IMG/VR virus record: IMGVR_UViG_3300017987_000001 | Span: 62,001 to 126,000 of that record | Length of the DNA: 64,000 nt | Reading direction: 5' to 3' (one strand) | Part shown: piece after piece, positions 1 to 64,000 of the stretch | How positions within the stretch are numbered: position 1 is the stretch's first letter | Layout of the letters: every line of letters begins with the position of its first letter | Translations under genes and position numbers: made by a program | Notes under the pieces: model-generated | Databases searched by the model: none | Told to the model about the DNA's origin: nothing | What the model saw: the letters and a program-made list of their open reading frames with translations, nothing else

Positions 1-265
1 GCCCGAGCAACGACGCTTGCGTACCCGTCCAGTACGAGATCTCCATCACCACGCCAGTACCGAAAACCGACAATTGCGACAGGTAGAAGTTCGCGGGGCT
101 GTAGTTGAGGCCGCCGTTCACCGAGATCACCATGTCGGCGAGGAAATTGTTCGGTAGCGTGTATGTTGACGTCGTGTCCTGCCGCGTGGCAGCCTCGCTG
201 AGCGGATACGCGCGCAGCTCGTTCTGATTCAGCCAGCCGACGTTAACAACGCCCTGCGCAGGCAT
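1..265 (-). CDS. Partial gene running off the left edge; probable baseplate/tail structural protein (MPAQGVVNVGWLNQNELRAYPLSEAATR...)
   Basis: Translated by hand: GAGGAG RBS, ATG at 265, open to position 1; follows the 629-aa gene in the same operon. Not in the ORF track. Confidence 0.7.
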   Translation of the reverse strand, partial: MPAQGVVNVGWLNQNELRAYPLSEAATRQDTTSTYTLPNNFLADMVISVNGGLNYSPANFYLSQLSVFGTGVVMEISYWTGTQASLLG

Positions 266-277
266 AGGAACTCCTCG

Positions 278-2167
278 TTACGTTTTGACGACGCGTGCTC
301 CGAAGCGCATGATGCCGAAGCCGTCGGACGGGCCGCCAGTGCCATCCCATCCAATTGTGAAGTCCACTGTATCGCCCATCGCCACGCTGAAGAAGTCCGT
401 TTCTGCCGGACCATACTCACCTGCGGCAAGGGTCAACCCCGGCGTCCAGTCGCCACCGCCGCCTTCGATATCCGTGTCCGCAACCGGAAGGGCGGTAGCT
501 GCTGTCGGCTGCGCGTAGCGACGGTACGTCGCTTCCAGCGCGGGGATGGCCCCGGCAGAGCGGCCTACGAACCAGAACCACAGCTGCAGCTCTAGTGGGC
601 TGGACAGACCGAGGCGGGGGATCTCGACCCGCCCACGCATGCTCGAAGGACGCCCTGCCGGGAAATGGAGGTAATAGAACAGATTCGCACTGTCGTATGC
701 CTCAAGGATGTCATTCAGCGCGACGATCGTGATCTGGTATTCTTTCGGATCCCCGGTTGTGTCTTCGAGCTGGACCTGCAGATCTCCATGGTAGAAGCCT
801 TCGTCGTCTACCGACCAATCGGTATCTTCCGTGCCGACGCCGACCACTTCCGCGCCCGTACCGGCCTTCAGCCCGATCACGGCCGGACCGCGCTGGACCT
901 TGTCGGTGCTGAAGCTCTTGACTACGGCGATGCCCGCAACAGGCTCTTCGACCTCCAAGAGGCTGAGGTCGAGGTAGCTGAAGATCCTGCCTGCGCTGGC
1001 CTCATTGCCGTCACAGTCCACGTACCGAATCGGCGTGGTGTCGCTGAGCGGAGACAGCTCGTTGACCACGTTCGGATCGGTCTTGTAGACCATCTTCGAG
1101 TACCACAGAATGAGCCGCTTCTCGTCGAGCCACGTGTCGTCGAGGCCGAGGTACTCAAGCGGCGTGTGACAATGGTACTCCGGCTCCCCGGAAGAGGTCG
1201 AGGGGTCCGGGCCGAACGACTGCGAGGATGAGGACGACTCACACTCGGGGTAGCTCGGCGCCCACGGAGCCGCACCGTAACAGTTCTCCATCCACCACAG
1301 CCCACTGCAGTCGATGATCGCCGTCGGGCGCTCTGTGGCATTGATCGGCAGTCCGTAGCCGTTCTGCTCCAGATAGACGCTGCCACTCGGGTTCGGCGGC
1401 CACACCTTCTGCAGTTCCGGATGCTGCGCGAGGTTGTAGCCGAACTTGGCACCGTCCGGAGCTGCGCCTTGGAACAGCGGGTGATCGGCCGGTAGCCAGC
1501 CCTGCTGGGTCGGGTCCGGGTCGACCACCTGATGAACTTGGCCGTCCCCCCGCACGACGCAGTTCGCCTCGCCTGCGGGCTTGGCGTACAGCTCAAACTT
1601 GTAGTGCACGTGATCTTCGAGCAGGTCACGCGGCGTCGGCATGAAGTGGAACGTGTCGTCGCCACGATTGTAGAGCACGTAGACGCTGATGGCGGGCTTC
1701 TGCAGCGTCAGCTTACCCGGCGTCTGCATCGATAGGAAGTACGGACCTACCTCGTCCGGACCGCCGTTGACGATCGCGTTCGTCAGGTCGAAGTCGCGCA
1801 GCGTACCAGCCGTCAGGATGTGGCCCGCTTCCGTACCAGTCTTCGCGTACACCATACCGACAACGAAGGCGGACGGTGCGAGCATGTACCAGCCCGCCGT
1901 CTGGTTGAACTCGACGGCAGCCAGCGCGCGCTTGTACCCGTTGTAGGTCTCGTCGAAGTAGACGAGATCGCCCGGAGCCGCGTCGGCTTCGATCTTCTGG
2001 TAGTGCAGGAAGAGTGCTTCCCCTGCGGTGATCGAATTCAGCCGCTCATAGAGGTACTGCGTCCGCGCGGTCAACTGGCGCGGCGCGCGGTTCGCGACGG
2101 AGGCTTTGACGTCCTCTCCGTTCACGATGTAGTGGATCAGCTGTTCCCACGGAGTCATTACCGCCAT
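278..2167 (-). CDS. Virion structural protein of the baseplate/fibre-attachment region (629 aa), with poly-Ser tract
   Basis: Long acidic beta-rich ORF with RBS, directly downstream of the baseplate wedge genes; contains CESSSSSQS. Confidence 0.6.
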   Translation of the reverse strand: MAVMTPWEQLIHYIVNGEDVKASVANRAPRQLTARTQYLYERLNSITAGEALFLHYQKIEADAAPGDLVYFDETYNGYKRALAAVEFNQTAGWYMLAPSAFVVGMVYAKTGTEAGHILTAGTLRDFDLTNAIVNGGPDEVGPYFLSMQTPGKLTLQKPAISVYVLYNRGDDTFHFMPTPRDLLEDHVHYKFELYAKPAGEANCVVRGDGQVHQVVDPDPTQQGWLPADHPLFQGAAPDGAKFGYNLAQHPELQKVWPPNPSGSVYLEQNGYGLPINATERPTAIIDCSGLWWMENCYGAAPWAPSYPECESSSSSQSFGPDPSTSSGEPEYHCHTPLEYLGLDDTWLDEKRLILWYSKMVYKTDPNVVNELSPLSDTTPIRYVDCDGNEASAGRIFSYLDLSLLEVEEPVAGIAVVKSFSTDKVQRGPAVIGLKAGTGAEVVGVGTEDTDWSVDDEGFYHGDLQVQLEDTTGDPKEYQITIVALNDILEAYDSANLFYYLHFPAGRPSSMRGRVEIPRLGLSSPLELQLWFWFVGRSAGAIPALEATYRRYAQPTAATALPVADTDIEGGGGDWTPGLTLAAGEYGPAETDFFSVAMGDTVDFTIGWDGTGGPSDGFGIMRFGARVVKT

Positions 2168-2177
2168 GCTGCTCCCC

Positions 2178-2804
2178 TTACCGGAATCGGATCAGATACT
2201 GAGCGCCGATCTGGTATCCGTCTTCCTTCGGCACCGGGTCGAATCCATCATACGACCGGCTGAACAGCAGGTCGCTCGTGTATTGTGCAGGAGTCGGGGT
2301 GGCCGCCAGCGCAACGCCGTAGACCTTGCTGTTCGCGGCGTTGCTGAATGCCTTCCCATGCGTACCCTGCGTGCCAGACGTGATCGCGAAGAAGGTTGCC
2401 TGATTCCCGTCGTACTTGTCCGAGTCCGACGAGGAGAAGCCCGCCGGGATGACAAGCGGAACGCGCACGTAGTCCTTCGTCGCGCTCAGGTTCAGCGTGT
2501 CGAGGTAGTAGCTGATGTCCTCGTCTCGCTGCGGCGACGGGATCGTCGGTGCTCCCGCCGTATTCTCGTACTCGAAGTACATCGCTCCCGCTGCGTAGGT
2601 AACGTCCCCCGCGAGTGCGCGAGCGAGCACGTCTGCCCCCTGATACGGGATGAGGTTCTTCTGCTCGACGAGGTGCTTGATCTCCCCGGTCTGCTCGTGG
2701 AAGCTGAAGATTCTCCACCACGTCTCGACATCCTTGTCGAGGTGGATCAGTTCGATGCGCGCATCGAGCTGGGCCTTGATCACAGGGATCAGCTTGGGGT
2801 TCAT
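2178..2804 (-). CDS. Baseplate wedge/tail-collar-type protein (208 aa)
   Basis: KNLIPYQG..LA N-terminal pattern and LFSR...Y.I.F C-terminus resemble phage collar/wedge proteins; ATGA overlap with the upstream gene. Confidence 0.55.
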   Translation of the reverse strand: MNPKLIPVIKAQLDARIELIHLDKDVETWWRIFSFHEQTGEIKHLVEQKNLIPYQGADVLARALAGDVTYAAGAMYFEYENTAGAPTIPSPQRDEDISYYLDTLNLSATKDYVRVPLVIPAGFSSSDSDKYDGNQATFFAITSGTQGTHGKAFSNAANSKVYGVALAATPTPAQYTSDLLFSRSYDGFDPVPKEDGYQIGAQYLIRFR

Positions 2805-4393
2805 CGGCAGACCTCCGCTACTTTGAAGACACCGAGGACAACGTCCTCATAGGACGGGTCGCCCGCTGAAGCCTCGCTGTACTCGTCGAGGTTCTCGGCG
2901 TCCGGTATGATGCCATTGAAACGCTCGGTATCCTCAGATACACCCGGCGTCTCGTCGGAACCAGCCGTGGACAAATCAATCGTATCAGCAGACGGTGCTA
3001 TTTCAACGAAGATCAGCAGTGACGTGTGCGGCGGTACGACCGGCCGGATGTGGCGCAGGAACGCCAGTCCCGGAGCGTCAGAGTCGACCGCCGACGTGCG
3101 TATCTTCATGAACCACAGGTTGTTGCGCATGATCCGATCCATCGCGAACTCCAACGGATTGATCGTGCTGGGGAGATTCACCGGCAGCGGCTGCGTGGCC
3201 GGGTTGTCGCGCAGGTCGAGCAGCTCCGCGAGCGTTTCTTCGCCTGTCGCCAGTGCTACCTCCATCGCCTTCGCGAAGAAGAGATCGACGTCCGCCGGGT
3301 AGCCCTGAATACGGAACGTGACTACCGCCTTCCCCTCGGCATTGACGCCGCCGTACTCCACATCTACTTCACCGTTCTCGAAGACCAGCTCGGAGAAGTA
3401 GCCTCCCGACAGGTAGTTCTCACTAATCGAGATACCGGGCAGCTCGGAGTAATCGGGCGCGTTCCCGGCGCAGTCCACCACGGTGACGGCGTCGGTCAGC
3501 TCCTGTCCAGCGAAGAGCGTATCGCCGATGCTCACGATCACTTCGGCTTCGAGCGAGAACTCATAGACATGCTTGTCCGTAATCACGAGCTTTCGATCGA
3601 CCTCGGTGACGATATCCTCCACTGTCTCGGTCGGCTCAATGACGAACGGTACGCCGAGCATGGCCGATACCATCATCTGGATCGACTTCATGTTCGAACC
3701 GAACGCGTAGGCGTCCCAGAGTGCGTTGGTCAGTTCCTTGAAGAACTCCGTGGACTCGGCAACGAGATCGACAGCGAACGACCAGTGCTGGTAGATGTAC
3801 TCCTGATCCCACTTGCCCTTGAAGACCCACAGGCCGATCTCTTCGTCGACCAGCTCGCCTTCGTCGTTGTACACGTCACGCTTCGCCACGTAGCCACTCT
3901 CGAACGGATCCTCACGGAAGCGGAGCAGCTTGCGTTCCTTGTCGATGTCGTAGTCGACCCCGAACGTCCACGTCTTGCTCGGGTAGAGCACGCGGTTGTA
4001 GATGGCATACGGCATCTCGGTCAGCTCACCGAAGAAGTCATCCTCTGGCAGCGGGAACAGGAACTCCTCCGTCTGCGGGTCGCCATAGCGTGCTCCGCTT
4101 CCGTAGGTCAGGTTGTCCTGCCCATAGACACGGAAGACGTTGTCCTTGTCGCTGGCCTTGAGCACGAGGAGATACCAGTTCTCGGTGTGAAAGACCGGGG
4201 TAAGGTACCGGCTGATGAGCGCGACGGTCTCAAGATAGTCGTCGTGTGCCTGCTCCTGACGGTGTCCGACCGACCGCAGATGCGTGTACAGCTTGTCCCG
4301 GTCTTGGAAGTACCAGTACCAGAAGCTACCCAGTGCGGTGAGCAGCTGCTTGCCGTACTGATCTCCGGTCGGGTATGTGGTCGGTGCCGTCAT
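2801..4393 (-). CDS. Baseplate wedge subunit (P2 gpI/T4 gp7-like position, 530 aa)
   Basis: Follows the baseplate J-like gene; C-terminal IRPVVPPHT matches the 'xxPAHT' ending of gpI-like wedge proteins. Confidence 0.6.
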   Translation of the reverse strand: MTAPTTYPTGDQYGKQLLTALGSFWYWYFQDRDKLYTHLRSVGHRQEQAHDDYLETVALISRYLTPVFHTENWYLLVLKASDKDNVFRVYGQDNLTYGSGARYGDPQTEEFLFPLPEDDFFGELTEMPYAIYNRVLYPSKTWTFGVDYDIDKERKLLRFREDPFESGYVAKRDVYNDEGELVDEEIGLWVFKGKWDQEYIYQHWSFAVDLVAESTEFFKELTNALWDAYAFGSNMKSIQMMVSAMLGVPFVIEPTETVEDIVTEVDRKLVITDKHVYEFSLEAEVIVSIGDTLFAGQELTDAVTVVDCAGNAPDYSELPGISISENYLSGGYFSELVFENGEVDVEYGGVNAEGKAVVTFRIQGYPADVDLFFAKAMEVALATGEETLAELLDLRDNPATQPLPVNLPSTINPLEFAMDRIMRNNLWFMKIRTSAVDSDAPGLAFLRHIRPVVPPHTSLLIFVEIAPSADTIDLSTAGSDETPGVSEDTERFNGIIPDAENLDEYSEASAGDPSYEDVVLGVFKVAEVCR

Positions 4394-4400
4394 CTCTCAC

Positions 4401-6056
4401 TCAGATCTGCTTGGTGGCCATCGGCACTTCGGCAATGCTCACGTCATCCTCGTCCAGATAGAAGCACGTCGTCCTCTGCGAGACGCCCCGCTCCGGCAGG
4501 TCCGGGATCTCCAGCAGGTTAGGATCCCGCAGCTCGATCCGCCCGGTCGGTACGGTATCGGGCGGGTAGATGTAGGCATGCATCTCGATCGGAGTCACGA
4601 CTGCCGACCCGTATGGCTCGACCAACCCCATCGCCGCGTCCACGAGCAGCGCCATGAAGAGCTTGCCGGTGTTGAATCCGATACTGTTTGCCCGGCTTGC
4701 CACGGCCTGCTTCATCGCGGAGATATCGAAGGACGCCGTCGTGGTGCGCCGCTGCACCTGCATGCTGACGGCGGTGAGCGCCGGGACGGGTGCCTTCACG
4801 AGGTAGTCGCCCGTAGGCGGGCGCTTGGAGCGATCGACCGTCAGGTTGTGCACCGCCTGAATATTGATCATCCGCAGTACGTAGATGTCGTACTCGGCTG
4901 TCGCGCCGATCAGCGTCGTAGGGTCGGTGGATGGATCCTCAAACGTGATGACGGCTGTCTGGTAGCGCGTGTACGCCGCCTCTTGGATGTTCTCGATGGT
5001 CTGAACGAACTCGTCCTGATCGGGGGTCAAGTCGTAGCCCCGTACCTCCGTCTGAATCTCCAGACTTCCATCGAACGCCGTCTCGCCCTTCTGCACCACG
5101 GCACTGATGAGGTAGAAGCCCGGAGCGTCGTTGCGGCCGATCGTGGCTGTCCACAGGTTACTCCCAAGATATGAACAGCTCTTCGTCACCTTGAGTTCGT
5201 CGGGGACGGGGGCCGTTCGGACGTAGAGATCCGCCTTACCACCGGTGCTCAGCTCGAAGATGTTATGCCGATCGCGCAGCATCTCGGAGTCACCGAACCC
5301 GACCTGCGAGACCGCCTGAATGTCATCCACCTCATCACGAATCAACGCTTCAATCTGCGCACGCCCGGAGAAGACCTTCGGAGCGATCCCCGACTGCGCG
5401 CGCTGTACCAGCTCCGCATTCGTCTCGGCGCTGGTGCCTCCCTCGAAGTCCTGCGCGGCAGTGATGTCGATCACACCCGCAATCGTCGGTGATACCGTGA
5501 AGCGCGAGTTGCGCTTCATCTGATACGTGCTGCCAGTCTCCTCGGCGGTAACGGGCACCGTGAAGACATAGGAGCCATCGGTACGCTCTTCAATCAGCCG
5601 CTCGCCCGTACCAAGCACGGCGTCCGCCGTCGTGACTCCCACATACGCCTGAGAGACGACGAAGTTCAATCCGTTCGCCGTGAAGACCGAGTTCGCCGGG
5701 ACGGCCGTCGTGGCCAGCTCGGAGATAATGATCGCGACCAGCCCGGTAGCCTTGCTGCCTTCGAAGCGTGTAATCCCGTAGTTCGCGAAGACGGCGTCCG
5801 TCATGTCCTCGTCGGCGAGGTCGGGATTCTCAGCAATCACCAGCGGGGAGAAGGACTGCTTCAGCGTATCAATGTCCGCCCGGTTGATAGCGTGAACGAT
5901 CGCGGCAGGCCGAATCACGTTCTCGTAGATCACACGGTTCTCCGTGAGATCCATGGACGGGAACTCTTCCTTCAGCAATTGACGAAGATACTCTTCGGCT
6001 TGGGTGATCGCCGACTCGGGAATATCATCGAAGGATAGGGTGCTCTCGCTGACCAT
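4401..6056 (-). CDS. Baseplate J-like wedge protein (T4 gp6/P2 gpJ family, 551 aa)
   Basis: ITRFEGSKATG, VPVTAEETGSTY and FEGGTSAETNAELVQRA are characteristic Baseplate_J motifs. Confidence 0.85.
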   Translation of the reverse strand: MVSESTLSFDDIPESAITQAEEYLRQLLKEEFPSMDLTENRVIYENVIRPAAIVHAINRADIDTLKQSFSPLVIAENPDLADEDMTDAVFANYGITRFEGSKATGLVAIIISELATTAVPANSVFTANGLNFVVSQAYVGVTTADAVLGTGERLIEERTDGSYVFTVPVTAEETGSTYQMKRNSRFTVSPTIAGVIDITAAQDFEGGTSAETNAELVQRAQSGIAPKVFSGRAQIEALIRDEVDDIQAVSQVGFGDSEMLRDRHNIFELSTGGKADLYVRTAPVPDELKVTKSCSYLGSNLWTATIGRNDAPGFYLISAVVQKGETAFDGSLEIQTEVRGYDLTPDQDEFVQTIENIQEAAYTRYQTAVITFEDPSTDPTTLIGATAEYDIYVLRMINIQAVHNLTVDRSKRPPTGDYLVKAPVPALTAVSMQVQRRTTTASFDISAMKQAVASRANSIGFNTGKLFMALLVDAAMGLVEPYGSAVVTPIEMHAYIYPPDTVPTGRIELRDPNLLEIPDLPERGVSQRTTCFYLDEDDVSIAEVPMATKQI

Positions 6057-7006
6057 TAGTCTCTCCCGAGCATGTATCCAAGGCCGCCGAGCAGCAGCGG
6101 AATGATAGCGAACAAGCTCTTACGTCCGAGCTTGCTTGGAATGTACTTACTGAAGCGACCGGTGCGTCCGAACGTCGCAGCGGTTCCCGGTATATTCCTG
6201 TATGCAGCCATCCGGCCCTTCGGTCTCGTCTTCTTGAGCTGCTCCAGCGACTCGCGCGCTGCCGTCTCCAGCAAGCCTATGTGCTTCTTGCCCTTGAGCG
6301 GAGTGGCCTTCTGTAGGTGCGTGATCAGATCGTCGTAGTCCGGCATGGCCGCACCGCCGCCAAGCCACTTGGCTGCACCCGTAGGCGCGGCAGGACTGAA
6401 CGACTGTAGCTGTGTCTTAATGGCATTCGATACCGCTGTCGGGATCCCCGGTACGGCTCCCTTACCGGGTGTTGAGCGAGCGGCAAGATCCTTGAGCAGT
6501 TGCTTAATATCCGCCGACCCCGGCTTGTGGCCGCCATATTTGCCACTGCGTAGCTGATCGACGAGCCAGTCGACAGCACGCCCGCCTTCCTTGCTGCTCA
6601 GTCCACTGTGCGGAATCGATCGAAGATACTGAGGCAGCCGCTTGCCGCTCATTGAAGCTACGTTGATACCGGACAACTGCTTTTCGAGCGCGCCACGCAG
6701 TCCGGGCTGCTGCATGAACCCCGGAACGCGTGGGGTGCCGACCGGTCCGGTATCCTTGAGTGTCTTCATGATAGCGCCAACATCGGGAAGTCCGGTGACA
6801 CCCGGGCCAAGCCTGCCCGACAGCTCCTTGAGTACTTCGCTGCCAGCATACGCTCCGGCACCGGCCCCAGCGCCAAGCCCGAGCAGGCTGCCGAGCGACG
6901 GCCACCACGACCCACCACCTTCAACCGAACTCGGCTGGATCTTGAAGGTCTCCTCCGCTTTCTTTGCGAATGGAGCTGGGATCCCCGGAAGTGCACTCAG
7001 CTTCAT
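6056..7006 (-). CDS. Basic Gly-rich membrane-type protein with N-terminal KxA motif (316 aa), cargo-like
   Basis: Start moved to ATG 7006 (AGGGG RBS, no overlap with the upstream gene); PFAKKA, LGSLLGLGAGAGAGAYAG zipper and a C-terminal hydrophobic helix. Confidence 0.65.
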   Translation of the reverse strand: MKLSALPGIPAPFAKKAEETFKIQPSSVEGGGSWWPSLGSLLGLGAGAGAGAYAGSEVLKELSGRLGPGVTGLPDVGAIMKTLKDTGPVGTPRVPGFMQQPGLRGALEKQLSGINVASMSGKRLPQYLRSIPHSGLSSKEGGRAVDWLVDQLRSGKYGGHKPGSADIKQLLKDLAARSTPGKGAVPGIPTAVSNAIKTQLQSFSPAAPTGAAKWLGGGAAMPDYDDLITHLQKATPLKGKKHIGLLETAARESLEQLKKTRPKGRMAAYRNIPGTAATFGRTGRFSKYIPSKLGRKSLFAIIPLLLGGLGYMLGRD

Positions 7007-7014
7007 GACAACCC

Positions 7015-7485
7015 CTATTTCACCGAGACCGAGATCGGGAGGAACACGGTCCGAGACTCTTCGGCAACCGTCCATATTCGCACGCGCAGGTACAGCCGCG
7101 ACGCCAGTCGATCGATACGATATTCGAGCAGCTCCGCGCGCAACAGCGTCTCGTCGTCTTCGAGATTCTGCCCGACGGCGTCAGCCGCCATCGTACGCGC
7201 TACCTGCGCAGCCGCCAACGCGAACTCGGCCGGGATATCCTCGTCCAACTGGATACGCCCCGCGCGCACCGCGAGCACGAATGTGCTTCCACGCGTCGGC
7301 TCATTCAGCACGGTGCCCTGATCTGTCAGGAACAGGATCGTCCACGTTTGCGCGACCTTCTGGACACCCGTGCATAGCTGGCCAGCCTCACCCCATGCAA
7401 GCTCGGTAAGTTGATCGCCGAACTCCTCGACACCTTGGAAGATCAGCAGATCTACCGTGCGCCCGGTGTAATCAGTGCTAGCCAT
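7015..7485 (-). CDS. Baseplate wedge/sheath initiator, gp25/GPW-like (156 aa)
   Basis: GVQKVAQ..ILFLTDQGTVLNEPTRGSTF matches the gp25-like 'LLT.GE.P..G' pattern; size and synteny agree. Confidence 0.75.
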   Translation of the reverse strand: MASTDYTGRTVDLLIFQGVEEFGDQLTELAWGEAGQLCTGVQKVAQTWTILFLTDQGTVLNEPTRGSTFVLAVRAGRIQLDEDIPAEFALAAAQVARTMAADAVGQNLEDDETLLRAELLEYRIDRLASRLYLRVRIWTVAEESRTVFLPISVSVK

Positions 7486-7918
7486 CGCGTTGGTAGTCCT
7501 CGGCTTTCAGGAAGATCCGCGAGAAGTAGTCGATCGTACGACGGCGAATACTACCCTTCTCGTTTCCGTTCCCGGCGCGACGCGACATCGCGTGCGCTAC
7601 CATCCTGATGCGACTACGCCACTGCATACGCTTATCGCGTTCGAACGCCGCCATGAAGTCGCCCTGCAGTTTCGGCAGCGCCAGCTCGTTCGACTTCGAC
7701 TCCTTGTCATTCGATGCCTTGATGTACTTCTCTTCGACATCGTCACGACTGAACGTATCGTGGAGCTTCTCCTCGTCCTTCTCCTCGATCGGTGTCTTCA
7801 TCGTCTGATCGGCAAAGGTCATCCACGCACGTGGCTTTGACTGATCGAACGCTGCATCAGCGACGGACTTCTCGTGCGCAACAAGAGTCTCGATGAGCTT
7901 CTCGAATCCTTTGTCCAT
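7478..7918 (-). CDS. Hypothetical protein (146 aa)
   Basis: ATG at 7918, immediately after the sigma-factor stop; fills the operon gap. Confidence 0.6.
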   Translation of the reverse strand: MDKGFEKLIETLVAHEKSVADAAFDQSKPRAWMTFADQTMKTPIEEKDEEKLHDTFSRDDVEEKYIKASNDKESKSNELALPKLQGDFMAAFERDKRMQWRSRIRMVAHAMSRRAGNGNEKGSIRRRTIDYFSRIFLKAEDYQRDG

Positions 7919-7919
7919 C

Positions 7920-8702
7920 TCAGCTGCCAAGGTCGCGTCCTTCCTCAAGCTTCATAGCGATCTTCGCCGCGCGCTGCGATACCGCGCTCGGCGTGATCCC
8001 CAGCCGTCGTGCGATCTCGTTGGTGGAGATTACCTGCTTGCCATACAGGCCGGTCTTCCACTCAAGGATCTTCTTGTCGATCGGATCGAGGTCGTGATGC
8101 ACGTACTCCAGCCAGATATCGTCGGCAGTTATCTCCTCCGTCCCCGGCAGCACCACGCCTGACTCAGGCGTATGAGTCTGCCCGGTAGCGACAATGCCTT
8201 TGGAGAACATGCGAAGGCGTGAGATTCGCTTGCCCGACAGTCCCGTCAGCTCCGACAGCTCTGAGTCCGACGGATCTCGGTTGTTTGTCTCGCGAAATTC
8301 ACGTTCGGCCAGATCGAGATGATACTTATCAGCCTGAATTCGCTCGGGGATCTTGACCGGAGTGGTACGCTTCATGAACTCGCGGCGAAGCGGCTGCAAC
8401 TGAATCAGTAGGTGTGTCTGTAGCTTTGCTCCCCGCTCGGGGTCGTACTTCTTGAATGCATCAATCGCTAATCGCTTCGCCCGGCCAGTCAGCGCTTTCT
8501 CGCCACCGGCGTAGCTCGTCAACGCCTTGGAGATTACCGGGTTAGCTGCCCTAAGTAGCTTGTTCAGCGTCGTCGGTGTGGGACTGCGGCGCCACTGATC
8601 ATAAGAAGCATCTAGGTTGCTCGGCTCTTGCCGAACAACCTTGTCGAATCCGAAGTTCTCGACCGCGAACTTCTTTGGTGGCTGCTTCTTAGGCTTTGGC
8701 AT
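7920..8702 (-). CDS. Phage RNA polymerase sigma factor, sigma-70 family (FliA/SigF-like, 260 aa)
   Basis: Region 2 AFKKYDPERGAKLQTHL, VKIPER, region 3 RDPSDSELSELTGLS, region 4 HTH STNEIARRLGITPSAVSQR. Confidence 0.9.
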   Translation of the reverse strand: MPKPKKQPPKKFAVENFGFDKVVRQEPSNLDASYDQWRRSPTPTTLNKLLRAANPVISKALTSYAGGEKALTGRAKRLAIDAFKKYDPERGAKLQTHLLIQLQPLRREFMKRTTPVKIPERIQADKYHLDLAEREFRETNNRDPSDSELSELTGLSGKRISRLRMFSKGIVATGQTHTPESGVVLPGTEEITADDIWLEYVHHDLDPIDKKILEWKTGLYGKQVISTNEIARRLGITPSAVSQRAAKIAMKLEEGRDLGS

Positions 8703-8727
8703 TACTGCTCCAGTTCACTGCTCGCGC

Positions 8728-8736
8728 ATTATAGCA
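8728..8736 (-). promoter_or_regulatory. Extended -10 promoter (TGCTATAAT) upstream of the sigma factor gene
   Basis: Perfect TGnTATAAT in a 60-bp intergenic gap of a GC-rich genome, ahead of a GGAG RBS. Confidence 0.65.
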
Positions 8737-8761
8737 TCGTCTGATACGGATAGCTAGAGAC

Positions 8762-10396
8762 TCATTCTCCCGTCAGCTTCGCGCCATCGTAGCGCGCGTC
8801 GTAGATCGGGTGCTTCTCTTCTACCATGAGACCAAGATAGCCGTCATGCTCCTGCGCAGACAGCACGTTGCTCAACTGGAATGACGTGCTGGCATTGCCG
8901 ATACCGCCCGAACCGCCGCTCATCGCGAGGCGTACGCGGCGAACGAAGCCATAGATATATCGTGGCTCCTGTGAGTCGCTGAACTTGCCGCCGCCAACCA
9001 CGCCTACCGCGATCGTGGATCCGGGAGCTACGTCGAGGCGGAAGCGTCCCGTGATACCGCCAATGCGACTGCTGCACATCTCGTTCAGCAGTACGAGCTT
9101 TGCGTAGGAATCGCCCATCTTTCCCTTGAGAAACTGGTTGTAGATCTTCGCATAGTCTTCCTCGTCGGTGGGCGTGTACTGAAACGCATCAGGATTCGCC
9201 GCATCCGGAATCCCGAACTTGTCCTTGCCAAGCGCTACCTTTGCGAGCAGACCTATCGACGGCTCGGTTGCCAGCCAGTCCGGCGCATTCACGCAAATTG
9301 CAATACCTTCATACGGCAAATCACTGATGTCGTCAGCCGATGCTTGTCCGATGACTGCGCTATATCGTGGCGCTGATGCATAAGGTGATACATGCCCGAG
9401 ATTGTTTGCGAGTACGACAACCTTCGTAACGAGGTTCGGCGTGTAGAACGAGATGTTGACATCGTGGTACTCGTCCGGCTCGACGATAATGTACGCGTCA
9501 CCACCAAGCGCACTGAAGGCGGGCGCACATGTTGCTGTATCGATGAGCGGAACGATGTGGAACGCGTATGACCGTGCAGCCGAAACAAGGGCGTGCCACA
9601 ACGTCGATGCGCGCCAATTGTAAAACAGTCGCTTAGCCAACGTCGTTGTCAGCCATTCACCGACAATCTTCCTCGGAAGATCTTCGATGATGTTCTTCAT
9701 AGAAAGCGTCAGCTCAGCTTTACCGAACTGCTCGGAATCATCCATACGCCCAAGCGCGTCAAGCGCTGACTCGTTCTCGACAGCCCCCCACACTTCCTTC
9801 GTGCTTGCAATCGCCGTGAAGAGGGGTTTGATGTAGCGAAGCCAGAGGTCGTCTACCGAGTTCTCCGGGTTGCCCGACACCGCAGCACTGAGATTGAAGA
9901 GCGCCGTCGGATTCGGATTCTCTTCATCCATGCCGACAGTGGCCGCTTCGAAGAAGCCGCCCGGCCCCTTAACCGCCGTGCGCGTTGTTCGCGTACTGGT
10001 ACCAACCAGACCAACAAGCCAGCCTGCCGCCGTAGCCCCGATTGCGACACTCCCACCGCCAAGTTGCCGCTGGGAGGTGTATGTGACACCCTGATAGTAC
10101 CCATCGAAGATAAGCGTATCTTCATCGTACGGGAAACCGGGTTCGTCCTGTGGGCTATCCTCTTCAGTCTCACCCTTTACGTAGATCTTGATTGGCGTGT
10201 AGGGCGCAGCATTAAGCAACGCATCCACCGATTCCGCCTCTTTGCCCGTACGCCCATCGCGGCCCACAACCGGGTTAAACCGCGCCGTCGGTATCTCATC
10301 AAGTGCGTACTCGATCTCGAAGTTCGAGATCTCGATGCGCGTACCGTCAAGATCCGCGTAGGCACTCCACTTGACGTGGTAGTAGTTCTCAGGCAT
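8762..10396 (-). CDS. Baseplate hub/tail protein (gpD/gp27-like, 544 aa)
   Basis: N-terminal ISNFEIEYALDEIPTA..LIFDGY and C-terminal RLDVAPGSTI..GFVRRV match hub architecture; synteny agrees. Confidence 0.6.
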   Translation of the reverse strand: MPENYYHVKWSAYADLDGTRIEISNFEIEYALDEIPTARFNPVVGRDGRTGKEAESVDALLNAAPYTPIKIYVKGETEEDSPQDEPGFPYDEDTLIFDGYYQGVTYTSQRQLGGGSVAIGATAAGWLVGLVGTSTRTTRTAVKGPGGFFEAATVGMDEENPNPTALFNLSAAVSGNPENSVDDLWLRYIKPLFTAIASTKEVWGAVENESALDALGRMDDSEQFGKAELTLSMKNIIEDLPRKIVGEWLTTTLAKRLFYNWRASTLWHALVSAARSYAFHIVPLIDTATCAPAFSALGGDAYIIVEPDEYHDVNISFYTPNLVTKVVVLANNLGHVSPYASAPRYSAVIGQASADDISDLPYEGIAICVNAPDWLATEPSIGLLAKVALGKDKFGIPDAANPDAFQYTPTDEEDYAKIYNQFLKGKMGDSYAKLVLLNEMCSSRIGGITGRFRLDVAPGSTIAVGVVGGGKFSDSQEPRYIYGFVRRVRLAMSGGSGGIGNASTSFQLSNVLSAQEHDGYLGLMVEEKHPIYDARYDGAKLTGE

Positions 10397-12251
10397 TCGT
10401 TCCCAGCCGATGCTCGTTGGTCAGGTGGATCAGCGCAAGCAGCACGCCGCTCAGCTTGTACGGCAGGTGTGGATGCTGCTCCCACAGTTCACGGAACAAG
10501 TCATACGGTGCGCGACGCGGGAAGAGTGTCTCGTACGCCTGCGCACCGATCTTCGAAATCGCAGCCGCCCGCGCGACCATGCTCATGTCTGTGGTCGGCG
10601 GGGCGATGTACTCGATCGTCCACGCGGTCTCGCCGAGCGACGTATCCACTCGTGCCTTGTAGTTGTTGTACGGAACGAGCGGAACGTAGCTCGTGATGCC
10701 GTCGACCACGTCAACGTTGAATGACTCCTGATGCGGTGTCGTCAGGCACTTCACGGTGATCGTTGCGCCAGCGAGTTCGACATCCCACGTCGCGCGGAGC
10801 CGCCCGTCAGCGCCGCCAAGCCCCGGGTCACCCGTGAACTCAAGTCCAGCCGCAGGCTGCACGAGTGGACCGTAGCCGTACCCGACAAGCGAGCGATCGC
10901 CGAGATACGTGATGCGACTATCGAGATCGGTGATGTACTCACCGTACTCCGTGGAGTGCAGCAGCCGCATGTACTGCCACACGCTGTAGTTCATCCCCGC
11001 CGTGTCTGGGGTGGTTCCGAACAGGGCACGGCGTACCGTAAGCAGCCCGCTCGGCAGATCTACCGGCCGGTAGTACGGAGGTACGTACTCTTCGCCGTAG
11101 AAGTCAGCGCCCGGACGATCAGCACCAGAAGCGTTCAGCAGGAGCGTGCGCCCGAGGTTCGGCGTCTTCCCCGAGACGGTCGGCTGAACCGTGACGCTCG
11201 GGGTGATTGGCGTATCGGACGAGGACGATGACGGCGTCGGTCCCGGGCCGGGACCGGGGCCAGTCGTTCCGTACTCGTCGGCACCGACGCTGTACAGCGC
11301 ATCGCTGCCCGGTCGATCATTGCCACGAATGCCCTTCGTGTTGGACGGAATCTGAACGGCGGAGCCGCTGCCTTCGAGTACGCCGCCCGATGCAACCATG
11401 AGGAAGTCAGGATCGCTGGAGACAAGCGACTTGAACTCGGCCGGAAGGATCGTCGTGAAGTTACTGCTTCCGCCACCGCCCCATATGCCGTTCCCGGCGC
11501 TGGCATCAGACGACGCGTTGTTGTACCCCGCGTACGGGTCCAGATTGAAGCCGGAGAAGTCACTGGTGAGACTCCCCACAGATACACAATTGCGCACGAT
11601 ACCCGCGCCGCCGAAGGCAAACCCATCTGCGACATTCCAAATACCGTAGTTGGCGCAGTAGTATGCCGTAAGGTTCTCGAAGCGTCCCGATCCCGAGCCG
11701 AAGTAGCCCGGAGCGATTCCGATCCCCACGTCGTTCCAGTGGTACGCCTTGAGGTTCCACGCATCGATGTCGCCGCCGAGCGACTGCAGGCTGATACCGA
11801 TAACACCAAACAACTCGACGTCGAGGAGACTACCAATTGCGATGAGATCGTGCGCTACAATATCCACAGATCCCGAATAGTTGATGAGCTGAAACGCCGT
11901 CTCAGCATCCGTCAAGCCCGTCTCGTCGACCTGTAGATTCTTCACTTCGAACGTACCGGTACCGTTCACTTCCATGCGAACGATAGGCGTACCGGGGTTG
12001 GCAAGCACCTGAATGAGATTGCCCACACCGGCAACCCCGTAGTGTGGCGTATCGGAATCGAATGTGAGCGCGTAGCCGTTGAGATCGATGCCCGCAGCAC
12101 CACCCGCGTAGGGCGTGCCCGGCTCACTCGTATTTCCCGTCTGCATGACATAGAGGTTGCCGGTAAGATCGTCGAGGTCAGCAATCAACGCCGACCACGT
12201 CGTGAACGTCTTGCCGGGTCCAACCTCTACGTAACCTGACGTAGTAGCCAT
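10389..12251 (-). CDS. Baseplate-associated protein with N-terminal beta-helix domain, Pro/Ser linker and C-terminal anchor domain (620 aa)
   Basis: Pectin-lyase-like repeats ending in YSVGADEY, then a GPGPGPTPSSSSS linker and a distinct C-terminal domain. Confidence 0.55.
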   Translation of the reverse strand: MATTSGYVEVGPGKTFTTWSALIADLDDLTGNLYVMQTGNTSEPGTPYAGGAAGIDLNGYALTFDSDTPHYGVAGVGNLIQVLANPGTPIVRMEVNGTGTFEVKNLQVDETGLTDAETAFQLINYSGSVDIVAHDLIAIGSLLDVELFGVIGISLQSLGGDIDAWNLKAYHWNDVGIGIAPGYFGSGSGRFENLTAYYCANYGIWNVADGFAFGGAGIVRNCVSVGSLTSDFSGFNLDPYAGYNNASSDASAGNGIWGGGGSSNFTTILPAEFKSLVSSDPDFLMVASGGVLEGSGSAVQIPSNTKGIRGNDRPGSDALYSVGADEYGTTGPGPGPGPTPSSSSSDTPITPSVTVQPTVSGKTPNLGRTLLLNASGADRPGADFYGEEYVPPYYRPVDLPSGLLTVRRALFGTTPDTAGMNYSVWQYMRLLHSTEYGEYITDLDSRITYLGDRSLVGYGYGPLVQPAAGLEFTGDPGLGGADGRLRATWDVELAGATITVKCLTTPHQESFNVDVVDGITSYVPLVPYNNYKARVDTSLGETAWTIEYIAPPTTDMSMVARAAAISKIGAQAYETLFPRRAPYDLFRELWEQHPHLPYKLSGVLLALIHLTNEHRLGTNA

Positions 12252-12252
12252 A

Positions 12253-12897
12253 CTACTTCACCCACGCATCCTTTTTGGGCTTGCCCCAGCCAGCTGCCGG
12301 GCGCTTCTTCTTGGGAGTGCCCTTCAAGTGCTCGCGCCAATCCCCCGAGTGATAGTGCGTTGCGATTGCTCCGCTCTCGCGCTTCGCCGACTCCAAGAAT
12401 GCGTAGTGGAACCGGCACACGTTCGGGAACTTGCGCGTGACACGCTCCAGCGCGCAGCGAATCGAAGCTGGACGCGAGAGGAGAAGCTCTTTGCTGCGAC
12501 TGATCTCGTGAACCATTTCAGCAAGCCACGGGTGTCCGGGAGGGGCGCCGAAGCTCGAACTGGCGAGCATGTCGCGCGTGCGCTTCGATATGAACGCATC
12601 ATCCTCGCCCATGAACATCAGCAGGTTATCGATCGGCTGAAGGCATTCGATATCGCAGTCAAGGTAGATGCCGCCAAGCTGGTAGATGATCTCGAAGCGC
12701 GCAACGTCGGAAATCAGCACGGGATCATTGGTATCCATCACCCACGAGTTCAGAAGGTTCGGGAGATCTTCAGCCGACCAGAGCTTCACCCGCCACTCCG
12801 GGTTCTTCGTCACCCACGACTGAACGCAACGATGCTGTATGGCAGGCAGCTCGTTGTAGCCTTGCATCCAGATGAAGTGAACGATCTTCGGGATCAT
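12253..12897 (-). CDS. Glycosyltransferase family 32 (DXD sugar-binding, OCH1-like; 214 aa)
   Basis: MIPKIVHFIW start, SDVARFEIIYQLGGIYLDCD, FGAPPGHP, and a C-terminal HYHSGDW. Confidence 0.92.
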   Translation of the reverse strand: MIPKIVHFIWMQGYNELPAIQHRCVQSWVTKNPEWRVKLWSAEDLPNLLNSWVMDTNDPVLISDVARFEIIYQLGGIYLDCDIECLQPIDNLLMFMGEDDAFISKRTRDMLASSSFGAPPGHPWLAEMVHEISRSKELLLSRPASIRCALERVTRKFPNVCRFHYAFLESAKRESGAIATHYHSGDWREHLKGTPKKKRPAAGWGKPKKDAWVK

Positions 12898-12899
12898 CG

Positions 12900-13355
12900 C
12901 TATTCCTTCGGCAACGTACGAATGTCCATTGAGAAGTTCGCAAGCATAAGTCGCGCGTCCACCGGCTGAACGATAAGCCGCGTCAGGAAGCCCTCGGAAC
13001 TCTCGGAGCCGTACGTTGCGGTAACGACCTCTTTCCGTTGCGACGCTCTGTTCGCGTTGTAGTACGCGAACACTTCTTCGATGCCGTTCTGCCCCGGGTT
13101 GTTACATAGCCCGGCAAACAGTTGCCCGCGCACCGATACGTTCCCCATGAGATCGCCGAAGACGTACACGTAGACCGGGCCGCCCAGTGACGGCTGGAAC
13201 TGTACGTTCACCTGCTGACCCCACGAGACACTGTTGATCAGTCCCGCCATGAGATCGAAGGTCGGGCTGAATCGGATCTTCGCCGGAACGCCTCCGCCTC
13301 GGCAGATCTGCAGAGACGTGACGAGTCCTCTACGACATGTGAGAATCTCAGCCAT
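12900..13355 (-). CDS. Tail tube initiator-like protein (151 aa)
   Basis: Tube-fold sized beta protein (QFQPSLGGPVYVYVFGD..VSVRG) directly after the tape-measure position. Confidence 0.55.
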   Translation of the reverse strand: MAEILTCRRGLVTSLQICRGGGVPAKIRFSPTFDLMAGLINSVSWGQQVNVQFQPSLGGPVYVYVFGDLMGNVSVRGQLFAGLCNNPGQNGIEEVFAYYNANRASQRKEVVTATYGSESSEGFLTRLIVQPVDARLMLANFSMDIRTLPKE

Positions 13356-14577
13356 TCATCTCACCTTCGATGCGTACGACACGGGCGTTCAGCTGTGCAA
13401 GTGCTTCGCTGTTGTCCGCGCCGCCCTGCGACATGCCTTCCAGCCGCAGCGTCCCTTCGATCGTCATGTTGCCGCCACCGCCCTGCCCGCCAGCAGTTCC
13501 ACCGCCGCCGGTCGCGGCTGCTGCCATCTGCGCCGGGCGCTGCGCGCTAGTGGGCGCGGCTGCCGCTGCCGGGTTATCTGAGGCGGGTGTGGAACGCCTT
13601 AGTTCAGCGGCAGCCGCATTCCTTTGGACAGCTCCCGCATTCGGCGGAAGCTCCGACCCCGATGACTCCTTCGATCCCGCCCGATGCACCACCGACACAT
13701 CGCTGGCAGTTACGTTCGTCTTGGTCTCATCGCCCTCAATGATCATGGGGCTGCCTGCGGGGGCCGCGCCCTGCGTCTCAAAGCGCGGGATCGCGCGGGA
13801 GAGCTTGCGCGCCTCCGGCTCCTTGAGTGTTCTCTTCGTCGGCTTGGGCGCATCCTTGGTCTCCGGCGTGCGCATCTTCTGTGCCACGAAGTCTGGAACG
13901 GACTGGCGAGAAGTGGAATTCTGTGGAATCTGAGGAGCGGTGCTCTTCGGCGGCTCGCGGCGCTCGATACTCGCCGAGCTTCGGTCTACCGTACGGCTGC
14001 GCGGCTCGCGCTGTACGGGAGTAGGCGACTTGCCTTCCTTCTTCTTGATCTCAGCGATCTTCTCCGCCGCCCGCTTACGCGTCTCCGGATTCACGAACGG
14101 CAGCCGTCCCGCCTCCTTGGCCTTTGCCGTCTTGATCAGCGAGGAGGTCTTGTCGGTAGGTGACGTAGGACGTGCGACAGCCTGTGTCTGGGGTGTGGAC
14201 GTCGGACGTTTCGTGTCCGGGGTCGCTGCGCGCTGCTGCCGCGACGGGGTCTTGGATTGTTGGACGCGTTCAACTATTCGCTCGGTCCGCTGAACCTCAC
14301 GGTCGACCCGATCGCCTGCGCGCTGCACACTCTGAGCAACAGGCTTGCTCGTTTCGCGCGTCCGCGACAGCTTGTCGATCGCGGCATTGAGTGAGGTAAG
14401 TCCGTTCTTGAAGTCGCGAGAGAAGCGGCGAAGGTTGGAGTCTTCACGCTGCTCTGGCCGACGCGCTTGGTGTTTCGGTGGCGCGGGCGGCTTGATGTCG
14501 TCGAGCGACGGTCGCTTCTTCTTAGCGCCGGACGCGTCGTCGTTTCGCCTTCTTCGTTCTCCGAGGAAGTCCGGCAT
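13348..14577 (-). CDS. Low-complexity basic protein in the tape-measure position (409 aa)
   Basis: Follows the frameshifted chaperone pair; short N-terminal helix, long Pro/Arg/Ser-rich disordered middle, C-terminal MTIEGTLRL strand. Confidence 0.5.
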   Translation of the reverse strand: MPDFLGERRRRNDDASGAKKKRPSLDDIKPPAPPKHQARRPEQREDSNLRRFSRDFKNGLTSLNAAIDKLSRTRETSKPVAQSVQRAGDRVDREVQRTERIVERVQQSKTPSRQQRAATPDTKRPTSTPQTQAVARPTSPTDKTSSLIKTAKAKEAGRLPFVNPETRKRAAEKIAEIKKKEGKSPTPVQREPRSRTVDRSSASIERREPPKSTAPQIPQNSTSRQSVPDFVAQKMRTPETKDAPKPTKRTLKEPEARKLSRAIPRFETQGAAPAGSPMIIEGDETKTNVTASDVSVVHRAGSKESSGSELPPNAGAVQRNAAAAELRRSTPASDNPAAAAAPTSAQRPAQMAAAATGGGGTAGGQGGGGNMTIEGTLRLEGMSQGGADNSEALAQLNARVVRIEGEMNG

Positions 14578-15070
14578 GACGACTCCTTCTCTTGCTCTTC
14601 TGCTTCATCGTGTGCGCATGCTCTGTGGCTTGCTTGCGCAGTTCCATCTCCATCTTCACTGCGTCTTCGATCCGCTTCGCTTCGGCATCCAGCTCCGCCT
14701 GCATCTTCTGGAGCATCGCCATGTGCTGCGGATCCTTACGGCGTTCCTGCGCCTCGCGATACGCCTGCGCAGCCGTCTTCATCGGCGCCCATTGTAGCCA
14801 CGGCATTGCCAGTCGGCCACAGGTATTGAACTTCGTTTGTGCGCCTTCCGTCTCTTCGCGGAACGAGTCGCCCGTCGCCGAGCCTGCCAGAACGATGTGC
14901 TCCATGTAGAGCATCTCGTGCATCTTGACGAGCAGTTCGTTCTCGATGGTACGAAAAACTACCGCCTCCTTCACGTGCCATATGGGCGAGTTACTCGCCT
15001 TGCTGAAATCGATCGCTCCACTCAGGTGGCTTCGGATTGCGAGCTGGCACCACCGACTTGCCAAAAATCC
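14522..15070 (-). CDS. -1 frame extension of the tail assembly chaperone (GT-like product)
   Basis: Protein-like ORF with no good start of its own; entered by a -1 shift at G GAT TTT in the upstream gene. Confidence 0.7.
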   Translation of the reverse strand, partial: GFLASRWCQLAIRSHLSGAIDFSKASNSPIWHVKEAVVFRTIENELLVKMHEMLYMEHIVLAGSATGDSFREETEGAQTKFNTCGRLAMPWLQWAPMKTAAQAYREAQERRKDPQHMAMLQKMQAELDAEAKRIEDAVKMEMELRKQATEHAHTMKQKSKRRSRHAGLPRRTKKAKRRRVRR

Positions 15071-15816
15071 GAGTCCATTGCCCGTTCCAGCATGACGTCC
15101 AGATGCAGTCGGAAGACGCGCGTCGCGCGAAGCAGCGCCCGGTACACGACTGAGTTCTTGATGCCTTCGTCGATGCGCTCCTTGACCAGCTCGCGCAGAT
15201 TCGATCCTGTGGCCGCCTCCATAATCTGGTTGCCGGACCACATCACCTTCGCGATGTTGGAGACCATGCGATAACGATCCAGCATGATGTCCCAGTCATC
15301 CTGCGTCTCGATCTCACCCATCTTCTGATCGAGCGAAAGCTGCATGAAGATGCGATCATCGATGAGCGCGGGCCGGTCTGTCATTTCGACAATGAGCATT
15401 CCGCCGAAGAGCTGGTATTCCTTGGTATATAGCGTATCACCAAAGAGGCATCGCATGAACCGCTGCTTGTCCTCGTCGGTGGGCTGGGCAGCCGCCTGCA
15501 TCGCCAGCTCCTCCGGGTCAGGCTCGTCATCAACCTCGTCAGGTTGGCTCAGGACGGCCCTCAGAGCCTCCAGCTCGGCCGTAACGTCCGGCTGAATCTT
15601 CTGGGTCTCCTCGCTCTCGTCAGGCTCTCTGAGAGGCTCTGGTGGCGTCTCAGCTGCCTTCTCGGCTTCCAGCACGCGCGGGTCGAGCGGCGCAGGCTCG
15701 GAGACGAGCTTCTCCATATCCCCCAGCTGCTCGCGCTTCTCCGGCGAGAGATCCTTGAAGTTCTTCACCGGTCCCAACTCTGGCCCTCTCGGGGGCTGAT
15801 CGAAATTCTGTCCCAT
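15022..15816 (-). CDS. Tail assembly chaperone (G-like, 264 aa)
   Basis: Acidic helical protein with GAGGAGG RBS; slippery site near the 3' end; lies between the spike and tape-measure positions. Confidence 0.65.
   Translation of the reverse strand: MGQNFDQPPRGPELGPVKNFKDLSPEKREQLGDMEKLVSEPAPLDPRVLEAEKAAETPPEPLREPDESEETQKIQPDVTAELEALRAVLSQPDEVDDEPDPEELAMQAAAQPTDEDKQRFMRCLFGDTLYTKEYQLFGGMLIVEMTDRPALIDDRIFMQLSLDQKMGEIETQDDWDIMLDRYRMVSNIAKVMWSGNQIMEAATGSNLRELVKERIDEGIKNSVVYRALLRATRVFRLHLDVMLERAMDSDFWQVGGASSQSEAT
15063..15070 (-). promoter_or_regulatory. Programmed -1 frameshift slippery site GGATTTTT
   Basis: Frame 0 TCG GAT TTT TGG; -1 frame GGA TTT TTG GCA stays open for about 180 codons. 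Confidence 0.7.
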
Positions 15817-15829
15817 GCTTCCTCCTCGA

Positions 15830-18505
15830 TTAGGAAGTCTGAATGTTGATAACGTACTCGTCCTTCAGCTTCTTGTCTTCCAGCGTCGGCGCTTCCTGCT
15901 CCTGCTTGTCGCGGTCCTTCGCCTGCCCCGTCGTGAAGTCGACGTTCTTGCTTGCCGAAGGATCTGCGTACTTGTAGAGGCTTTCCGTCTCCCAGCCCTC
16001 CTGCCCGGGGTGCGGGCGCGTCTTCGTGCTGCTCTCGGCTGCGTTGACCTCAGGCTCTTCCCACTTCTCCGTGTTCACGCTGAATGCTCGATACATCTGC
16101 TGCCATCGCGCTTCGATGACACGGAAGTCGTCGTCGATCTTGTACTGATCCTTGTTGCGGAAGCTGAAGCCAACCGCCTTATGCACGTCGGCATTGCCCT
16201 GACCGGAAGTGGAATCGTCGAGTGTGACATTGTCGAACTCGGCATAGAGCGTGCGCTTCGTCGTATTCGCCTCGGCATCGACGAAGCTGCCGCGCGGCGA
16301 GACGCCCGGACCTGAGCCACCGCCCGTACCGTTGTGGATGCTCGTGCTCGACATACCATTGGCGGACATGGCGCCTTGACAACTCATCGAGCCATCGGCC
16401 ATCACGTTGCCCTTGGTATGCACGCCGAACTGCGTCTCCAGCAAGCCACCGCCCTTGGAGCCATTCCAGACACCGACGGCTCCATTGATATCGAAGACGC
16501 TGACGACCATGATCGCCGATGAGGTATCCATCGCAAACTGGGATGGGGTTGCCGTACTGCTTCGATCGTTGCCGACAAGCACGCCGTAGCGTTCGGTCGC
16601 CTCGTTGCCGATCTGCTTACCGGCAATCGTGGTGCGCCCGAGTCCGGAACTGATCTCGACGATGCCGTCGGCTTCCTTCGATGCGCCCGCGAAGACACGC
16701 CAATCGCTCCAGATATCGATCGCGGCATCCTTGCACTTCAGGATGATGCCCTTCGACTCGATATCCGTACCCTGCTTGCCGTCCCACTCGGATGCTGCCG
16801 GGTCCGCCTTCGAGCGGCACTCCAGCAGGATGTTGCCCTTGTCACCATCGCCCGCATAGACGTGAACGTTGTTCTCGCCCTTGATACGTACGTCCTTCTT
16901 CGACGCGGTGATCTCGTTGCACCAGCCAGCGCGACTGATAATATCGCGCGGCGCCCACGTGATCGCGCTGCGGCCCGGGCGCGTGAACACGTCACCCTGA
17001 CAGGTGATTTCGATATTGCCACCACTCATGACAATCTGCGAGCCGTAGCCGTCTTCGAGAACGATCGAGCCGTCGTCGAGCATGTGGAAACTGGAGCGCG
17101 TCTTGTAGTAGCGAACGGCGTGACCTTCACGCTTATCGATCGTGACGTCGGCGTACTTCGGGAGCTTCTTGAAGGGCTTGAAGTCCATCTTCGGCTTGTA
17201 CAGCGCTTCGTCGATGACATTGTCTTCATCCGACGCGCTGAACTTGATAGCAGACGCTTCAGCGGTCTGCCAGTCCTCCTTGTGTGCATCGGCCGCCTGC
17301 AACCCGAACTTGCCGAAGAGGTACTCTTCCTGATCCCACAGCTCGTTGTTCCGAGTCATGGGATTCTCGGTATCGGACCACTCGTACGGCTTCTTCTCCT
17401 GTGGATCACCGCCCGACCCATAGAAGTTCGCAGCCTTGTAGTTCGGCTCGGGGTCAGCGGCGTGATCGCCCTTCGGGTCGTCCGGGTCGCGCTTCTGCCA
17501 CGGGACCGGAAGCATGAGCGACTTCTCTAGAATGATCTGCTTGGCAGAGCGAACGGCGTACGTACCGTCGAGCATCTTATGGATTTCGAGCAACCCACGG
17601 AAGTCCTGCGGATCATCCTGCTTCGCTACTCCTTCAGCCTCTGGCGGCGTGATTACGATCTGCTCACGCGACACGTCTCCGAGATACCCGCGCAGGTGCT
17701 GACTCCGGAAGACCATGACCTGCTTCTTCTCTTTCGGCTCGTAGTACGCCTTCTCCGAGCCGCGCGTGAGTCCGCCGTCATCTCCTTCGTTCTTCTCGAA
17801 GATTTCTTCGCCCGTGGCATATGAGCCCATCGACTCCCACATGAAGGGGGTGCCGCGTAGGATCTCGCTGTACTCGCCTTCATCATCGAAGGCAAAGCGC
17901 TCGGTCGCAGCGGTCCACTGCTGGGTATTCCATCCAAAGATGCGCAGCAGATCATCACCCCAGAACGCCTCGATCTTCGCCAGATCTGACGCGCGCATCG
18001 TTGTCATCAGCTTACCGAGGAAGAGCGCGACGCCGAGTTCGTTGATCTGCCCCCAGTCGCCGGGGAGTGTATCTGCTGGACGAGAGATACTCGCGTTGAC
18101 GAGCCGGTTATCCTCGTTCTCGTACGGCGTTTGGTGCGTCTTGTCCTCTGGAGCACCGGCACGCGAACGAAGCACCCACGAGTCAGGCACCTGATTACGT
18201 GGATCGTTTGCAAGCGGGGGAAGCGCCTTGATTATGAATCCGTAGGAGAAGCCTTCGGGAAAGAAGCCAAGCACTTCGTCGCCGGGAAGGATCTGCGTAG
18301 CTTCGGTCGCCCCGATCGGCGTACAACTACTGCTTGTCAGTAAAAGCGCCTGCCGCGTATCACCAAATGGCGTACGCACCTTGTACGCACCGGTATACGC
18401 GAAAGCATCGTGGACTGTGCAGATTACGAATGGGTCGACAGGGACAGAGCCACTCTCGGTAGCTGCGGATTTCTCTTCCGCAGTTTGCTTCTTCTTGTCT
18501 GTCAT
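15830..18505 (-). CDS. Central spike/hub protein, gp5/VgrG-like (891 aa)
   Basis: Start at ATG 18505 (GAGG RBS); N-terminal OB-fold-like ILPGDEVLG..GFII, later beta-helix repeats (DDGSIVLEDGYGSQIVMSGGNIEIT). Confidence 0.65.
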   Translation of the reverse strand: MTDKKKQTAEEKSAATESGSVPVDPFVICTVHDAFAYTGAYKVRTPFGDTRQALLLTSSSCTPIGATEATQILPGDEVLGFFPEGFSYGFIIKALPPLANDPRNQVPDSWVLRSRAGAPEDKTHQTPYENEDNRLVNASISRPADTLPGDWGQINELGVALFLGKLMTTMRASDLAKIEAFWGDDLLRIFGWNTQQWTAATERFAFDDEGEYSEILRGTPFMWESMGSYATGEEIFEKNEGDDGGLTRGSEKAYYEPKEKKQVMVFRSQHLRGYLGDVSREQIVITPPEAEGVAKQDDPQDFRGLLEIHKMLDGTYAVRSAKQIILEKSLMLPVPWQKRDPDDPKGDHAADPEPNYKAANFYGSGGDPQEKKPYEWSDTENPMTRNNELWDQEEYLFGKFGLQAADAHKEDWQTAEASAIKFSASDEDNVIDEALYKPKMDFKPFKKLPKYADVTIDKREGHAVRYYKTRSSFHMLDDGSIVLEDGYGSQIVMSGGNIEITCQGDVFTRPGRSAITWAPRDIISRAGWCNEITASKKDVRIKGENNVHVYAGDGDKGNILLECRSKADPAASEWDGKQGTDIESKGIILKCKDAAIDIWSDWRVFAGASKEADGIVEISSGLGRTTIAGKQIGNEATERYGVLVGNDRSSTATPSQFAMDTSSAIMVVSVFDINGAVGVWNGSKGGGLLETQFGVHTKGNVMADGSMSCQGAMSANGMSSTSIHNGTGGGSGPGVSPRGSFVDAEANTTKRTLYAEFDNVTLDDSTSGQGNADVHKAVGFSFRNKDQYKIDDDFRVIEARWQQMYRAFSVNTEKWEEPEVNAAESSTKTRPHPGQEGWETESLYKYADPSASKNVDFTTGQAKDRDKQEQEAPTLEDKKLKDEYVINIQTS

Positions 18506-18521
18506 CACAACCTCTACTATT

Positions 18522-18564
18522 GCTATTAACAAGCCCGCCCGGGTCGGTGACCGAGGCGGGCTTG
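18522..18564 (-). terminator. Probable intrinsic terminator after the tail tube gene
   Basis: CAAGCCCGCC...GGCGGGCTTG stem followed by TTAAT. Confidence 0.6.
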
Positions 18565-18609
18565 CCACGCACGAGTGCCATTCGTACGAATGCTCGTGTC
18601 AGATACGCC

Positions 18610-19065
18610 TTACGCTTGACCCTGCTCGACGCGCGCCACCAGCAAGTTCACGCTCTCGTTGATGACCATGTCCTGCGCGTTGATGGAGTACGCGACACGC
18701 GTGACGACGCAGCCCGTCGCTTTGATCTGGCCCGCCTCGGTACCGCAGGAGCCCTTCACCCAGAGCGTGATATGGTTGGACTGAATGTTGCACACGTCAC
18801 CGTACTGGGTCAGGAACTCCCCGACGAGCGGCTTCGGGCCAACAACGCGAGCCATCGTCATGCCGCCCTCTTGGTGGCCGGAGACGAAGTACTGCTTGTC
18901 GGTGCCGATCTCCCACAGGCGCGTGATGTTCTGCTGGTAGGTGATACCTAGCTGTTGCACCACGAGCGACTGGGACGAGGCGCCGACGAACAGTAGCTCA
19001 GTGTCATCTGCACTGAACGGTTCGCCGACAGTCGCAGTTCGGCCGAGAATGTCAGGCTGGGGCAT
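18610..19065 (-). CDS. Tail tube protein (151 aa)
   Basis: YQQNITRLWEIGT..YFVSG motif, tube size, strong AAGGAG RBS, own promoter and terminator, downstream of the sheath gene. Confidence 0.8.
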   Translation of the reverse strand: MPQPDILGRTATVGEPFSADDTELLFVGASSQSLVVQQLGITYQQNITRLWEIGTDKQYFVSGHQEGGMTMARVVGPKPLVGEFLTQYGDVCNIQSNHITLWVKGSCGTEAGQIKATGCVVTRVAYSINAQDMVINESVNLLVARVEQGQA

Positions 19066-19120
19066 GTCCTACTCCTTCTTCTGGTAACGAGTCTGGTCCT
19101 ACATGGTCCTGCACATGATG

Positions 19121-19150
19121 ATTGTAGCGGATGGTTGCCCACTCCGTCAA
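19121..19150 (-). promoter_or_regulatory. Sigma70-like promoter TTGACG-N18-TACAAT for the tube gene
   Basis: Near-consensus hexamers in intergenic DNA. Confidence 0.6.
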
Positions 19151-19169
19151 CTGCAATGTAGCTGATAGC

Positions 19170-19214
19170 AAAAAGATGGGAGAACCGGCCGGGCGCCCGC
19201 GAGGGCGCCCGACC
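19170..19214 (-). terminator. Probable terminator closing the moron
   Basis: GGTCGGGCGCCC-TCGC-GGGCGCCCGGCC hairpin with TCTTTTT downstream. Confidence 0.55.
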
Positions 19215-19233
19215 AGCTCCGGTGGGATGGGGA

Positions 19234-19680
19234 CTACTTCTTGGTGTTGACCACGTTAAGCTCGGAGCTGCTGTCCCACAGCCACCCCTTCTCGACGCGG
19301 TACAGCTTGCCATTGGCGAGGCTATACGTGATGTCCTTGTCGGCGACGCGGTAGTAGAAGCTCGGCTGTTCACCGGCCGATTCCACGACACTGACGAGGT
19401 ACTCGACGCCCGGCTCCAAGCGAGCCTGCGTCTTCACGCCGTTCGCGTGCATGATCACGACGTTCGGCGCGGACGCCGACGCGGGGCCGCTGACGTACGA
19501 CGCGATGACGATGGTGACCACGAGCATCAGCAGCGCGACAACGACAGTCGCGGCCAGCTTCGCGCCACCCGCGAAGGTCTCGACGAGGAAGCCGGTGATG
19601 CGGCTCCACAGCGTCTTCTTCTCGACCTCGGTCTTCACGGCATCGTCTACGGCCTTCGTCTCTTCTTTCTTCTCGGCCAT
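19234..19680 (-). CDS. Single-pass membrane protein (148 aa)
   Basis: ATG 19680 with AGGAG RBS; LAATVVVALLMLVVTIVIASYV transmembrane helix followed by a small beta domain. Confidence 0.75.
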   Translation of the reverse strand: MAEKKEETKAVDDAVKTEVEKKTLWSRITGFLVETFAGGAKLAATVVVALLMLVVTIVIASYVSGPASASAPNVVIMHANGVKTQARLEPGVEYLVSVVESAGEQPSFYYRVADKDITYSLANGKLYRVEKGWLWDSSSELNVVNTKK

Positions 19681-19694
19681 GGTAACGTCTCCTA

Positions 19695-19973
19695 TGCGAG
19701 CGCGTGGATGTGTATAGGGCAGCGCCGATGCTCGCGAGTCGGTCTGCCCCGTATGAACGCCGCACGACATCCATGTCGAGCGGACGGAGTTTGTGCGTGG
19801 ATGTATCTTTGGGAGGAGAGTCCGCTAGCCTCGCCATCCACGCAACGAAGCTAGCAGTGTTCGACCGAGTCGAACTACTCTCCTCCCAAGCTCTGAATTT
19901 CCGGGAAGTACAGAGGGTGAGGTACTGCATAGTTGTAATGCAAGGTTCGGTGCCGATAGCACCTCCACCCTCC
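19695..19973 (-). ncRNA. Candidate multi-domain structured RNA (leader/riboswitch-like or standalone)
   Basis: Several long complementary stems (13-bp TTGGGAGGAGAGT/ACTCTCCTCCCAA and others); several mismatches read as G-U pairs on the minus strand; loop-tail complementarity. Confidence 0.55.
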
Positions 19974-20003
19974 ATTTAATGCTACCGCAAAGTGGTGATT
20001 TAT

Positions 20004-20063
20004 TAAGCAGGCGAGGCGGCTGCGCGGAAGGCCCAGTTGGACCCACCGCGCAGACGCCTCGCC
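20004..20063 (-). terminator. Long GC stem-loop after the 105-aa gene
   Basis: GGCGAGGCGTCTGCGCGG...CCGCGCAGCCGCCTCGCC followed by TGCTTAAT. Confidence 0.5.
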
Positions 20064-20083
20064 GAGACGCCTGCGGATACCGG

Positions 20084-20401
20084 CTACTTCTTGCCGTTAC
20101 CGTTCCCGTTGCCGAGCTTGCCTTCGACCCGGCCGAGCGAGATCTTGATCGACTTGATCTCGTCATCGATCCTTTGGATCTCCCGCTCGCGCAGCCCGCG
20201 ATCGCGCGCGGTCTCCTGCACCATCCGCTCGCGCTGTTCGATCGCGTCGGCGTGGCGCTGCTTCTCCGCCTCGTACACCGCCAGCTGTCCGCGCAGTCCC
20301 GCCGCCTTGTGCTGCAGCTCGCGTCGGACCGTCGGCCCCATGCGCTTCGCCTTCTTCGGCTTCTCCGGCGATGGCGGCGCTTTCGTCTTCGTCTTCGGCA
20401 T
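20084..20401 (-). CDS. Small basic coiled-coil protein (105 aa)
   Basis: GAGGGGG RBS; Lys/Pro-rich N-terminus and a heptad-like charged helix. Confidence 0.7.
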   Translation of the reverse strand: MPKTKTKAPPSPEKPKKAKRMGPTVRRELQHKAAGLRGQLAVYEAEKQRHADAIEQRERMVQETARDRGLREREIQRIDDEIKSIKISLGRVEGKLGNGNGNGKK

Positions 20402-20458
20402 TGTGCCCCCCTCTCAAAGGTGGATGTTGGGCTGTGGATTTTTGGACGCGTCCAACAA

Positions 20459-21214
20459 TCAGTCAAGTCGTTGAAGCGTCCACTTGAACTGTCCCCGTTC
20501 GATCCCGATCAGCGCATCGGAACCGGTCTCCTTCATATCCATTTCGACCTGCTGGGTCTTGAACCGCACCCGATCAGGCCACATCACCGACCACGTACTC
20601 TTCCACAGCACGGAGCCGCTGGCATCCGAAACGTGGAGAGACTTGTCGGCATTGAAGGAGAAGATGGACCCGGTGTCGGCCTTCTTCCACTTGCCGACAT
20701 ACTTGAGAAACGCGAGCTTCCGCGCCGAGCTGAGTCCGGACGTTGGAGTCTCTTCCAGTTCGATCACGGCGTCCTTCTCGACCGTGATCGTCTTTCGGAT
20801 ATCCTTGAACCCGTCCTTCGCCAGTATCAGCTGGTGCCTGCCCTTCGGGAGCTTGAGCGTTCCGGGAACCTCGCCGATCCGTCCAATGGGCCTGACGGAA
20901 ACTACAGCCCATCCGGTCGCGTCCTCCGAGATCTCCTTGAACAGGAGATCGATGGAGTGCCGTACCGGGGCGAGCTTCAGCTTCAGCACCACGAGACGAG
21001 GTCCGACTTCGAACTCGTGCTTCAGCGGTTCCTGTCCGTCCTTCTTGAGCACCAGCGTGTGACTGCCCTCGGCGAGGGTTAATCTGACCGGCGTCTTCCC
21101 AACGGACTTCTCCTCATGCACGACCTCCGCACCGGACGGTGTCGAGGAGACGATCACCGTCGCGGCGTGTACCGGCGCTGCGAGAAGCAGCAAAGCGATC
21201 GCTATGGCTTTCAT
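20459..21214 (-). CDS. Secreted PEGA-domain protein (251 aa)
   Basis: Signal peptide MKAIAIALLLLAAPVHA; VSSTPSGAEV..VGKTP..LAEGSHTLVLKKDG is a PEGA repeat, with a second degenerate repeat; AAGGAG RBS. Confidence 0.85.
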   Translation of the reverse strand: MKAIAIALLLLAAPVHAATVIVSSTPSGAEVVHEEKSVGKTPVRLTLAEGSHTLVLKKDGQEPLKHEFEVGPRLVVLKLKLAPVRHSIDLLFKEISEDATGWAVVSVRPIGRIGEVPGTLKLPKGRHQLILAKDGFKDIRKTITVEKDAVIELEETPTSGLSSARKLAFLKYVGKWKKADTGSIFSFNADKSLHVSDASGSVLWKSTWSVMWPDRVRFKTQQVEMDMKETGSDALIGIERGQFKWTLQRLD

Positions 21215-21284
21215 GGTGATCTCCTTTCCATAGCAATAATCCTCCATCAAATGGTGCCCCGTTTATGGCTCTAATTAAGTATAC

Positions 21285-21318
21285 AAGAAACCCCCCGGCA
21301 ACCGAAGTCACCGGGGGG
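21285..21318 (-). terminator. Rho-independent terminator after the sheath gene
   Basis: CCCCCCGGTGAC-TTCG-GTTGCCGGGGGG followed by TTTCTT. Confidence 0.9.
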
Positions 21319-21362
21319 CATCGAGGAGGAAGCGACCACTGGCGTAGTCGCTCCGCACGGCG

Positions 21363-24179
21363 CTAGATGACGAGGTGAAGCTCGATGTTGTTCAGCGGGT
21401 ACGGCACTTCGAGATTCACCGTCGCGAGCACGCGGTCCTTAAGCACCGGGTGCTGTTCGAGCTGCACGATCTCGTAGGAGAGAACCTGCGGCCCGATGAT
21501 GTCCGTGACGACATTGTTGTTGAAGAAGTCGAGCACGGACAGGATCTCACCGCGAATGATGTTGATCATGATCGGGGTCACGTTACCGCGTCCGATGTAG
21601 ACCGCGAGTCGGCGGAGGAACGTATAGCTGATGCTGTCCACGTTCGTCGTGACCGACTGCTCACGGCGGTTGAGGTCCAGATTGTCCGTCGACAACTGAT
21701 GCCGCGTGTACACGTCGCCGTCGTTCGGATCCTGCGTCACGATCCAGATCCCGGCTTCGGCCAGCGTGTTCAGCTGCGGCTCGTTGAAGAACTCCGTGGT
21801 CCGGCTGACGTCGTCGAACCCGAGGATCTCCACGTTCGTCAGCGGGCGATGAGGCAGCGACGCGGAGCGCAGCCCTGCGAGTGCGGCGCACAGGTAGTAG
21901 CCCGCGAACGTCTCACCGGCATTGCTGATCTCGTCCGGCCATACGAGGTAGACGCGGCGGCTGTTGAACGTACCAGCGTTCGTCGCGTACTCGGTCGCAA
22001 TACCGGTGCGCGACAGGTTGCGCCAGATCTCGATCTTGGACGGCACGGTGATCGGGGCCGACGGGCCGCTGACGAGGCGAAGCTCCTCCTCGTTCAGCAC
22101 GGCGTCGATCACGTACTCGCTGTACGTGATGTTGCCGAAGCCGTCGTCCTGATACTGCGCGCGAACGATGTCACCCGCAGCCACCTCCTGATCGAGGCTC
22201 GTCAGGAAGTGCTGACCCTCTGCGCGGACCAGCGTGTACTGCGTGCCGGAGGTGTCCGGGTCGTCCGTGATGGTCGCGAGGACCGGATCACAGTCGCCCG
22301 CACTCAGCTCTTCGGAGCAGGTGTAGACGCCCTTCTCCGTCGCGGCTTCGAGGTTGAACCAGCCGATGCGCCAGCGGCCCTTCTCGGCACTGGACATCGC
22401 CTCAATATGAGCCTGCACCAGCTGAAGCACTTCCTGCTCCTGCGTCATCGGCGTGAGCGAATAGACGTCGTCGCGACCTTCGAGAACTTCGAGAGCCGCC
22501 GCCCAGTCCTCCAACTCGATCGGGCTGGAAGCACACACCGCGATGTACTTCACCGGTGTACCGGCTGAGTTCTGCAGCGCCTTGTAGACGCCGAAGACCA
22601 GCGGGTTGTCCGGGTCGATCACGGCACCCTGACCGAAGTTGTCGGAGTTGAGTTCCGACACGTCGGAGACGGAGTTGACCTCACCGCAGAACGTCGGCAG
22701 GAGGTCGCGGTGCTCGACATAGACCTTACCGTCCTTCACCGGCAGCGCAGTGAGAACACCGCTGCAGGTGTAGCTGGCATCGTACGCGACGATGCCGGAC
22801 TTCATCGTGATCTCCGTCTCGCTCTGCTCCCAGTTCACGAGCGGCGCGAAGCCGGTGCGCTCCTCGGAGACCTGAATGTCCTTCTTGATGTAGAAGGTCA
22901 CGTTGAGGCTCGGCGGCACCTCGGAGCTGCTGGAGCTGGTGCCGTCGTTGCAGATCCCGCGCAGTTCGAGCGGGAGCGGCGTCGCAAGCACGACGGTCTT
23001 GACGGCGCCATCCGACTCCGCCTCTACCTCGATGAGGTAGCGGTCGCCCTTGCACAGGCCGTTGGCAGCCGACGTGAATTTGATCGTCAGCCCCTGCGAG
23101 CCGATCGACACCGGCGTATTGAGCGCGGACACGACCGTCGGCGCGCTCTGGTCGACGCCCGTCGTGGTCGTCGCCTGAATGCGCGCATCGCCGAAGTCGC
23201 CTCCCTCGACGACCTCGACAACGTACGTCGTGTCGGCCGTACCGAGGTAGACCCCACCGCTGGCCGAGACCGGTGCATCGAAGTCCTGACGAACGGTGAC
23301 AACCCACGTCTGCCCGGCAACGAAGTCATCCGGATCGACGCCCGGACCAGCGCTCGACGAGCCGCCGTTATCGAACGTGACAGTCAGGCCGCGCGCCCCG
23401 ATGGCTGTCGGGGAGCCGAACGCCTGCGGCGTGATTGCCGCGTCGTCATCTGTACCACTCGACGAGGTGACCTTGAGCACGGCAGTCTCGGCGTCGCCGC
23501 CGGAGCCACTGCCGATGCATTCGATCGTGTACGTGTCTTCGATGACGCCATCCTCACGACCGTCGAAGCTGGCGCCGTTGGTCCCCGTGATCTCGACAGA
23601 GTTGGTGTCACCAGCGGTCTGGCTGTCAGTGACGTTCGCCGTCTGCGAGTTCTTGTTGACGGTGTCCGACTCGGCTGGCTGAATGACCGCCGGGATCGGG
23701 TCGGGGATGAAGCCGAGAATCTGCGACTGCAGCGACTGCGGCTCGCCGCAGGAGCTTGCGAGGATGTCGAGCACGTCGCCGACGGCTACGTCGCGATCGC
23801 AGAAGACGCCGCTGCGATTGTAGCCATTCTTCGTCTGTAGGACGAGCGTATCGAAGCGTACTCGGTTGCGGTAGCCGCTGACTACCTGCCCATCGCCGGT
23901 CGTCTCTTCGTAATACTCAAGAAGAGCATCGTCGATGTACACTTTCGTGTAGTCCTCATCGACAACGCCACCGGCGGGACGGTTCGGCCATAGGTATGCC
24001 GTATCCGTGTCCGGGATGTAGTGATCGGTCACCTTGATGAGGGGCTTCTCGTCCTCATCGGAGTACCGGTTCAGCGCATAGTGAGGACCGATGATGCACG
24101 CGCGCAGCGGGTCCGTGAGCGCTGTCGGCAGGATCGAGAACTCCTGATACACCAATGCCTGCGGGACAACATATGCCAT
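21363..24179 (-). CDS. Contractile tail sheath protein (938 aa)
   Basis: MAYVVPQALVYQEF start (ATG 24179, AAGGAG RBS); C-terminal QLNTLAEAGIWIV..YTRHQLST..VPYPLNNIELHL sheath signature. Confidence 0.9.
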   Translation of the reverse strand: MAYVVPQALVYQEFSILPTALTDPLRACIIGPHYALNRYSDEDEKPLIKVTDHYIPDTDTAYLWPNRPAGGVVDEDYTKVYIDDALLEYYEETTGDGQVVSGYRNRVRFDTLVLQTKNGYNRSGVFCDRDVAVGDVLDILASSCGEPQSLQSQILGFIPDPIPAVIQPAESDTVNKNSQTANVTDSQTAGDTNSVEITGTNGASFDGREDGVIEDTYTIECIGSGSGGDAETAVLKVTSSSGTDDDAAITPQAFGSPTAIGARGLTVTFDNGGSSSAGPGVDPDDFVAGQTWVVTVRQDFDAPVSASGGVYLGTADTTYVVEVVEGGDFGDARIQATTTTGVDQSAPTVVSALNTPVSIGSQGLTIKFTSAANGLCKGDRYLIEVEAESDGAVKTVVLATPLPLELRGICNDGTSSSSSEVPPSLNVTFYIKKDIQVSEERTGFAPLVNWEQSETEITMKSGIVAYDASYTCSGVLTALPVKDGKVYVEHRDLLPTFCGEVNSVSDVSELNSDNFGQGAVIDPDNPLVFGVYKALQNSAGTPVKYIAVCASSPIELEDWAAALEVLEGRDDVYSLTPMTQEQEVLQLVQAHIEAMSSAEKGRWRIGWFNLEAATEKGVYTCSEELSAGDCDPVLATITDDPDTSGTQYTLVRAEGQHFLTSLDQEVAAGDIVRAQYQDDGFGNITYSEYVIDAVLNEEELRLVSGPSAPITVPSKIEIWRNLSRTGIATEYATNAGTFNSRRVYLVWPDEISNAGETFAGYYLCAALAGLRSASLPHRPLTNVEILGFDDVSRTTEFFNEPQLNTLAEAGIWIVTQDPNDGDVYTRHQLSTDNLDLNRREQSVTTNVDSISYTFLRRLAVYIGRGNVTPIMINIIRGEILSVLDFFNNNVVTDIIGPQVLSYEIVQLEQHPVLKDRVLATVNLEVPYPLNNIELHLVI

Positions 24180-24181
24180 GA

Positions 24182-24925
24182 CTAGTCTCCTTCGGTTCCA
24201 GTCGCTCGAAGATCGATGGCGAGCGTCTTGAGCCACGGCGCGTCCGGCACGATGCGCCACGTCTCCAGATAGGCCCAACCAAGGACTACCGCTGCTACGA
24301 AGTGCTGATCGTATTCCTCAATGCGGTTCACATCGGACATCTCGGTCGTCTCAAGACGATGGAGCTTGAGATCCTTACGGATCGCCGGGCCGAACTGGAC
24401 CAGCTCCCGAAAGACCTCGTAACCGAGAACTTCGGTCTCCGCACCGGTACGCCCGATGCAGAAGATCGTGTGACTGCCCAAGACGCCGATCGTGTGATAC
24501 TCGCCACGAAGCGTCGTGAGCGACCCGTCTTCCTCTTTACCGAGGCCGGACGTCATACCGTGGTTGATCCCGAGCTTCTGCGTGCGCAGCGGATTGCGCT
24601 TGATGTAGATCGCGATCCGCTTGCCCAGTATCGCGGGATCCCACTTGTAGACGGGCGCGATGAGGATTCCTGTTTCTAGTAGTCCTTCAGATGTGTCTTC
24701 AGGCTGGAGCTTGACGATGTTGTCTTTGAGTGCTTCGTCTTCGATATAGTTAGGTGTCGAAAAATGGTTCTGAAGGATCCTAAGTATGGCTCCTGTGAGG
24801 ATGTTCGGCGTGTGGCCAGTCGAGCATAGGCTGCTGAACTCTTGTAGGTCGACAAGAGTCGGCCCAGCTAGGGGGCTGGGAGCAGGCGCGGGAGTAGTGC
24901 AGTCGCTTATGTTGGCTTCGGCCAC
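24182..24925 (-). CDS. Tail terminator/completion protein (247 aa)
   Basis: Lies between the neck genes and the sheath; alpha/beta pattern with C-terminal WAYLETW. Confidence 0.55.
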   Translation of the reverse strand: MAEANISDCTTPAPAPSPLAGPTLVDLQEFSSLCSTGHTPNILTGAILRILQNHFSTPNYIEDEALKDNIVKLQPEDTSEGLLETGILIAPVYKWDPAILGKRIAIYIKRNPLRTQKLGINHGMTSGLGKEEDGSLTTLRGEYHTIGVLGSHTIFCIGRTGAETEVLGYEVFRELVQFGPAIRKDLKLHRLETTEMSDVNRIEEYDQHFVAAVVLGWAYLETWRIVPDAPWLKTLAIDLRATGTEGD

Positions 24926-25062
24926 GACTCGCCTTCCTTGTCCTGCCGCTTACGTAGCTGCCCGAACTTCGGCGCAAGGCGCTCTTCGAGCTTGTCGAGA
25001 TCAGGGGTCCACGTCTCGATGTCGATGCGCCCCATCATCCCAGCCTTACGCTTCTTGGCCAT
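24907..25062 (-). CDS. Small hypothetical protein (51 aa, MAKKRKAGMMGRIDIETW...)
   Basis: Hand-translated; ATG 2 nt after the upstream stop; exactly fills the gap; below the ORF-track cutoff. Confidence 0.55.
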   Translation of the reverse strand: MAKKRKAGMMGRIDIETWTPDLDKLEERLAPKFGQLRKRQDKEGESWPKPT

Positions 25063-25064
25063 CG

Positions 25065-25388
25065 TTACTTCTGCTGCTCGCTCGCCTGAATGAGCACGTC
25101 GACGAGCGCCGGGGCCAGCATCTCCTCGCGCACGCCAGCCGCCTTCGCGAGCGTGCCGTAGTCGAACTGACCATTCGTCTCATTGCAGCGACGGTCGATA
25201 CCGACCGCGAACGCCATCAGGCGCTCCTGCCCTTCCTGCTCAGCCGCCTTCTTCTCTTCCGACATCTCCTCCTCCTTCTCGCCGATTGGGATTCCGATTG
25301 GGCCTTCGCCCTTGCCGTGACCTTTGCCACGGCCCTTACCCTTGGACTTGATCTTGCTGCCCGGACACGGCTTGTCTTTGTCTGGCAT
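25065..25388 (-). CDS. Small protein with GK-repeat basic arm and KxA motif (107 aa)
   Basis: SKGKGRGKGHGKGEGP arm followed by EEKKAA and a helical domain. Confidence 0.7.
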   Translation of the reverse strand: MPDKDKPCPGSKIKSKGKGRGKGHGKGEGPIGIPIGEKEEEMSEEKKAAEQEGQERLMAFAVGIDRRCNETNGQFDYGTLAKAAGVREEMLAPALVDVLIQASEQQK

Positions 25389-25391
25389 GAT

Positions 25392-26282
25392 TTACCAATC
25401 CTCGTATGAGCTGTCGAGTCCGCTGTTCACGTCACACGTCTGCCCTCCGGACGAGATCGAGGACAGAGAGGAAGACGGATTCGGTACCAGTGGTATAGAG
25501 TAAACGATGTCCGTCATAGGGGCAAGTTTAATTGTCGCCTGCGCCACCAACGGCAAGCTCTTGATCTGCGCTATAACCGTATAGTTGTCAACGATATAGC
25601 GCTCTCCGTTGTCACCCCGAACCCACACATCGCGCGTGTCGATCGCTGGATAGAGGATCACGCGCCCGCGCTTCACGATGTCCGAGGCGGTACCGCGTGG
25701 AGGATCGCCATCGACGATTCTTCGATTCCATCCACCATCAACCGTTATCGTGTAGGGCACTGCGGGGTAGTACCCACCGACAAGCCCTGTGCCGTAGCAG
25801 GTCGGGCAATCGGAGTCGGTGACTTCCTTGGTATCCCAGTCGAGGCAGCGCGGGCAGGCTTGGCCGAACTTCTTGCGCACGAGGAGATGGCCACGTGTGC
25901 CTTCGTACTTCTGCTGCACGTACTCTTTGCGAATGATCTCGCGCGCGACCAGCCAGTCGCGCCGATCGAGCACGCCGTTCGCGCGCACGGGCTGCGACTT
26001 GAACGTGGGGCAGCCGGGGACGCCGGGAAGCACGAGGCGCACACGGTAGTACGCTTCGATGAGCGTGGCCCAGTTGCGCTTACACACATCGTAGTAGCAG
26101 CAGTCATCGACGACGGGCTGCTCATTGAGTGTGATCCAGTTGTCGGTTGCGGGCCACCCGAAGTCCACGAAGAAGTGGTACTCCCCCGCGAAGTACACAG
26201 CGTCCCCCGCGAGCCGCCAACAAATGTAGGCGCCGTTGTTGCCAAGGTACTGAACGTCGACTTGTGCGAATTCGCAGTCCAC
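25392..26282 (-). CDS. Neck/head-closure protein with zinc finger (296 aa)
   Basis: CPRC..CPTCYGTGLVGGY inserted in a beta-barrel stopper-like domain; C-terminal Ser-rich tail. Confidence 0.65.
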   Translation of the reverse strand: MDCEFAQVDVQYLGNNGAYICWRLAGDAVYFAGEYHFFVDFGWPATDNWITLNEQPVVDDCCYYDVCKRNWATLIEAYYRVRLVLPGVPGCPTFKSQPVRANGVLDRRDWLVAREIIRKEYVQQKYEGTRGHLLVRKKFGQACPRCLDWDTKEVTDSDCPTCYGTGLVGGYYPAVPYTITVDGGWNRRIVDGDPPRGTASDIVKRGRVILYPAIDTRDVWVRGDNGERYIVDNYTVIAQIKSLPLVAQATIKLAPMTDIVYSIPLVPNPSSSLSSISSGGQTCDVNSGLDSSYEDW

Positions 26283-27142
26283 TAGCGGTAGTAGCTCTCA
26301 CGCCGATAGCCGCCAAGTACGGAGAAAGTACCCATCACATTGATGCGGTACTTCGTGTCCTTCACCCACAGCTTCCACTCGTCCCACATCTGCTGCCCGA
26401 GCGCCTGATAGGACTTCCAGCGAAGCGTGTCTTCGACCGTGACGCCGCCCGCGCTGTAGTTCAGATCGTTGCGCATCATGCGGTTCGCGCCGATTATGAG
26501 AAGCTGTGCGACGACGGCGCGCGAGTAGTGGTACCGGTACGGGAAGTTGGTCGTCTTGTAGTATGCGTTGACCGGAGGCAACGCTTCGTTCCAGTAATCA
26601 ATGCAGCGACGCATGCACAGATCGATCTCGTTCGTCTTGAACTCAATCTCGTCGAGCAGGAAGTTCGCTTCCGGGCTGATGTCGCGCATCGTCATGCGGA
26701 TCTCAGCAACCGTCAGCGTCGCCCCCGTGCCGACGCGTCGCAGGTCTGGGTTGACTTGGAAGAAGAACGGGAGCGCGCGGCGCATATGGCCATCGCTCCA
26801 CAGCTCGATCTCTGCGGTGTAGATACCGCCGCGCGCCGTGGTCCGCTCTGTGTAGGCGATCGATACGACACCGCCGACAGCGTCCACGACGGTGACCTCA
26901 GGCTCCGCCCAGTTCACTGAGTCTTCAGGCATTTCGCGAATGACGCATTTTAGCCCAGTGAAATTGTCCTCGCCCGAGGAGCTGGAGGCTGGGTCGTAGT
27001 CAGACAGGTTGACCGGTACGCCGGTGCTTGGGTCGTAGAGGGTTAGCTGAACCTCACCGAGGGTGCATTGGTCCACCTCGACGCTCGGGATGTCCCGCAC
27101 GCTGTTGTAGCCGCTTGATAGGCAGTCATTGGCAAATGGCAT
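26282..27142 (-). CDS. Head-tail adaptor/neck protein (286 aa)
   Basis: N-terminal Ig/BppU-like domain, then helical adaptor IDLCMRRCIDYWNEALP..LNYSAGGVTV. Confidence 0.65.
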   Translation of the reverse strand: MPFANDCLSSGYNSVRDIPSVEVDQCTLGEVQLTLYDPSTGVPVNLSDYDPASSSSGEDNFTGLKCVIREMPEDSVNWAEPEVTVVDAVGGVVSIAYTERTTARGGIYTAEIELWSDGHMRRALPFFFQVNPDLRRVGTGATLTVAEIRMTMRDISPEANFLLDEIEFKTNEIDLCMRRCIDYWNEALPPVNAYYKTTNFPYRYHYSRAVVAQLLIIGANRMMRNDLNYSAGGVTVEDTLRWKSYQALGQQMWDEWKLWVKDTKYRINVMGTFSVLGGYRRESYYR

Positions 27143-27174
27143 AGTCTCCTCCGGCGGGCACCCTCATCTCACGT

Positions 27175-27203
27175 ATCGTAACCGCTGGAGGCGCACATCG
27201 CAA
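27175..27203 (-). promoter_or_regulatory. Promoter candidate TTGCGA-N17-TACGAT for the neck operon
   Basis: 17-nt spacing; -35 and spacer lie inside the 42-bp repeat. Confidence 0.45.
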
Positions 27204-27223
27204 GAGCGGGCTAGTAGTCGTAA
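27182..27223. repeat. 42-bp direct repeat, copy A
   Basis: Identical to 29699-29740. Confidence 0.95.
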
Positions 27224-27245
27224 ACGTAGCGCTCCGTCATCGCCA

Positions 27246-27803
27246 TCATCTCGGGGCGGACCACTTCGCAGTGATCAGCTCCTTGCCTACGGACAGGATT
27301 TGGAAGCCGAGATCGTCCTGCAGCATCTTCGGAGTCCACTTCGATACGTGGGTCTCGTGCATGTTCCCGAGATACGATCCCTGCCTTGCCGGGCTGACCG
27401 GCGTAGACAGCAGAATTTCGCCTGCGCGCGTCTGCAGTCCTTGAATCATCCAGCGCGCGCCCGCGACCTTGAGATGCTCTATTATATCACCAAGGAACAT
27501 GAGATCATAGTGCGGCCACAACTCATCCGGCCAGCCAACAACCGCGTCGAGGATGTTCGTGATAACGATCGTGTTGTAGACGTACTTGTGCACTGGCGTA
27601 ATGTAGTCGGACCACACATCAATCGCGTCGATGCAAACCTGCCACGTATTCCGATGGTAGCGCCCCCGCATGCGATCGAGCACATCCCGGAAAAGCAGCC
27701 CATAGCTCCCAGAGCCACAGCCGATGTCAAGCACATGCTGAGGCCGAAGGCGCTGCACGCGAGAGACGATCAGGTGGGTATTCTCGGAGCTATGAATTGG
27801 CAT
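27246..27803 (-). CDS. Class I SAM-dependent methyltransferase (185 aa)
   Basis: VLDIGCGSGSYG motif I; YDLMFLGDIIEHL. Confidence 0.9.
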   Translation of the reverse strand: MPIHSSENTHLIVSRVQRLRPQHVLDIGCGSGSYGLLFRDVLDRMRGRYHRNTWQVCIDAIDVWSDYITPVHKYVYNTIVITNILDAVVGWPDELWPHYDLMFLGDIIEHLKVAGARWMIQGLQTRAGEILLSTPVSPARQGSYLGNMHETHVSKWTPKMLQDDLGFQILSVGKELITAKWSAPR

Positions 27804-28542
27804 CTTCAGCTTGCTCCACTGGATGGGTTACATGAACAGAGTCGTGCTCCGGTACGCGCGCGATCTCCTGCTCCCACACTACCTCGAACGGCTTGTACGG
27901 TACCAGTTTGTTCAATCGCGACCTCGGCGTGCACGAAATCAGCTCGAAGTTCGCTTCTGGGGCATACCGTAGTATCTTCGACATCTGCCGAAGAGCAAGG
28001 TTGTAGGTGTTCTTATTCCAGTCGAGCTTCGCGGCATCCATATCAGACGGAAAGCCGTACGGATCGTCCGGGTTGATGTCGAAGCCGCAACCCACCGTGT
28101 AGACGGTGCGGAAGCCAAGCCGATAAAGTACCTGCACCGCAGCCGTGAAGACGTTCTTCCACCAGCCAATGTACTTCCCGCGCACGAAGAAGTTCTTATA
28201 AAGCATGTCCTTCTGATGCGGGAAGAAATACGTGTTCGGCAGCGCGCGCCACTTGGTCCCGGCAATCTCGCAGCCCATGCGGTTGTGCTGTGCAAACTTC
28301 ATGATCGATGGGTTCCGAAGGATCGACTCCGAGTAGTTCGTCGCGCGATCGCAGCCAATCCAGAGCGTCGGCTTGAAGGTCACCCCTACATTATTCATGG
28401 CCATCGTCACGATATTCGGGTGGACGAGCGACGGAGCGATCTCACGATGCTGCGGCCCGCCGCCAACAAGAAAGCACGCTCCGCTAAAGAGATTGTCGAG
28501 GTCGGTCGCCGACCGTCGCAGTCCGATGTATCGATAGAACAC
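27790..28542 (-). CDS. DUF115/MAF-like (GT42 sialyltransferase-fold) sugar transferase (250 aa)
   Basis: CFLVGGGP, TMAMNN, AVQVLYRLGFRTVYTVGCGF pattern. Confidence 0.65.
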   Translation of the reverse strand: MFYRYIGLRRSATDLDNLFSGACFLVGGGPQHREIAPSLVHPNIVTMAMNNVGVTFKPTLWIGCDRATNYSESILRNPSIMKFAQHNRMGCEIAGTKWRALPNTYFFPHQKDMLYKNFFVRGKYIGWWKNVFTAAVQVLYRLGFRTVYTVGCGFDINPDDPYGFPSDMDAAKLDWNKNTYNLALRQMSKILRYAPEANFELISCTPRSRLNKLVPYKPFEVVWEQEIARVPEHDSVHVTHPVEQAEDANS

Positions 28543-29573
28543 TAGAGCACTCCCATCAGGCCCTTGACAATGAACGGATCCAGCTCGCGGCGAAGGCGCT
28601 CATAGCCAAACAGCTTAATCGCCTTTTCGCGTGCGCGCATGCCCATCTCGTGACGCTTGCGTGGGAAGCGCACCAGCTTGGACAGCTTCGCGACAAAGTC
28701 CTCCGTTGAGTCACAGACATACCCATCTTCGTCGTCTTCGATCTGCTCAGCAGGTCCGCCACGGTTCTCGACAACACACGGGATTCCCGACGCCATAGCC
28801 TCGCTGACGGTGCGGCACCATGTTTCGGGCATGGAGGGATCATTGATGTAGAGCATGACGTCCATGCCCGCGAGCATATCGGGTACCGGCATCGACATCT
28901 CTTTGATGAAGGAGAGACGCGGGACGCGCAGCTCGCGCAAGGAGTTGTGGCGCCCGCCACCGACGACCTGAAACGAGGTGCTCCCGTACTCCTTGCCAAT
29001 CTCGCGCATGACGTCATAGAGTTGCTTCGGGTACTTCTTCGAATTCCACGCCGAGCAGACCTTGCCAATCACGCAGTCCGTGTGCATCTCACGTGGAATC
29101 GCCGAGTAGGGTGCCGTGTTGATGACGGGCGGGCACAGCACGACATTTCGCATAACCCCGAGAAATCTCGCGAACTTGTCCTTCACGAACTTCGACACGA
29201 AGACATCAGCACCGGATGGGAAGATGGGGTTGGTTACCGCATGGTGAAAGAAGATGACCGGCCACTCCTCCAGCCAGTTGTACGGTGGCCCAAGCACCTT
29301 CTTGCCCTCGATCGAGTTCAAACAAACGATCGCCGGGTTGATCTCCTTGAGTAGCCCGGGCGTGAGCATCTCGACCTTGGCGATCTCACAACCGTGTGTG
29401 AGACGCCACTCGTCCATCATCTGAAAGTTCTCGCCACCGAAGTGCGCCTGATCGTACAGGTAGACGACGACGTGATGGAACTCGGGGTATGCCGAGATCA
29501 TGTCGTACATGAACATCGGCACACCGCCCTGCCAAAAGAAGTTGTTGGCATGCAGCATGACGTTGCTACGCAA
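28542..29573 (-). CDS. Glycosyltransferase family 4 (343 aa)
   Basis: TTG start after GAGGAGG; ETWCRTVSEAMASGIPCVV..GGPAEQI ExxxxxxxE motif. Confidence 0.9.
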   Translation of the reverse strand: MRSNVMLHANNFFWQGGVPMFMYDMISAYPEFHHVVVYLYDQAHFGGENFQMMDEWRLTHGCEIAKVEMLTPGLLKEINPAIVCLNSIEGKKVLGPPYNWLEEWPVIFFHHAVTNPIFPSGADVFVSKFVKDKFARFLGVMRNVVLCPPVINTAPYSAIPREMHTDCVIGKVCSAWNSKKYPKQLYDVMREIGKEYGSTSFQVVGGGRHNSLRELRVPRLSFIKEMSMPVPDMLAGMDVMLYINDPSMPETWCRTVSEAMASGIPCVVENRGGPAEQIEDDEDGYVCDSTEDFVAKLSKLVRFPRKRHEMGMRAREKAIKLFGYERLRRELDPFIVKGLMGVL

Positions 29574-29632
29574 TCGTGTCCTCCTCGCGGCACAGACTGC
29601 AAGCATTGAATGCGACCTAAATTGGTATAGGG

Positions 29633-29661
29633 AGTATGACGCAGCTACTGAAGAATTGCAA
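29633..29661 (-). promoter_or_regulatory. Promoter candidate TTGCAA-N17-CATACT for the glyco-cassette
   Basis: 17-nt spacing in AT-richer intergenic DNA. Confidence 0.45.
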
Positions 29662-29698
29662 CGTCGAAGTTACGCCCCGTAATAGTCGAACTGGAACT

Positions 29699-29740
29699 CC
29701 GCTGGAGGCGCACATCGCAAGAGCGGGCTAGTAGTCGTAA
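29699..29740. repeat. 42-bp direct repeat, copy B (includes the end of the sulfotransferase-like gene)
   Basis: Identical to 27182-27223. Confidence 0.95.
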
Positions 29741-30309
29741 CCATAGCGCTCCGCCATCTGCATGATCTCAGTACAGAGTGCCTCGTCCTGCGCCTGCAGG
29801 TCGAGCCACGTCACCTTTCGGTACCCGGCGTGATGCCGACGCGTGTTCGTATCATTTGGTACCTTGCTGAGTGCGCCGTAGTTGGGGAGTAGCCCGAGGA
29901 GTTCGCAGAGCTTTTCGAGATCCATCGAAAGATCCTCGATACGGAAGCGCACGCTGGCCTTCGCCTCAGCCATCTTGTTCCACTCGACCCAGTACTGCAT
30001 GCCCTGCAACAGGCGCGGAGAATCAGGACTGATGCTCGGCGCGTGCTTGTAGATGTACTCCCACGACGGATTGCCAAGTGTCCATAGGGAGGCAATCACG
30101 CGCACCGGGTGGCGCACCTGATGAATGACGAAATACTTCGTCGGGTCGACAATCGGCGCGAGATACCAGCTGACGTTCCCGGCCGGTTTCGGATCGTTGG
30201 TACGTGCGGTCTCATGCCCGATATTCAGGCCAAGCTGCCGAAGCACGCGCGTGATGTAGAGCGTTCCGCTACGGCCGCATCCAGTGATTGCTATCTGTCG
30301 ATCGTACAT
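29728..30309 (-). CDS. Sulfotransferase-like P-loop protein (193 aa)
   Basis: ITGCGRSGTLY 5'-PSB loop, IHQVRHP..VIAS 3'-PB motif, RFRIEDL, C-terminal ERYGY. Confidence 0.8.
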   Translation of the reverse strand: MYDRQIAITGCGRSGTLYITRVLRQLGLNIGHETARTNDPKPAGNVSWYLAPIVDPTKYFVIHQVRHPVRVIASLWTLGNPSWEYIYKHAPSISPDSPRLLQGMQYWVEWNKMAEAKASVRFRIEDLSMDLEKLCELLGLLPNYGALSKVPNDTNTRRHHAGYRKVTWLDLQAQDEALCTEIMQMAERYGYDY

Positions 30310-30350
30310 TCAAACCTCCTGCGTCGTAATCATAACCCGATCCGTTGACG

Positions 30351-31367
30351 TTACGCCCCGAAGTAGTCGATGTGAACTGTCGTCTTCCACGGAAGACCAA
30401 GCAGCGGGAAGCCGGGGATACCAGCAAGCTCCATCTGCATGTGAAATTCGCTATCGCCCGACACGTCAGCATACCCTCTCGTCGAGTTCTGCGCCCAGTC
30501 GATGATACCTGTGACTTCGTCGTTGATCTGATAGCCGCCCACCTTGGCTATCGGTGTTTTGAAGACCCACCGCGTCCAACCAGATGACGGTGTGTTCGGC
30601 TGAATTGAATCGATAATGTGGTACTCTCTGTTGTTAGCGGCGTCGGCTAGCCAAGCACCGTAGCTGTTCGGATAGGCGAAGCCCACGTTGATATCGACGT
30701 AGTTCTGGCCCTGTGGCGCAGCCGCACCCAACTGGTAGACGCGACAATTCCCGCTCATTGAAAGTCGTATCCACCCGTTGACCGCATCGTAGTCCGCATC
30801 GAGATTGCCCTGCACAAAGTCGTCCCTCTGATACAGGTGCAAGTTAATCTGCTGGTCTATGCGAACACCAAATAACCCGCCGCTGTACGGCTCAAACGCC
30901 CAGAACGCCCGAGTGACCATCCGGCACTGTGATTGCGGACCGACTGACAGATTCGTGGTGGCTGCCGCGCCGGTGGGATCACTAATAAGGTAATTCCCGT
31001 AGTGAAGTCCAAGTCCGCCACCCCCGCCGCCGCCATCGGCTGGCGCCCACGAGCTTCCGTTCCACGTTAGCACCTGCCCGTTGGATGGAGCAGTCGCAAG
31101 CACAGGCCGCGCCTGCAGCTGATCAGCGTTATGTGTCGGCGTTCCTTCGATGTGCTCGGCTTCGACAACCCACGCCGATCCGTTGTACCGCTTGACCTTC
31201 AGATTCCCGACATCGGTCGTGTCGAGCCACGTGTAGCCAGCCTCGGGGGCTGGAGGCTCCGTCGTTCCCGCATGATCTGTAGCCAGCGCATTGAAGTTGT
31301 CGCGAACTTCCTTCGCGTCGGCTTCGGTATCTTCGACTGGCTTGGTCTTGTCGAAGGTCATTTCCAC
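30351..31367 (-). CDS. Short tail/head fibre protein (338 aa)
   Basis: N-terminal VRDNFNALAT..PEAGYTWLDTT..YNGSAW and NGQVLTWNGSSWAP fibre motifs, poly-Gly linker, C-terminal head domain. Confidence 0.7.
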   Translation of the reverse strand: MEMTFDKTKPVEDTEADAKEVRDNFNALATDHAGTTEPPAPEAGYTWLDTTDVGNLKVKRYNGSAWVVEAEHIEGTPTHNADQLQARPVLATAPSNGQVLTWNGSSWAPADGGGGGGGLGLHYGNYLISDPTGAAATTNLSVGPQSQCRMVTRAFWAFEPYSGGLFGVRIDQQINLHLYQRDDFVQGNLDADYDAVNGWIRLSMSGNCRVYQLGAAAPQGQNYVDINVGFAYPNSYGAWLADAANNREYHIIDSIQPNTPSSGWTRWVFKTPIAKVGGYQINDEVTGIIDWAQNSTRGYADVSGDSEFHMQMELAGIPGFPLLGLPWKTTVHIDYFGA

Positions 31368-31624
31368 TTCGCTCCGCTATTCCACTTGGCCCCGGAGTTC
31401 CACACGAGCGTCTCAGGCGTCAGGCTGGATTCAGAGGACGAACTCGACGAAGATGATGACGGAGGCTCTGGTATCCACACGTTCGGGTAGATCTCCACCA
31501 GCTCGGGAAGCGTACGGTGCGGGCGGGCGTTGTACGCTAGATCGGAAGGGACGATCGACGCATCCTGCCCAGCGTCGAGCACGCGCTTCTTTCGCTGCAG
31601 GTAAAGGTCGGACGACTCACTCAT
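31358..31624 (-). CDS. Small poly-Ser protein (88 aa)
   Basis: Overlap-coupled to both neighbours; PPSSSSSSSSSESS and WNSGAKWNSGAKWK. Confidence 0.65.
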   Translation of the reverse strand: MSESSDLYLQRKKRVLDAGQDASIVPSDLAYNARPHRTLPELVEIYPNVWIPEPPSSSSSSSSSESSLTPETLVWNSGAKWNSGAKWK

Positions 31625-31974
31625 CGCACTTCCTTCTCCCGCAGAACGGCGAGCGCCGCCTCGACAACCCCCTTCAGTTCACACGTGGTCTTCGCATTCT
31701 CGGTCAGCTGCTCGGTCAAGTAGTCGAGGCGCTTCCACTGATCCTTCACGTTATGATCGACCGTTTGTGCCACCTTGTCGAGCTTCTCGTCCATGCGCGC
31801 AACTATACCGCCGATCCGCCCTACGCTCTGGTTGGTCTCGTCGACGCGCTTGTCGAATGTGGCTTGTCGCGACAGGATATACCCAAGTACGACCGCAAGA
31901 ATTGTGCCCATGATTGCAAGCATGGCAAGCATGACCTGCATGCCTTCAGACATCTCGGCAAGCACATAGATCAT
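31621..31974 (-). CDS. Membrane-anchored coiled-coil protein, holin/XhlA-like (117 aa)
   Basis: One N-terminal transmembrane helix followed by a coiled coil. Confidence 0.5.
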   Translation of the reverse strand: MIYVLAEMSEGMQVMLAMLAIMGTILAVVLGYILSRQATFDKRVDETNQSVGRIGGIVARMDEKLDKVAQTVDHNVKDQWKRLDYLTEQLTENAKTTCELKGVVEAALAVLREKEVR

Positions 31975-32429
31975 TTCTGCTCCGGCGCCGGGGGTGCGCT
32001 CTCGGGGTTGCGCTTCGAAATCCTCGGATCGTTGCGCAGATCAAGTTGGATGCCGTGTTCCTTTGCATGCAGTTCGAGCGCATCAACATCCATTCGGATC
32101 GGTGCGGTGTTGAAGAAGTTCCTCTTGGTCTTGTCGATGGTCCGGAAGTGCCACCAGCGCATCAGCAGATACGTGGTCAGCATACCAAGTCCGAAGATGA
32201 CGGTCTTGTACACGAGGATGTTCTCCCAGATCCACACACCCATGCGCGAGATGACCCCACTGCACTCTTGGTTGATCTCGACCAAAAGCACGCCGACGAG
32301 CGCCGCAATCAGCGCAATGCGAATTGACGCCTCACCTGCGGGCTGTACCGCCTTGTAGAGCTTGCTCGCACCTCGGTACATTTTTCGGGTCAAGGTTTCT
32401 CCAACTTGGCTCTGAATCTCTGTGCTCAC
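31971..32429 (-). CDS. Two-helix membrane protein (152 aa)
   Basis: GTG start with GAGGAG RBS; two hydrophobic segments. Confidence 0.6.
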   Translation of the reverse strand: MSTEIQSQVGETLTRKMYRGASKLYKAVQPAGEASIRIALIAALVGVLLVEINQECSGVISRMGVWIWENILVYKTVIFGLGMLTTYLLMRWWHFRTIDKTKRNFFNTAPIRMDVDALELHAKEHGIQLDLRNDPRISKRNPESAPPAPEQK

Positions 32430-32492
32430 GGGCCTTCTCCTCGATAATACCCTGCGCAGTCCAAATCCACCAGCCCGCAACCAATCTTCTCA

Positions 32493-32789
32493 TCACGGCA
32501 TCTGTGGTTTGCGCAGCTGCTCCTGCACGCGCTCCTGCATGTGCTTCAGCTCATCACGCTTGACCTTGAGGTCGGCAATCTGCCTGTCCAAGCTCGCCAC
32601 GAGCTTGTCACGCTGCTGCTCCAGCGCAGTAATCTGCTGGTCAATCATCTTCGCCGGGGTGGATAGGTCAACTTGTGGCATCTGGAAGTTGCCAGCCATC
32701 AACCCGCCCGCCGCCAGCCCCGCAACGCCGGGCATGGACGCAGCACGTGCTTCTGCCCGCGACTTCTCCCTACCGGTTCTCCTCGACAT
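32493..32789 (-). CDS. Small coiled-coil protein (98 aa), possible fibre chaperone
   Basis: GGAGGAG RBS before ATG 32789; strong heptad pattern. Confidence 0.6.
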   Translation of the reverse strand: MSRRTGREKSRAEARAASMPGVAGLAAGGLMAGNFQMPQVDLSTPAKMIDQQITALEQQRDKLVASLDRQIADLKVKRDELKHMQERVQEQLRKPQMP

Positions 32790-32803
32790 GTGCTCCTCCA
32801 TTA

Positions 32804-33016
32804 CTACTTCACATCCCGCCAGCGGACGCGCACCTCGACGCGGACCTCCGCGACCTTCCCGGCCGGAACAGCCTCCGGGAGCTGGAACGCGATCACCCGC
32901 TGCCCCTCGACCAGCTCGAAGCGCTCCTCCGACTGCGGCACTGCGAAGACCTTCCGATCTTCCAGATTGATCTTCTTGTCTGCACTGACGTCAATCTTCT
33001 GCGGTTCGAGCGCCAT
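32804..33016 (-). CDS. Hypothetical protein (70 aa)
   Basis: AAGGA RBS; co-oriented with the operon. Confidence 0.6.
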   Translation of the reverse strand: MALEPQKIDVSADKKINLEDRKVFAVPQSEERFELVEGQRVIAFQLPEAVPAGKVAEVRVEVRVRWRDVK

Positions 33017-33086
33017 GGTACTAATCCTTTCTCAGCAGCTATCTACTTATTGACCCCAAATCCTCAACGTACTTCGTGCCGCGCTC

Positions 33087-34718
33087 CTACGCAGACGGTG
33101 CGCCGTACCTGTACGGGTGCGTCGATGGAAGACTAGATTCAAGTCCCCACTTCCACGCAAGATATCCTTCAAGCAACTGTCGCGTTGCCGTCGTGACGGT
33201 CCCGTTGATGATTATGACTTCGCCCAAGTCGAACCCTTGGAAGTCGACCTCTCCTGTACCGATCAGTATGTTGGCAACCGGAGCAACTGAGTGTCCCGTC
33301 GCATCCCCTGCCAAAAGTGCTCCATCAATGTAGATCTGCTGCACGTCGTCTGTCGTGCTACAGTAGAATGACGCTATGTGGATCTCATTGTCCGACCATC
33401 CCGATGCCGCTTGGACACGATTATCTCCCCCATTTTCCGCAACGTCGAAATAGATTATTCCATCAGACCAAGGCAAGTGCGCCTGCCAGCGGCTCGTGTC
33501 GGTGTCTTCCTCGCCCGTCAGAGAGAACGCAGTGCCTTGAGTCGATACGTCCCTGCTCCGCTGCACCATGATCACGAATGCGTCAGTGATCGACGCACCG
33601 AACGGATTGCGTCCGGTCTGCATGAAATCGTTGGAACCGTCGAAATACAGAGCGTTGAGACCCCCGATGGTGACTGAACCAGTGACAGGCTGGTCTGCTG
33701 CTGTGGTCTGTTCAAGATTGAGCACATTGCCCGACTTGTCGTCCCACTGGCTGACCGATCCTGCCGCATCTGTGATCGTGTCTTCATCAGAGGCATCGCA
33801 CCACAACTGCGTCGTGATGTCTGCTGGACTCCAAAGCGTTGTGGTGGGTGCGCCCCACTTGTACGGATGGTCAGCCGGGAGGTTGTCCTCAAGTCCCCAC
33901 TTCCACGCGAGGTAGCCTTCGATCAGTTGTCGTGTTGCTGTGTCTATATCGTGGACGATAATCACCTCGCCGAGTATACCATCAAACGCTCGACTGCTAC
34001 CAGTATCCGCAACGCGCCCAATGATGAACGTATCACACGTTCTGTTGTCTGTGGTGACTACGAGGACGGCAGTGTCCTGCTGCGTGCCGTCTGCCCATAC
34101 CTCCACATATTCTTGTGCGTCACTGGTACGATCCAGAAGCCCCATCTGCACATATGGCGTACCCGTGGCTAATGTGCCACCCTCTGCTTTGACGGAAGCC
34201 GAACCGTCGTCTACCATTGCGAAGAATTGGCCCCCTTCAAACGTGGACCCGATGTGGCACTCCAAGACATTATCGCCACCATAGCCGTTGTATTGGGAGT
34301 TAGCTACTCGCCCACCGCTATCACTGAAGTACGTGACGATCTGCGAGACACTTGAATCGTACTCAGCCACCACGAATACAAACGTCTCTTGGTTGTCGGG
34401 CAGCAATACCGCACCGCCGCTCGTGTTTATCAAGTGGTCAGCACTGAAGTCCAATACATTTAACCCGCCAATCGTCCGTGAACCCGTTTCAGGTTGCTCG
34501 CTGCCGGTCCCTTGAGTCAAATGGTAGTCATTCCCTGACTTGTCGTCCCACTGACTGACTGCGCCACCAGACTCTGCGATCGTGTCCTCGTCGGCAGCAT
34601 CATACCACGCCTCCGTACTGATCTCTGCCGGTGTCCACAACTGCGCCTTCCTTATTGCGGACACGTTGGACATCCACGGCCAGTGATTCTTGAACCTGTG
34701 CGCGGCTGGAAGACTCAC
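33087..34718 (-). CDS. Tandem two-domain LamG/ConA-like lectin protein (543 aa)
   Basis: GTG start overlapping the upstream TGA; two copies of W.DA.DEDTI...VSQWDDKSGN...EGYLAWKWG. Confidence 0.75.
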   Translation of the reverse strand: MSLPAAHRFKNHWPWMSNVSAIRKAQLWTPAEISTEAWYDAADEDTIAESGGAVSQWDDKSGNDYHLTQGTGSEQPETGSRTIGGLNVLDFSADHLINTSGGAVLLPDNQETFVFVVAEYDSSVSQIVTYFSDSGGRVANSQYNGYGGDNVLECHIGSTFEGGQFFAMVDDGSASVKAEGGTLATGTPYVQMGLLDRTSDAQEYVEVWADGTQQDTAVLVVTTDNRTCDTFIIGRVADTGSSRAFDGILGEVIIVHDIDTATRQLIEGYLAWKWGLEDNLPADHPYKWGAPTTTLWSPADITTQLWCDASDEDTITDAAGSVSQWDDKSGNVLNLEQTTAADQPVTGSVTIGGLNALYFDGSNDFMQTGRNPFGASITDAFVIMVQRSRDVSTQGTAFSLTGEEDTDTSRWQAHLPWSDGIIYFDVAENGGDNRVQAASGWSDNEIHIASFYCSTTDDVQQIYIDGALLAGDATGHSVAPVANILIGTGEVDFQGFDLGEVIIINGTVTTATRQLLEGYLAWKWGLESSLPSTHPYRYGAPSA

Positions 34719-35518
34719 ACCAGACCCCACTTCCACGCAAGATATCCTTCGACCAGCAGACGCTGCTCAGTGGTGATGTCGTGAACGATTACGACCTCGC
34801 CGATCTTACCCTCCATCAGACGATCCAGTGCGCTGTCCGATGAGCCATGACCTCCGACGCAGAAGTATTTAGCGGCAGTGTTGAGCGCGTTGCCCGGTGC
34901 TGTTCTGAGCCACGGGTTGTACGCACCGTCCTTGCCAGCGTAGAGTTCAAGTTTCGTTGTCCGGTTGATTTCGCCACCGTACAGGAACGGCACACCGTTG
35001 GTCTGCGTTGCGGAATATGCATCCTGAAGACCTGTAGTCGTATAGGAACGGTCTTCCGCGATGGCGCGAGTTTGTGCAGCAGCAAAGTCATAATGGCATT
35101 CAAGGTTGTTGCCACCAGCACCGTTGTACGGTGTACCGGATACAAGCCCGCCCGATTGCTGGCTGAAATACGCGATGAAGTTCAGATTCGCAGCAACGTC
35201 AGGCTCCACAACGGCAATCACGAATGTTCTCGTTGCAGTCGGGAACAGGTTGGCAACGTCGGCGTTGTCTCGGAACAGCCTATCCCGATCGAACGTGATG
35301 ACGTTGTATCCGTTGATGGTGTCCGAACCCGTGACCGGCTGCTCAGACGCATCGCTGCGCGAAACGTCAAACCCGTTGCCAGACTTGTCGTCCCACTGAC
35401 TGACCGCGCCGCCCGATTCGGTGATCGTATCCTCGTCGGCAGCATCGAACCACGCCGCCAGAGAAGACCCTAGCTGCTCAGGAGTCCATCCATGCTGGAA
35501 GAGGCTGAGTAGACTCAC
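34715..35518 (-). CDS. Single-domain LamG/ConA-like lectin protein (267 aa)
   Basis: Third copy of the same domain. Confidence 0.75.
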   Translation of the reverse strand: MSLLSLFQHGWTPEQLGSSLAAWFDAADEDTITESGGAVSQWDDKSGNGFDVSRSDASEQPVTGSDTINGYNVITFDRDRLFRDNADVANLFPTATRTFVIAVVEPDVAANLNFIAYFSQQSGGLVSGTPYNGAGGNNLECHYDFAAAQTRAIAEDRSYTTTGLQDAYSATQTNGVPFLYGGEINRTTKLELYAGKDGAYNPWLRTAPGNALNTAAKYFCVGGHGSSDSALDRLMEGKIGEVVIVHDITTEQRLLVEGYLAWKWGLV

Positions 35519-35527
35519 AGCGATTCC

Positions 35528-35770
35528 CTATGGTTCTACCTCGGCCTGAGCGTAGTTCGATGAGTCGTAGTCCTCTACGGTCATCCCAGTGTAATCCTGA
35601 TCTGGGCATACCGTGTACGCCCACTTCCCGTCGAGTCGTTGCCGTGGCGTTGCCCACCGCGTCGTCTGAGCCTGATACTCCGCGCCGGGATGCGTTGCGA
35701 AGTGCGCTTGCAGGTCGAGTGCCTGCTGTGCTTCGGCTTCGGCTTCGGTGTCAAAGACTACTTCCTGCAT
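35528..35770 (-). CDS. Small fibre-associated protein (80 aa)
   Basis: AGGAG RBS; TTRWATP..DGKW motif; follows the tail fibre gene. Confidence 0.6.
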   Translation of the reverse strand: MQEVVFDTEAEAEAQQALDLQAHFATHPGAEYQAQTTRWATPRQRLDGKWAYTVCPDQDYTGMTVEDYDSSNYAQAEVEP

Positions 35771-35778
35771 GATGTCTC

Positions 35779-38481
35779 CTACCCGTAGTTCTGCGTGAAG
35801 TTCGCGAGGTAGTTCGTGCCGTCGTAGTACAGCACCAGCATGTCAATCGCGTCATTCACCTCAGTGATGTTGAGCGTCGAAGGAGCAGACCCTCCCGGCA
35901 CGAGAACCGTAGAAGGCAACACCACGTCGCGGAACGTACCGCCCGAGTCCTGAATGAACTTGATCATGTACGTTTCGCCTGCAACAGGATTATTGAGCGT
36001 CAGGGTAACGTCACCCGTTGCGCTTTCAAGGTCTACTTCGACAGACAACCCGTCATCCCAGTCTATCGTCTGGGTCGTTCCGGTCGGCGTTAACGTCGAT
36101 TGCTTCAGGGCGCGCATCTGAAGAGCGCCACCGCCTGCGCCTGTGAGGACCGTCCCTTCAGCACCGTCGGTTGCCAGATCCTCGACGGTGATCTCGTCGC
36201 TGCCGCCGTCGCTGTGATCGGAAGCGTGCGCGAAATCACTGATCGTGCTCTTGGTCTGCGTTCCGGTGTGGTTCGCTCGCGCCCTGTCGGTCGCGTGGTA
36301 GTGGAGTGTCGAATCGCCACCGTCTGTTAGATCAGTGTGCCGTGCTGCAGTGAGATGGTAGTACTCATCTGTCGTGCCGCCCTGCAGGCCGCCCAGATCG
36401 TTGTGAACGGAGACAGGTGTGTACCCGACATCCGTGTCGTACAGGATATCGACGGCGACGAAGTTGGTCGTACCCTCCTGCACTATGATTCGCGCCGCTA
36501 GCACGCTCATGTAGCTGAACAGGTCGGGCAGGTCGGTCGGGAAAGTCTCAGAGCGAGCCTCAGCCTCAGAGTTGTATTCGTTGCGCCCATACACGACATG
36601 GAGTGTGTCGGCAGAATCCGGGGTGATGAACACCCAGCGGATCGCGAACTTGTTGTTGCCGAGAGACGCAGGCGTCCCGGAGCCGTCGTCGTAGAGCGTG
36701 TTGTCGACCTGACGAGGAGCCGCTGCTGTCGAGCGCGTGAAGCCTCCAACGCCGTCTCTGTACCACAGGTCGAATGTATCTCCGACGCTCGTGTCGAACG
36801 CAGAGGAGATCCACTGCTCCAGCGCGTTCCATCCGATGCCCGCAGTCACGTCGAGGTAGCGCGTACCGGTCTCGCTCACGATCGCGCCGGACGTGCGTAC
36901 AACGCCGTCAACGGACCCGAGCCGCTGGATCAGCGTGGCGACCATGTTGGCGATATCCTGACCAACGTCGTTGACCCAGATCTTCGTGCCCTTGCGGTAG
37001 GCAGTCGTGAGGAGGATCTGCGTCGTGCCGTCGATAGGCGCAGGCGGGACCGACGAACCGATGATCGGAGTGCCACTGTTGTAGTCGACGTAGATGAAGT
37101 TGAGCGCGTTGTCGGAGAGCGGACCAACGCTCGCGTCAGCCGTCCAGTCGAAGAACAGGTTCTCGCCCGTGGGCGAGTTCGTTGACTTGACGATACCAGT
37201 TCCGGCTGTAACGGCCACCGTGCCGTCACCGTTATCGGTGACCGCGCCACCAGTGATGCGCCCTGCGGACTGTGTTATGTCGTACCAGTCCTTCAGGGTG
37301 TCGTAGGTCGGGGTGCCGAGGATCGCTGCTGTCACCGCGCCCATGGGCAGTGTGCCCGGCCCTGCAAAGCCCCCACGACCGATGAACTCACCGCGCAGGT
37401 CCACATAGTCGTCGCCGCTGTCAGTGCTCCTGATGCGACTCTTCACCGTGTTGCCGTAGCCGTTTGAGGTCTGGTAGATGATCGTCCCGACAAATCGCCA
37501 CTCGGGCGACGGCAGTCCGTTGGTGATCAGGCTGTTGATTTCGGTGACCGCACCGTCACGGGCGTTAATCAGAGTGCTATAGTCGCTCTGACCTTGGAAC
37601 ACAACGAACGGTCTGTCGGTATCGTTGGTGACGGCGACGTGCGCGAGAACGAATTGGTTATTGGTCACCTCTGTCTGCTGCCAGTTGCCACCGGTCAGTT
37701 CGTTCCATGCAGCGCGGCCTGTTCCCGTGGTCAGCACGCCGAAACTCGCAGTCTCGTCTACGCGCCAGATGTCGGATGCGTCCGCTCCCGAGCGATAGTA
37801 CACCGGAATGGTCGCCGTGCTGCCTCTCGCACTGTGTGAGAACTCAGCGTCCTCGTCATACGCTACCGTGGCGTCGTTTCCGAACTGCGCGTGCGCGTCG
37901 AGGTCGCCAGTATCGTCAACAACGATGCTCGACAAACCGCCACCGGACTCCAGTGCGAACCCGATGGTGTCATGCAGGTATCCATGCGTCCCACCTGACA
38001 TGAGCACCGAGTGGAAGTGCTCGCGGTTGAACATGATCTGCTTGGAGTTGGTGTTGTCCCAGTAGACTACCGCGAGAATGCAGTACTTGGTTATCAGGTC
38101 GGTAGTGAACGTGGTTGTCTCTTGGATCGTGCCGTTCTCATCGTAGTAGATGAAGTGGGTGCCTTCGGTGGCGGCAATCTGCTTGGTATCGCCCGTCGAG
38201 GTGTAGCGTTTCCCGTCCGAGTAGAACGTGAAGCTCGCGCCGGTCGGCTGTATCGAAAACGTCCGGTCAGGCGTCGAGTCGGTCCAGCTTGCCGTTGTAG
38301 CGGTCGAGGGATCAACGATACCGTTGAGTTGTGTGGCCGACGCGCCAGACGGCTGCATCACGAGGCCGTTCGCGCCGTCGCTGGTCGGCACCTCGCCAAT
38401 GGCACCGTCAGTGTCGAGGTCTTCTACGTAGAGACCCTCTTGTACCCAGCGACCGCCACCTTGGTCATCGAACTTCGGCAT
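35779..38481 (-). CDS. Tail fibre protein (900 aa)
   Basis: Thr/Gly-rich beta domains, His-containing knuckle motifs (HNDLGGLQGG..YYHL, RANHTGTQ), C-terminal TIDWDDG..LYYDGTNY head domain. Confidence 0.75.
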   Translation of the reverse strand: MPKFDDQGGGRWVQEGLYVEDLDTDGAIGEVPTSDGANGLVMQPSGASATQLNGIVDPSTATTASWTDSTPDRTFSIQPTGASFTFYSDGKRYTSTGDTKQIAATEGTHFIYYDENGTIQETTTFTTDLITKYCILAVVYWDNTNSKQIMFNREHFHSVLMSGGTHGYLHDTIGFALESGGGLSSIVVDDTGDLDAHAQFGNDATVAYDEDAEFSHSARGSTATIPVYYRSGADASDIWRVDETASFGVLTTGTGRAAWNELTGGNWQQTEVTNNQFVLAHVAVTNDTDRPFVVFQGQSDYSTLINARDGAVTEINSLITNGLPSPEWRFVGTIIYQTSNGYGNTVKSRIRSTDSGDDYVDLRGEFIGRGGFAGPGTLPMGAVTAAILGTPTYDTLKDWYDITQSAGRITGGAVTDNGDGTVAVTAGTGIVKSTNSPTGENLFFDWTADASVGPLSDNALNFIYVDYNSGTPIIGSSVPPAPIDGTTQILLTTAYRKGTKIWVNDVGQDIANMVATLIQRLGSVDGVVRTSGAIVSETGTRYLDVTAGIGWNALEQWISSAFDTSVGDTFDLWYRDGVGGFTRSTAAAPRQVDNTLYDDGSGTPASLGNNKFAIRWVFITPDSADTLHVVYGRNEYNSEAEARSETFPTDLPDLFSYMSVLAARIIVQEGTTNFVAVDILYDTDVGYTPVSVHNDLGGLQGGTTDEYYHLTAARHTDLTDGGDSTLHYHATDRARANHTGTQTKSTISDFAHASDHSDGGSDEITVEDLATDGAEGTVLTGAGGGALQMRALKQSTLTPTGTTQTIDWDDGLSVEVDLESATGDVTLTLNNPVAGETYMIKFIQDSGGTFRDVVLPSTVLVPGGSAPSTLNITEVNDAIDMLVLYYDGTNYLANFTQNYG

Positions 38482-38489
38482 CTCTACCC

Positions 38490-41400
38490 CTAAACCTTGT
38501 TCCCGCTCGTCGTAACGTTGGTGCCGTTCTGGTTGAAGTTCGCCGCCGTGTTGCCCCTGAGATGGTTCACGCCAAACAGGTTGTTGTCACAGTCGGCGTC
38601 TTCCTGAATGCCGTTGCCCGTGTTGCCGTAGCACCGGTTTCCACAGACCATTGTTTCATCAGTCTCGTCCAAGTGGATGCCGTCATCCGAGCAATCGCGA
38701 ACGTGGTTGTTATTGCACTGCGAGTAGTCAACACCATTAAGGAATATACCGTCCCCGTTCACGGTGACGATCTTGTTGTCGTTGATCGTCATGTACGAAC
38801 CCGTGCTCACGCTGATGCCGTAGTTGCCGCTCGTACCGATGCTATAAAGGAAGTTGCCATTGACGACCGTATCGGTTCCGGCCACCACAATGCCGTTCAA
38901 ACTTGTCGTATCAATGTGATTGTTCACGATCTGGCAACGAGCACCGGCAGACGCGAAGTCGATGCCAATACCGGCATCGTTGATCTGGTTCAATGCCACG
39001 AGCAGATCCGTAGCCGCAGCCGTGCACTTGATCCCGTCGTTGCCGGGATCATTGACTATGTTACCCACGATGACCGACCCAGAGCATGCCACGTTGGTCA
39101 GATCAATGCCATGCGTCGCCGGGGCATCCACGACGTTGCCGATGATCATGCACCGAACCTGCGACCTGATTGCCGGTTCAGCGTTCACACTCGTCACGTA
39201 GTTGCACGCGACCAGACCGGTTGCGCTGCGAATCTCGATGCCGAGACCGGACGAGTTGACGCTGTTGCCGACAACAACCCAGTTGCTCCCGCCGTCGCGG
39301 TCGATGATGCCGCGATTAGGAACGCTGCCCGACTGCGTTATAACGTTCCCAATGACGGTCACGTCGTTCCCGTTGTCGATGTCGATCACCTGATCACTCA
39401 CCTCGTAGAACAGATTCCCTACGATTGCGAGTCCCGTGACACCGGTGAAGTCCGAATACACGCCGTCGGCCTGACCCTGATAGCATACGTTCCCGGCAAC
39501 CACAGACCGGGACGCACCACTCAAGTCAAAGTGAGGACCAACGGGACTGATCGACATGTTGCCGACAATGACAACACCGTCGCCCTTGGCATCGATGCTG
39601 AAGCCACCGACCAAGTAGATGTAGTTCCCCACAAGCAGGATGTCGGTATCGGTGGAGTCACAATCGAATCCCGAGTTCACCACGTCATCGATGAAGTTGC
39701 CGATGGCTGCTGATTTTGGGCCATGAATCTCAAATGCGACTTGAGAATTGGTCACGTAGTTGCCGATGAAGACCGTGAAGTCACCATCGCTCGTCCAGCC
39801 ATTCGATGCCGACGTATTGCACATGTTGCCGATGACCAGAGTATGTTCCGCAGCCGAGCTGATGTACCCGAACCTCGTCCCCGAGTTGAGGAGGATGTTT
39901 CCGAGAACGAGCACATTGTCGGCGGTCACCTCGACACAGTTCGACCCCGGAGCGACAGCCGTGGTGTTCCGAACATGGTTGCCGATGATCGTCGTGTTGT
40001 TCGATGCGGTACGAATACCATGACCATCGATTGTGTTCAGGTAGTTCCCGAGGACCGCACAGTCTGTGGCCGCCGCTATATCGATGCCGTTGGCACCACC
40101 GTTGTTGATGTAGTTCCCGATGATGAGACACGCGGCTGCATTGATATCGATTGAGATACCGGTCGCCCCGGTGATCGTGTTGCCAAGGATGGTATGCTCA
40201 CCCGAGCCGCTGACCAAAACACCCACGTCAGGGTTCTGGATGCTGTTGCCCACAACGACGCAGTACTGCGAATCCACGATCTCAATTCCATCGCCGGTCG
40301 GATTCATGATCGTGTTGCAGGAGATAACGGTGCGGTCGCCGTTGTTCTGGTAGATGCCGTCGCCGTTGTTTGAGTAGATGAGGTTGCCGACGATGACGCC
40401 GTTGTCCACCGCAGAGTCGATGCCGATGCCGCCGTCATCGTTCGACATGTTCCCGATGGCGATACTGCGGTCGCCGTTGATGTCGTACCCGTATCCAGAA
40501 CCCCTGACCGAGTAGTTGCCGATCAGGGAAGACTCCGAACCATCGACCTTGAAGCCTCCGGTATCGCAAGAGAATGCGAAGTTGCCGACCAAGAGATGCT
40601 CGACGCCCCTGTCGAGGTTGATACCAATGTCGGCATCGTACACGTTATTGCCGATGTAGACGTGACGGTCTGCGGCGTTCGCGTTCTTGATGCCGTCGAA
40701 ACCCGCTGCCGGATCATACACGTAGTTGCCGATGAGCATGATCTCGCGAGAGATGCTGATCAACAGGCCGATGTCGGCGGGAGTATTGATGTAGTTGCCG
40801 ACGACCAGTGACTCCTGTACGTCGAGCAGATGCATCCCGTAGCTACCGGGATTATCAACGACGTTCATGCCGATGATACAACCGTGGTTGTCGGTGGTGC
40901 CGTCGTCGCCGCCTTCGATGCCGATGCCAGTAATACCGCTGATACGGTTACAGAGGAACATGTTCTGCGGACCGTTGAAGTCAATACCTTTGGCGGTTGC
41001 ACTGTTGCCATTGATCACGTTCGCAACGACCAGACAGTCCTGCGCGCCCGTCGCCATCTCAATGCCGTCGCCGGTGGTCGTTCCGACGTTATAGATAAAG
41101 TTTGCAACAACTATGTTCTCGTCGGCGTTTGCGCTAAGGTCGATACCGTTGCCCGTCGTGTCGCGCACATAGTTTCCAACGAACACGTTCCTGACGTTGT
41201 TGCTATCGAGGCCCGTCGAGCCGCCCTCGACCCAGTTGCCGACGACGAGGTTGTCATCATTGATGCACTGAATCGCCGCGCTCGTTGAATCGATCAAGAC
41301 GTTGCCGACCGCTATAGCGTCGGTCTGAAGGTAGATGCCGTTGCCGCCAGCAGAGTACACGAGGTTTCCGACCGCCGTGCACCGAAGATTCTGAAGGATG

Positions 41401-42524
41401 ATGCCCTGCGAACCGGGGTTGTAGATGATGTTTCCAACGAACAGACCGTCGCCGCCAATCCCGGCGATACCATCAGTCGTGGCGTCAGCAATCATATTGC
41501 CAACGCACATGTTGTCGCTAGATGCGCCAGCGATATTGATACCGTCGTCTCCGGCGTTGTAAATTACATTACCGACCATGATGTTTCGACCGTTACCGGG
41601 GAGTGAGATGCCGTGACTTGATGTACTCGCGATATGGTTGCCGGTGATGTTGCAGCGAGTCGCGCCATTCGCAAACAGCACACCGACGGTACAATTATCG
41701 ATATGGTTGCCAACGACCACAACGTCGTCTGAGTCATCGAGCGTGACTCCCGCCGCAGTCTGATCGCGGATCGTGTTCCCGACGATAACGGTCTGGGAAC
41801 ATGCCTCGACAGTGATCGCGCCGCTCGCGCCCTGCGACGACATCTCGTTCGCGCAGATGATTCCCTCGTCCGCGCGCTTGACATAGATACCGCCAGCCGA
41901 ATCCTCCAGCTGGTTGCCCATGACAGTACACTGCCAGATGCTCTGCGACTCGACCGCGAGGTGGATGAGATACCCCGCCGCATCGGAGTCCTTCCTGATC
42001 TTGTTGTTGAGGACGCGAATGCGATTCGCATAGCCGCCTGCACCCGTCACGTCCATCTTCACGAAGTTCGCGCCGTCGAAACTGCGGTCGCATTCGCAGT
42101 TGCTCACAGTGAGGTCGAGGCGACCGCCGGTCGAGGGGAAGTCGAGGAACGGCTCCGCTTCGGTAGCGAGTGCGCGGTCGATATAGATCGCGTCGATCCA
42201 TACACCGTTCGACGGCGTCGCCGCCGTGTCCTGCACGAAGGGCTGGTCGACCGTACTTGTCACCTTCACGTCACGGATCACGAAACGATGCGATGCGTTC
42301 AAGATGATCGCCGGACCGCCAGAGTACGTGACGTTGATTTCACAGGTGCGCCCGGCGCCCATGATCGTGATGTCGGTCTTGCTGGAGAGATCGATCTGCG
42401 CGTCAGCGACGTGCTGGCCTTCTTCGAGCAGCACGAACGTACCGCTGTCGATATTGTTCAGAATGTCCGGCAGGTCATCGGCCCGCAGGACAAAGAGGAA
42501 CTTGTTCTCGTAGCCACTCGGCAC
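38490..42524 (-). CDS. Very long right-handed parallel beta-helix (pectin-lyase-like) spike protein (1344 aa)
   Basis: GTG start 42524 after GGGG RBS; dozens of ~22-aa (V/I)xGNxI.....GI repeats. Confidence 0.85.
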   Translation of the reverse strand: MPSGYENKFLFVLRADDLPDILNNIDSGTFVLLEEGQHVADAQIDLSSKTDITIMGAGRTCEINVTYSGGPAIILNASHRFVIRDVKVTSTVDQPFVQDTAATPSNGVWIDAIYIDRALATEAEPFLDFPSTGGRLDLTVSNCECDRSFDGANFVKMDVTGAGGYANRIRVLNNKIRKDSDAAGYLIHLAVESQSIWQCTVMGNQLEDSAGGIYVKRADEGIICANEMSSQGASGAITVEACSQTVIVGNTIRDQTAAGVTLDDSDDVVVVGNHIDNCTVGVLFANGATRCNITGNHIASTSSHGISLPGNGRNIMVGNVIYNAGDDGINIAGASSDNMCVGNMIADATTDGIAGIGGDGLFVGNIIYNPGSQGIILQNLRCTAVGNLVYSAGGNGIYLQTDAIAVGNVLIDSTSAAIQCINDDNLVVGNWVEGGSTGLDSNNVRNVFVGNYVRDTTGNGIDLSANADENIVVANFIYNVGTTTGDGIEMATGAQDCLVVANVINGNSATAKGIDFNGPQNMFLCNRISGITGIGIEGGDDGTTDNHGCIIGMNVVDNPGSYGMHLLDVQESLVVGNYINTPADIGLLISISREIMLIGNYVYDPAAGFDGIKNANAADRHVYIGNNVYDADIGINLDRGVEHLLVGNFAFSCDTGGFKVDGSESSLIGNYSVRGSGYGYDINGDRSIAIGNMSNDDGGIGIDSAVDNGVIVGNLIYSNNGDGIYQNNGDRTVISCNTIMNPTGDGIEIVDSQYCVVVGNSIQNPDVGVLVSGSGEHTILGNTITGATGISIDINAAACLIIGNYINNGGANGIDIAAATDCAVLGNYLNTIDGHGIRTASNNTTIIGNHVRNTTAVAPGSNCVEVTADNVLVLGNILLNSGTRFGYISSAAEHTLVIGNMCNTSASNGWTSDGDFTVFIGNYVTNSQVAFEIHGPKSAAIGNFIDDVVNSGFDCDSTDTDILLVGNYIYLVGGFSIDAKGDGVVIVGNMSISPVGPHFDLSGASRSVVAGNVCYQGQADGVYSDFTGVTGLAIVGNLFYEVSDQVIDIDNGNDVTVIGNVITQSGSVPNRGIIDRDGGSNWVVVGNSVNSSGLGIEIRSATGLVACNYVTSVNAEPAIRSQVRCMIIGNVVDAPATHGIDLTNVACSGSVIVGNIVNDPGNDGIKCTAAATDLLVALNQINDAGIGIDFASAGARCQIVNNHIDTTSLNGIVVAGTDTVVNGNFLYSIGTSGNYGISVSTGSYMTINDNKIVTVNGDGIFLNGVDYSQCNNNHVRDCSDDGIHLDETDETMVCGNRCYGNTGNGIQEDADCDNNLFGVNHLRGNTAANFNQNGTNVTTSGNKV

Positions 42525-42537
42525 GGTTATCCCCCTA

Positions 42538-45534
<2,997 letters not shown>

Positions 45535-45557
45535 ACCTGACTTCCGATCCGCAGCTC

Positions 45558-45571
45558 ATTGTAGCAGATGG
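45558..45571 (-). promoter_or_regulatory. Extended -10 promoter CCATCTGCTACAAT for the fibre operon
   Basis: TGnTACAAT; 13/14 identical to the tube promoter region CCATCCGCTACAAT. Confidence 0.6.
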
Positions 45572-45590
45572 ATTGTACGCCGACCACAGT

Positions 45591-45620
45591 GAAACAGCCC
45601 CCAAGAGTTAAGGGGGCTGT
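45591..45620 (-). terminator. Terminator ending the head operon
   Basis: ACAGCCCCC-N9-GGGGGCTGT followed by TTC. Confidence 0.7.
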
Positions 45621-45654
45621 CACACTGTAAGATGATGCTCTATACCGAACACCA

Positions 45655-45900
45655 TCAAGCGCTACTGGACGAGCAGCACGACTCATCGACCGGTACGTAG
45701 CAGATCTCACCGGCGTCGCACGCCGCATCGAGAGCGGCAAGCTCCCGACGACGGTTGTAACGATTCCGGCCGCCTGCCAGCGCGGTGCGAAGATCCCCGT
45801 CATAGGTAACTTCCTCGTTGCTCGCGAGGCTCTTACCATGGTCGGGGAGGAAGCCGAAGAACTTCGTGACTCCCGATGTGTTGATGATCGTCGTCTTCAC
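45655..45900 (-). CDS. Small virion protein ending in CCSSSSA (81 aa)
   Basis: AAGGAGG RBS with GTG start. Confidence 0.7.
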   Translation of the reverse strand: MKTTIINTSGVTKFFGFLPDHGKSLASNEEVTYDGDLRTALAGGRNRYNRRRELAALDAACDAGEICYVPVDESCCSSSSA

Positions 45901-45911
45901 GATCCCCTCCT

Positions 45912-46334
45912 TTACGCCGAATGCGATTCCTTGATGATGACGTCGCCATTTCCGGTCTTAGCGCTCACCACCACCTTGTATTTGCCCGCAGGCAGCGGCT
46001 GGATAACCCACAGCAAGCCCTTCACGTCAACTGCGTGCTCGCCATAGTATACCCAGTTCCCGCCAGCGCCGGAAGAAGAACTTCCTTCCGTAGTTTCGTC
46101 AGTTGCCTCTGCGAACAGCTGAAGGGTCGCCGCCGTCGGGCCATCCAGCCCGGCGTAGATGAAGAGGGACGCATTCGCACCCGTCGTCACCGGGTTCGGA
46201 GTGGGATCGAGTGTGATATCGATCTCTTCCGAAACGGAATCTACGCCGCCCGCGTCGACCGCATCAACGGTACGATAAGGCGTGCGAGGGGTGCGATAGG
46301 TTCCCTCGACTGATTTACGACCAACTCCAGCCAT
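45912..46334 (-). CDS. Small beta-sandwich virion (decoration-like) protein (140 aa)
   Basis: GGAGG RBS; downstream of the capsid gene; internal GSSSSG. Confidence 0.6.
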   Translation of the reverse strand: MAGVGRKSVEGTYRTPRTPYRTVDAVDAGGVDSVSEEIDITLDPTPNPVTTGANASLFIYAGLDGPTAATLQLFAEATDETTEGSSSSGAGGNWVYYGEHAVDVKGLLWVIQPLPAGKYKVVVSAKTGNGDVIIKESHSA

Positions 46335-46350
46335 GGCGCCCTCCGATCAG

Positions 46351-46695
46351 CTACTTCGCCGACGCGATGAGCGCATCGATGGCCTTGCGGACTCGATCAT
46401 TCCCGACCCGTGCAGCAGCTTCCTTCTCCTGCTGCTCAGTCTTCTGCTGCTGCGCAGCAACCTGCTCGGGCTGGGGGACGCCCAGCGCGGAGCGAAGGTC
46501 GGCTGCAGCCGACTTGGCGAGACCGGCCTTCTGGTTCGCCTCGGCAGCCTTCAGCATGGCCACGCTCTCAAGCGCAGCCTGAAGACTTTCCTGATCGGAG
46601 AACGTGAGACCGTGAGAAGCGCACTTCTGCATGAACGCAGGCAGATAGACCTCTTCAAAGAGGGCAACCTGCTCGTTCCCCGCTTCCTTGTTCAT
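46351..46695 (-). CDS. Ala-rich helical KxA-motif protein (114 aa)
   Basis: AAGGAG RBS; NKEA, QKCA, AKSA, EKEA. Confidence 0.75.
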   Translation of the reverse strand: MNKEAGNEQVALFEEVYLPAFMQKCASHGLTFSDQESLQAALESVAMLKAAEANQKAGLAKSAAADLRSALGVPQPEQVAAQQQKTEQQEKEAAARVGNDRVRKAIDALIASAK

Positions 46696-46712
46696 GGGTT
46701 CTCCTTATGCGG

Positions 46713-46742
46713 GGGAGGGCGGATCGTGTGGGCCGCCCTCCC
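46713..46742 (-). terminator. Stem-loop after the capsid gene (stabiliser or partial terminator)
   Basis: GGGAGGGCGG...CCGCCCTCCC with no U tract. Confidence 0.5.
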
Positions 46743-46755
46743 TAGCGATTGGGCC

Positions 46756-47670
46756 TTAGATGAAGTCCGCCCGAGCTACCGCCGCGACGTTGGCGACGCA
46801 GGCGCCGATGCTCTCGTACGCGAAGAACTCAAGCATGAACGCCTTGCGGTCGATGTACATCGTGGTGTCTTCGAGAACGTAGAACTTCCCGAGGAACTTC
46901 GGCTCTGCGAACATGAAGATCGTGTTGTCAGGCACGAGGTCGCGCTTGATCGTCACGATCCAGCGGACGCCGAACAGCTCGCGCTCGGCGAAGCCATTCT
47001 GCATCAGCTCCTGCGAGAGGTCGCCACCGACCTCATCGCGGCCCCACTTCACCACGTCCCAGATGGTGACGTTGTTCACGAGCACCGTGGCCGTGTTGAG
47101 GTGGTTCGGGGTGGACGGCATGATCTTCATCGCTTCCGCGATGGTGTCACGCGTCACGCCACCGTTGATCGACTTCCACTGGACGGAGCCGGTCTCGGGG
47201 ACCGCTACGTCCTGCCCAACGAGCAGCGTGTTGAGCGTGGTGATGAACTTGCCGTCCTCTTCGGCCAGCATGTCCTTGATGCTGTTGTCCGACAGGATCT
47301 GACGGATATCCATGTCGTACGTGCGCAGCTCGTCGATGTCCTTCGTGAACCGGGGCGTCATGATCCGGTCGAACATCACGCGGAAGCGCGGCCCACGGAT
47401 GTACCGGTTCATGGGGAGCGTGGCGAACGGCACCGAAATCGCCGCTGGCGACTGCGGTTCCTTGTCCACGATCTTGACCGGCTTGTCGGTGTCGACCTGA
47501 CGATCCAGCTCGTCATTGGTGATCTGCACCGGCGGGATGATCCGACGAAGGAACCCGTCTTCGCGCATCCGCACGCGGATGTACTCGTTGACGGCGTCCT
47601 GCGCGGTCTTCTCCATGCCGCTCTCAACCATGTTGAGGAACGACGCGTTGACTTCCTGAGCAGTAGGCAT
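46756..47670 (-). CDS. Major capsid protein (HK97-type fold, 304 aa)
   Basis: ATG 47670 with AAGGAG; very biased codon use; IRVRMREDGFLRRII, DMLAEEDGKF, FFAYESIG..NV capsid-like pattern; order protease-scaffold-decoration-capsid. Confidence 0.8.
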   Translation of the reverse strand: MPTAQEVNASFLNMVESGMEKTAQDAVNEYIRVRMREDGFLRRIIPPVQITNDELDRQVDTDKPVKIVDKEPQSPAAISVPFATLPMNRYIRGPRFRVMFDRIMTPRFTKDIDELRTYDMDIRQILSDNSIKDMLAEEDGKFITTLNTLLVGQDVAVPETGSVQWKSINGGVTRDTIAEAMKIMPSTPNHLNTATVLVNNVTIWDVVKWGRDEVGGDLSQELMQNGFAERELFGVRWIVTIKRDLVPDNTIFMFAEPKFLGKFYVLEDTTMYIDRKAFMLEFFAYESIGACVANVAAVARADFI

Positions 47671-47692
47671 TGAATCTCTCCTTTGTTGCCTA

Positions 47693-47739
47693 GCTGGGTT
47701 CAAGCAGGTGCTCTACTGGACCTCTACCCGAACCCAGCG
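47693..47739 (-). promoter_or_regulatory. 5' leader stem-loop of the capsid gene
   Basis: GCTGGGTTCGGGT...GCTTGAACCCAGC pairs using G-U on the coding strand. Confidence 0.5.
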
Positions 47740-47758
47740 CCCTTTCACCCAGCGACGA

Positions 47759-48274
47759 TTATACCGGCTGATAGACCGGCCAGAACGCGAGGAACTTGAT
47801 GTTCGCGTTGTGCTCGCTGTCCGACTGTCCCGAGGACACGACGCCGACGATCGCATCGACGCCGAGCGTCCCCTTCTTCAACTTACCGACGTCGGCGGGC
47901 GTCACGCCACCGTCGTCGACGGTAAGCAGGTCGTTCGGCGCGTAGGTATCCGCGACGAACTCGGTCGACTGCAGCTCGTACGCACCGATCGCGACGAGGC
48001 CCGACCCCTTCTCTCCCGAGATGTTGCCTACGTCCGACCGAACGTCGAAGTCGGTGTAGTTCTGGAAGAGGAAGATCGCCATCGCGCTCGACGCGTTCAG
48101 GCCCATTACGAACTTACCGTTCGCATCGAGGCTCAGAACACGACCGGCGTACGCGTACGTCGTCTCGCCGCTCGCGTACTCCGCCGTGTAGTCCACGGCG
48201 TAGGGCGACGGCCAACCCTTGCGGGGGTTGAGTTCATGATCAAACATCTGTCCCGGTGTGAATGTACCCGGCAT
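47759..48274 (-). CDS. Head decoration/cement protein (171 aa)
   Basis: Beta-tulip-like pattern (AGRVLSLD..YAPNDLLT..GKL..IVGVV) immediately before the capsid gene. Confidence 0.65.
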   Translation of the reverse strand: MPGTFTPGQMFDHELNPRKGWPSPYAVDYTAEYASGETTYAYAGRVLSLDANGKFVMGLNASSAMAIFLFQNYTDFDVRSDVGNISGEKGSGLVAIGAYELQSTEFVADTYAPNDLLTVDDGGVTPADVGKLKKGTLGVDAIVGVVSSGQSDSEHNANIKFLAFWPVYQPV

Positions 48275-48301
48275 GTGTCAATCCTTTCGATCCTGCGCCC
48301 G

Positions 48302-48670
48302 TTACCAGCCGAGCGCTGCGAGGAACTTCTTGTCTGCCTCTTCGCGATCGGCGGAGGCGGCCTTCGTGTGCGTCTCGGCCGTCTTGCCCATCGCCGGAGG
48401 CGTGGCTTCGGCAGAAGCTGCCTTCACGTGCGTCGCGGTGCGACGCAGCGTATCGAGCGCCTTGACATGATCGTCCGTAAGGAGATCAGTCGCGGCCTGC
48501 TTCCGCTCTTCTCCGAGCAGCCCCTTCTGAATCAGGGCGTCGACAGCTTCCGCTGCGACCTTCGCCATCTGCTCGCGGTCGCTAGCCTTCTTCTGAAGCT
48601 GCTCGCCTGCCGCAGCCACGAAGTTGACCATGCGCTGGAGCAGGGCAGGATCCATTGCTACCTTTTCCAT
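48302..48670 (-). CDS. Small scaffold-like KxA protein (122 aa)
   Basis: Seven K-x-A sites; C-terminal amphipathic ADKKFLAALGW. Confidence 0.7.
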   Translation of the reverse strand: MEKVAMDPALLQRMVNFVAAAGEQLQKKASDREQMAKVAAEAVDALIQKGLLGEERKQAATDLLTDDHVKALDTLRRTATHVKAASAEATPPAMGKTAETHTKAASADREEADKKFLAALGW

Positions 48671-48697
48671 TGTTCAGCCCTTTCTTCCCTGCTGGCC

Positions 48698-50059
48698 TTA
48701 ACCGCGAACCAGCTTGCGAACGGCATCCTTCAATGCCGCCGTGCTGCCCGCTGCTGCCTTCTTCACATGAGCCGCAGGCTTGGCAGCTGCTGGCTTCTCC
48801 TCCGCCATTTCCTCTCCGGCTAGTTCCTCAGCCTCACCAGCGCCCTCTTCGGCACCACCCAGTGCAGCCTCGGCCTCGCCTTCGGATTCCATGGCTTCAG
48901 GACCAGCGCCCTGCGCCTCTGCCACGACCTCGGCCAGCTCTTCGGGCGTGATGCCTGCCTCGTCGAGTGCCTCGGCCAACGCCTCAATGACGGCTTCGTC
49001 ATCGAGCCCCTCGCCGCCCATTTCGCCGCCTTCCCCGCCCGGCATGGCCCCTTCGGGACCACCACCGGCGAGGGCGGCCAGCGCGGCAGGATCCGGAGCG
49101 CCGCCTCCACCCATCATGGCTGCGGGATCTTCTCCCCCACCCATCATGGCTTCGGGACCAGCGCCACCAGCGCCGCCTCCTCCGAGTGCACCAAGGAGTG
49201 CAGCGGGATCTTGTGCTTCCTTCGTACCAGCCTTCTTCTTCAGCTGGCCATGCATGGCCTTCTGATAGCCCTGCATGAAGCCGACGTATGCGTCAGCGTC
49301 CGCCTCGGCCGTCTTCGTGATCTCACCGACCACGGTGGCGTAGACGTCGTCGCTCGCCTGCTTCTGCTGTCCACCGGCGAGGTAGTCGATCAGCATCGAC
49401 GCTGCGACGTAACCGGCCTCCTCGTCCTCGGGGAACTTCTCGGCAGCCTTCTTGTACAGCTCAGCAGAGTCGGCTGCCGCCTGCTTGTCATCCTGCTGAG
49501 CCGCCGGAGGGTCCGACTGCTCGCCCTCCTCCGCCTTCGGTTCTTCAGCCGGAGCTTCAGCGGGCTGCTCGGCCGGAGCCTCCTCGCCTGCTGCCTTCTC
49601 CGTCGGGATGTTGAGGATCTTCGCCATCTCGCCGAGGATCGAGTTCGCTTCACCGATCAGCTGATCGGCGCCGTACTTCGTCTTCGGGTTCGGGCCGACG
49701 GCGGCGTTGCTCGCCATCGAGGGCGTGCTCTTCGGCGTGTCGACATTGCCCGCGCGCGACTCATCCGACGACATGGACTGCGTGCCCATGGTGTCGGTAG
49801 GCTTCTTCGAGTCGCCCGGGGTGTTCTTGCTACCGGACTCTTCGACATTGTTCGGCACGTCCTTGGCGACGTCGGCCGAGTTCTCCGCAGAGCGCTCGCC
49901 TTCCTTCGCAGGCTTCGTGCCGTCATCGACGTTGGCGGACGGATGCGACGACTTTCCGTCGGATGCCAAATCGAGGTTGGCTGCAGACTTCTCAAGCTGC
50001 GCACGCTCGACCATCGCGTCCATCAGCTTGAGGATGTTGCCATTGGTCTTTCCCGGCAT
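48698..50059 (-). CDS. Scaffold/prohead core protein (453 aa)
   Basis: Acidic, disordered, Ala/Gly/Glu-rich with many KxA sites; follows the protease; ATG 50059 with GGAG RBS. Confidence 0.7.
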   Translation of the reverse strand: MPGKTNGNILKLMDAMVERAQLEKSAANLDLASDGKSSHPSANVDDGTKPAKEGERSAENSADVAKDVPNNVEESGSKNTPGDSKKPTDTMGTQSMSSDESRAGNVDTPKSTPSMASNAAVGPNPKTKYGADQLIGEANSILGEMAKILNIPTEKAAGEEAPAEQPAEAPAEEPKAEEGEQSDPPAAQQDDKQAAADSAELYKKAAEKFPEDEEAGYVAASMLIDYLAGGQQKQASDDVYATVVGEITKTAEADADAYVGFMQGYQKAMHGQLKKKAGTKEAQDPAALLGALGGGGAGGAGPEAMMGGGEDPAAMMGGGGAPDPAALAALAGGGPEGAMPGGEGGEMGGEGLDDEAVIEALAEALDEAGITPEELAEVVAEAQGAGPEAMESEGEAEAALGGAEEGAGEAEELAGEEMAEEKPAAAKPAAHVKKAAAGSTAALKDAVRKLVRG

Positions 50060-50117
50060 GGCACATTCTCCCATTCGTTAGAAGGTCTGGGGCGGTCGCA
50101 GAGATTGTTGAACGCGT

Positions 50118-51587
50118 TCAACAATTGTAGTTCCTCCGGAGCATGAGCCGGTCTGCGATTCCGCCGTCTGATTCACCTTCTAGCGAGCGAGAGAACGCCA
50201 GTTGGTACGCGACATACTGTTTGGCCAGATAGGCCGCCGCTTTGTTGACGCCCGCGCGCTTCACGTGCGAGACCTTCACGGTCTTCGCAGGACCGCCACC
50301 ACGAATGATGGAGATCTGCACGCGACGACCGACCGGCTCATCCCCGAGAGACATATCGGGAACCATGCCGCCAATCATGTCGCGCACCCGCTTGGGCAGC
50401 AACCCCGCCGCCGGGTCGTATGTCTTCATCCCGGTGACGTCCTCTACCCCATCGCCGCTCGACAGCATGCGGTTGAAGATACCCGGCAACATATCCTCAG
50501 CTTCGGATACGTCACCAGCCACGGAGTCGTACTTGTTGCCAAGTATGAGCCGGAAGAAGTCTTTGATCGGCAAGCTGATCTTCGACTGCGAGAGCGCACC
50601 CATCAACTCGTTCAGATCGCAGCCGCGCATCGTGTCCAGCTGATCGTCCTTCATAGCTGGGCACTCAGCGGCAGCGTCGATCTCCGGGCTGATAGCGCGT
50701 CCCGTAGCCTCGATCTGCTTCTCCATCGCCGCCAAACGCTCCATGGCGGCAAGTTTCTCTTGGACCGGAAGGGGTGACGTGTCCAAGAGCACGTTTGTCG
50801 GGGCAGAGATGCCCCACATCTCGGCGAGCTGTGTGGAGGGAATGAACTCGTCCGGCATGACGCCGTACGCCGCGACCTTCCTCAGGCCGTAGGCGATACG
50901 ATCCGCTGGGCGGAAGACGCCGGAGTAGTCGAAGTACGTCGTCCGGTCGTTGATCGCGAAGACCTGATGACCGGCTGATTTCACGTGCGTCATCTCGTTC
51001 TTGAGATGATCACAGTACTCTTTGCGGCTGGGAGCTTGGTGCCCGCAGATGGAGCACGTGTCGTAAGGAACGCGGCAGCTCATGGAGAATGCTAGGTCTT
51101 CCCCGTTGGCTGCCTTCTCTAGCTCCGGCTCCCATTTGTCGTTCTGAACTTTGATGAGGAGTTCGCCACGACGCATTTCGGGATTGTACGCTTCGGCAAC
51201 GATCTCACCTGATGCTAGGTCCGGATCCTTATTGACGTGATCCTTATAGACCTTCGCGTACTTCGTGAATGTGTTGTGGTATTGCTGTAGGCCGCCATCG
51301 AGGATGCGCGACTTCGGTCCACCCTTCTCTGGCTCGGGGAACTCGAAGCGCGCGCTCTTCTCGTTGAAGCCATCGCCATTTCGGTTTGCGCCATACGACT
51401 CCATGCAACCCATGGAGATCGCATGAATGAAGGAGTGGCCCTTCTCTGGGCGAACCGACGATAGCTCCTTGGTTAGGACGGCGGCGCGCTTGGTCATCCA
51501 ATCACGATCGATCCCACGACTGTGTACGTCGACAAGTCGTGCGATCTGCACATTGGGACCAGCGAATGGAAATACCGTCTTGATCAT
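50118..51587 (-). CDS. Probable prohead maturation protease with Zn ribbon (489 aa)
   Basis: NRNGDGF, YKDH (candidate catalytic His), FSMSC (candidate Ser), CSIC...CDH, F.D.SGVFRPAD: the HK97/assemblin-like motif order; synteny agrees. Confidence 0.7.
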   Translation of the reverse strand: MIKTVFPFAGPNVQIARLVDVHSRGIDRDWMTKRAAVLTKELSSVRPEKGHSFIHAISMGCMESYGANRNGDGFNEKSARFEFPEPEKGGPKSRILDGGLQQYHNTFTKYAKVYKDHVNKDPDLASGEIVAEAYNPEMRRGELLIKVQNDKWEPELEKAANGEDLAFSMSCRVPYDTCSICGHQAPSRKEYCDHLKNEMTHVKSAGHQVFAINDRTTYFDYSGVFRPADRIAYGLRKVAAYGVMPDEFIPSTQLAEMWGISAPTNVLLDTSPLPVQEKLAAMERLAAMEKQIEATGRAISPEIDAAAECPAMKDDQLDTMRGCDLNELMGALSQSKISLPIKDFFRLILGNKYDSVAGDVSEAEDMLPGIFNRMLSSGDGVEDVTGMKTYDPAAGLLPKRVRDMIGGMVPDMSLGDEPVGRRVQISIIRGGGPAKTVKVSHVKRAGVNKAAAYLAKQYVAYQLAFSRSLEGESDGGIADRLMLRRNYNC

Positions 51588-51609
51588 TACACAAACCCTT
51601 GTGTGCAGC

Positions 51610-51638
51610 ATAGTAATCGGCACACCGGGTTGCGTCAA
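51610..51638 (-). promoter_or_regulatory. Promoter TTGACG-N17-TACTAT for the head operon
   Basis: Near-consensus hexamers, 17-nt spacer, A-tract (UP-like) upstream. Confidence 0.7.
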
Positions 51639-51683
51639 TTAGTTTTTTCGTGATGACTAGGCTGCCTGCTCTTCGCAGCGGAA

Positions 51684-52625
51684 CTAGACTGTCGGCCGCG
51701 CCCACGTCGGAAGTTCAAGCGGCTTGCCCTCTTCCGCGTACGCGCGGAATGGATCGAACGAGGGGCGACGAGGAAGCCGCTGCGCCTGCATCGCGCGGGC
51801 CTTCTCGGCGCGCATGAGCCGCGCCATCCACAGGTCAGCCTCGAACTGCCGCAAGCGCTGCTGCAGCTGCGTCTGTGCATCGGCGACAGACGAGCCGCCC
51901 GGACCATACCGAATCCGATTGCCTACGTAGCGTAGGATATCAGGCAGGAACATCGCAGCGATACCGGCAAGCCCACCGCGCTTGAGCGACGATGCGAGCG
52001 GCTTCGAGCTGGCCACGGTCTTCGCGGCTGCACGCATACGCTCGGGAGAAACCTTCTTGAGCGCGGACTGCAACTGAGGTGTCATGGACTTCGTAGCCTG
52101 CGCGAGTCGGCGCTTACGCAGCCACGGCCCAACGACGGGGATACTGTAGAGTCGACTACCGCTTCCCAGTACGTTCGACAGCTCTTTCTTCGAGAGGCCG
52201 GTCTTCGGGTTCGTGAGTGCCTCAGCGAGCGACAGAGTCTTCTTCTTGCCCGCAGCAAGCGTCGGGAGATCGGCACCGCGCAGCGCACCGCTGACAGTCT
52301 CGGCGAGCTGCGACTGCGTCATGGGGGAGAGTGTGCTGTGCAGCCCCCACGGCGTCGTGCGATAACCGTACGCCGCGCCCATACCAGCACCGGCTGCGGC
52401 AAGTCCGGGCATCAGATACTCGCGCGGCGGGTTCTTCTGCGTCTCGCGAATGTACTGAATGCCTTGCGGGATCTCTTCCAAACCACGTCGCAGTCGCCGA
52501 TTCAGCTCGCGCTGCGCATCCTGCGACTGCGTGAGGCTCAGATCTTGCCCAGTCCACATACCGGTCTGGGCTTCCTTCTCCATGCCAAATCGCGCGGCGG
52601 TGAACTTGTCGCCAAGCTCGCTCAT
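51684..52625 (-). CDS. Basic Gly-zipper membrane-type protein with N-terminal FGMEKEA (313 aa)
   Basis: ATG 52625 with GAGGAG; GLAAAGAGMGAAYG and GGLAGIAAMFLP segments. Confidence 0.7.
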   Translation of the reverse strand: MSELGDKFTAARFGMEKEAQTGMWTGQDLSLTQSQDAQRELNRRLRRGLEEIPQGIQYIRETQKNPPREYLMPGLAAAGAGMGAAYGYRTTPWGLHSTLSPMTQSQLAETVSGALRGADLPTLAAGKKKTLSLAEALTNPKTGLSKKELSNVLGSGSRLYSIPVVGPWLRKRRLAQATKSMTPQLQSALKKVSPERMRAAAKTVASSKPLASSLKRGGLAGIAAMFLPDILRYVGNRIRYGPGGSSVADAQTQLQQRLRQFEADLWMARLMRAEKARAMQAQRLPRRPSFDPFRAYAEEGKPLELPTWARPTV

Positions 52626-52626
52626 C

Positions 52627-53604
52627 CTATACTCCTCGTCCACGCGAAATGGCGAGATCCATCATCCGTGCGATGTCTGGATCGTTCGCATACAGATCCA
52701 TAAGCGGATTGCCCTTGCCCTTCACGGGCCGCGCAATAACCTCTTGCAGGAACTTGCGCATACGCGCGATCTCCTCGCGATTGCCGCCGAAGCGTCCGGT
52801 GAGAAGACCAACCCGCTGCGAGAAGTCGAGCGCGGACATCTTGCCACGCGCGAAGTCGCGCTTCAGCTTCGCGAGTCCTTCGAGCTGCGGAGCCGCCTGT
52901 CGGTAGATGTTCAGTCGGTTGGAGATGCGACGACCGAGCGCGGCAAGCGCCATGCGCTGCTCTGGTGTGCGCAGCTGCCCCGCTTCAATGCGCTGAATCG
53001 CATGCTCAACTGCTGCCTTCATATCCACATCGGGCATGACAGCGCGCATCGTACGAAGCCCGCGCAACGCGGCAGAAGGACTGCGGCTCATCAGCTTCTT
53101 CGCCGTGCGCTCGCCCAAGCGTATGCGCCGCTTCCAGCCCTTGCCGCTCGGCAGGACCGACTGCGTGAACTGCTGCACGAGTGACTGTTGCTCTTCCGGC
53201 GTGAAGCGACCGCGCCCAGCGAGAAGTGCTCCGAGTGCGCCTTCCGTCGCGCCCTCGAACACATCACCTTCACCGCTCACAAGTCGTCCGAGTGCGCCTT
53301 GGACCCCCGACTCATACGCCTTGCCGAGCTGCAGTCCGCGCTGAATCGGATTGGCGAGCGCATAGGCTGCCGTCGCGCCGGTGCCAAGACCACCCTTGAG
53401 CGCACCCGCAAGTGTGCCCGAAAGGATATCGCCGCCAGTAAGAAGCGCCTTACCGGCTCCGAGACCAGCGCCAGCCAACCCGCCAACGCCGCCGAGCCCG
53501 AGTGACTTCAAAAGCAGGTTCGGATCGACCTGCGGATCGAACTCGATGTCTTTCGCGTGTGTTGGCTCCGGAGGAAGCGTACCCGGAACAGGCTTCTCGG
53601 GCAT
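52627..53604 (-). CDS. Gly-zipper protein (325 aa)
   Basis: LGLGGVGGLAGAGLGAG..GTLAGALKGGLGTG hairpin followed by a basic helical domain. Confidence 0.7.
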   Translation of the reverse strand: MPEKPVPGTLPPEPTHAKDIEFDPQVDPNLLLKSLGLGGVGGLAGAGLGAGKALLTGGDILSGTLAGALKGGLGTGATAAYALANPIQRGLQLGKAYESGVQGALGRLVSGEGDVFEGATEGALGALLAGRGRFTPEEQQSLVQQFTQSVLPSGKGWKRRIRLGERTAKKLMSRSPSAALRGLRTMRAVMPDVDMKAAVEHAIQRIEAGQLRTPEQRMALAALGRRISNRLNIYRQAAPQLEGLAKLKRDFARGKMSALDFSQRVGLLTGRFGGNREEIARMRKFLQEVIARPVKGKGNPLMDLYANDPDIARMMDLAISRGRGV

Positions 53605-53606
53605 GA

Positions 53607-54077
53607 CTATTCCTTCTGATCAGGCATTGACACCAACGGAAGCTCTTCCGGTTCGGAGACTGACTTCAGGCCCTTCTCAACCTCGACGAGCTGATTGGCC
53701 TCGAACGGCTCCATCGCATCCTGCTGCTGCAGCAGCTTACGCAACTGCCCGCGCATCACAGCAGGCTGCACCGACGAGCGCGGTACGAGCTGTGAAACCT
53801 GATTGAACGCGTCGAGCACCTCGTCCGGATCGTACGTGCTGATCACCGGATCGTTCGCGAGGAAGTCGTTGAGCATCGCCTGCATCTTGATCCTGCGCAT
53901 CTCTGCGTCGTGCGTAGGGTCGAACAGCTCGCCGATCATCTTCTCTTCCGTCTCTTTTGGAGACGGAGGCTTCCCCGCCGTCAGCCGCTTCTTCAGCTCA
54001 CCGGCAACGCTGCCGATACCGACGAGGTCCATAATGCCTGCGTCCTTCTCGAAGAGATCATCTAGTTCGTTCGACAT
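53607..54077 (-). CDS. Helical head-associated protein (156 aa)
   Basis: Coupled start; LFEKDA near the N-terminus. Confidence 0.7.
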   Translation of the reverse strand: MSNELDDLFEKDAGIMDLVGIGSVAGELKKRLTAGKPPSPKETEEKMIGELFDPTHDAEMRRIKMQAMLNDFLANDPVISTYDPDEVLDAFNQVSQLVPRSSVQPAVMRGQLRKLLQQQDAMEPFEANQLVEVEKGLKSVSEPEELPLVSMPDQKE

Positions 54078-54079
54078 GG

Positions 54080-55249
54080 TTATTCCTTGACGAACAGGTC
54101 ATCCAGATCGTGCGACTTCTTCTCGGAAGCGCCGCACATGCTGTGCGCTGCCGCGACTGCCTGATCCTGTGGCATGCCGTGGTCGCGATTCAGACTGATC
54201 TTCCGGCTGATGCAGTCATCAGTCGACTCGCCCTTACGCTTGTACTTCTTCTTCGCCGCCTTCGCCATGAGCGCGTTGTAGATCTGTCGCACATGCTCCT
54301 CGCGATTGTCCTCAACCAGCGCCGCTTCCTTCGCGTAGCCGTCGAGGCCGTAGCTGATCGCAGCGAGCACCGGTTGCGGCGGCAGACAGCTCAGGTTCAG
54401 CATGGCGTGCTGGTGCTTCACGTGATTGATCGCTGCCGCTTCCTTCAGCAATCGATCGATCTGCTGTGATAGGAAGACCGCCTCCGCGACCTTGTCGTAC
54501 GGCTCGGCCGTGTCATCGTAGAACATCTGCTGCGCGCCGAGATCTTCGTCCGCCGCGCGCTTGACGTGCAGCTTATCCTGTCCGAGGTTGCCGTGCTCGT
54601 AGACCATGTCCATCGCAATCTTACCGAGCGGGCCGAACGTTGCAACCGCGCGCTTCTCGACGAGCGCGAACGGCTCCTTGTTGCTCGTCGAGCGCCAGTA
54701 GGCAGCAGCCTTGTCGAGCGTATCGAAGAAGCGCATGTACACGTGGTGATACGCCTCAAGCGCCTGCTTGTGTAGCTTCTCGATCTTCTCGTGCTCCTGA
54801 ATCGCCGACTTGGCTGTCGCTTCAGGATCACGATCATACGCTGCTGCCTTCTTGTCGGTAAGCGGCGGGAGTTCCTCGACCTTCGCTTCCTTCGACATCT
54901 CCATGAAGTTGACGCGCTGGCCACCCTCGTAGAGAGGATTCAGCGCAGACGCGGCCTTCGTCGCGGGCGTCTCCGGCTCGGCCGGGTAGAGCGCGCCGAG
55001 GATGTTCTCGATGCTCGCGATCGGGAATGTGTCGGCCCGAGTGTCCTCATTCGCGTGCTTCAGGTGCGAGAGCGTCTTCGACACGTTGAACGCCTCGACC
55101 ATGCGCTTGATGATCTCGGGCTGGAACTCGTAGTCATTCGCGACCTTGGTGAGCGCGTCGTCAGGGGTCGAGCCGTCGTTGGCCATCTTCACGGCCTTTT
55201 CGAGAGCTTCAACGATCTTCTGCTCGGTTGCCTTGGGCATATCCTTCAT
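54080..55249 (-). CDS. Helical KxA-rich internal head protein (389 aa)
   Basis: At least nine KxA sites; C-terminal DCISRKI...QDQAVAAAHSMC minidomain. Confidence 0.7.
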   Translation of the reverse strand: MKDMPKATEQKIVEALEKAVKMANDGSTPDDALTKVANDYEFQPEIIKRMVEAFNVSKTLSHLKHANEDTRADTFPIASIENILGALYPAEPETPATKAASALNPLYEGGQRVNFMEMSKEAKVEELPPLTDKKAAAYDRDPEATAKSAIQEHEKIEKLHKQALEAYHHVYMRFFDTLDKAAAYWRSTSNKEPFALVEKRAVATFGPLGKIAMDMVYEHGNLGQDKLHVKRAADEDLGAQQMFYDDTAEPYDKVAEAVFLSQQIDRLLKEAAAINHVKHQHAMLNLSCLPPQPVLAAISYGLDGYAKEAALVEDNREEHVRQIYNALMAKAAKKKYKRKGESTDDCISRKISLNRDHGMPQDQAVAAAHSMCGASEKKSHDLDDLFVKE

Positions 55250-56100
55250 TGCTTGCTCTCCTTGCTGACCTCGACGGCTTCAGGCTTCACTTCTTCCTTC
55301 GGGCTGATAGCAAAAATGTTGGACGCATCCGGGAGCATCCTGCGATGCTCCACTGGTTCGATCCTGTCCGTCGTCTTGCGCACGGTGAGTGATACGGCTT
55401 CGAGCAGCGCCGAGATCGAGGCTTCAGCCTGATCCGCGCCGCGCAGGTTGTCGGACTCGGACTCCAGCCGCAGCAGGTCGAGACCCTTACCCATCAGGTC
55501 GACGCTGTTGAAGTTGTTCGGCTGAACCGCGAATGCCGCACTGCGCGCAACCTTGATCACCTGCTCGCGGAACGTGCGCACGATGAAGTCCATCGCCACG
55601 GGCGACACATCGCCGATCTCCCAAACGCTGCGGACTATGTCCCAGCCGCCCTCGTACGCAATCAACTTCCACATGAAGTCCGGATCGCTTGCACGCGCGC
55701 CAGCCGTGAATGCCGGGAGCAGCACGTTCGCCGTGATGCATCCCTTGTGTTCGAGCGCGTCGCGCACGTCGAAGAAGAGCTTCTCGTAGGTATTGAGCAC
55801 CTTGACCTCGGCGTTGAGGTACTCGGCCATGTCTTCGACCGACTGGTTCGCCATGACACCGGCCTCGAAGATCCAGCGCGAGCCAGCCACGTCTTCGAAC
55901 AAGCACTTCGCCTGATGCAGGTCCGGGTACTCGCCCGCCAACATCTCCTCGACACGCGGATCATCACGCCGATAGCGACGAAGGTAGCGCCACGCCCGCG
56001 TGACGAACGTGTCGTCACGCGACCGACGGGGTGGGAGCTTCTTCTCGATCAGCTCCTTCGCCCGCAGCCATCGCCATCGTGGTGATTGGTTGAGTTTCAT
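55246..56100 (-). CDS. Hypothetical protein (284 aa)
   Basis: ATGA-coupled on both sides; globular helical sequence. Confidence 0.75.
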   Translation of the reverse strand: MKLNQSPRWRWLRAKELIEKKLPPRRSRDDTFVTRAWRYLRRYRRDDPRVEEMLAGEYPDLHQAKCLFEDVAGSRWIFEAGVMANQSVEDMAEYLNAEVKVLNTYEKLFFDVRDALEHKGCITANVLLPAFTAGARASDPDFMWKLIAYEGGWDIVRSVWEIGDVSPVAMDFIVRTFREQVIKVARSAAFAVQPNNFNSVDLMGKGLDLLRLESESDNLRGADQAEASISALLEAVSLTVRKTTDRIEPVEHRRMLPDASNIFAISPKEEVKPEAVEVSKESKQ

Positions 56101-56297
56101 ACCTTCATAGCCGGACGCGTGATGAGGTCCGTCCTTTCGAAGTTCCGGCGACGGTGATTGCTGCGCATGCCGTCACGGCGCGGGATGAGCGCCGACGGCT
56201 CCTTGCTGAGCGGCTCCGCCGCACAGCCCAGTGCCGCTCGCTTGAGCAGCCCGAGCTGATATCCTATATCATAAGCTACGTTAGTCTCCACCGCCAC
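56097..56297 (-). CDS. Small protein consisting mostly of the targeting-like motif AYDIGYQLGLLKRA (66 aa)
   Basis: Fills the gap, coupled to neighbours, shares a motif with the 57880 and 59841 genes. Confidence 0.65.
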   Translation of the reverse strand: MAVETNVAYDIGYQLGLLKRAALGCAAEPLSKEPSALIPRRDGMRSNHRRRNFERTDLITRPAMKV

Positions 56298-57609
56298 CCC
56301 CCAGCAGCCGCTGAATCAGTGCGATCGCCAGAAGCGTGCCGAGCGTGAGACCGCCGCCTCCCACGAGCTTGCTGATCGTCGGATCGTCCGACCACTTACC
56401 GAGGGTCGACCGTGCACCTTCCCAGCCCATGCCACCGAGCAGGTCGCCCAGCCCGGACATGCCGGTGCTGCCGACATCGCCAAGGAAGCCGCCAAACTGC
56501 CCAAGATCGCCGAAGCCGGACCCACCTGCAGCGCGGGCGTTCATGATCTGCGCGACCTCGGGGCTGGCCATGGTCGTAGGCGCTGCGCCGCCCTCAAGCA
56601 GCTTGGAGAGTCCGTAGCCGCCTCCAAGAACGCCAGCGGCAGCGCCGCCGCCGTACTTCGCCTTCTGCCACGGCGTAAGCCCGCCCCACCACTGGGCAGC
56701 CCCTCCGGGCGCAGCTGCGGCCTGAAGCACGGCCTCAGGGACCGGCGCTCCAGCGATGGTTTGCAGCGTAGGGTCTGCTGTCCCCACGCGGGTAGCGGGA
56801 CCGCTAGGTCGCGCCTGCCGTCTGGTCACTTTGGGCGATTGAAACTTCCGCCTCGGCTTTGGCGTTGGCTTCGGCTTCGCTTTCCCGCCAAAGATGCGCG
56901 ACCAGCCCTCGCGAAACTTCTTGGTGCTACCCACCATCGCGCGTCCAGCAGCTTCCTTGGCCGTCTCGTTCTCGCTCGTCTTCGGCTCGGGCTTCTTCTC
57001 CGGAGCCTTCTTCGGCTTCTCGTCCGACGCGGATTCGAGCTTCTCGACACCCGGCTTCGTCGGCTTCTGTGTTTCCTTCGACTTCGTGTCGCGCGTCACG
57101 TCGTGGATGCCACCGATCTTGTTCAGCACGTTGCGCACGCTCGCCGTCGTCACCTTCGGAGGCGTCGCGGGAGCTGCCTTCGCGGGCGTCATCTTCGGCA
57201 TCGCCGCGAGGCCGCCCGGCGGACCCTTCGGAGTGGCCGTCGGCTTGGGTGCAGGCGGCTTCGGTACTGCCGGAGTCTTCGGAGCTGCCGCAGGAGCGGG
57301 CTGTGCGGGTTGCGCCGGAGGCACAGCGCCTGCGCTCATCTTCTCAAGTGCCTCATTGATAGCCGAGGCCGAGACGTTCAGCCGTCGTGGGGCGTTCGTG
57401 CTCAGGTTCAGCTGAGGGACCATGCCCTTGGTCGGGCCGCGTGCAGGAGGAGCGTTCTCAATAACGCGAGGGCGCCCGGGGCCGCGTACCGTACCGGCAA
57501 TCGCGGGCACCGACGTGTTCTTGGTCGCCGGAACGGTCGTCTTCGTAGCCTCATCCGCCTTCTTGGTGAAGGCATTGACGAGTACGCGACGTGCCTTAAT
57601 CAGATCCAT
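56281..57609 (-). CDS. Pro/Lys-rich disordered protein with C-terminal Gly-zippers (442 aa)
   Basis: GAGGAGG RBS; AFTKKA, LEKMSA, KEAA; two hydrophobic Gly-rich helices. Confidence 0.7.
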   Translation of the reverse strand: MDLIKARRVLVNAFTKKADEATKTTVPATKNTSVPAIAGTVRGPGRPRVIENAPPARGPTKGMVPQLNLSTNAPRRLNVSASAINEALEKMSAGAVPPAQPAQPAPAAAPKTPAVPKPPAPKPTATPKGPPGGLAAMPKMTPAKAAPATPPKVTTASVRNVLNKIGGIHDVTRDTKSKETQKPTKPGVEKLESASDEKPKKAPEKKPEPKTSENETAKEAAGRAMVGSTKKFREGWSRIFGGKAKPKPTPKPRRKFQSPKVTRRQARPSGPATRVGTADPTLQTIAGAPVPEAVLQAAAAPGGAAQWWGGLTPWQKAKYGGGAAAGVLGGGYGLSKLLEGGAAPTTMASPEVAQIMNARAAGGSGFGDLGQFGGFLGDVGSTGMSGLGDLLGGMGWEGARSTLGKWSDDPTISKLVGGGGLTLGTLLAIALIQRLLGGGGGD

Positions 57610-57880
57610 CGTTTTCCTCCTCAGCGACAGCGGAGACCTTCGCGATCAGATCCATGAGAGGAACCTGATACTCCGGGTCATCCTCCAGCAGTTTACGCTC
57701 GTTCCGAACGTGATCGGCCAGCTCGGAGTAATCACGAAGCAGCTCATCTGCCGCTTCCGCCATGTGCCCCATGCACAGCCAGAAATGCTCCGGGTACCCC
57801 TGCTTCGACTCGTGCAGAAGGATCTCCGCCTGTGCGAGATGCTTCCGTGCGCAGTTCAGGCAACTCGGGCGCATAGTCAC
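57596..57880 (-). CDS. Small Cys/His helical protein (94 aa)
   Basis: CLNCARKH...H..C.GH..EA.DE, possibly a metal site. Confidence 0.7.
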   Translation of the reverse strand: MTMRPSCLNCARKHLAQAEILLHESKQGYPEHFWLCMGHMAEAADELLRDYSELADHVRNERKLLEDDPEYQVPLMDLIAKVSAVAEEENDGSD

Positions 57881-59358
57881 TAGAACCCTACCGTGGTCTC
57901 TGAACCCTTGTGCGCCTCAAGCAGCTCCTTCGTCAGATCTTCCGGCGATGCCTTCTCTACAGGCCCGCGCGTTGACTTCTCGCCCTTCTGCGCCGGGAAA
58001 TGCATCCCCTGCTGCTGCTCCAGTCGCTGATTGAGCTGCTTGATCAGCGCCTTCTGCTCCTCTGGCGTCATCGCGTTGATTTCGTCCATCGATGGCATTC
58101 CCGCCGATTCCGAGATGGACGTTTCTGCCTCCGCCTTTGGCGGCTTCTTCGGACCGGCAGGCTCATCGTGCTGCTTTGCCGCGCCCGGAGGTGCAACTGT
58201 CGCAGCCTCTGCAGCCTCGGCACGACCAGCGACCGACTCTTCTGCCGCTGGCGCTTCTTCCGGTGCCGCCTTCGGTGCTTCTTCCGCAGGAGCCTCACCA
58301 GCGCCCTCGCCCCTGCCCTTGAGGTAATCATAGAGACCATAGCCGCCCGCGCCAACACCAGCACCGGTCAGGATGCTGAGCAGGAAGTTGCGCTTCCGCT
58401 TTGCCGCCTGCTCGGGCGTCTCATCCTCACCGCCACCGAGCATGCCGGGAAGCCCGGCAAGAAGTCCAAGGCCGCCACCGAGTCCACCGCCGACCAGATA
58501 CGGTCGGATCTTCTGCAGCAGCCCGCTCCAGTCGAGCGCGCGCTTCACCATGCCGAGCTTCGCGCCGACATCGAACGCGGTCTTGGGGTCCATGTTGTGG
58601 CTCGCATTCTTCATGAGTTCACGAACGAGAATCGGGAGGCCGCCCATGGTGCCTGCGCCGAGCGCACCGCCACTCAACGCTGCGATAAGTGGCACGCCGT
58701 ACGACTGGAAGTTCGTCGGCGCGAGATCTTGGTAGAGCGCCTCTTGCCGCGCGGGGTCATCGGGATGCGAGAGCGCTGCCTGCCGTCGCGCGCGTGCCTT
58801 GTTCTCAGGAACACTGAGCGCGGTAAGGCCGCCCAGTCCACCCGCACCGAGAAGCGCACCAATGATCGTGCGGCTCGTATCATCCTCCAGCAGCTTACCG
58901 ATATCGAGAGCTTTCTTTTGCATAGGTACTCCAGCTGACTGAGACTTCCCAAACAACTCCGGCAGCTTCTCCATATGGAGGCGAAGATCCGTCTTGTCCC
59001 CGAAATCGGGAAGCTCTGGGACATTCGGAAGCGGGTACATCGGTCCCGTTCCCATCGACTCTCGGAAGCGCTTCACCCAGCTGAGATCCTTGAGCGGCTG
59101 CACTGCCTTGTCAAAGCCGCCACCGGCCAGATACCCACCGCCGATACCAAGCCCCGCCCCAGCAAGGATACCAGCAAGGTCACCGGCAGACATCTGATCA
59201 CCATGGAACTTCGCCATCTGCTCGGCGGCTTCCGGATTATCCCGGAGAATCTCCTTGATGCGTTCTCGATTCTGCTTGCGACGACGATGCACGAGATACG
59301 TCATCAGCCCAGCGCCGCCAACGCCGCCGAGAAGTGCTCCCAGATTCTCAGACTTCAT
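57880..59358 (-). CDS. Polyprotein-like protein with three Gly-zipper hairpin modules separated by KxA sites (492 aa)
   Basis: Three pairs of GxxxG helices; QKKA, MKNA and AFDVGAKLGMVKRA fall at module boundaries. Confidence 0.75.
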   Translation of the reverse strand: MKSENLGALLGGVGGAGLMTYLVHRRRKQNRERIKEILRDNPEAAEQMAKFHGDQMSAGDLAGILAGAGLGIGGGYLAGGGFDKAVQPLKDLSWVKRFRESMGTGPMYPLPNVPELPDFGDKTDLRLHMEKLPELFGKSQSAGVPMQKKALDIGKLLEDDTSRTIIGALLGAGGLGGLTALSVPENKARARRQAALSHPDDPARQEALYQDLAPTNFQSYGVPLIAALSGGALGAGTMGGLPILVRELMKNASHNMDPKTAFDVGAKLGMVKRALDWSGLLQKIRPYLVGGGLGGGLGLLAGLPGMLGGGEDETPEQAAKRKRNFLLSILTGAGVGAGGYGLYDYLKGRGEGAGEAPAEEAPKAAPEEAPAAEESVAGRAEAAEAATVAPPGAAKQHDEPAGPKKPPKAEAETSISESAGMPSMDEINAMTPEEQKALIKQLNQRLEQQQGMHFPAQKGEKSTRGPVEKASPEDLTKELLEAHKGSETTVGF

Positions 59359-59365
59359 GCGTATC

Positions 59366-59382
59366 TCCAGACAGGCAGGCAG
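59366..59382. repeat. 17-bp inverted repeat, left arm TCCAGACAGGCAGGCAG
   Basis: Exact reverse complement of 59824-59840. Confidence 0.9.
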
Positions 59383-59388
59383 TGCCTG

Positions 59389-59802
59389 TTATATCTTCTC
59401 GACCGTCTTACCGGCGTCGTTCATCACATACGCCGGAGACACAAAGGCTACAAGCTGCTCAGCGCCGTTCGCTTTGTGCAACACCGCAACATGAATCGGC
59501 TTGCGGAGCGCTCCGTGCGACTCGAAGATCTCACCCGCGTACAACGGGTCCACAAGCAGATCGTGCTTGTTATCCGGTCCTCCGATGTCCACCCCAAGCA
59601 GGATTGGTACACGCTTGGCTTTCGGCGGAGCGTTCGGATCATTCGACTGCGGTTCGTCCTGCTCCCATTCGTACAAGGCAAGCTGTGTGTTCGGGTCGCC
59701 GATCTCGCCAAAAACCCCGAGCCACATCTTGCCCAACTCGACCTTGTCCGACTCGTACATCACCCAACGGCTCGTGTTGTAGTCTACCGTCTTCAGAATC
59801 AT
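59389..59802 (-). CDS. Hypothetical beta-rich protein bracketed by inverted repeats (137 aa)
   Basis: ORF ending AYVMNDAGKTVEKI; no KxA targeting helix or Gly-zipper, unlike its neighbours. Confidence 0.7.
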   Translation of the reverse strand: MILKTVDYNTSRWVMYESDKVELGKMWLGVFGEIGDPNTQLALYEWEQDEPQSNDPNAPPKAKRVPILLGVDIGGPDNKHDLLVDPLYAGEIFESHGALRKPIHVAVLHKANGAEQLVAFVSPAYVMNDAGKTVEKI

Positions 59803-59823
59803 GACTGCCTGCCTTCTATCTGT

Positions 59824-59840
59824 CTGCCTGCCTGTCTGGA
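59824..59840. repeat. 17-bp inverted repeat, right arm CTGCCTGCCTGTCTGGA
   Basis: Exact reverse complement of 59366-59382. Confidence 0.9.
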
Positions 59841-60545
59841 CTACTTGAGCGCTATCGGGTCTAGCGCGGTACGAACGTTCGTTGCAATGTTCTCAATACC
59901 CTTTCCGACACCATAACCGAGCAGTCGGCCGCCACCGTAACCAAGCGCGCCGTAACCAAGCCCCTTCAGCGGCACACCGATGAGATCCTTCCAGACTGGT
60001 CGGCGCACCTTAGAGTACAGCGCTTTGGCTCGCGCCTTGTCGCCGCCGCTCGCAATAAAGGCCATACGCCGATCAGCTTTCCGTCGGCTAAGTGCGTGCA
60101 TCAGCGCGGCAAGAAGTCCGTAGGTTCCGGCCACTCCACCATACAACTTGCCGGTACTCTGCGACATGCGAGTACTAAGCCGCTCAGGAACAGGACGCAG
60201 TTCGGGTTCGGGCTTGGGCGCGGCTGGTGCGGCTGGTGCGGGCGTACCAGCCTCAGCGGACTGGGAGAACATCGCTTTTAGCGCATCCAAGTATCCGCCA
60301 TCCGGAGCGAGCTTGTCTTTGTAGATTGCAGGAGTGAGTGCAGTGCCGCCGAGACCGCCTACCGCACCGCCGATCATTGCGTTGCGTAGGATCTTCGAGA
60401 GCTTGTCCTTCTTCGAGAATAGGCCAGTCAGCGCGCCAAGCCCGGCACCCCCGAGCGTCGTCATCAACGGGATGCTCGATGGGTTGATCTCCGCGCGCTT
60501 CGTGAGTCCAACCATGTAGCCGAGCGCGATCGCTTGATTCGACAT
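59841..60545 (-). CDS. Two-module Gly-zipper protein with N-terminal AIALGYMVGLTKRA (234 aa)
   Basis: ATG 60545 with AAGGAG; four Gly-rich hydrophobic helices. Confidence 0.75.
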   Translation of the reverse strand: MSNQAIALGYMVGLTKRAEINPSSIPLMTTLGGAGLGALTGLFSKKDKLSKILRNAMIGGAVGGLGGTALTPAIYKDKLAPDGGYLDALKAMFSQSAEAGTPAPAAPAAPKPEPELRPVPERLSTRMSQSTGKLYGGVAGTYGLLAALMHALSRRKADRRMAFIASGGDKARAKALYSKVRRPVWKDLIGVPLKGLGYGALGYGGGRLLGYGVGKGIENIATNVRTALDPIALK

Positions 60546-60554
60546 TGCCACTCC

Positions 60555-62897
60555 TTAGAGGATCTGCTCCAGCTCTGCCTCAGCCGTCGCGTCGCTGACG
60601 TCCGGCTCGATGGTCTTCTGCTTCAGGAACAGCGTCAGGTCGCCGAGGTTCTCGAACACGTTGTTGAGGTTGTCCTCAAGCTCCGGCATGTCCTGCGAAC
60701 CGTAGCGATCCTTGAACTTATCGAAGTGCCAGTAGTACATGAACTTGATCCGACCAATGCGATCGAGGCCGAGCATCAGATCGCTGAGGTACTGATCGAC
60801 GACAGTGTTCGGATCCATCGACTTCACAAGCCCGGAGATCACGCTCGTGTCGAGCACTTCCTTCTGCCCCTGCGCAGCGGCCTGCTGCGCTTGGAACGTC
60901 GCGTCCATGTCCATCGTCGTCGCGCCGTAGCGATCGAGTGGGGTCTCGTTCGCCGAGACAAGCTCGTCCTGCGGATACATGACGCGCGGGTTCGTGAAGA
61001 GCGTCGGGTCGGTCGACGTCATCGGCTCCTGCAGCGCAGGTGCGAAAGGCTGCGCGTGCTTGACGAAGAACTTCGGTGAGCCGCTGCGGCGAGCCTGCTT
61101 CAGGATGCCATCGGCGTCGGCTTCGCGCATGCGATAGTCGATAACGAGCTTCTTGAGCGCGGCAATCTTGCTCATCGGACGTCCGATGTTGCCATTATCG
61201 CGCACCCACCACTCGATGCCGTCGGTGACGGCCTGAATCTCGCGGACGTTCGCACTCTTGAAGATGCTCAGCTCGATCTCGGCGATCGACTGTGGTGTGG
61301 CCATATCGTCCAGTTCGGCCTTGCGCCGCTTCTCTTCTCTGCGCGCCCAGTCGCTATCGGGGCGATCGAGCTTCCACGGCTCGATCATATCCTTCGACAG
61401 CTTGATGACCTTGAAGCCGTTCGGCACGAAGTAGTCGCTGCCGATCTGCGTGATGTTGTTGCCGGGCTTGTTCGTGATGACCATGCACTTATCGTAGCGT
61501 CCGCCGCCCTCAACGATGTTGTCGTAGCGACTGTACTTCGCATCCGACACATTGAAGGTCTGCCCACGATACGGCGGATAGAGCAGCTTCTTCATCTTCT
61601 CGTCGGCGTTGCGTGCGCGCGGCCAGTTGTCGAACTCGCCGTAGAGCGTGGTCCGGCCGTCTGCAACAACGCGGCGCTCGACGAAGAACGGTACGGAGCC
61701 ATCACCCTTCTCGTTGACGAAGATGACCTTCTGCCGCTCGGACACAGAGCTGGGAGCGGGAAGACCGTCGAAGACCTTCTTCCATTCGTCGAACTTGTGA
61801 CCCTCATTATCGACGAAGACGTTCTCCTTGTTCGTCGTCATCATGCGCCCGGACTTCGGGTCGACCACGGTCACGTTCCCGCGATCGTAGTCATACATGC
61901 ACTCGGCACCCTTGGGGTCGAGCATGACGAGCCGCTGCTGATACGAGCCATCAGCCATGAGCACGCGACAGTACGAACTGCAGTGAGGGTTCTGCAGCGT
62001 CTGCGAGATGCGCGTCGAGTAGACCGTCGAGGTCTCGTCATCTCCACGATTGTCGCGCACGACATAGCGATCACGCTGGAGGCGCTCCTTCTCGTCCTCG
62101 CTCAGCATCGTGTCATCGAGATCGAGCACGTTCGCACGATCGGCGATCATGATCTGGACGTCGGGAGCCGTGTCCTCGATCATCTTGTCGCCGTCAGCCG
62201 CCTTCTTCTCCATGGGTTCGGCGACAAAGGCTTCCTTCGCTGCTTCGAGGATAGCATCCATGTCGTAGATGCTGAGCAGACTGTCGGTGAATGCCGCGTT
62301 CTTGCGCATCGTAGCGAGCAGCACACGTGCAGCGCTCCAGCCAGCATCCTTGATGAAGCTTGGGAGATCCCACTTGTCGCGCAGCGCCGCGCGCTTCTCG
62401 CCGCCCGGGGGGCTCATGATGACGTGCAGGAAGGGCTTGAAGTCGTCGGCTATCGTGGAGGACAGGTAGTCCGTCAAGCCACGCAGCGACTGATCGCTCG
62501 CATACTTCGACCCGGTGTACGGGGGCCGAGCCATCGCGTTGAAGTCGGGCTGCTGGATACCCATCTCGCCCGGCGTCATCTCCTCGGTCTCGCCGAGAAT
62601 ATGCGGACGACGGTTGAGGAGGTAGTTGATCCAGTTCTCCTGCAGCGGAACGAAGGCGTCCTGACTCTTCAGGTAGAGCAGGTCGTCGCCCTTCAGCTGA
62701 CCGTTGAGGAAGAAGACGGGGGCGTACATCCACTCGTCCCCGACGCTGAAGCCCCACACACCGACGGCGTGCGTGTTGTCTTCGCTCTTATCGAGGAGCT
62801 GGAAACCTACCAGATGGTCCAGCAGGCCGGGCGCGCGGTCACGAAGGCGAGCGTGCGCGAGGTCAGCGAATGTTCGTTCGAATTCTGCATCTGGCAT
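60555..62897 (-). CDS. Large multidomain head-associated protein (780 aa)
   Basis: Long ORF with RBS; KxA sites (SKYA, EKRA, EKKA, FKSA, VKHA) at apparent domain boundaries. Confidence 0.7.
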   Translation of the reverse strand: MPDAEFERTFADLAHARLRDRAPGLLDHLVGFQLLDKSEDNTHAVGVWGFSVGDEWMYAPVFFLNGQLKGDDLLYLKSQDAFVPLQENWINYLLNRRPHILGETEEMTPGEMGIQQPDFNAMARPPYTGSKYASDQSLRGLTDYLSSTIADDFKPFLHVIMSPPGGEKRAALRDKWDLPSFIKDAGWSAARVLLATMRKNAAFTDSLLSIYDMDAILEAAKEAFVAEPMEKKAADGDKMIEDTAPDVQIMIADRANVLDLDDTMLSEDEKERLQRDRYVVRDNRGDDETSTVYSTRISQTLQNPHCSSYCRVLMADGSYQQRLVMLDPKGAECMYDYDRGNVTVVDPKSGRMMTTNKENVFVDNEGHKFDEWKKVFDGLPAPSSVSERQKVIFVNEKGDGSVPFFVERRVVADGRTTLYGEFDNWPRARNADEKMKKLLYPPYRGQTFNVSDAKYSRYDNIVEGGGRYDKCMVITNKPGNNITQIGSDYFVPNGFKVIKLSKDMIEPWKLDRPDSDWARREEKRRKAELDDMATPQSIAEIELSIFKSANVREIQAVTDGIEWWVRDNGNIGRPMSKIAALKKLVIDYRMREADADGILKQARRSGSPKFFVKHAQPFAPALQEPMTSTDPTLFTNPRVMYPQDELVSANETPLDRYGATTMDMDATFQAQQAAAQGQKEVLDTSVISGLVKSMDPNTVVDQYLSDLMLGLDRIGRIKFMYYWHFDKFKDRYGSQDMPELEDNLNNVFENLGDLTLFLKQKTIEPDVSDATAEAELEQIL

Positions 62898-62949
62898 TTC
62901 AGATCCCCTTCGGCCAGCTAGTAGAGCGCGTAGCTACCCGCCAGCGTCC

Positions 62950-63447
62950 TTACGTGTACATCATCGTGTCTGTCGGCGACTTCCGACCCGGAAGCTGCGG
63001 CATCGGCATCTTCGTCTTCCCGCGTGTGGCTTCAGCGATGACCGACTCAGGCGCTTCATCGTAGCCCTCGTCGGGGAACATCTCCTTGCCCTGAGTGACG
63101 TTGGTCATCATCTTGTCGCGCGCCTTGAGGCCGCGCATCAGCTTCGCCATCGTCGGCATGAACGACATCTCTTCGAGCGGCATCCCCATACGACGACCCT
63201 GCTCCAGCTCGTGCTGCGAGAAGGTCGGCCGCTGCTGCTGACGATAGAGCCACGGGCGCACAGTCTCCGGAGCCTTGGAGAACCACTGCTTCACGGCTTC
63301 TTCTTCAGTCATCTCCGGCTCGGCGGGCTGCTGCGGCTGAGCGGTCTGCTGCGCAGCCTGATCCTTCTTACCGCCCCCGAACAGGCTCGAAATCAGTCCG
63401 AGCAACCATGTGCCGAGGTCGAAGCTTTCCTTTACGAGCGGCTCCAT
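62950..63447 (-). CDS. Met/Pro/Gln-rich protein with N-terminal hydrophobic helix (165 aa)
   Basis: AAGGAG RBS; LVKES followed by FDLGTWLLGLISSLFGGG. Confidence 0.65.
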   Translation of the reverse strand: MEPLVKESFDLGTWLLGLISSLFGGGKKDQAAQQTAQPQQPAEPEMTEEEAVKQWFSKAPETVRPWLYRQQQRPTFSQHELEQGRRMGMPLEEMSFMPTMAKLMRGLKARDKMMTNVTQGKEMFPDEGYDEAPESVIAEATRGKTKMPMPQLPGRKSPTDTMMYT

Positions 63448-63456
63448 GATCTCTCC

Positions 63457-64000
63457 TTACGAGCTGAACGCCCGACGGGCGTAATCCTCAAACTGGTTGC
63501 GCATCAGTCGTCGCTTATCCGCAACCATCATCGGCTCAAACTTCGACTGAATCTGCTCGGGCGACATGCCGGTCCATTTGCGCCAAAGTGGCGCTTCATA
63601 TGGCGGCGTCTGATCGTACTGCTGCGGCGGCATCATGAACGGCGGCGGTGGTGGCATCGGCCCGGCAGCCATCATCGGACCCGGGTAGCTTGCGAACTGT
63701 ATTCCCGGGCGCGGGCCGCGCGGCATCGACGGGGCCGGTCGACCCTTCGAGAACTCGGCGTAGCTGACCGGCGTGCGCTTCTTGACTTCTGCCTCACGCT
63801 CTTCGTCACGCTTCTTGCGCTCTTGCTCCTGCTGCATTCGCTGACGGAACATCAGCGTCTGCCACGGTGTACCCATCGACGCGAGATAGCGCTCAACCGT
63901 CGGTGTCACCCACGATGGTTTGGCGATCGGCTGGAAGTACGCTGGGTTAATACCGACATCTTTGAAGGTACTGACCAGCTCGGGTGGCAGCGACTTCATT
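63457..64000 (-). CDS. 3' part of a Pro/Met-rich protein, probably starting beyond the window
   Basis: Frame open to the window edge; composition like its neighbour. Confidence 0.55.
   Translation of the reverse strand, partial: MKSLPPELVSTFKDVGINPAYFQPIAKPSWVTPTVERYLASMGTPWQTLMFRQRMQQEQERKKRDEEREAEVKKRTPVSYAEFSKGRPAPSMPRGPRPGIQFASYPGPMMAAGPMPPPPPFMMPPQQYDQTPPYEAPLWRKWTGMSPEQIQSKFEPMMVADKRRLMRNQFEDYARRAFSS

Follow-up and report, generated by a model that had tools for sequence, protein, structure and literature searches.

Phage-encoded transferases glycosylate the virions of mycobacteriophages Che8, Corndog and Myrna, and there the substrates are capsid and tail-tube subunits (PMC12363180, citing Freeman 2023). 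In bacteria, Maf members of the MptE-like/DUF115 group O-glycosylate exposed Ser/Thr residues of flagellin (PMC11339370). Polyserine linkers also occur in secreted carbohydrate-active enzymes of Saccharophagus degradans, Teredinibacter turnerae and Xanthomonas albilineans. The serine-rich repeat glycoproteins of Gram-positive bacteria are glycosylated by the GT4-family enzymes GtfA and GtfB.

We analysed a 64,000-nt stretch of DNA (the window) from an uncultivated, ~200-kb sediment phage. Its tail-side genes encode serine runs that are real, enriched, under selection and conserved in position, and that lie in loops and tails; glycan-enzyme families are present, and their island is accessory (Table 1). 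Like the mycobacteriophages, this phage encodes glycosyltransferases (here GT4, GT32-like and DUF115-like) and has a candidate O-linked virion decoration; unlike in those phages, the tags are on sheath, neck, baseplate-region and fibre proteins, with capsid and tube run-free, enzymes and tags do not co-vary across relatives, and modification is here only proposed. With Maf islands the window shares a putative DUF115/sialyltransferase-fold protein clustered with further transferases and methyltransferases, and putative acceptors that are exposed serines on subunits of a cytoplasmically made, self-assembling helical polymer. It differs from them in that this protein reaches PF01973 via homologues only, that no nonulosonic-acid (Pse/Leg/Neu/Kdo) synthesis or activation genes were detected by Pfam among 60 window genes, that the acceptors would be homopolymeric runs, not scattered Ser/Thr, and that a phage tail would take the place of the flagellum as substrate. 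As in the polyserine linkers, homopolymeric serine is written in mixed codons and some runs are interdomain (fibre and probably 88-aa and 620-aa proteins); unlike those linkers, the runs are short (4-13 residues), many are inserted loops or terminal tails, and the proteins that bear them are virion proteins assembled in the cytoplasm rather than secreted enzymes. Finally, the combination of a GT4 enzyme with Ser-rich acceptors modified in the cytoplasm would recall the serine-rich repeat glycoproteins, which the six S6-x9 repeats of a protein from one related locus (L044) resemble in miniature, but the window has no long repeat domains and no GtfB-like partner or other second GT4-like chaperone, and its GT4 has no specific GtfA similarity.

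Table 1. Features of the window (positions in nt; Sn, n consecutive serines)
Feature	Position	Strand	Basis or remark
Tail-side genes holding every S≥4 run	278-46334		run-bearing frames on the minus strand
629-aa protein downstream of Baseplate_J	278..2167	-	no Pfam/PHROG match
S5 of the 629-aa protein, residue position 311	1223-1237	-
620-aa protein	10389..12251	-	sequence
S5 of the 620-aa protein, in GPGPGPGPTP-SSSSS-DTPITP	11217-11231	-
GT32-like DXD glycosyltransferase (island A)	12253..12897	-	Pfam Gly_transf_sug 5.7e-14
151-aa tube candidate	18610-19065		no S≥3 run
Tail sheath, 938 aa	21363..24179	-	Pfam and PHROG sheath matches; fold like phage 812, AFP and diffocin sheaths
Sheath S5	22923-22937	-	coding frame
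Sheath second conserved site, SSS	23352-23360	-	coding frame
296-aa conserved protein upstream of sheath	25392..26282	-	sequence
SSS-L-SS-I-SS of the 296-aa protein, near C-terminus	25449-25475	-
286-aa putative head-tail adaptor	26282..27142	-	adaptor/connector leads
S4 of the 286-aa protein	26975-26986	-
71-nt direct repeat, copy 1	27182..27252		flanks enzyme (GT4) cassette; assembly graph breaks here
Island C, 18.3 kb between 286-aa and 81-aa genes	27246..45534	-	window-specific
Methyltransferase-like, 185 aa	27246..27803	-	Pfam Methyltransf_23 0.006, below cut-off
DUF115/MptE-like, sialyltransferase-fold, 250 aa	27790..28542	-	transitive homology and fold only
GT4 glycosyltransferase, 354 aa	28542..29606	-	Pfam Glycos_transf_1 9e-17
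71-nt direct repeat, copy 2	29699..29769		92% identical to copy 1; holds last 14 codons of sulfotransferase-like gene
Sulfotransferase-like, 193 aa	29728..30309	-	Pfam Sulfotransfer_3 0.004, below cut-off
88-aa protein, encoded within enzyme island	31358..31624	-	sequence
S9 of the 88-aa protein	31433-31459	-
998-aa fibre, 10-aa GPTGDPSxIT repeat	42538..45534	-	PHROG tail-fibre matches; window-specific
Fibre S6	42544-42561	-
Fibre S4	45037-45048	-
Fibre S6	45052-45069	-
Fibre S4, N-terminus	45517-45528	-
81-aa conserved protein ending CCSSSSA	45655..45900	-	sequence
S4 of the 81-aa protein	45661-45672	-
140-aa protein	45912..46334	-	sequence
S4 of the 140-aa protein	46071-46082	-
Capsid	46756-47703		no S≥3 run

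When residues were shuffled within each protein (20,608 aa), 0.41 runs of S≥4 were expected and 11 were observed, a 27-fold excess; for S≥5 the figures were 0.04 and six (p≤0.001). The same shuffling gave no comparable run enrichment for any other residue, Gly being mildly raised through the collagen-like repeat. Tail-side genes (14,857 aa) contain every one of the 19 runs of S≥3, and head-module and RNA polymerase genes (8,979 aa), the capsid included, contain none (p about 1e-4); the tube candidate likewise has none. Every run listed in the initial annotation was found in a minus-strand coding frame. The non-coding frames of this GC-rich DNA hold about nine runs of S≥4 each, so that a six-frame reading is by itself no evidence. 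The annotation had assigned the runs to about nine exterior virion proteins: all the runs exist, but an exterior location is shown for sheath and fibre only, the 286-aa protein having adaptor/connector leads and the remaining proteins being placed by gene order alone. Most structural proteins, including those of 629, 620, 296, 286, 88, 81 and 140 aa, had no match in Pfam or PHROGs.

We then considered 68 runs from 13 related loci. TCN and AGY codons are mixed in 50 of them, no run is built from a single codon, and codons within runs match general Ser usage; such scrambling indicates selection for serine itself in the protein and not DNA slippage, as the initial annotation had argued. Eleven runs are C-terminal tails and three N-terminal, and these 14 cannot be linkers. 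A position between two folded domains holds for the S6-L-S4 of the fibre, which separates duplicated N-terminal domains, and probably for the 88-aa and 620-aa proteins, and is false for the terminal runs and the sheath insertion. Flanks of the 68 runs are enriched in Pro and about fourfold depleted in Lys and Arg. Cysteines also occur near runs (RGIC in the sheath, PECE-S5, CC-S4): about three of the 11 window runs have one within 10 residues, about 1.6 being expected, and Cys is 2.5-fold enriched in flanks across loci, which are not phylogenetically independent.

The sheath has 938 aa, not the 971 first annotated, and its S5 is where it had been reported. In the structure model, the sheath runs are predicted to be disordered loops within extra N-terminal domains, the S5 loop (pLDDT <50) lying between H404-407 and E425-437. 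Poly-Ser is kept at this loop in 88 of 99 homologues at ≥50% identity and the loop is missing from outgroup sheaths; together with its predicted disorder, this indicates that folding does not need it. The nearest GenBank phage sheaths are only ~28% identical. The expectation that tags would map to exposed loops and termini was borne out, since the runs lie in loops and termini of tail-side virion proteins and the sheath model agrees.

Sequence comparisons indicate that serine runs are a core trait of a supported clade of ~200-kb, RNA-polymerase-encoding metagenomic phages, whose head-module and RNA polymerase genes contain none. Orthologous run positions across this clade comprise two sheath loops, sites in the 286-, 296-, 140- and 81-aa proteins, and position 311 of the 629-aa protein, with lengths of 4-13 among orthologues. 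The 286-aa run occupies, by alignment, a hypervariable loop after DL[ST]xY (S4-S10 in orthologues), which in outgroup orthologues is also hypervariable and is Ser/Asp/Glu-rich. The 296-aa orthologues have S5-S10 at the equivalent site, and those of the 140-aa protein S4-S8 at position ~97. In the 81-aa protein, the clade's poly-Ser tail stands in for a ~40-aa C-terminal domain of outgroup orthologues, and the fibre also ends in a tail, S6-A. The 620-aa protein has partial homologues in 46 related loci, and the homologue of the 88-aa protein in locus L089 has a Pro-rich linker, PPPAPPVPPTPP, where the S9 run stands. Two further loci, L036 and L044, appear from the tree, which forces at least three changes, to have gained the poly-Ser trait independently.

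All the enzyme classes initially reported (GT32, GT4, DUF115-like, methyltransferase- and sulfotransferase-like) were recovered, with Pfam clearing its cut-off for the GT32-like and GT4 proteins only. The 250-aa protein has no direct Pfam match; its Atlas matches are to PF01973 clusters, 11 of 27 homologues match PF01973 (best 8e-8) and three of 27 CST-I, and its AF2 model (pLDDT 93) has CstII as best PDB match (1e-4, TM 0.45). In L084 and L086 this domain is fused to a GT2. The methyltransferase-like protein matches the methyltransferase half of a GT4-methyltransferase fusion (phmmer 2e-17), and the sulfotransferase-like protein matches sulfotransferase clusters (Atlas score 0.98, TM 0.79-0.86). 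A relative with a 63%-identical sheath has GT4 homologues of 62% and 45% identity on its contig; among solved structures, the GT4 is closest to BshA/TarM-type sugar transferases rather than to protein O-transferases. Neither the related loci nor the IMG/VR contigs contain a homologue of the GT32-like protein. Besides the enzymes, island C encodes the 88-aa protein, beta-helix proteins of 900 and 1378 aa, and the 998-aa fibre. Among 79 related loci, no match was found for island C and the enzyme genes; in relatives, no more than a few small ORFs separate the 286-aa gene from the orthologues of the 81- and 140-aa genes, which lie next to it. The enzyme genes are thus window-specific accessory cargo. 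When the sheath, GT4 and GT32-like proteins were used for exact-peptide scans of IMG/VR, only the source contig matched. No tRNA genes occur in the window, and host labels from MAG bins are mixed (Nanopelagicales, Planctomycetota, Gemmataceae, Alphaproteobacteria).

The window phage and four of its five closest relatives have a transferase/methyltransferase island next to the neck genes; in the window, L084, L088, L089 and the P0030 contig it directly adjoins a poly-Ser neck gene. However, the proposal that poly-Ser is an acceptor tag served by the window's enzymes, and would co-occur with glycosyltransferase genes in related phages, was not supported: the enzymes are window-specific and the tags clade-wide. 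In eight poly-Ser-rich loci (L087, L003, L005, L020, L004, L036, L044 and L039) no transferase was detected within 10 kb of the sheath (by phmmer seeds alone for L039), and three others (L012, L016 and L017), all free of poly-Ser, have islands of GT4, GT2 or methyltransferase genes in the same place, a hot spot. Contiguous sequence covered about 30 kb for one relative and about 62 kb for another, an L005-type phage that from its RNA polymerase genes to beyond the baseplate has no transferase and keeps eight runs, including an S13 at position 311 of its 623-aa orthologue of the baseplate-region 629-aa protein. L087 is without an island, yet its runs are more numerous and longer than the window's; LamG-domain proteins occupy its hot spot. 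The poly-Ser/transferase association across loci, which are not phylogenetically independent, is weak (Fisher p=0.075). No clade contig of at least 140 kb is among the GT4 or DUF115-like homologue lists, an indirect and sensitivity-limited comparison, and the four loci recovered from IMG/VR with a GT4 profile all lie outside the clade, in a scan that missed known GT4 loci and so has limited sensitivity. Tags thus persist, provisionally, in relatives lacking transferases over the regions covered (10 kb around the sheath; ~62 kb in the L005-type phage), leaving the link between run and enzyme unproven.

We propose, tentatively, that the runs are sites for clustered-hydroxyl O-glycosylation, which is the most likely single mechanism, with an unmodified loop nearly as likely; that any modification occurs at all, and which enzyme pairs with which tag, we infer. 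Short, disordered, uncharged surface loops and terminal tails at fixed positions of tail-side virion proteins (sheath outer domains, neck/adaptor protein, baseplate-region protein, fibres and the small proteins whose genes follow that of the capsid), in which the clade retains serine by protein-level selection, would present clusters of hydroxyls to which O-linked glycans could be attached on the surface of the assembled tail. By analogy with Maf-type flagellin islands and mycobacteriophage virions, the best candidate enzymes here would be those of the adjacent accessory cassette (DUF115/sialyltransferase-like, GT4, methyltransferase-like and sulfotransferase-like). The tags are older and more widespread than the cassette; either relatives would use other enzymes, phage-encoded elsewhere or from the host, or the tags would have an unmodified function too. 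Enrichment, mixed codons, orthologous positions, the dispensable sheath loop, terminal tails, the apparent second gain, islands beside a poly-Ser neck gene and the probable membership of the 250-aa protein in the MptE-like/DUF115 and sialyltransferase-fold group argue for O-glycosylation; transferase-less relatives, the weak association, run-free capsid and tube, the lack of nonulosonic-acid genes in the window and an 88-aa S9 interchangeable with a Pro-rich linker weaken it. An unlikely extension is a dedicated acceptor code of a jumbo-phage clade, in which poly-Ser patches at set, exposed positions of some ten tail-side proteins would be written with different sugar coats by interchangeable, horizontally swapped cassettes (Maf-like, GT4, GT2, methyltransferase, radical SAM and sulfotransferase), giving a programmable tail glycocalyx for camouflage or adhesion in sediments.

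It is quite conceivable instead that the runs are unmodified hydrophilic loops, spacers or 'bristles', flexible, uncharged and non-sticky like the polyserine linkers of secreted carbohydrate-active enzymes documented for Saccharophagus, Teredinibacter and X. albilineans, with poly-Ser as the lineage's preferred filler and the islands acting elsewhere. The persistence of tags without nearby transferases, the alignment of the S9 with a Pro-rich linker, the interdomain fibre run, the GP/TP-rich setting of the 620-aa run and the hypervariable outgroup 286-aa loop all fit. But many runs, as terminal tails or inserted loops, have no domains to connect, a generic loop would be expected to drift to Gly, Thr, Asn or Ala, whereas the sheath loop is near-pure Ser across ~50%-identical sheaths, a second lineage appears to have acquired the trait at the same kinds of site, and short unmodified Ser patches on virions have no known benefit. 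Slightly less likely is that the enzyme islands are unrelated to the tags, being exchangeable host-interaction cargo which moves together with fibres and depolymerase-like proteins and acts on host surface polysaccharide, fibres alone or another non-virion target. Island C does join the enzymes to beta-helix and fibre genes, LamG-domain proteins replace them in L087, poly-Ser-free lineages also have transferase islands there, a 71-nt repeat flanks the cassette and the GT4 resembles BshA/TarM-type enzymes; yet the cassette lies on the same strand inside the late structural gene string and adjoins the neck genes, protein O-glycosylation is an established activity of DUF115/Maf-type enzymes (PMC11339370), and the S9-bearing 88-aa protein is encoded within the island. 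Phosphorylation, acylation or another non-sugar O-linked modification, or ion binding, seems very improbable: Ser-specific conservation and Lys/Arg-poor flanks suit any hydroxyl-directed chemistry, but neither the window nor about 62 kb of a relative yielded a kinase or acyltransferase domain, and our literature search found no precedent. Least probable, and already disfavoured, is a neutral by-product of slippage or compositional bias in tolerant loops, to which the variable run length and the abundance of Ser runs in non-coding frames would point; the mixing of two unlinked codon families, the enrichment of Ser alone among residues, the run-free head-module and RNA polymerase genes of the same genomes and the retention of the run in most sheath homologues argue against it.

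To our knowledge, only a few actinobacteriophages have so far been demonstrated to have glycosylated particles. The comparison across relatives also cautions that a transferase island adjoining Ser-rich structural genes is no evidence of joint action. If the patches are unmodified, strict selection for homopolymeric serine on virion surfaces, apparently arisen more than once, still needs explaining. If they are acceptor sites, large environmental myoviruses would coat their tails too, and the patches would provide a sequence signature by which such phages could be recognised in metagenomes, as well as a short tag that glyco-engineering could transfer to other proteins.

Every serine run listed in the initial annotation was confirmed in its true reading frame. 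Within-protein residue shuffling predicted 0.41 runs of at least four serines and 0.04 of at least five, against 11 and six observed, and no other amino acid showed a comparable excess by this procedure. The tail-side genes (278-46334) contain 19 runs of at least three serines in 14,857 aa; the head module and RNA polymerase genes, 8,979 aa in all, have none, nor does the 2,080-aa RNA polymerase fragment of a relative contain any. The argument that mixed codons point to selection on the protein, not to DNA slippage, proved sound and holds in 68 runs from 13 loci, where 50 runs combine TCN and AGY codons, two families that are not interconnected, no run is built from one codon alone and codon choice follows Ser usage in general.

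The window encompasses the late gene module of a highly divergent myovirus (see table). It covers positions 62,001-126,000 of the 207,857-bp contig IMGVR_UViG_3300017987_000001, has a GC content of 60%, carries all of its 63 genes on the minus strand, and is followed just past its end by fragments of a multisubunit RNA polymerase. Metagenomes contain more than 500 sheath homologues of 45-87% identity, a good number of them on contigs near 200 kb in length, and the best GenBank phage sheath shows only about 28% identity. The window genotype was found, 100% identical, in four runs from sediment and seawater. The sigma-70-like gene sits within the tail module. RNA polymerase subunits are split or giant in this phage family (L101, 5958-7820; L106, 1-6243), recalling phiKZ-like jumbo phages, and one subunit of the L005-type phage, a relative, contains an intein.

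Features of the window, run sites in orthologues and islands of related loci
Feature	Position	Details
Baseplate_J protein	4401-6056	
Sigma-70-like protein	7920-8702	
GT32-like protein	12253-12897	
Tail sheath, 938 aa	21363-24179	
PEGA-domain protein	20459-21250	island B
71-nt direct repeat, both copies	27182-27252; 29699-29769	
250-aa protein	27790-28542	
1378-aa protein	38490-42626	island C
998-aa fibre	42538-45534	10-aa repeat array at ~43025-44355
81-aa protein	45655-45900	
Major head protein	46756-47703	
Prohead-protease-like protein	50118-51638	
Island A		GT32-like gene and a 409-aa gene
Island B	19234-21250	
Island C	27246-45534	enzymes, 88-aa protein, 900-aa and 1378-aa beta-helix proteins, 998-aa fibre
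Run, 286-aa protein	loop after DL[ST]xY	S4-S10 in orthologues
Run, 296-aa protein	C-terminal region	S5-S10 in orthologues
Run, 140-aa protein	residue ~97	orthologous run site
Run, 81-aa protein	C-terminus	CCSSSSA, CCSSSSSP, SSSSSSA among orthologues
Run, 629-aa protein	residue 311	S5 in window, S13 in L005-type phage
L084 island		two GT4 genes, DUF115-GT2 fusion, two methyltransferases, radical SAM enzyme
L088 island		methyltransferases, methyltransferase-GT2 fusion, TylF-type methyltransferase
L089 island		two GT4 genes, DUF115-like gene, 88-aa and 338-aa protein homologues
P0030 (a relative's sheath)		contig with similar island at hot spot

We compared 80 IMG/VR loci (79 relatives and the window's own), several assembly loci and seven MAG loci, the last of which yielded no new poly-Ser-rich lineage. 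Loci with a sheath at least 50% identical to that of the window each carry 3-6 runs per ~7,000 aa, versus 0.1-0.5 expected, and the roughly 60 more distant loci carry none or one. Alignment of 118 full-length sheaths showed at least four serines (maximum 11) at the window's position, within the motif RG[IVE]C-x-S(n)-G-x-PPDL, in 88 of the 99 sheaths with at least 50% identity; in more distant sheaths the run-bearing loop is deleted. A second site, FDNxG-S(3-5), is retained in 83/118. In the sheath tree, the poly-Ser trait falls in a single clade with SH-aLRT support of 97 and, apart from it, in L036 and L044, which pair together on long branches and carry 11 runs each; at least three changes of the trait are forced, and the second lineage is an apparent independent gain. 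Searches of the literature returned no earlier account of poly-Ser conserved in position on phage virion proteins.

The L036/L044 lineage also encodes small proteins of the capsid-to-neck region consisting almost entirely of S4-S6 blocks (L044, 5126-5635; L036, 5901-6302), and one of these small proteins has six tandem S6-NAGTAAAEQ units (S6-x9 repeats). Orthologues of the 81-aa protein occur in about 40 loci; a C-terminal domain of ~40 aa present in the outgroup has been lost in the poly-Ser clade, where a CC-poly-Ser end is found instead, and a collagen-like GATGATG repeat terminates some of the outgroup orthologues.

AlphaFold modelled the sheath with a mean pLDDT of 83.7; in this model, residues 414-418 form a coil (pLDDT <50) flanked by helix 404-407 and strand 425-437, and the second site lies in coil 271-290. 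Because the model aligns with minimal sheaths (phage 812, AFP, diffocin) over only ~350-470 columns, we place the sheath runs in the extra, beta-rich N-terminal half; extra N-terminal sheath domains presumably face outward, as in general sheath architecture. C-terminal tails account for 11 of the 68 runs and N-terminal positions for three. Next to the runs, Pro is over-represented (1.6-fold), and Lys and Arg are scarce (~0.3-fold).

Comparison of all window proteins with related loci by tblastn revealed a collinear core and three window-specific islands. In relatives, no more than a few small ORFs separate the 286-aa gene from the 81-aa and 140-aa orthologues. The methyltransferase-like/DUF115-like/GT4 cassette looks like an insertion and is flanked by a 71-nt direct repeat (copies 92% identical, the first 42 nt fully so), copy 2 of which includes the 3' end (last 14 codons) of the sulfotransferase-like gene; copy 1 includes an out-of-frame remnant of these codons. 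Assembler unitigs break at both copies. These features suggest that the cassette is recently inserted or excisable. The hot spot is shared: of the five closest relatives, four (L084, L088, L089 and the P0030 contig) have similar islands there, and the combination of island and poly-Ser does not extend beyond the closest relatives.

Other island genes were also of note. The 1378-aa protein has seven right-handed beta-helix (NosD-like) stretches, lacks Ser runs and is probably a depolymerase-type tail spike. The fibre contains about 45 copies of the unit GPTGDPS[VTE]IT (30-nt period), which is not a pure G-X-Y collagen repeat, and its N-terminal domain (~150 aa) is tandemly duplicated. The PEGA-domain gene just downstream of the sheath is shared only with L089 (12985-13755).

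The GT4 and GT32-like proteins have clear Pfam matches. Among solved structures, the latter shows similarity only to Legionella SetA and clostridial TcdA, in short stretches of their glucosyltransferase domains (E 4e-5 to 4e-4); this reflects the shared DXD sugar-binding region and does not point to a toxin. The 250-aa protein has no direct Pfam match, but 11/27 of its homologues match MptE-like/DUF115 and 3/27 match CST-I; Atlas points to this MptE-like/DUF115 family as well, the best structural match of its model (pLDDT 93) is the sialyltransferase CstII, and in relatives its domain is fused to a GT2 domain. The 185-aa protein has homology to the methyltransferase part of a protein in which GT4 and methyltransferase are fused, and the 193-aa protein is predicted to be sulfotransferase-like from Atlas features and structure. 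Flagellin is O-glycosylated at exposed Ser/Thr by Maf enzymes, members of the DUF115 family (PMC11339370), which makes a protein substrate plausible for the DUF115-like enzyme.

The initial annotation proposed that the window's own enzymes write onto these tags, for which we found no comparative support, as there are tags without nearby transferases and islands without tags. In L087, whose sheath is 65% identical and bears S10 in the sheath loop, the hot spot holds LamG genes and no transferase was found from -20 kb to +10 kb around the sheath. The L005-type phage keeps eight runs across ~62 kb, from the giant RNA polymerase gene to past the 623-aa orthologue, with no transferase found in that stretch. 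The 46 genes lacking a window homologue in L003, L005, L020, L004, L036 and L044 gave no transferase or methyltransferase Pfam match. Conversely, a GT4, a GT4-methyltransferase fusion and a GT2/HtrL protein occupy the hot spot in L012, L016 and L017, which lack poly-Ser. Tabulating transferases against poly-Ser gave 3/8 versus 3/44 (p=0.075, shared ancestry not corrected for), where the count for poly-Ser-poor loci, searched with phmmer seeds only, may be an underestimate. No clade contig of at least 140 kb occurred among GT4 or DUF115-like homologues. Glycosylation as such may nonetheless occur: in mycobacteriophages the transferase genes are not known to lie in the structural operon, and the comparison here covered parts of genomes. 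The L087 type is the closest relative without an enzyme island, and a Glyco_hydro_10 (xylanase family) gene lies on the head side of its late module (L100, 985-2292).

Tentatively, and at less than even probability, O-glycosylation is the most likely single mechanism for the runs. We rank it first because selection is Ser-specific, terminal tails and loop insertions link nothing, a second lineage gained the trait, apparently independently, and the Maf-like cassette adjoins neck genes. A close second, only slightly less likely, is that the runs are an unmodified hydrophilic loop or spacer. Some do act like plain linkers: S6-L-S4 of the fibre connects two duplicated domains, and in the L089 homologue of the 88-aa protein, PPPAPPVPPTPP aligns with the S9 run. 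The tags are core, ancient and selected; the enzyme islands, found with or without tags, are accessory cargo that occupies a recombination hot spot.

Follow-up and report, generated by a model that had tools for sequence, protein, structure and literature searches.

Does the minus-strand stretch at positions 19,695 to 19,973, predicted from sequence alone to be a highly structured RNA of about 300 nt with a switchable pseudoknot next to a ribosome-binding site, really carry these features, and if so, what kind of element is it? The window, the 64,000-nt stretch of DNA that we analysed, is bases 62001-126000 of a 207,857-bp jumbo-phage contig from IMG/VR with direct terminal repeats. The observation holds, because every stem and repeat of the original prediction is present on the minus strand at the stated coordinates and is far beyond chance. 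Its interpretation is only partly supported, since our data indicate a non-coding, structured, cis-linked leader of the gene for a 148-aa membrane protein, with a covarying loop/site pseudoknot next to the ribosome-binding site and no Rfam match, but they support neither a riboswitch nor a multimerising RNA. The region between the stop of an upstream 105-aa ORF (20084-20086) and the start codon of the 148-aa ORF, together with that ORF and the terminator-like hairpin behind it, contains the following parts, in the order in which they would be transcribed.

20010-20063, minus strand: long GC-rich inverted repeat with 26-nt arms, after the stop of the 105-aa ORF; it is terminator-like and abuts the -35 box.
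19979-20007, minus strand: promoter-like box, CTTAAT (20002-20007), 17-nt spacer and TAGCAT (19979-19984), with a predicted start at about 19972-19973, exactly at the 5' end of stem P1.
19947-19984, minus strand: the only block inside the variable island that is conserved at the nucleotide level (89% identical to the relative L145, described below), comprising the -10 box and the first ~26 nt of the predicted RNA (GGAGGnTGGAGGTGCTATCnGCACCGA); the word GGTGCTATC also occurs in the related loci L072 and L150.
19913-19972, minus strand: domain 1, a predicted 5'-terminal stem P1 (19961-19972 with 19913-19923) enclosing two small hairpins (19949-19963 and 19925-19943).
19809-19889, minus strand: predicted three-way junction with the perfect 13-bp closing stem P2 (19877-19889 with 19809-19821), hairpin A (19859-19875) and hairpin B (19824-19855; loop 19834-19845, TTGCGTGGATGG).
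19794-19803, minus strand: acceptor site 1 (CATCCACGCA), 5 nt after P2, complementary to the hairpin-B loop (10 bp, -18.8 kcal/mol).
19717-19787, minus strand: two spacer hairpins, C at 19758-19787, which holds ATGGATG, and D at 19717-19750; L145 has two unrelated hairpins in the same place.
19702-19710, minus strand: acceptor site 2 (CATCCACGC), 8 nt before the Shine-Dalgarno (SD) sequence, complementary to the same loop (9-10 bp, -18.1 kcal/mol).
19678-19693, minus strand: SD AGGAG (19689-19693) and the ATG start codon (19678-19680).
19234-19680, minus strand: cargo gene for a 148-aa protein with one predicted membrane helix and no family assignment.
19181-19220, minus strand: intrinsic-terminator-like hairpin with a T-run that closes the cassette.

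The loop word TGCGTGGATG (19835-19844) is complementary to site 1 at 10 of 10 positions and to site 2 at 9 of 9. The word CATCCACGC or its complement occurs four times in the 64-kb window against an expectation of 1.1, and three of these occurrences lie inside this 150-nt stretch; there are only five in the whole 208-kb genome. Stretches of 300-341 nt across the element fold with MFE z-scores of -3.9 to -4.9 against dinucleotide shuffles, and none of 100-200 shuffles was as stable. For the window alone, however, the sense and antisense strands fold equally well. An identical sequence occurs on independent contigs and in four DNA runs, so it is not an assembly artefact. Comparison with Rfam 15, one of the checks proposed with the original prediction, gave no hit at gathering threshold in the window, and an E-value scan of 19600-20120 gave only chance-level hits, all outside the element or far below threshold. 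No tRNA or tmRNA genes were found in the window.

The genes around the element run on the minus strand. The tail sheath gene (21363-24278, assigned by PHROG) is followed by a terminator, a gene for a PEGA-domain protein, the gene for a 105-aa coiled-coil protein, the long GC-rich hairpin, the element, the 148-aa gene and its terminator, and then genes for a 151-aa protein, which is tube-like by position, and a 912-aa protein. In most of about 140 related loci the sheath gene is followed directly by the 151-aa gene, and only the closest relatives carry 2-4 kb of variable genes between them. Therefore, the element lies in a hyperplastic island. BLASTN and nhmmer searches with the element against 144 related loci found only self copies, and BLASTN against INPHARED phages found none. 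The 148-aa protein has almost no homologues, and the contig of one homologue starts at the gene, so that no leader was recovered. The closest sheath relative (91%), a 7,745-bp JGI contig (sample 3300042731), has a 417-nt gap in the right place.

One relative, L145, has the same architecture in the same genomic place. Its sheath is 90% and its 151-aa protein 94% identical to those of the window, whereas the island proteins are only 34-42% identical and two of them are in a different order. A 374-nt gap in L145 follows the PEGA gene and a small ORF and precedes a 139-aa gene, which is an orthologue of the 148-aa gene (36% identity, E 4e-21). This gap folds with a z-score of -10.8. It contains the same promoter box and conserved 5' block, a long P1, a three-way junction with a purine-rich closing stem, a small hairpin A, a hairpin B whose loop pairs with a word just after the junction and with a second word about 7 nt before the SD, two spacer hairpins in between, and two extra hairpin modules (H1 and H2) that the window lacks. 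A MAFFT alignment of the two leaders misaligned beyond the first 60 nt, and helices were therefore compared in a register set by hand from the junction. P1 has 9 pairs the same, 1 one-sided change, 1 double change and none broken; P2 has 8 the same, no one-sided change, 4 double changes and 1 broken terminal pair; hairpin B has 6 the same, 1 one-sided change, 3 double changes and none broken. There are thus 8 double, compensatory-type changes across three helices, and no internal pair is broken. The loop and its sites have changed together: the window has UGCGUGGAUG with CAUCCACGCA, and L145 has CGGAUGUG with CACAUCCG, and UGUGGAU with AUCCACA. Cognate loop/site duplexes are -13.5 to -18.8 kcal/mol, whereas the cross-combinations of window and L145 are -7.9 and -9.6. 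Other copies of the L145 type are identical apart from one SNP, so only two independent sequences carry the full architecture.

The leader is non-coding. No peptide is conserved in any frame of the leader in any locus, and a 201-aa ORF at 19370-19975 has a GC3 of 0.50, against 0.85-0.90 for neighbouring real genes. A box CTAAAx-N17-TA(G/C)(C/T)AT precedes the leaders in the window, in L145 and in the related loci L065 (twice), L067 (twice), L072 (twice), L073, L075 and L150, always on the gene-sense strand. The window's own genome has three distinct sites (four overlapping pattern matches) against about 0.7 matches in shuffles. The start predicted from this box coincides with the first base of P1, and in relatives a hairpin also follows the box directly, although this is a consensus argument and not a mapped start.

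The core of the element, a GC-rich hairpin whose loop is complementary to sites abutting the SD, recurs in related jumbo-phage loci. Their leaders are built of exchangeable perfect hairpins and end in a GC-rich hairpin with a GUGGAUG-type loop, followed by one or two copies of CAUCCAC and then AAGGAG and ATG. L081 has three such leaders before three different genes, L065, L134 and L075 carry it too, and L072 and L150 have GUGGGUGA with UCACCCAC instead. A word-independent descriptor, requiring a stem of at least 10 bp and a loop complement of at least 7 nt within 32 nt 5' of an SD plus start codon, was run over 121 non-redundant loci. It found 16 cases on the sense strand, 1 on the antisense strand and 0-3 in block shuffles, including further word families in more distant phages such as UGUGGCG with CGCCACA and CGUAAG with CUUACG. 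A covariance model of the hairpin that did not include the pseudoknot aligned seven modules. In this alignment 9 of 11 hairpin pairs have changes on both sides and the hairpin is 100% paired, while the unmodelled loop/site helix is 91.5% paired with an A-U to G-C exchange. The covariation score is 0.574 against 0.228 in shuffles (0 of 500) and at most 0.153 when the 3' partner is slid; these statistics across modules are not corrected for shared ancestry. Covariance model R1 found only close modules, and the window hairpin scored E = 2.7. The sense strand folds more stably than the antisense strand in 7 of 8 leaders.

The device also occurs outside jumbo phages. A scan of IMG/VR for the bare pattern GTGGATG...CATCCAC...ATCCAC gave about the number of hits expected by chance, but 18 distinct hits have the complete module, with a 12-15-bp hairpin, 2-5 sites and an SD, and the variant core GTGGGTG/CACCCAC gave 13 more. 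As both scans fixed the core words, only the flanks and the choice between cores count as covariation there. The base next to the searched core in the loop is Watson-Crick complementary to the base next to the core in 30 of 44 site copies, with three pair types (G-C, C-G and U-A; binomial p against 0.25 of 2e-9, not corrected for relatedness). Dozens of actinophage-like contigs carry the device. In these contigs, of 65-71% GC and 5-125 kb, the upstream gene encodes a major tail protein and ends 22-27 nt before the hairpin, and the downstream gene encodes a tail assembly chaperone or, in another set, a glycosyltransferase. Their tail proteins resemble those of Microbacterium, Arthrobacter and Mycobacterium phages. 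BLAST of the modules against cultured phages gave only chance hits, but direct inspection of the gap between the major tail protein and chaperone genes in two cultured phages showed the device in both. Arthrobacter phage RootBeer has a 16-bp hairpin with loop UCGAUGGGU, then ACCCAUC twice and ACCCAU once more, then UAGGAG, and Microbacterium phage Min1 has loop UGCUAUCGGGUCG, then three ACCCGA, then AAGGAG. At least five unrelated loop/site word pairs therefore keep complementarity. Over 42 distinct modules the median stem length is 14 bp and the median loop length about 10 nt, 37 modules have at least two upstream sites, the last site ends a median of 2.5 nt before the SD, and 11 modules have another copy between the SD and the start codon. 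Rfam found nothing in nine module-bearing loci. IMG/VR scans for the 5'-domain word and for the H1-H2 hairpin word gave no hits, and a scan of genome contigs for the H1 hairpin word gave over 120 scattered single hits in unrelated high-GC genomes that look like chance matches.

With moderate confidence, we read the element as the roughly 290-nt 5' leader of a self-contained accessory cassette (promoter, leader, 148-aa membrane protein, terminator) in the hypervariable island between the tail-sheath and tail-tube genes. Its functional core would be one member of a widespread phage RNA device, in which a G/U-rich loop on a GC-rich hairpin base-pairs with one of two or more direct-repeat C/A-rich acceptor sites just 5' of the SD of the next gene to form a pseudoknot. 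What the sequences establish is that the complementary parts are present, that the stems and the loop/site pairing are conserved with compensatory changes, that the position next to an SD is conserved, that the region is non-coding and that a conserved promoter box lies upstream. Transcription, the 5' end, the fold itself and every functional statement are inferred from sequence alone. The pseudoknot may place a bulky folded domain at the ribosome-binding region and so set the translation yield of the downstream gene. We lean towards damping, because the SD is strong and not masked, so that there is nothing to unmask; because in the siphovirus-type relatives the device separates the abundant major tail protein from the low-copy tail assembly chaperone; because sites abut or even follow the SD; and because a 14-bp hairpin docked there should hinder 30S binding. 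However, the modelled unpaired probability of the SD is 0.48 in the free state, 0.44 with the site 1 pseudoknot and 0.42 with the site 2 pseudoknot, so any effect on initiation, whatever its sign, must be steric or tertiary. The alternative acceptor sites might give conformers with different effects. In this view the site next to the junction would form first during transcription, is isoenergetic with the SD-proximal site, and could act as a decoy that sets the fraction of repressed molecules. The switchable character proposed in the original prediction remains possible, and site duplication is a family trait. The 5'-terminal stem and the compaction of single-stranded linkers probably also protect the mRNA.

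A bolder reading, which we regard as tentative, is that the loop-to-repeat pseudoknot is a distinct, widespread and so far unnamed class of phage cis-regulatory RNA, in which a hairpin behind an abundant tail gene pairs through its loop with tandem acceptor sites around the SD of the next gene. It would fix expression ratios post-transcriptionally, for example of major tail protein against chaperone or of sheath against accessory genes, with the number and spacing of acceptor sites as a tunable dial, and in the jumbo-phage version the three-way-junction fold with a decoy site would make a true two-state switch. Literature searches for a prior description of the device found none in the collection covered, although this does not prove that none exists. 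If the reading holds, one short and easily recognised RNA device explains a recurrent but unannotated feature of phage tail-gene regions, in uncultivated jumbo phages and in cultured Arthrobacter and Microbacterium phages. It would be a compact, sequence-programmable way to set translation ratios, since any complementary word pair seems to work and copy number and spacing vary, which makes it directly testable in tractable hosts and potentially useful as a synthetic-biology part. It also gives annotators a marker for cassette boundaries in hypervariable islands of jumbo phages.

The alternative that survives best, although we consider it unlikely as the sole explanation, is an element of mRNA processing and stability. 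The perfect hairpins would be nuclease barriers, RNase III-type processing sites, or terminator/attenuator hairpins behind a highly expressed tail gene, and the pseudoknot would hide the single-stranded linker from endonucleases. The stem at the predicted start site, the 5' hairpins behind the same promoter box in relatives, the hairpin position shortly after the major tail protein stop codon, where terminators and stabilisers usually sit, the 12-17-bp stems that are nearly all Watson-Crick, and the lack of a modelled effect on SD accessibility all fit this view. Stability alone, however, does not explain why the acceptor sites always abut the SD and are sometimes repeated between the SD and the start codon, and most hairpins lack a U-tract. 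The two explanations are not exclusive.

A DNA-level element is very unlikely. The repeated words could be operator sites for a DNA-binding regulator (stoperator-like), or the cassettes could be recombination substrates that shuffle accessory genes, like the PeSL cassettes (PMC2839356). There are direct repeats plus one inverted copy of a 7-10-bp word, island gene content and order differ between close relatives, a terminator-plus-promoter composite lies at 19979-20063, and leaders are repeated 2-3 times per island in L081 and L065. But the inverted copy is always in the loop of a long hairpin, the direct copies are always between it and an SD on the sense strand, unrelated word pairs keep complementarity with covarying flanks, and sense strands mostly fold better. 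A role in recombination could coexist with the RNA function but does not explain these features. A genome-wide translation signal or promoter word was also rejected, because the words are local to the element.

The ligand-sensing riboswitch, the main reading of the original prediction, is similarly improbable. A long structured leader with a three-way junction, a pseudoknot near the ribosome-binding site, two alternative pairings and no known family match would suit it. However, we found no sign of a ligand pocket, as junction and unpaired residues differ between the window and L145, and the only conserved blocks are the promoter with the first ~26 nt of the RNA, the loop/site words and the SD. 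Leaders are mosaics of exchangeable hairpins, with H1 and H2 present in L145, L065 and L081 but not in the window. The same device precedes unrelated cargo genes, namely a membrane protein, a STIV B116-like protein, tail chaperones and glycosyltransferases. There is no internal terminator and almost no modelled change in SD masking. The other alternative in the original prediction, a free-standing trans-acting or multimerising RNA (a pRNA-like ring, a sponge for a GGA-binding protein such as CsrA, or an antisense regulator), is the least likely, because despite a compact three-way junction, loops with GGAUG that resemble CsrA-type GGA loops and a window hairpin C that reads ACAUGGAUGU, no terminator separates the structure from the gene, variant loops lack GGA (GUGGGUG, UCGGGU, UGUGGCG), no pair of mutually complementary loops exists, the complement of the loop is always in cis just before an SD, and the word is not enriched elsewhere in the genome.

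The closest working analogue is the activator pseudoknot of the IncI-alpha (ColIb-P9 repZ), IncB and IncL/M plasmid rep mRNAs (PMC4705826). There, a distal hairpin loop (GGCG) pairs with CGCC immediately upstream of the SD of the regulated gene, pseudoknot formation decides translation, and an antisense RNA that competes for the loop acts as the switch. The pairing of a loop with a pre-SD word is thus already known, and the present device shares it, in the window and family-wide. The other defining features differ. In the plasmids the SD is weak, the GUG start is masked by a stable local structure that the pseudoknot opens, and termination of a leader peptide triggers pairing. In the window the SD is a strong AGGAG with an AUG that is not masked, the leader has no conserved ORF, the competitor would be a second cis site, and a consensus scan found no promoter-like site on the opposite strand in 18500-21500.

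The start-associated sequences and extended SAS of Cluster K mycobacteriophages (PMC3203893) are a phage precedent for conserved words tied to the translation starts of a subset of genes. They have one orientation, about half are preceded by an imperfect inverted repeat with a short spacer, and their as yet unknown function is suspected to be translational. The SAS is a single 13-bp word of different sequence that contains the RBS itself, and no loop-to-site complementarity or tandem acceptor sites are reported. The PeSL promoter/stem-loop cassettes of T4-type phages (PMC2839356, PMC4122927) are small, repeated regulatory cassettes concentrated in hyperplastic regions that hold non-essential genes, and are associated with gene shuffling between close relatives. 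They are early-promoter/terminator units of about 50-70 bp acting at the DNA and transcription level, with no long leader and no loop/SD-proximal pairing. At our locus the terminator-like repeat at 20010-20063 abuts the promoter box and island content differs between relatives, with only three distinct promoter-box sites in the window's genome. The phi29 pRNA is also a structured phage RNA with a three-way junction and functional loops, but it is a free RNA of the packaging motor that multimerises through two mutually complementary loops, whereas here the loop of hairpin A is UCG and only hairpin B has a long loop. In the exoribonuclease-resistant RNA (xrRNA) of flaviviruses, the apical loop of one arm of a three-way junction pairs with the single strand just 3' of the junction. 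The xrRNA fold blocks 5'-3' exonuclease. The three-way junction and the loop-to-3'-tail pairing are present in the window and in L145, but the defining 5'-end/junction pseudoknot and ring of the xrRNA were not identified in our element, and most members of the device family have no three-way junction at all. In the window, P2 (13 bp) and hairpin B (10-12 bp) have matching lengths, so the loop can reach the 3' tail.

In the window, a 10-bp stem (ATTGCTATGG/CCATAGCGAT) at 21198-21237 on the minus strand presents the SD and ATG of the PEGA-domain gene in its 20-nt loop. Therefore, the real start of this gene is probably the ATG at about 21214, which gives a signal-peptide-like N terminus (MKAIAIALLL...), and not the TTG at 21250. 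At 20404-20440 on the minus strand, two CCAC words (AUCCAC and ACAUCCAC) lie just before the SD-like GAGAGGGG of the 105-aa ORF, without an obvious partner hairpin. This may be a degenerate copy of the acceptor sites. The GC3 of the long ORFs at 19370-19975 and 18948-19391, both on the minus strand, which overlap the leader and real genes, was that of non-coding sequence (0.50-0.57). These are spurious high-GC ORFs.

In the related jumbo-phage locus L081, three consecutive leaders at 2330-3945 share the hairpin modules H1 (GGCCGUCCCGAUGACGGCC) and H2, the GUGGAUG hairpin and tandem ACAUCCAC. They precede three unrelated small genes, one of which is STIV B116-like. H1 and H2 are nearly identical in L081 and in two other related loci, L065 and L145, although the proteins are diverged. 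More distant jumbo-phage relatives have terminator-like hairpins whose loops (UGUGGCGG, CGUAAG, ACAGGU) are complementary to the word just before the SD of the next gene, at other genome positions. These hairpins were found at L044:1545, L050:1602, L054:995, L061:1561 and L063:1654, near 2640 in L033-L035 and L057, and at L007:8820. In the case of L007, the hairpin is the sheath terminator before the tube gene.

In L072, an ORF at 3660-4350, which is HNH-endonuclease-like as judged only by eye from the DNA, lies directly after the sheath gene and in front of the promoter and leader. Other islands hold a radical SAM gene (L150:10211-11092) and a sigma-70 region-4-like protein, the latter supported by a faint hit only (L146:8839-9987). 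Outside the window, at about 47700-48140 of G000:C1 on the minus strand, a gene behind one of the three promoter-like boxes reads, again by eye only, like a Ro60/TROVE-type protein. Such genes usually have a Y-RNA-like partner nearby.

The 11-nt word GGTGCTATCGG belongs to the conserved 5' hairpin of the window (19949-19963), and it also forms the start of the pseudoknot loop in Microbacterium phage Min1 (L404:2345-2365). The GGTGCTATC part of this word is also present in L072, L145 and L150. It may be coincidence or a shared recognition word.

What the first reader, a model, noticed from the sequence alone, without database searches (positions are those of the whole stretch)
46351..63447. K-x-A 'zip code' on nearly every head-region protein: a candidate lysine-directed capsid cargo targeting and processing system
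Seen: K-x-A(A/S/G) recurs densely in the capsid N-terminus (GMEKTA), both scaffold-like proteins (7 sites in 122 aa), the protease itself (TKRAA, RKVAA, VKRAG) and almost all upstream ORFs, typically near N-termini or at domain boundaries. Tail and fibre proteins show no such enrichment. Known: T4 gp21 and phiKZ gp175 prohead proteases cut many internal head proteins at short motifs ending in Glu. Inference: the Zn-ribbon protease at 50118-51587 cleaves after K-x-A, a different specificity, and about 15 otherwise unrelated proteins are packaged and matured through this motif.
Basis: partly seen in the sequence, partly recalled or inferred. Interest (0 to 1): 0.85.

Follow-up and report, generated by a model that had tools for sequence, protein, structure and literature searches.

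The report
Predicted head-protease cutting motif, Φ-x-K-x-A
A short motif (hydrophobic-x-Lys-x-Ala) marks the scaffold, capsid and internal head proteins of this giant phage and its distant relatives, and is most likely the cutting signal of an unusual head-maturation protease, so head cargo could be predicted from sequence alone.

Summary
K-x-A is the most over-represented of all 400 one-gap residue pairs in the head region (82 seen, 47 expected, z 5.1). It is not enriched at other spacings or in the tail module. The sharper motif is hydrophobic-x-K-x-A, usually followed by A or S: 50 seen against 12 expected (z 11) in the head region, 18 against 13 elsewhere.

"Nearly every protein" is overstated. 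Six proteins carry many sites: three scaffold-like proteins, the protease, a 389-aa protein and a 780-aa protein. Another seven, including the capsid protein, carry one to three, mostly within the first 35 residues. Seven carry none.

The same protein families carry the motif in six distant metagenomic relatives, Salmonella phage Arash and Vibrio phage D181 (260 against 59, z 28); the protease homologue of Bacillus phage G carries seven.

The gene at 50118-51587 folds like T4 gp21 and has an invariant His and Ser. An invariant L-x-K-V-A sits in its disordered inter-domain linker.

Best reading: this is the recognition motif of a divergent, Zn-ribbon-bearing prohead protease. It works like T4 L-x-E or phiKZ A-x-E, with a different code. 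Cleavage itself, the scissile bond and any targeting role are not shown. It is a new variant of a known kind.

The parts
50118..51587 (-). Putative prohead maturation protease, 489 aa. The true start is the ATG at 51587, not the TTG at 51638. It has an N-terminal protease-fold domain (residues 1-227), a disordered linker (228-246) and a helical C-terminal domain (250-489).
   Evidence: About 370 homologues, mostly near 489 aa. AlphaFold2 pLDDT is 86 for the full length and 89 for the domain alone. The top Foldseek PDB hit is T4 gp21, 5JBL, probability 0.96-0.99. BFVD hits are prohead proteases, COG3740 and DUF2213 proteins. PHROG 18299 'head maturation protease' matches weakly. It carries 9 K.A against 2.8 expected.
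51237..51239 (-). His117, candidate catalytic histidine.
   Evidence: Invariant in 73 homologues. Coordinates checked. The catalytic role is inferred.
51084..51086 (-). Ser168, candidate catalytic serine, 51 residues after His117.
   Evidence: Invariant in 73 homologues. Coordinates checked. The role is inferred.
51006..51056 (-). Zn-ribbon-like insert, C178-x2-C181 ... C192-x-H194, inside the protease domain.
   Evidence: C178, C181 and C192 are invariant and H194 is present in at least 90% of homologues. Sequence checked.
50871..50885 (-). L235-R-K237-V-A239, a predicted self-cleavage site in the inter-domain linker.
   Evidence: K237 and A239 are invariant in 73 of 73 homologues and L235 is present in at least 90%. 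It lies in the only segment with pLDDT below 50, residues 228-246.
51483..51497 (-). M31-T-K33-R-A35, a predicted N-terminal self-processing site of the protease.
   Evidence: K-x-A is in this column in 70 of 73 homologues. K33 is invariant.
46756..47670 (-). Major capsid protein, 304 aa. Homologues begin at the ATG at 47670.
   Evidence: PHROG 2522 major head protein, E 5.5e-8. There are 1932 homologues. Arash gp226 'major capsid protein' is 31% identical.
47602..47616 (-). M-E-K-T-A, the single capsid-protein site, about 20 residues from the true N-terminus, between a variable N-terminal peptide and the conserved DAVNEYIRVRMREDGF segment.
   Evidence: The site is present in all 8 aligned orthologues, including Arash. 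It is present in 113 of 120 homologues as Φ-x-K-x-A and in 6 more as K-x-A. The rest of the protein holds only 0.04 K.A per homologue.
48698..50074 (-). 458-aa acidic, Ala-rich scaffold-like protein directly downstream of the protease, with 15 K.A.
   Evidence: 15 against 6.6 expected, z 3.8. Sites at K29 and K254 are shared by 7 of 7 orthologues. Synteny is conserved in all relatives.
48302..48670 (-). 122-aa scaffold-like helical protein, with 7 K.A and 6 refined sites.
   Evidence: 7 against 2.8 expected, z 3.2. Sites are listed. The positions are not conserved in orthologues.
46351..46695 (-). 114-aa Ala/Lys/Gln-rich protein downstream of the capsid gene, with 5 K.A.
   Evidence: 5 against 1.9 expected, z 2.6. 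The K24 site (F-M-Q-K-C-A) is shared by 7 of 7 orthologues.
54080..55249 (-). 389-aa protein with the highest site load, 17 K.A and 10 refined sites. Candidate core or scaffold protein that is cut into small peptides.
   Evidence: 17 against 5.4 expected, z 5.7. Orthologues have z 2.2-4.6. K35 is shared by 7 of 7, including Arash gp220.
60555..62897 (-). 780-aa conserved head-module protein. It is a portal candidate by size and position only. It has 12 K.A in two clusters, residues 131-232 and 547-613.
   Evidence: 12 against 3.7 expected, z 4.5. The 107 homologues average 10.2 K.A against 4.3 expected, with conserved columns 131, 168, 183, 231, 577, 600 and 613. No portal family match was found.
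51684..52643 (-). 319-aa Gly-rich protein with one N-terminal site, F-G-M-E-K23-E-A. Candidate internal or ejection protein with a propeptide.
   Evidence: The genes directly upstream of the protease in the relatives all carry a site at residues 5-16, although BLAST finds no similarity to this protein.
53607..54077 (-). 156-aa protein with one N-terminal site, L-F-E-K11-D-A.
   Evidence: The orthologue in L005 keeps the site at residue 10 (L-F-T-K-D-A). Orthologues in L006 and L008 have K-x-A at residues 15 and 13.
56281..57609 (-). 442-aa Pro/Ala/Lys-rich protein with one N-terminal refined site, A-F-T-K16-K-A.
   Evidence: It is not enriched overall.
59841..60551 (-). 236-aa Gly-zipper protein with one N-terminal site, G-L-T-K18-R-A.
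   Evidence: Weak match to Pfam Gly-zipper_YMGG.
57880..59358 (-). 492-aa Gly-rich protein with three internal refined sites, at K148, K250 and K272.
   Evidence: 3 against 1.1 expected, not significant on its own.
56097..56297 (-). 66-aa ORF with one site, G-L-L-K19-R-A. Whether it is a real gene is uncertain.

Best explanation
The head module encodes a divergent prohead (capsid-maturation) serine protease at 50118-51587. It has a fold like T4 gp21 and the herpesvirus assemblins, a Zn-ribbon insert and a helical C-terminal domain. Its recognition motif is G/x-Φ-[E/Q/T]-K-x-A-[A/S].

Shown here:
- The motif is strongly and specifically enriched in head-module proteins.
- It is conserved in position where a single cut would matter: the capsid N-terminus, the protease linker and the N-termini of internal proteins.
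- In the scaffold-like proteins it is kept in number across relatives, and in the 122-aa one the positions move.
- It is found with this protease family across very distant phages.

Inferred: the protease co-assembles into the procapsid and then does four things. It cuts itself at K33-x-A35 and at the linker L-x-K237-V-A239. It trims about 20 residues from the capsid protein. It removes short N-terminal propeptides from several Gly-rich internal or ejection-type proteins. It cuts the scaffold or core proteins (46351, 48302, 48698, 54080) into small peptides that leave the head.

The i, i+2, i+4 spacing of Φ, K and A fits an extended strand lying in a protease groove. The scissile bond is undetermined. 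It is either after Lys (Φ at P3 and K at P1, as in HK97 F-N-K|S and, with the charge reversed, T4 L-x-E|) or after Ala (K at P3 and A at P1, followed by A or S, as at herpesvirus A|S sites).
For: Statistics in the window:
- K.A ranks 1 of 400 gap-1 pairs in the head region, with no enrichment at other spacings or in the tail module.
- The refined motif has z 11.2 in the head region and 1.3 elsewhere. N-terminal placement is 11 of 20 proteins against 1.7 expected.

Method control:
- The same scan on the T4 scaffold gp22 returns the known gp21 motif L-x-E as rank 1 (10 against 3.3, z 4.1). K.A is not significant there.

Relatives:
- Head modules of 8 relatives (protease identity 65% down to about 30%, including cultured phages Arash and D181) give 260 sites against 59.2 expected (z 28).
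- 55 of their 99 proteins have an N-terminal site against 8.5 expected.
- Other genes in the same loci give 25 against 22.3.
- Phage G gp19, a protease homologue annotated as a head maturation protease (bioRxiv 10.1101/2024.12.16.628780), has 7 sites, z 6.9.

Site conservation:
- The capsid site is kept in 119 of 120 homologues.
- Protease K237 is kept in 73 of 73 and K33 in 70 of 73.
- Lysines inside K.A are more conserved than other lysines, 0.45 against 0.32, P 0.002.

Protease identity:
- Top PDB fold hit is T4 gp21. BFVD hits are prohead proteases.
- H117 and S168 are invariant.
- The gene lies between the large head-module gene and the scaffold and capsid genes.
- The invariant linker motif falls in the only disordered segment.

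Footprint:
- Pro is excluded at positions -1, +1 and +3. Gly is favoured at -3 and A or S at +3.
Against: - No cleavage has been observed. There are no peptide-level or N-terminal data for any member. The Arash virion proteome reports only coverage and calls gp222 a 'structural protein'.
- The protease assignment rests on fold and weak profile hits. There is no Pfam hit, no PDB sequence hit, hhalign against HK97 gp4 found nothing, and the full-length model found nothing in the PDB.
- The catalytic residues were not mapped onto a solved active site.
- Some conserved sites lie inside folded regions (protease K77, K109, K158; the 780-aa protein), where conservation could be structural.
- Two proteins start M-x-K-x-A, where a cut would remove only 3-5 residues.
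- Repeats in the Arash and D181 scaffold proteins mean their site counts are not all independent.
- The phage G capsid protein has no site.
Confidence: 0.72

Rival explanations
1. The motif is a docking or assembly signal that is not cleaved. A short strand-forming peptide would bind the procapsid interior, the scaffold or the protease's C-terminal domain and recruit proteins into the head. This is a pure 'zip code'.
For: Eleven of 20 head proteins have the motif in the first 40 residues. Two start M-x-K-x-A, where cutting achieves little. The i, i+2, i+4 spacing fits β-augmentation as well as a protease groove.
Against: Ten to 17 copies in scaffold-like proteins, and an invariant copy in the protease's own disordered linker, fit degradation and self-processing better. 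The T4 control shows that a known cleavage motif gives exactly this signature. In T4 the targeting sequence and the cleavage site coincide, so the two roles need not exclude each other.
Confidence: 0.12
2. The motif is cleaved, but by another protease, either a host enzyme or a second phage enzyme, and not by the product of 50118-51587.
For: One relative (L006) has a Peptidase_S8 gene in its head module. Staphylococcal phage 80α uses a host protease (own knowledge).
Against: No other protease family was found in the window's head region. The motif occurs with this protease family across hosts as different as Planctomycetota-associated samples, Salmonella, Vibrio and a Bacillus-group host. The protease itself carries the invariant sites.
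Confidence: 0.05
3. The motif marks lysines for a modification, such as methylation, acylation or isopeptide cross-linking, rather than for proteolysis.
For: An invariant Lys in a short sequence context is typical of modification sites. HK97-type capsids cross-link through Lys (own knowledge).
Against: No transferase was detected in the head module. The sites are concentrated in scaffold-like proteins and N-terminal peptides, not in the mature capsid body, which is nearly free of K.A.
Confidence: 0.04
4. The signal is a by-product of composition, helical periodicity or shared ancestry and repeats, with no function of its own.
For: The enriched proteins are rich in Ala, Lys and Glu and are helical. 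Arash and D181 scaffold proteins contain internal repeats.
Against: The shuffles preserve each protein's composition. Only spacing i+2 is enriched, not i+1, i+3 or i+4. The motif recurs in protein families that are unrelated to one another, and in same-position genes with no detectable similarity. The tail module is at expectation.
Confidence: 0.02

Closest known systems
T4 gp21 prohead protease and its L/I-x-E cleavage motif (scaffold gp22, capsid gp23, internal proteins with N-terminal capsid-targeting sequences)
   Same: It is the best solved fold match. The protease gene lies next to the scaffold and capsid genes. A short motif is dense in scaffold proteins and single near the N-termini of the capsid and internal proteins. 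The same statistical signature appears in the control. Self-processing is expected in both.
   Different: The key residues are Lys and Ala, not Glu. The protease is 489 aa, with a Zn-ribbon insert and a large helical C-terminal domain. There is no sequence-profile match to Pfam protease families.
phiKZ gp175 and SPN3US gp245 giant-phage proteases with the S/A/G-x-E motif (PMC5694885, PMC10052503)
   Same: A jumbo-phage head with many internal or ejection-type proteins processed at a three-residue-spaced motif. Relatives carry multisubunit RNA polymerase genes beside the head module, and in Arash these proteins are found in virions.
   Different: The motif is different. No detectable sequence relation to that protease group was found, and cleavage here is only predicted.
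HK97 gp4 protease cutting the capsid protein gp5 at F-N-K|S
   Same: The sequence before HK97's mature Ser104 reads T-F-N-K (the position of the mature N-terminus is from established knowledge). That matches Φ-x-K and gives a precedent for Lys at P1.
   Different: HK97 has no Ala at +2 and no separate scaffold or internal proteins. hhalign finds no relation between the two proteases.
Herpesvirus assemblin (maturation and release sites, V/L-x-A|S)
   Same: The same fold superfamily appears lower in the hit list (1AT3 and 1VZV). Ala at P1 followed by Ser or Ala would match the K-x-A|[A/S] register. The protease is fused to a scaffold-like C-terminal domain and released by self-cleavage.
   Different: The fold match to the herpes enzymes is weak (probability 0.18). 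Lys at P3 and a hydrophobic residue at P5 are not part of the herpes consensus (own knowledge).

Membership tests
Prohead/capsid-maturation serine proteases with the assemblin-like fold (T4 gp21, HK97 gp4, phiKZ gp175, herpes assemblin) | Assemblin or gp21-like fold of the catalytic domain. | tested here: met
   The domain model (pLDDT 89) has T4 gp21 5JBL as its top three PDB hits, probability 0.96-0.99 and target TM 0.54-0.62. BFVD hits are named prohead protease, COG3740 or DUF2213, E 1e-3 to 1e-6. E-values against the PDB are only about 0.01.
Prohead/capsid-maturation serine proteases with the assemblin-like fold (T4 gp21, HK97 gp4, phiKZ gp175, herpes assemblin) | Conserved catalytic His and Ser. 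| tested here: inconclusive
   H117 and S168 are invariant in 73 homologues and lie 51 residues apart. They were not superposed on a solved active site, because no coordinates or residue-level alignment were available.
Prohead/capsid-maturation serine proteases with the assemblin-like fold (T4 gp21, HK97 gp4, phiKZ gp175, herpes assemblin) | Sequence-profile membership of a curated protease family (Pfam Peptidase_S77, S78 or S80, or DUF2213). | tested here: not met
   No Pfam hit for the window protein or for any of 73 homologues. Only weak matches to PHROG 18299 'head maturation protease', E 2e-6 to 8e-3. No PDB sequence hit.
Prohead/capsid-maturation serine proteases with the assemblin-like fold (T4 gp21, HK97 gp4, phiKZ gp175, herpes assemblin) | Gene placed in the head module, next to the scaffold and major capsid genes. 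| tested here: met
   The order protease, scaffold-like 458 aa, 122 aa, 171 aa, capsid is conserved in six metagenomic relatives, and Arash and D181 show the same general order.
Prohead/capsid-maturation serine proteases with the assemblin-like fold (T4 gp21, HK97 gp4, phiKZ gp175, herpes assemblin) | Proteolytic activity on head proteins. | not testable with these tools
   It needs expression or virion mass spectrometry.
Motif-directed head processing systems (T4 L/I-x-E; phiKZ/SPN3US S/A/G-x-E) | A short motif enriched in scaffold or core proteins, and single near the N-termini of capsid and internal proteins. | tested here: met
   The positive control on T4 gp22 is.
Motif-directed head processing systems (T4 L/I-x-E; phiKZ/SPN3US S/A/G-x-E) | The motif ends in Glu at P1. 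| tested here: not met
   The enriched pair is K.A with a hydrophobic residue at -2. Glu is favoured only at -1.
Motif-directed head processing systems (T4 L/I-x-E; phiKZ/SPN3US S/A/G-x-E) | Mature N-termini mapped at the motif. | not testable with these tools
   The Arash proteome paper and its supplement hold no peptide-level data.
Portal protein (for the 780-aa ORF at 60555-62897) | Sequence or fold match to a portal family. | tested here: not met
   No hit in the phage database, PHROGs or Pfam, none to phage G portal gp14, none in the atlas, and none in the precomputed Pfam of 120 homologues. Its fold was not modelled.

The most novel reading that the evidence does not exclude
A large, mostly uncultured clade of 170-210 kb phages, together with Arash, the D181-like Vibrio phages and, more distantly, phage G, shares a previously unannotated subfamily of prohead protease. 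The subfamily carries a Zn ribbon and has its own substrate code, Φ-x-K-x-A-[A/S]. The code would both mark proteins for the head interior and direct their processing. If so, the full set of packaged and ejected proteins of these phages could be read from sequence, and the specificity would be a new class within the assemblin-like protease superfamily.
Probability: 0.5. Interest if true: 0.7.

Novelty: new variant of a known kind. Interest (0 to 1): 0.6.

Why it matters
Motif-directed head maturation is known experimentally from only a few model phages: T4, phiKZ/SPN3US, HK97 and the herpesviruses. This is a sequence-derived substrate code for a protease subfamily that current annotation misses. 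Arash gp222 is listed only as 'structural protein', and no Pfam family matches.

The subfamily has hundreds of homologues in metagenomes. The code allows sequence-based prediction of which head-module proteins are scaffold, which carry propeptides and which are probably internal or ejected cargo. It can be tested directly in a cultured phage, Arash on Salmonella.

It would also extend the range of specificities known for the assemblin-like fold, and it provides a simple statistical method for finding such motifs, validated here on T4.

Tried and rejected
- Sequence searches of the protease against Pfam and PDB sequences found nothing useful. The only PDB 'hits' were designed coiled coils matching the L-x-K-x-A linker by chance.
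- Foldseek of the full-length model against the PDB found nothing. Only the domain-only model found T4 gp21.
- hhalign of the family profile against HK97 gp4 showed no relation.
- The portal assignment of the 780-aa protein is unsupported by tblastn, PHROGs, Pfam, comparison with the phage G portal, the atlas and homologue annotations. I call it only a portal candidate.
- The Arash paper and supplements have no protease annotation and no peptide-level data.
- Literature searches for a K-X-A prohead motif or Lys-directed prohead cleavage found no precedent in the searchable library. Subscription papers were not covered.
- Helical or compositional artefact was rejected, because only the i+2 spacing is enriched.
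- I could not decide the scissile bond from the footprint.
- Sequencing-run tools were not used, because they do not bear on proteolysis.

Full report
**Source and layout.** The window is part of IMGVR_UViG_3300017987_000001, a 207,857-bp viral contig. Almost all genes lie on the minus strand. Positions 1-46334 hold a contractile-tail module, with a tail sheath at 21363-24278 and a baseplate wedge at 4401-6056. The finding's range holds the head module:
- the major capsid protein at 46756-47670 (PHROG 2522; 304 aa in homologues);
- a conserved 171-aa protein;
- two small and one large Ala/Lys/Glu-rich scaffold-like proteins;
- the 489-aa Zn-ribbon protein at 50118-51587;
- about ten further ORFs, several of them Gly-rich;
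- a conserved 780-aa protein at 60555-62897.

**Check of the observation.** I shuffled each protein's residues to keep its composition.
- K-x-A in the 21 head-region ORFs is 82 against 47.1 expected (z 5.1). It is the most over-represented of all 400 one-gap pairs.
- KA, K-xx-A and K-xxx-A are at expectation. The 41 ORFs outside the head region give 49 against 47.3.
- This spacing specificity rules out local Ala/Lys richness and α-helical periodicity.
- By protein, the excess lies in six ORFs: 46351 (5 against 1.9), 48302 (7 against 2.8), 48698 (15 against 6.6), the protease (9 against 2.8), 54080 (17 against 5.4) and 60555 (12 against 3.7).

**Refined motif.**
- The flanks show a hydrophobic residue (L, M, F, I, V or H) two positions before the Lys, E, Q or T just before it, and A or S after the Ala.
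- [LMFIVWH]-x-K-x-A occurs 50 times against 12.0 expected in the head region (z 11.2), and 18 against 13.2 elsewhere.
- Eleven of 20 head proteins have it within the first 40 residues, against 1.7 expected. They include the capsid protein (M-E-K-T-A) and several otherwise unenriched ORFs: 51684, 53607, 56281, 59841 and 56097.
- Seven ORFs have none, so 'nearly every' is too strong.
- Pro is excluded at -1, +1 and +3, and Gly is favoured at -3. The footprint is about eight residues.

**Control.** The same pair scan on the T4 scaffold gp22 returns the experimentally known gp21 motif L-x-E as rank 1 (10 against 3.3, z 4.1). K-x-A is not significant there or in HK97 gp4 and gp5. The method therefore recovers a true prohead-protease motif, with an effect of similar size.

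**Relatives.**
- The 489-aa protein has about 370 homologues, mostly near 489 aa. Several lie on contigs of 170-212 kb, some carry inteins, and some come from assemblies labelled Phycisphaerae.
- I fetched six such loci, with protease identity 40-65%. I also fetched the regions of Salmonella phage Arash, Vibrio phage D181 and Bacillus phage G that tblastn found, at about 30% identity.
- The same protein families are enriched in every one of the six metagenomic loci, and Arash and D181 show even sharper motifs, such as E-M-E-K-A-A-S and T-L-T-K-E-A-S.
- Pooled over eight relatives (phage G not included), head-module genes hold 260 refined sites against 59.2 expected (z 28), and 55 of 99 proteins have an N-terminal site against 8.5 expected. 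Other genes in the same loci give 25 against 22.3.
- Phage G gp19 is a 300-aa homologue annotated elsewhere as a head maturation protease (bioRxiv 10.1101/2024.12.16.628780). It has 7 sites (z 6.9), although the phage G capsid protein has none.

**Site conservation.**
- The capsid site is present in all eight aligned orthologues. Among 120 homologues, 113 have Φ-x-K-x-A and 6 more have K-x-A. It sits at residues 16-32, at the junction of a variable N-terminal peptide and the conserved DAVNEY... segment. The rest of the capsid protein is almost free of K-x-A, 0.04 per protein.
- In the protease family K237-x-A239 is present in 73 of 73 sequences and K33-x-A35 in 70 of 73. The family averages 10.4 K-x-A against 3.4 expected.
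- The 780-aa family averages 10.2 against 4.3, with seven conserved columns.
- Lysines inside K-x-A are more conserved than other lysines, 0.45 against 0.32, P 0.002.
- The genes immediately upstream of the protease in the relatives have no BLAST similarity to window ORF 51684. All of them nevertheless carry a site within residues 5-16.
- The scaffold-like proteins keep their site density across relatives. Positions are not conserved in the 122-aa protein, while some are shared in the 458-aa and 389-aa proteins. Moving sites fit substrates that only need to be cut somewhere.

**What the 489-aa protein is.**
- Sequence libraries say little. There is no Pfam or PDB sequence match, and only weak matches to PHROG 18299 'head maturation protease'.
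- The AlphaFold2 model (pLDDT 86) shows an α/β N-terminal domain (1-227), one disordered segment (228-246) and a helical C-terminal domain.
- The full-length model found nothing in the PDB. It did find many proteins named prohead protease, COG3740 or DUF2213 in BFVD, plus phage G gp19, phiRSL1 and PaBG proteins.
- The domain-only model (pLDDT 89) has the T4 gp21 capsid assembly protease (5JBL) as its top three PDB hits, probability 0.96-0.99 and target TM 0.54-0.62. Herpesvirus proteases appear further down.
- H117 and S168 are invariant and 51 residues apart. C178, C181, C192 and H194 form a Zn-ribbon-like insert.
- The invariant L-x-K237-V-A239 lies in the disordered linker. That is where a self-cleavage site separating a protease domain from a scaffold-like or targeting domain would be expected, as in herpes assemblin.

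**Mechanism proposed.**
- Shown: the motif statistics, the conservation, the association with this protease family, the protease fold and the linker placement.
- Inferred: the protease co-assembles in the procapsid and cuts itself at K33 and K237. It trims about 20 residues from the capsid protein. It removes N-terminal propeptides from internal or ejection-type proteins. It cuts the four Ala/Lys/Glu-rich proteins into small peptides, as T4 gp21 does to gp22.
- The Φ, K, A spacing (i, i+2, i+4) fits a substrate strand with alternate side chains in enzyme pockets.
- The scissile bond cannot be read from sequence. It could be Φ-x-K|x-A. That register has precedent: the HK97 gp5 sequence reads T-F-N-K before the known mature Ser104 (plus established knowledge), and T4 L-x-E| has a hydrophobic P3. 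It could instead be K-x-A|[A/S], as at herpes A|S sites. I weight the two about equally.
- The 'zip code' idea, targeting as distinct from processing, is compatible with the N-terminal placement but untested.

**Rivals.**
- A non-cleaved docking motif is the main rival.
- Cleavage by another protease is weakened because no other protease family was found in the window's head region and the association holds across unrelated hosts.
- Lysine modification has no supporting enzyme in the head module.
- A compositional or ancestry artefact is rejected.

**Comparison and novelty.** Functionally this looks like the T4 and phiKZ/SPN3US systems (PMC5694885, PMC10052503), with a different code and a structurally elaborated protease. 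I found no paper describing a K-x-A-type prohead motif or annotating this protease subfamily beyond a label on phage G gp19. The searchable library is incomplete. I rate it a new variant of a known kind.

**Limits.**
- No proteolysis data exist for any member.
- The catalytic residues are not structurally verified.
- The portal assignment of the 780-aa ORF is unsupported.
- Start codons of some ORFs are uncertain, which slightly affects the N-terminal distances.
- Homologue counts are not phylogenetically independent.

Noticed in passing
window 42538-45534 (-): A 998-aa protein with about 55 tandem copies of a 10-residue G-P-T-G-D-P-S-x-I-T unit, a collagen-like Gly-x-x pattern, between two similar N-terminal domains and a C-terminal domain. 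It is probably a fibre. It overlaps the upstream 1378-aa ORF by about 90 nt.
   Followed up: no
homologues of window 50118-51587 (P0008, P0010, P0011, P0021, P0057, P0066 and others): Several protease homologues are about 860-890 aa and carry intein, Hint or LAGLIDADG domains (PF14890, PF14528, PF13403, PF05203/4). Inteins have therefore invaded this protease gene repeatedly.
   Followed up: no
L006 71-1942, L007 885-2729, L009 4636-6456 (Arash gp216): Relatives encode a multisubunit RNA polymerase β'-like fragment (PF04998) just upstream of the head module. In Arash the RNA polymerase subunits are among the most abundant virion proteins (PMC10585845). This suggests a packaged RNA polymerase, as in phiKZ-like phages.
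   Followed up: partly
window 47759-48274 (-): A conserved 171-aa protein directly upstream of the capsid gene has no K-x-A at all. It sits where phage G has its 165-aa capsid decoration protein gp26. It is a candidate external decoration protein, which would not be exposed to an internal protease.
   Followed up: partly
window 51684-53604, 56281-60551 (-): Five head-module proteins are rich in Gly-zipper or GxxxG-like hydrophobic stretches (for example LGGVGGAGL, and a weak match of 59841 to PF13441). They look like membrane-active internal or ejection proteins. Four have a single N-terminal motif site.
   Followed up: partly
L006 5003-6007: One relative carries a subtilisin-like Peptidase_S8 gene inside its head module. 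No counterpart was found in the window.
   Followed up: no
window 46756-47670 and its 120 homologues: The mature part of the capsid protein is almost free of K-x-A, at 0.04 per protein where composition predicts about 0.8. This is possible avoidance of the motif, but the homologues are closely related, so the test is weak.
   Followed up: partly
window 46333-47673 (+), 47708-48823 (+), 49211-50146 (+): Long plus-strand ORFs of 311-446 aa lie antisense to the capsid, scaffold and neighbouring genes. At about 60% G+C they are most likely shadow ORFs and not genes.
   Followed up: no
L009 13404-14171 (Arash gp223), L011 13274-14083 (D181): The scaffold-like proteins of Arash and D181 contain internal tandem repeats, each carrying two motif copies (…E-L-V-K-E-A-S…D-L-E-K-x-A-A-V…). 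Sites seem to have multiplied by duplication of a module.
   Followed up: no
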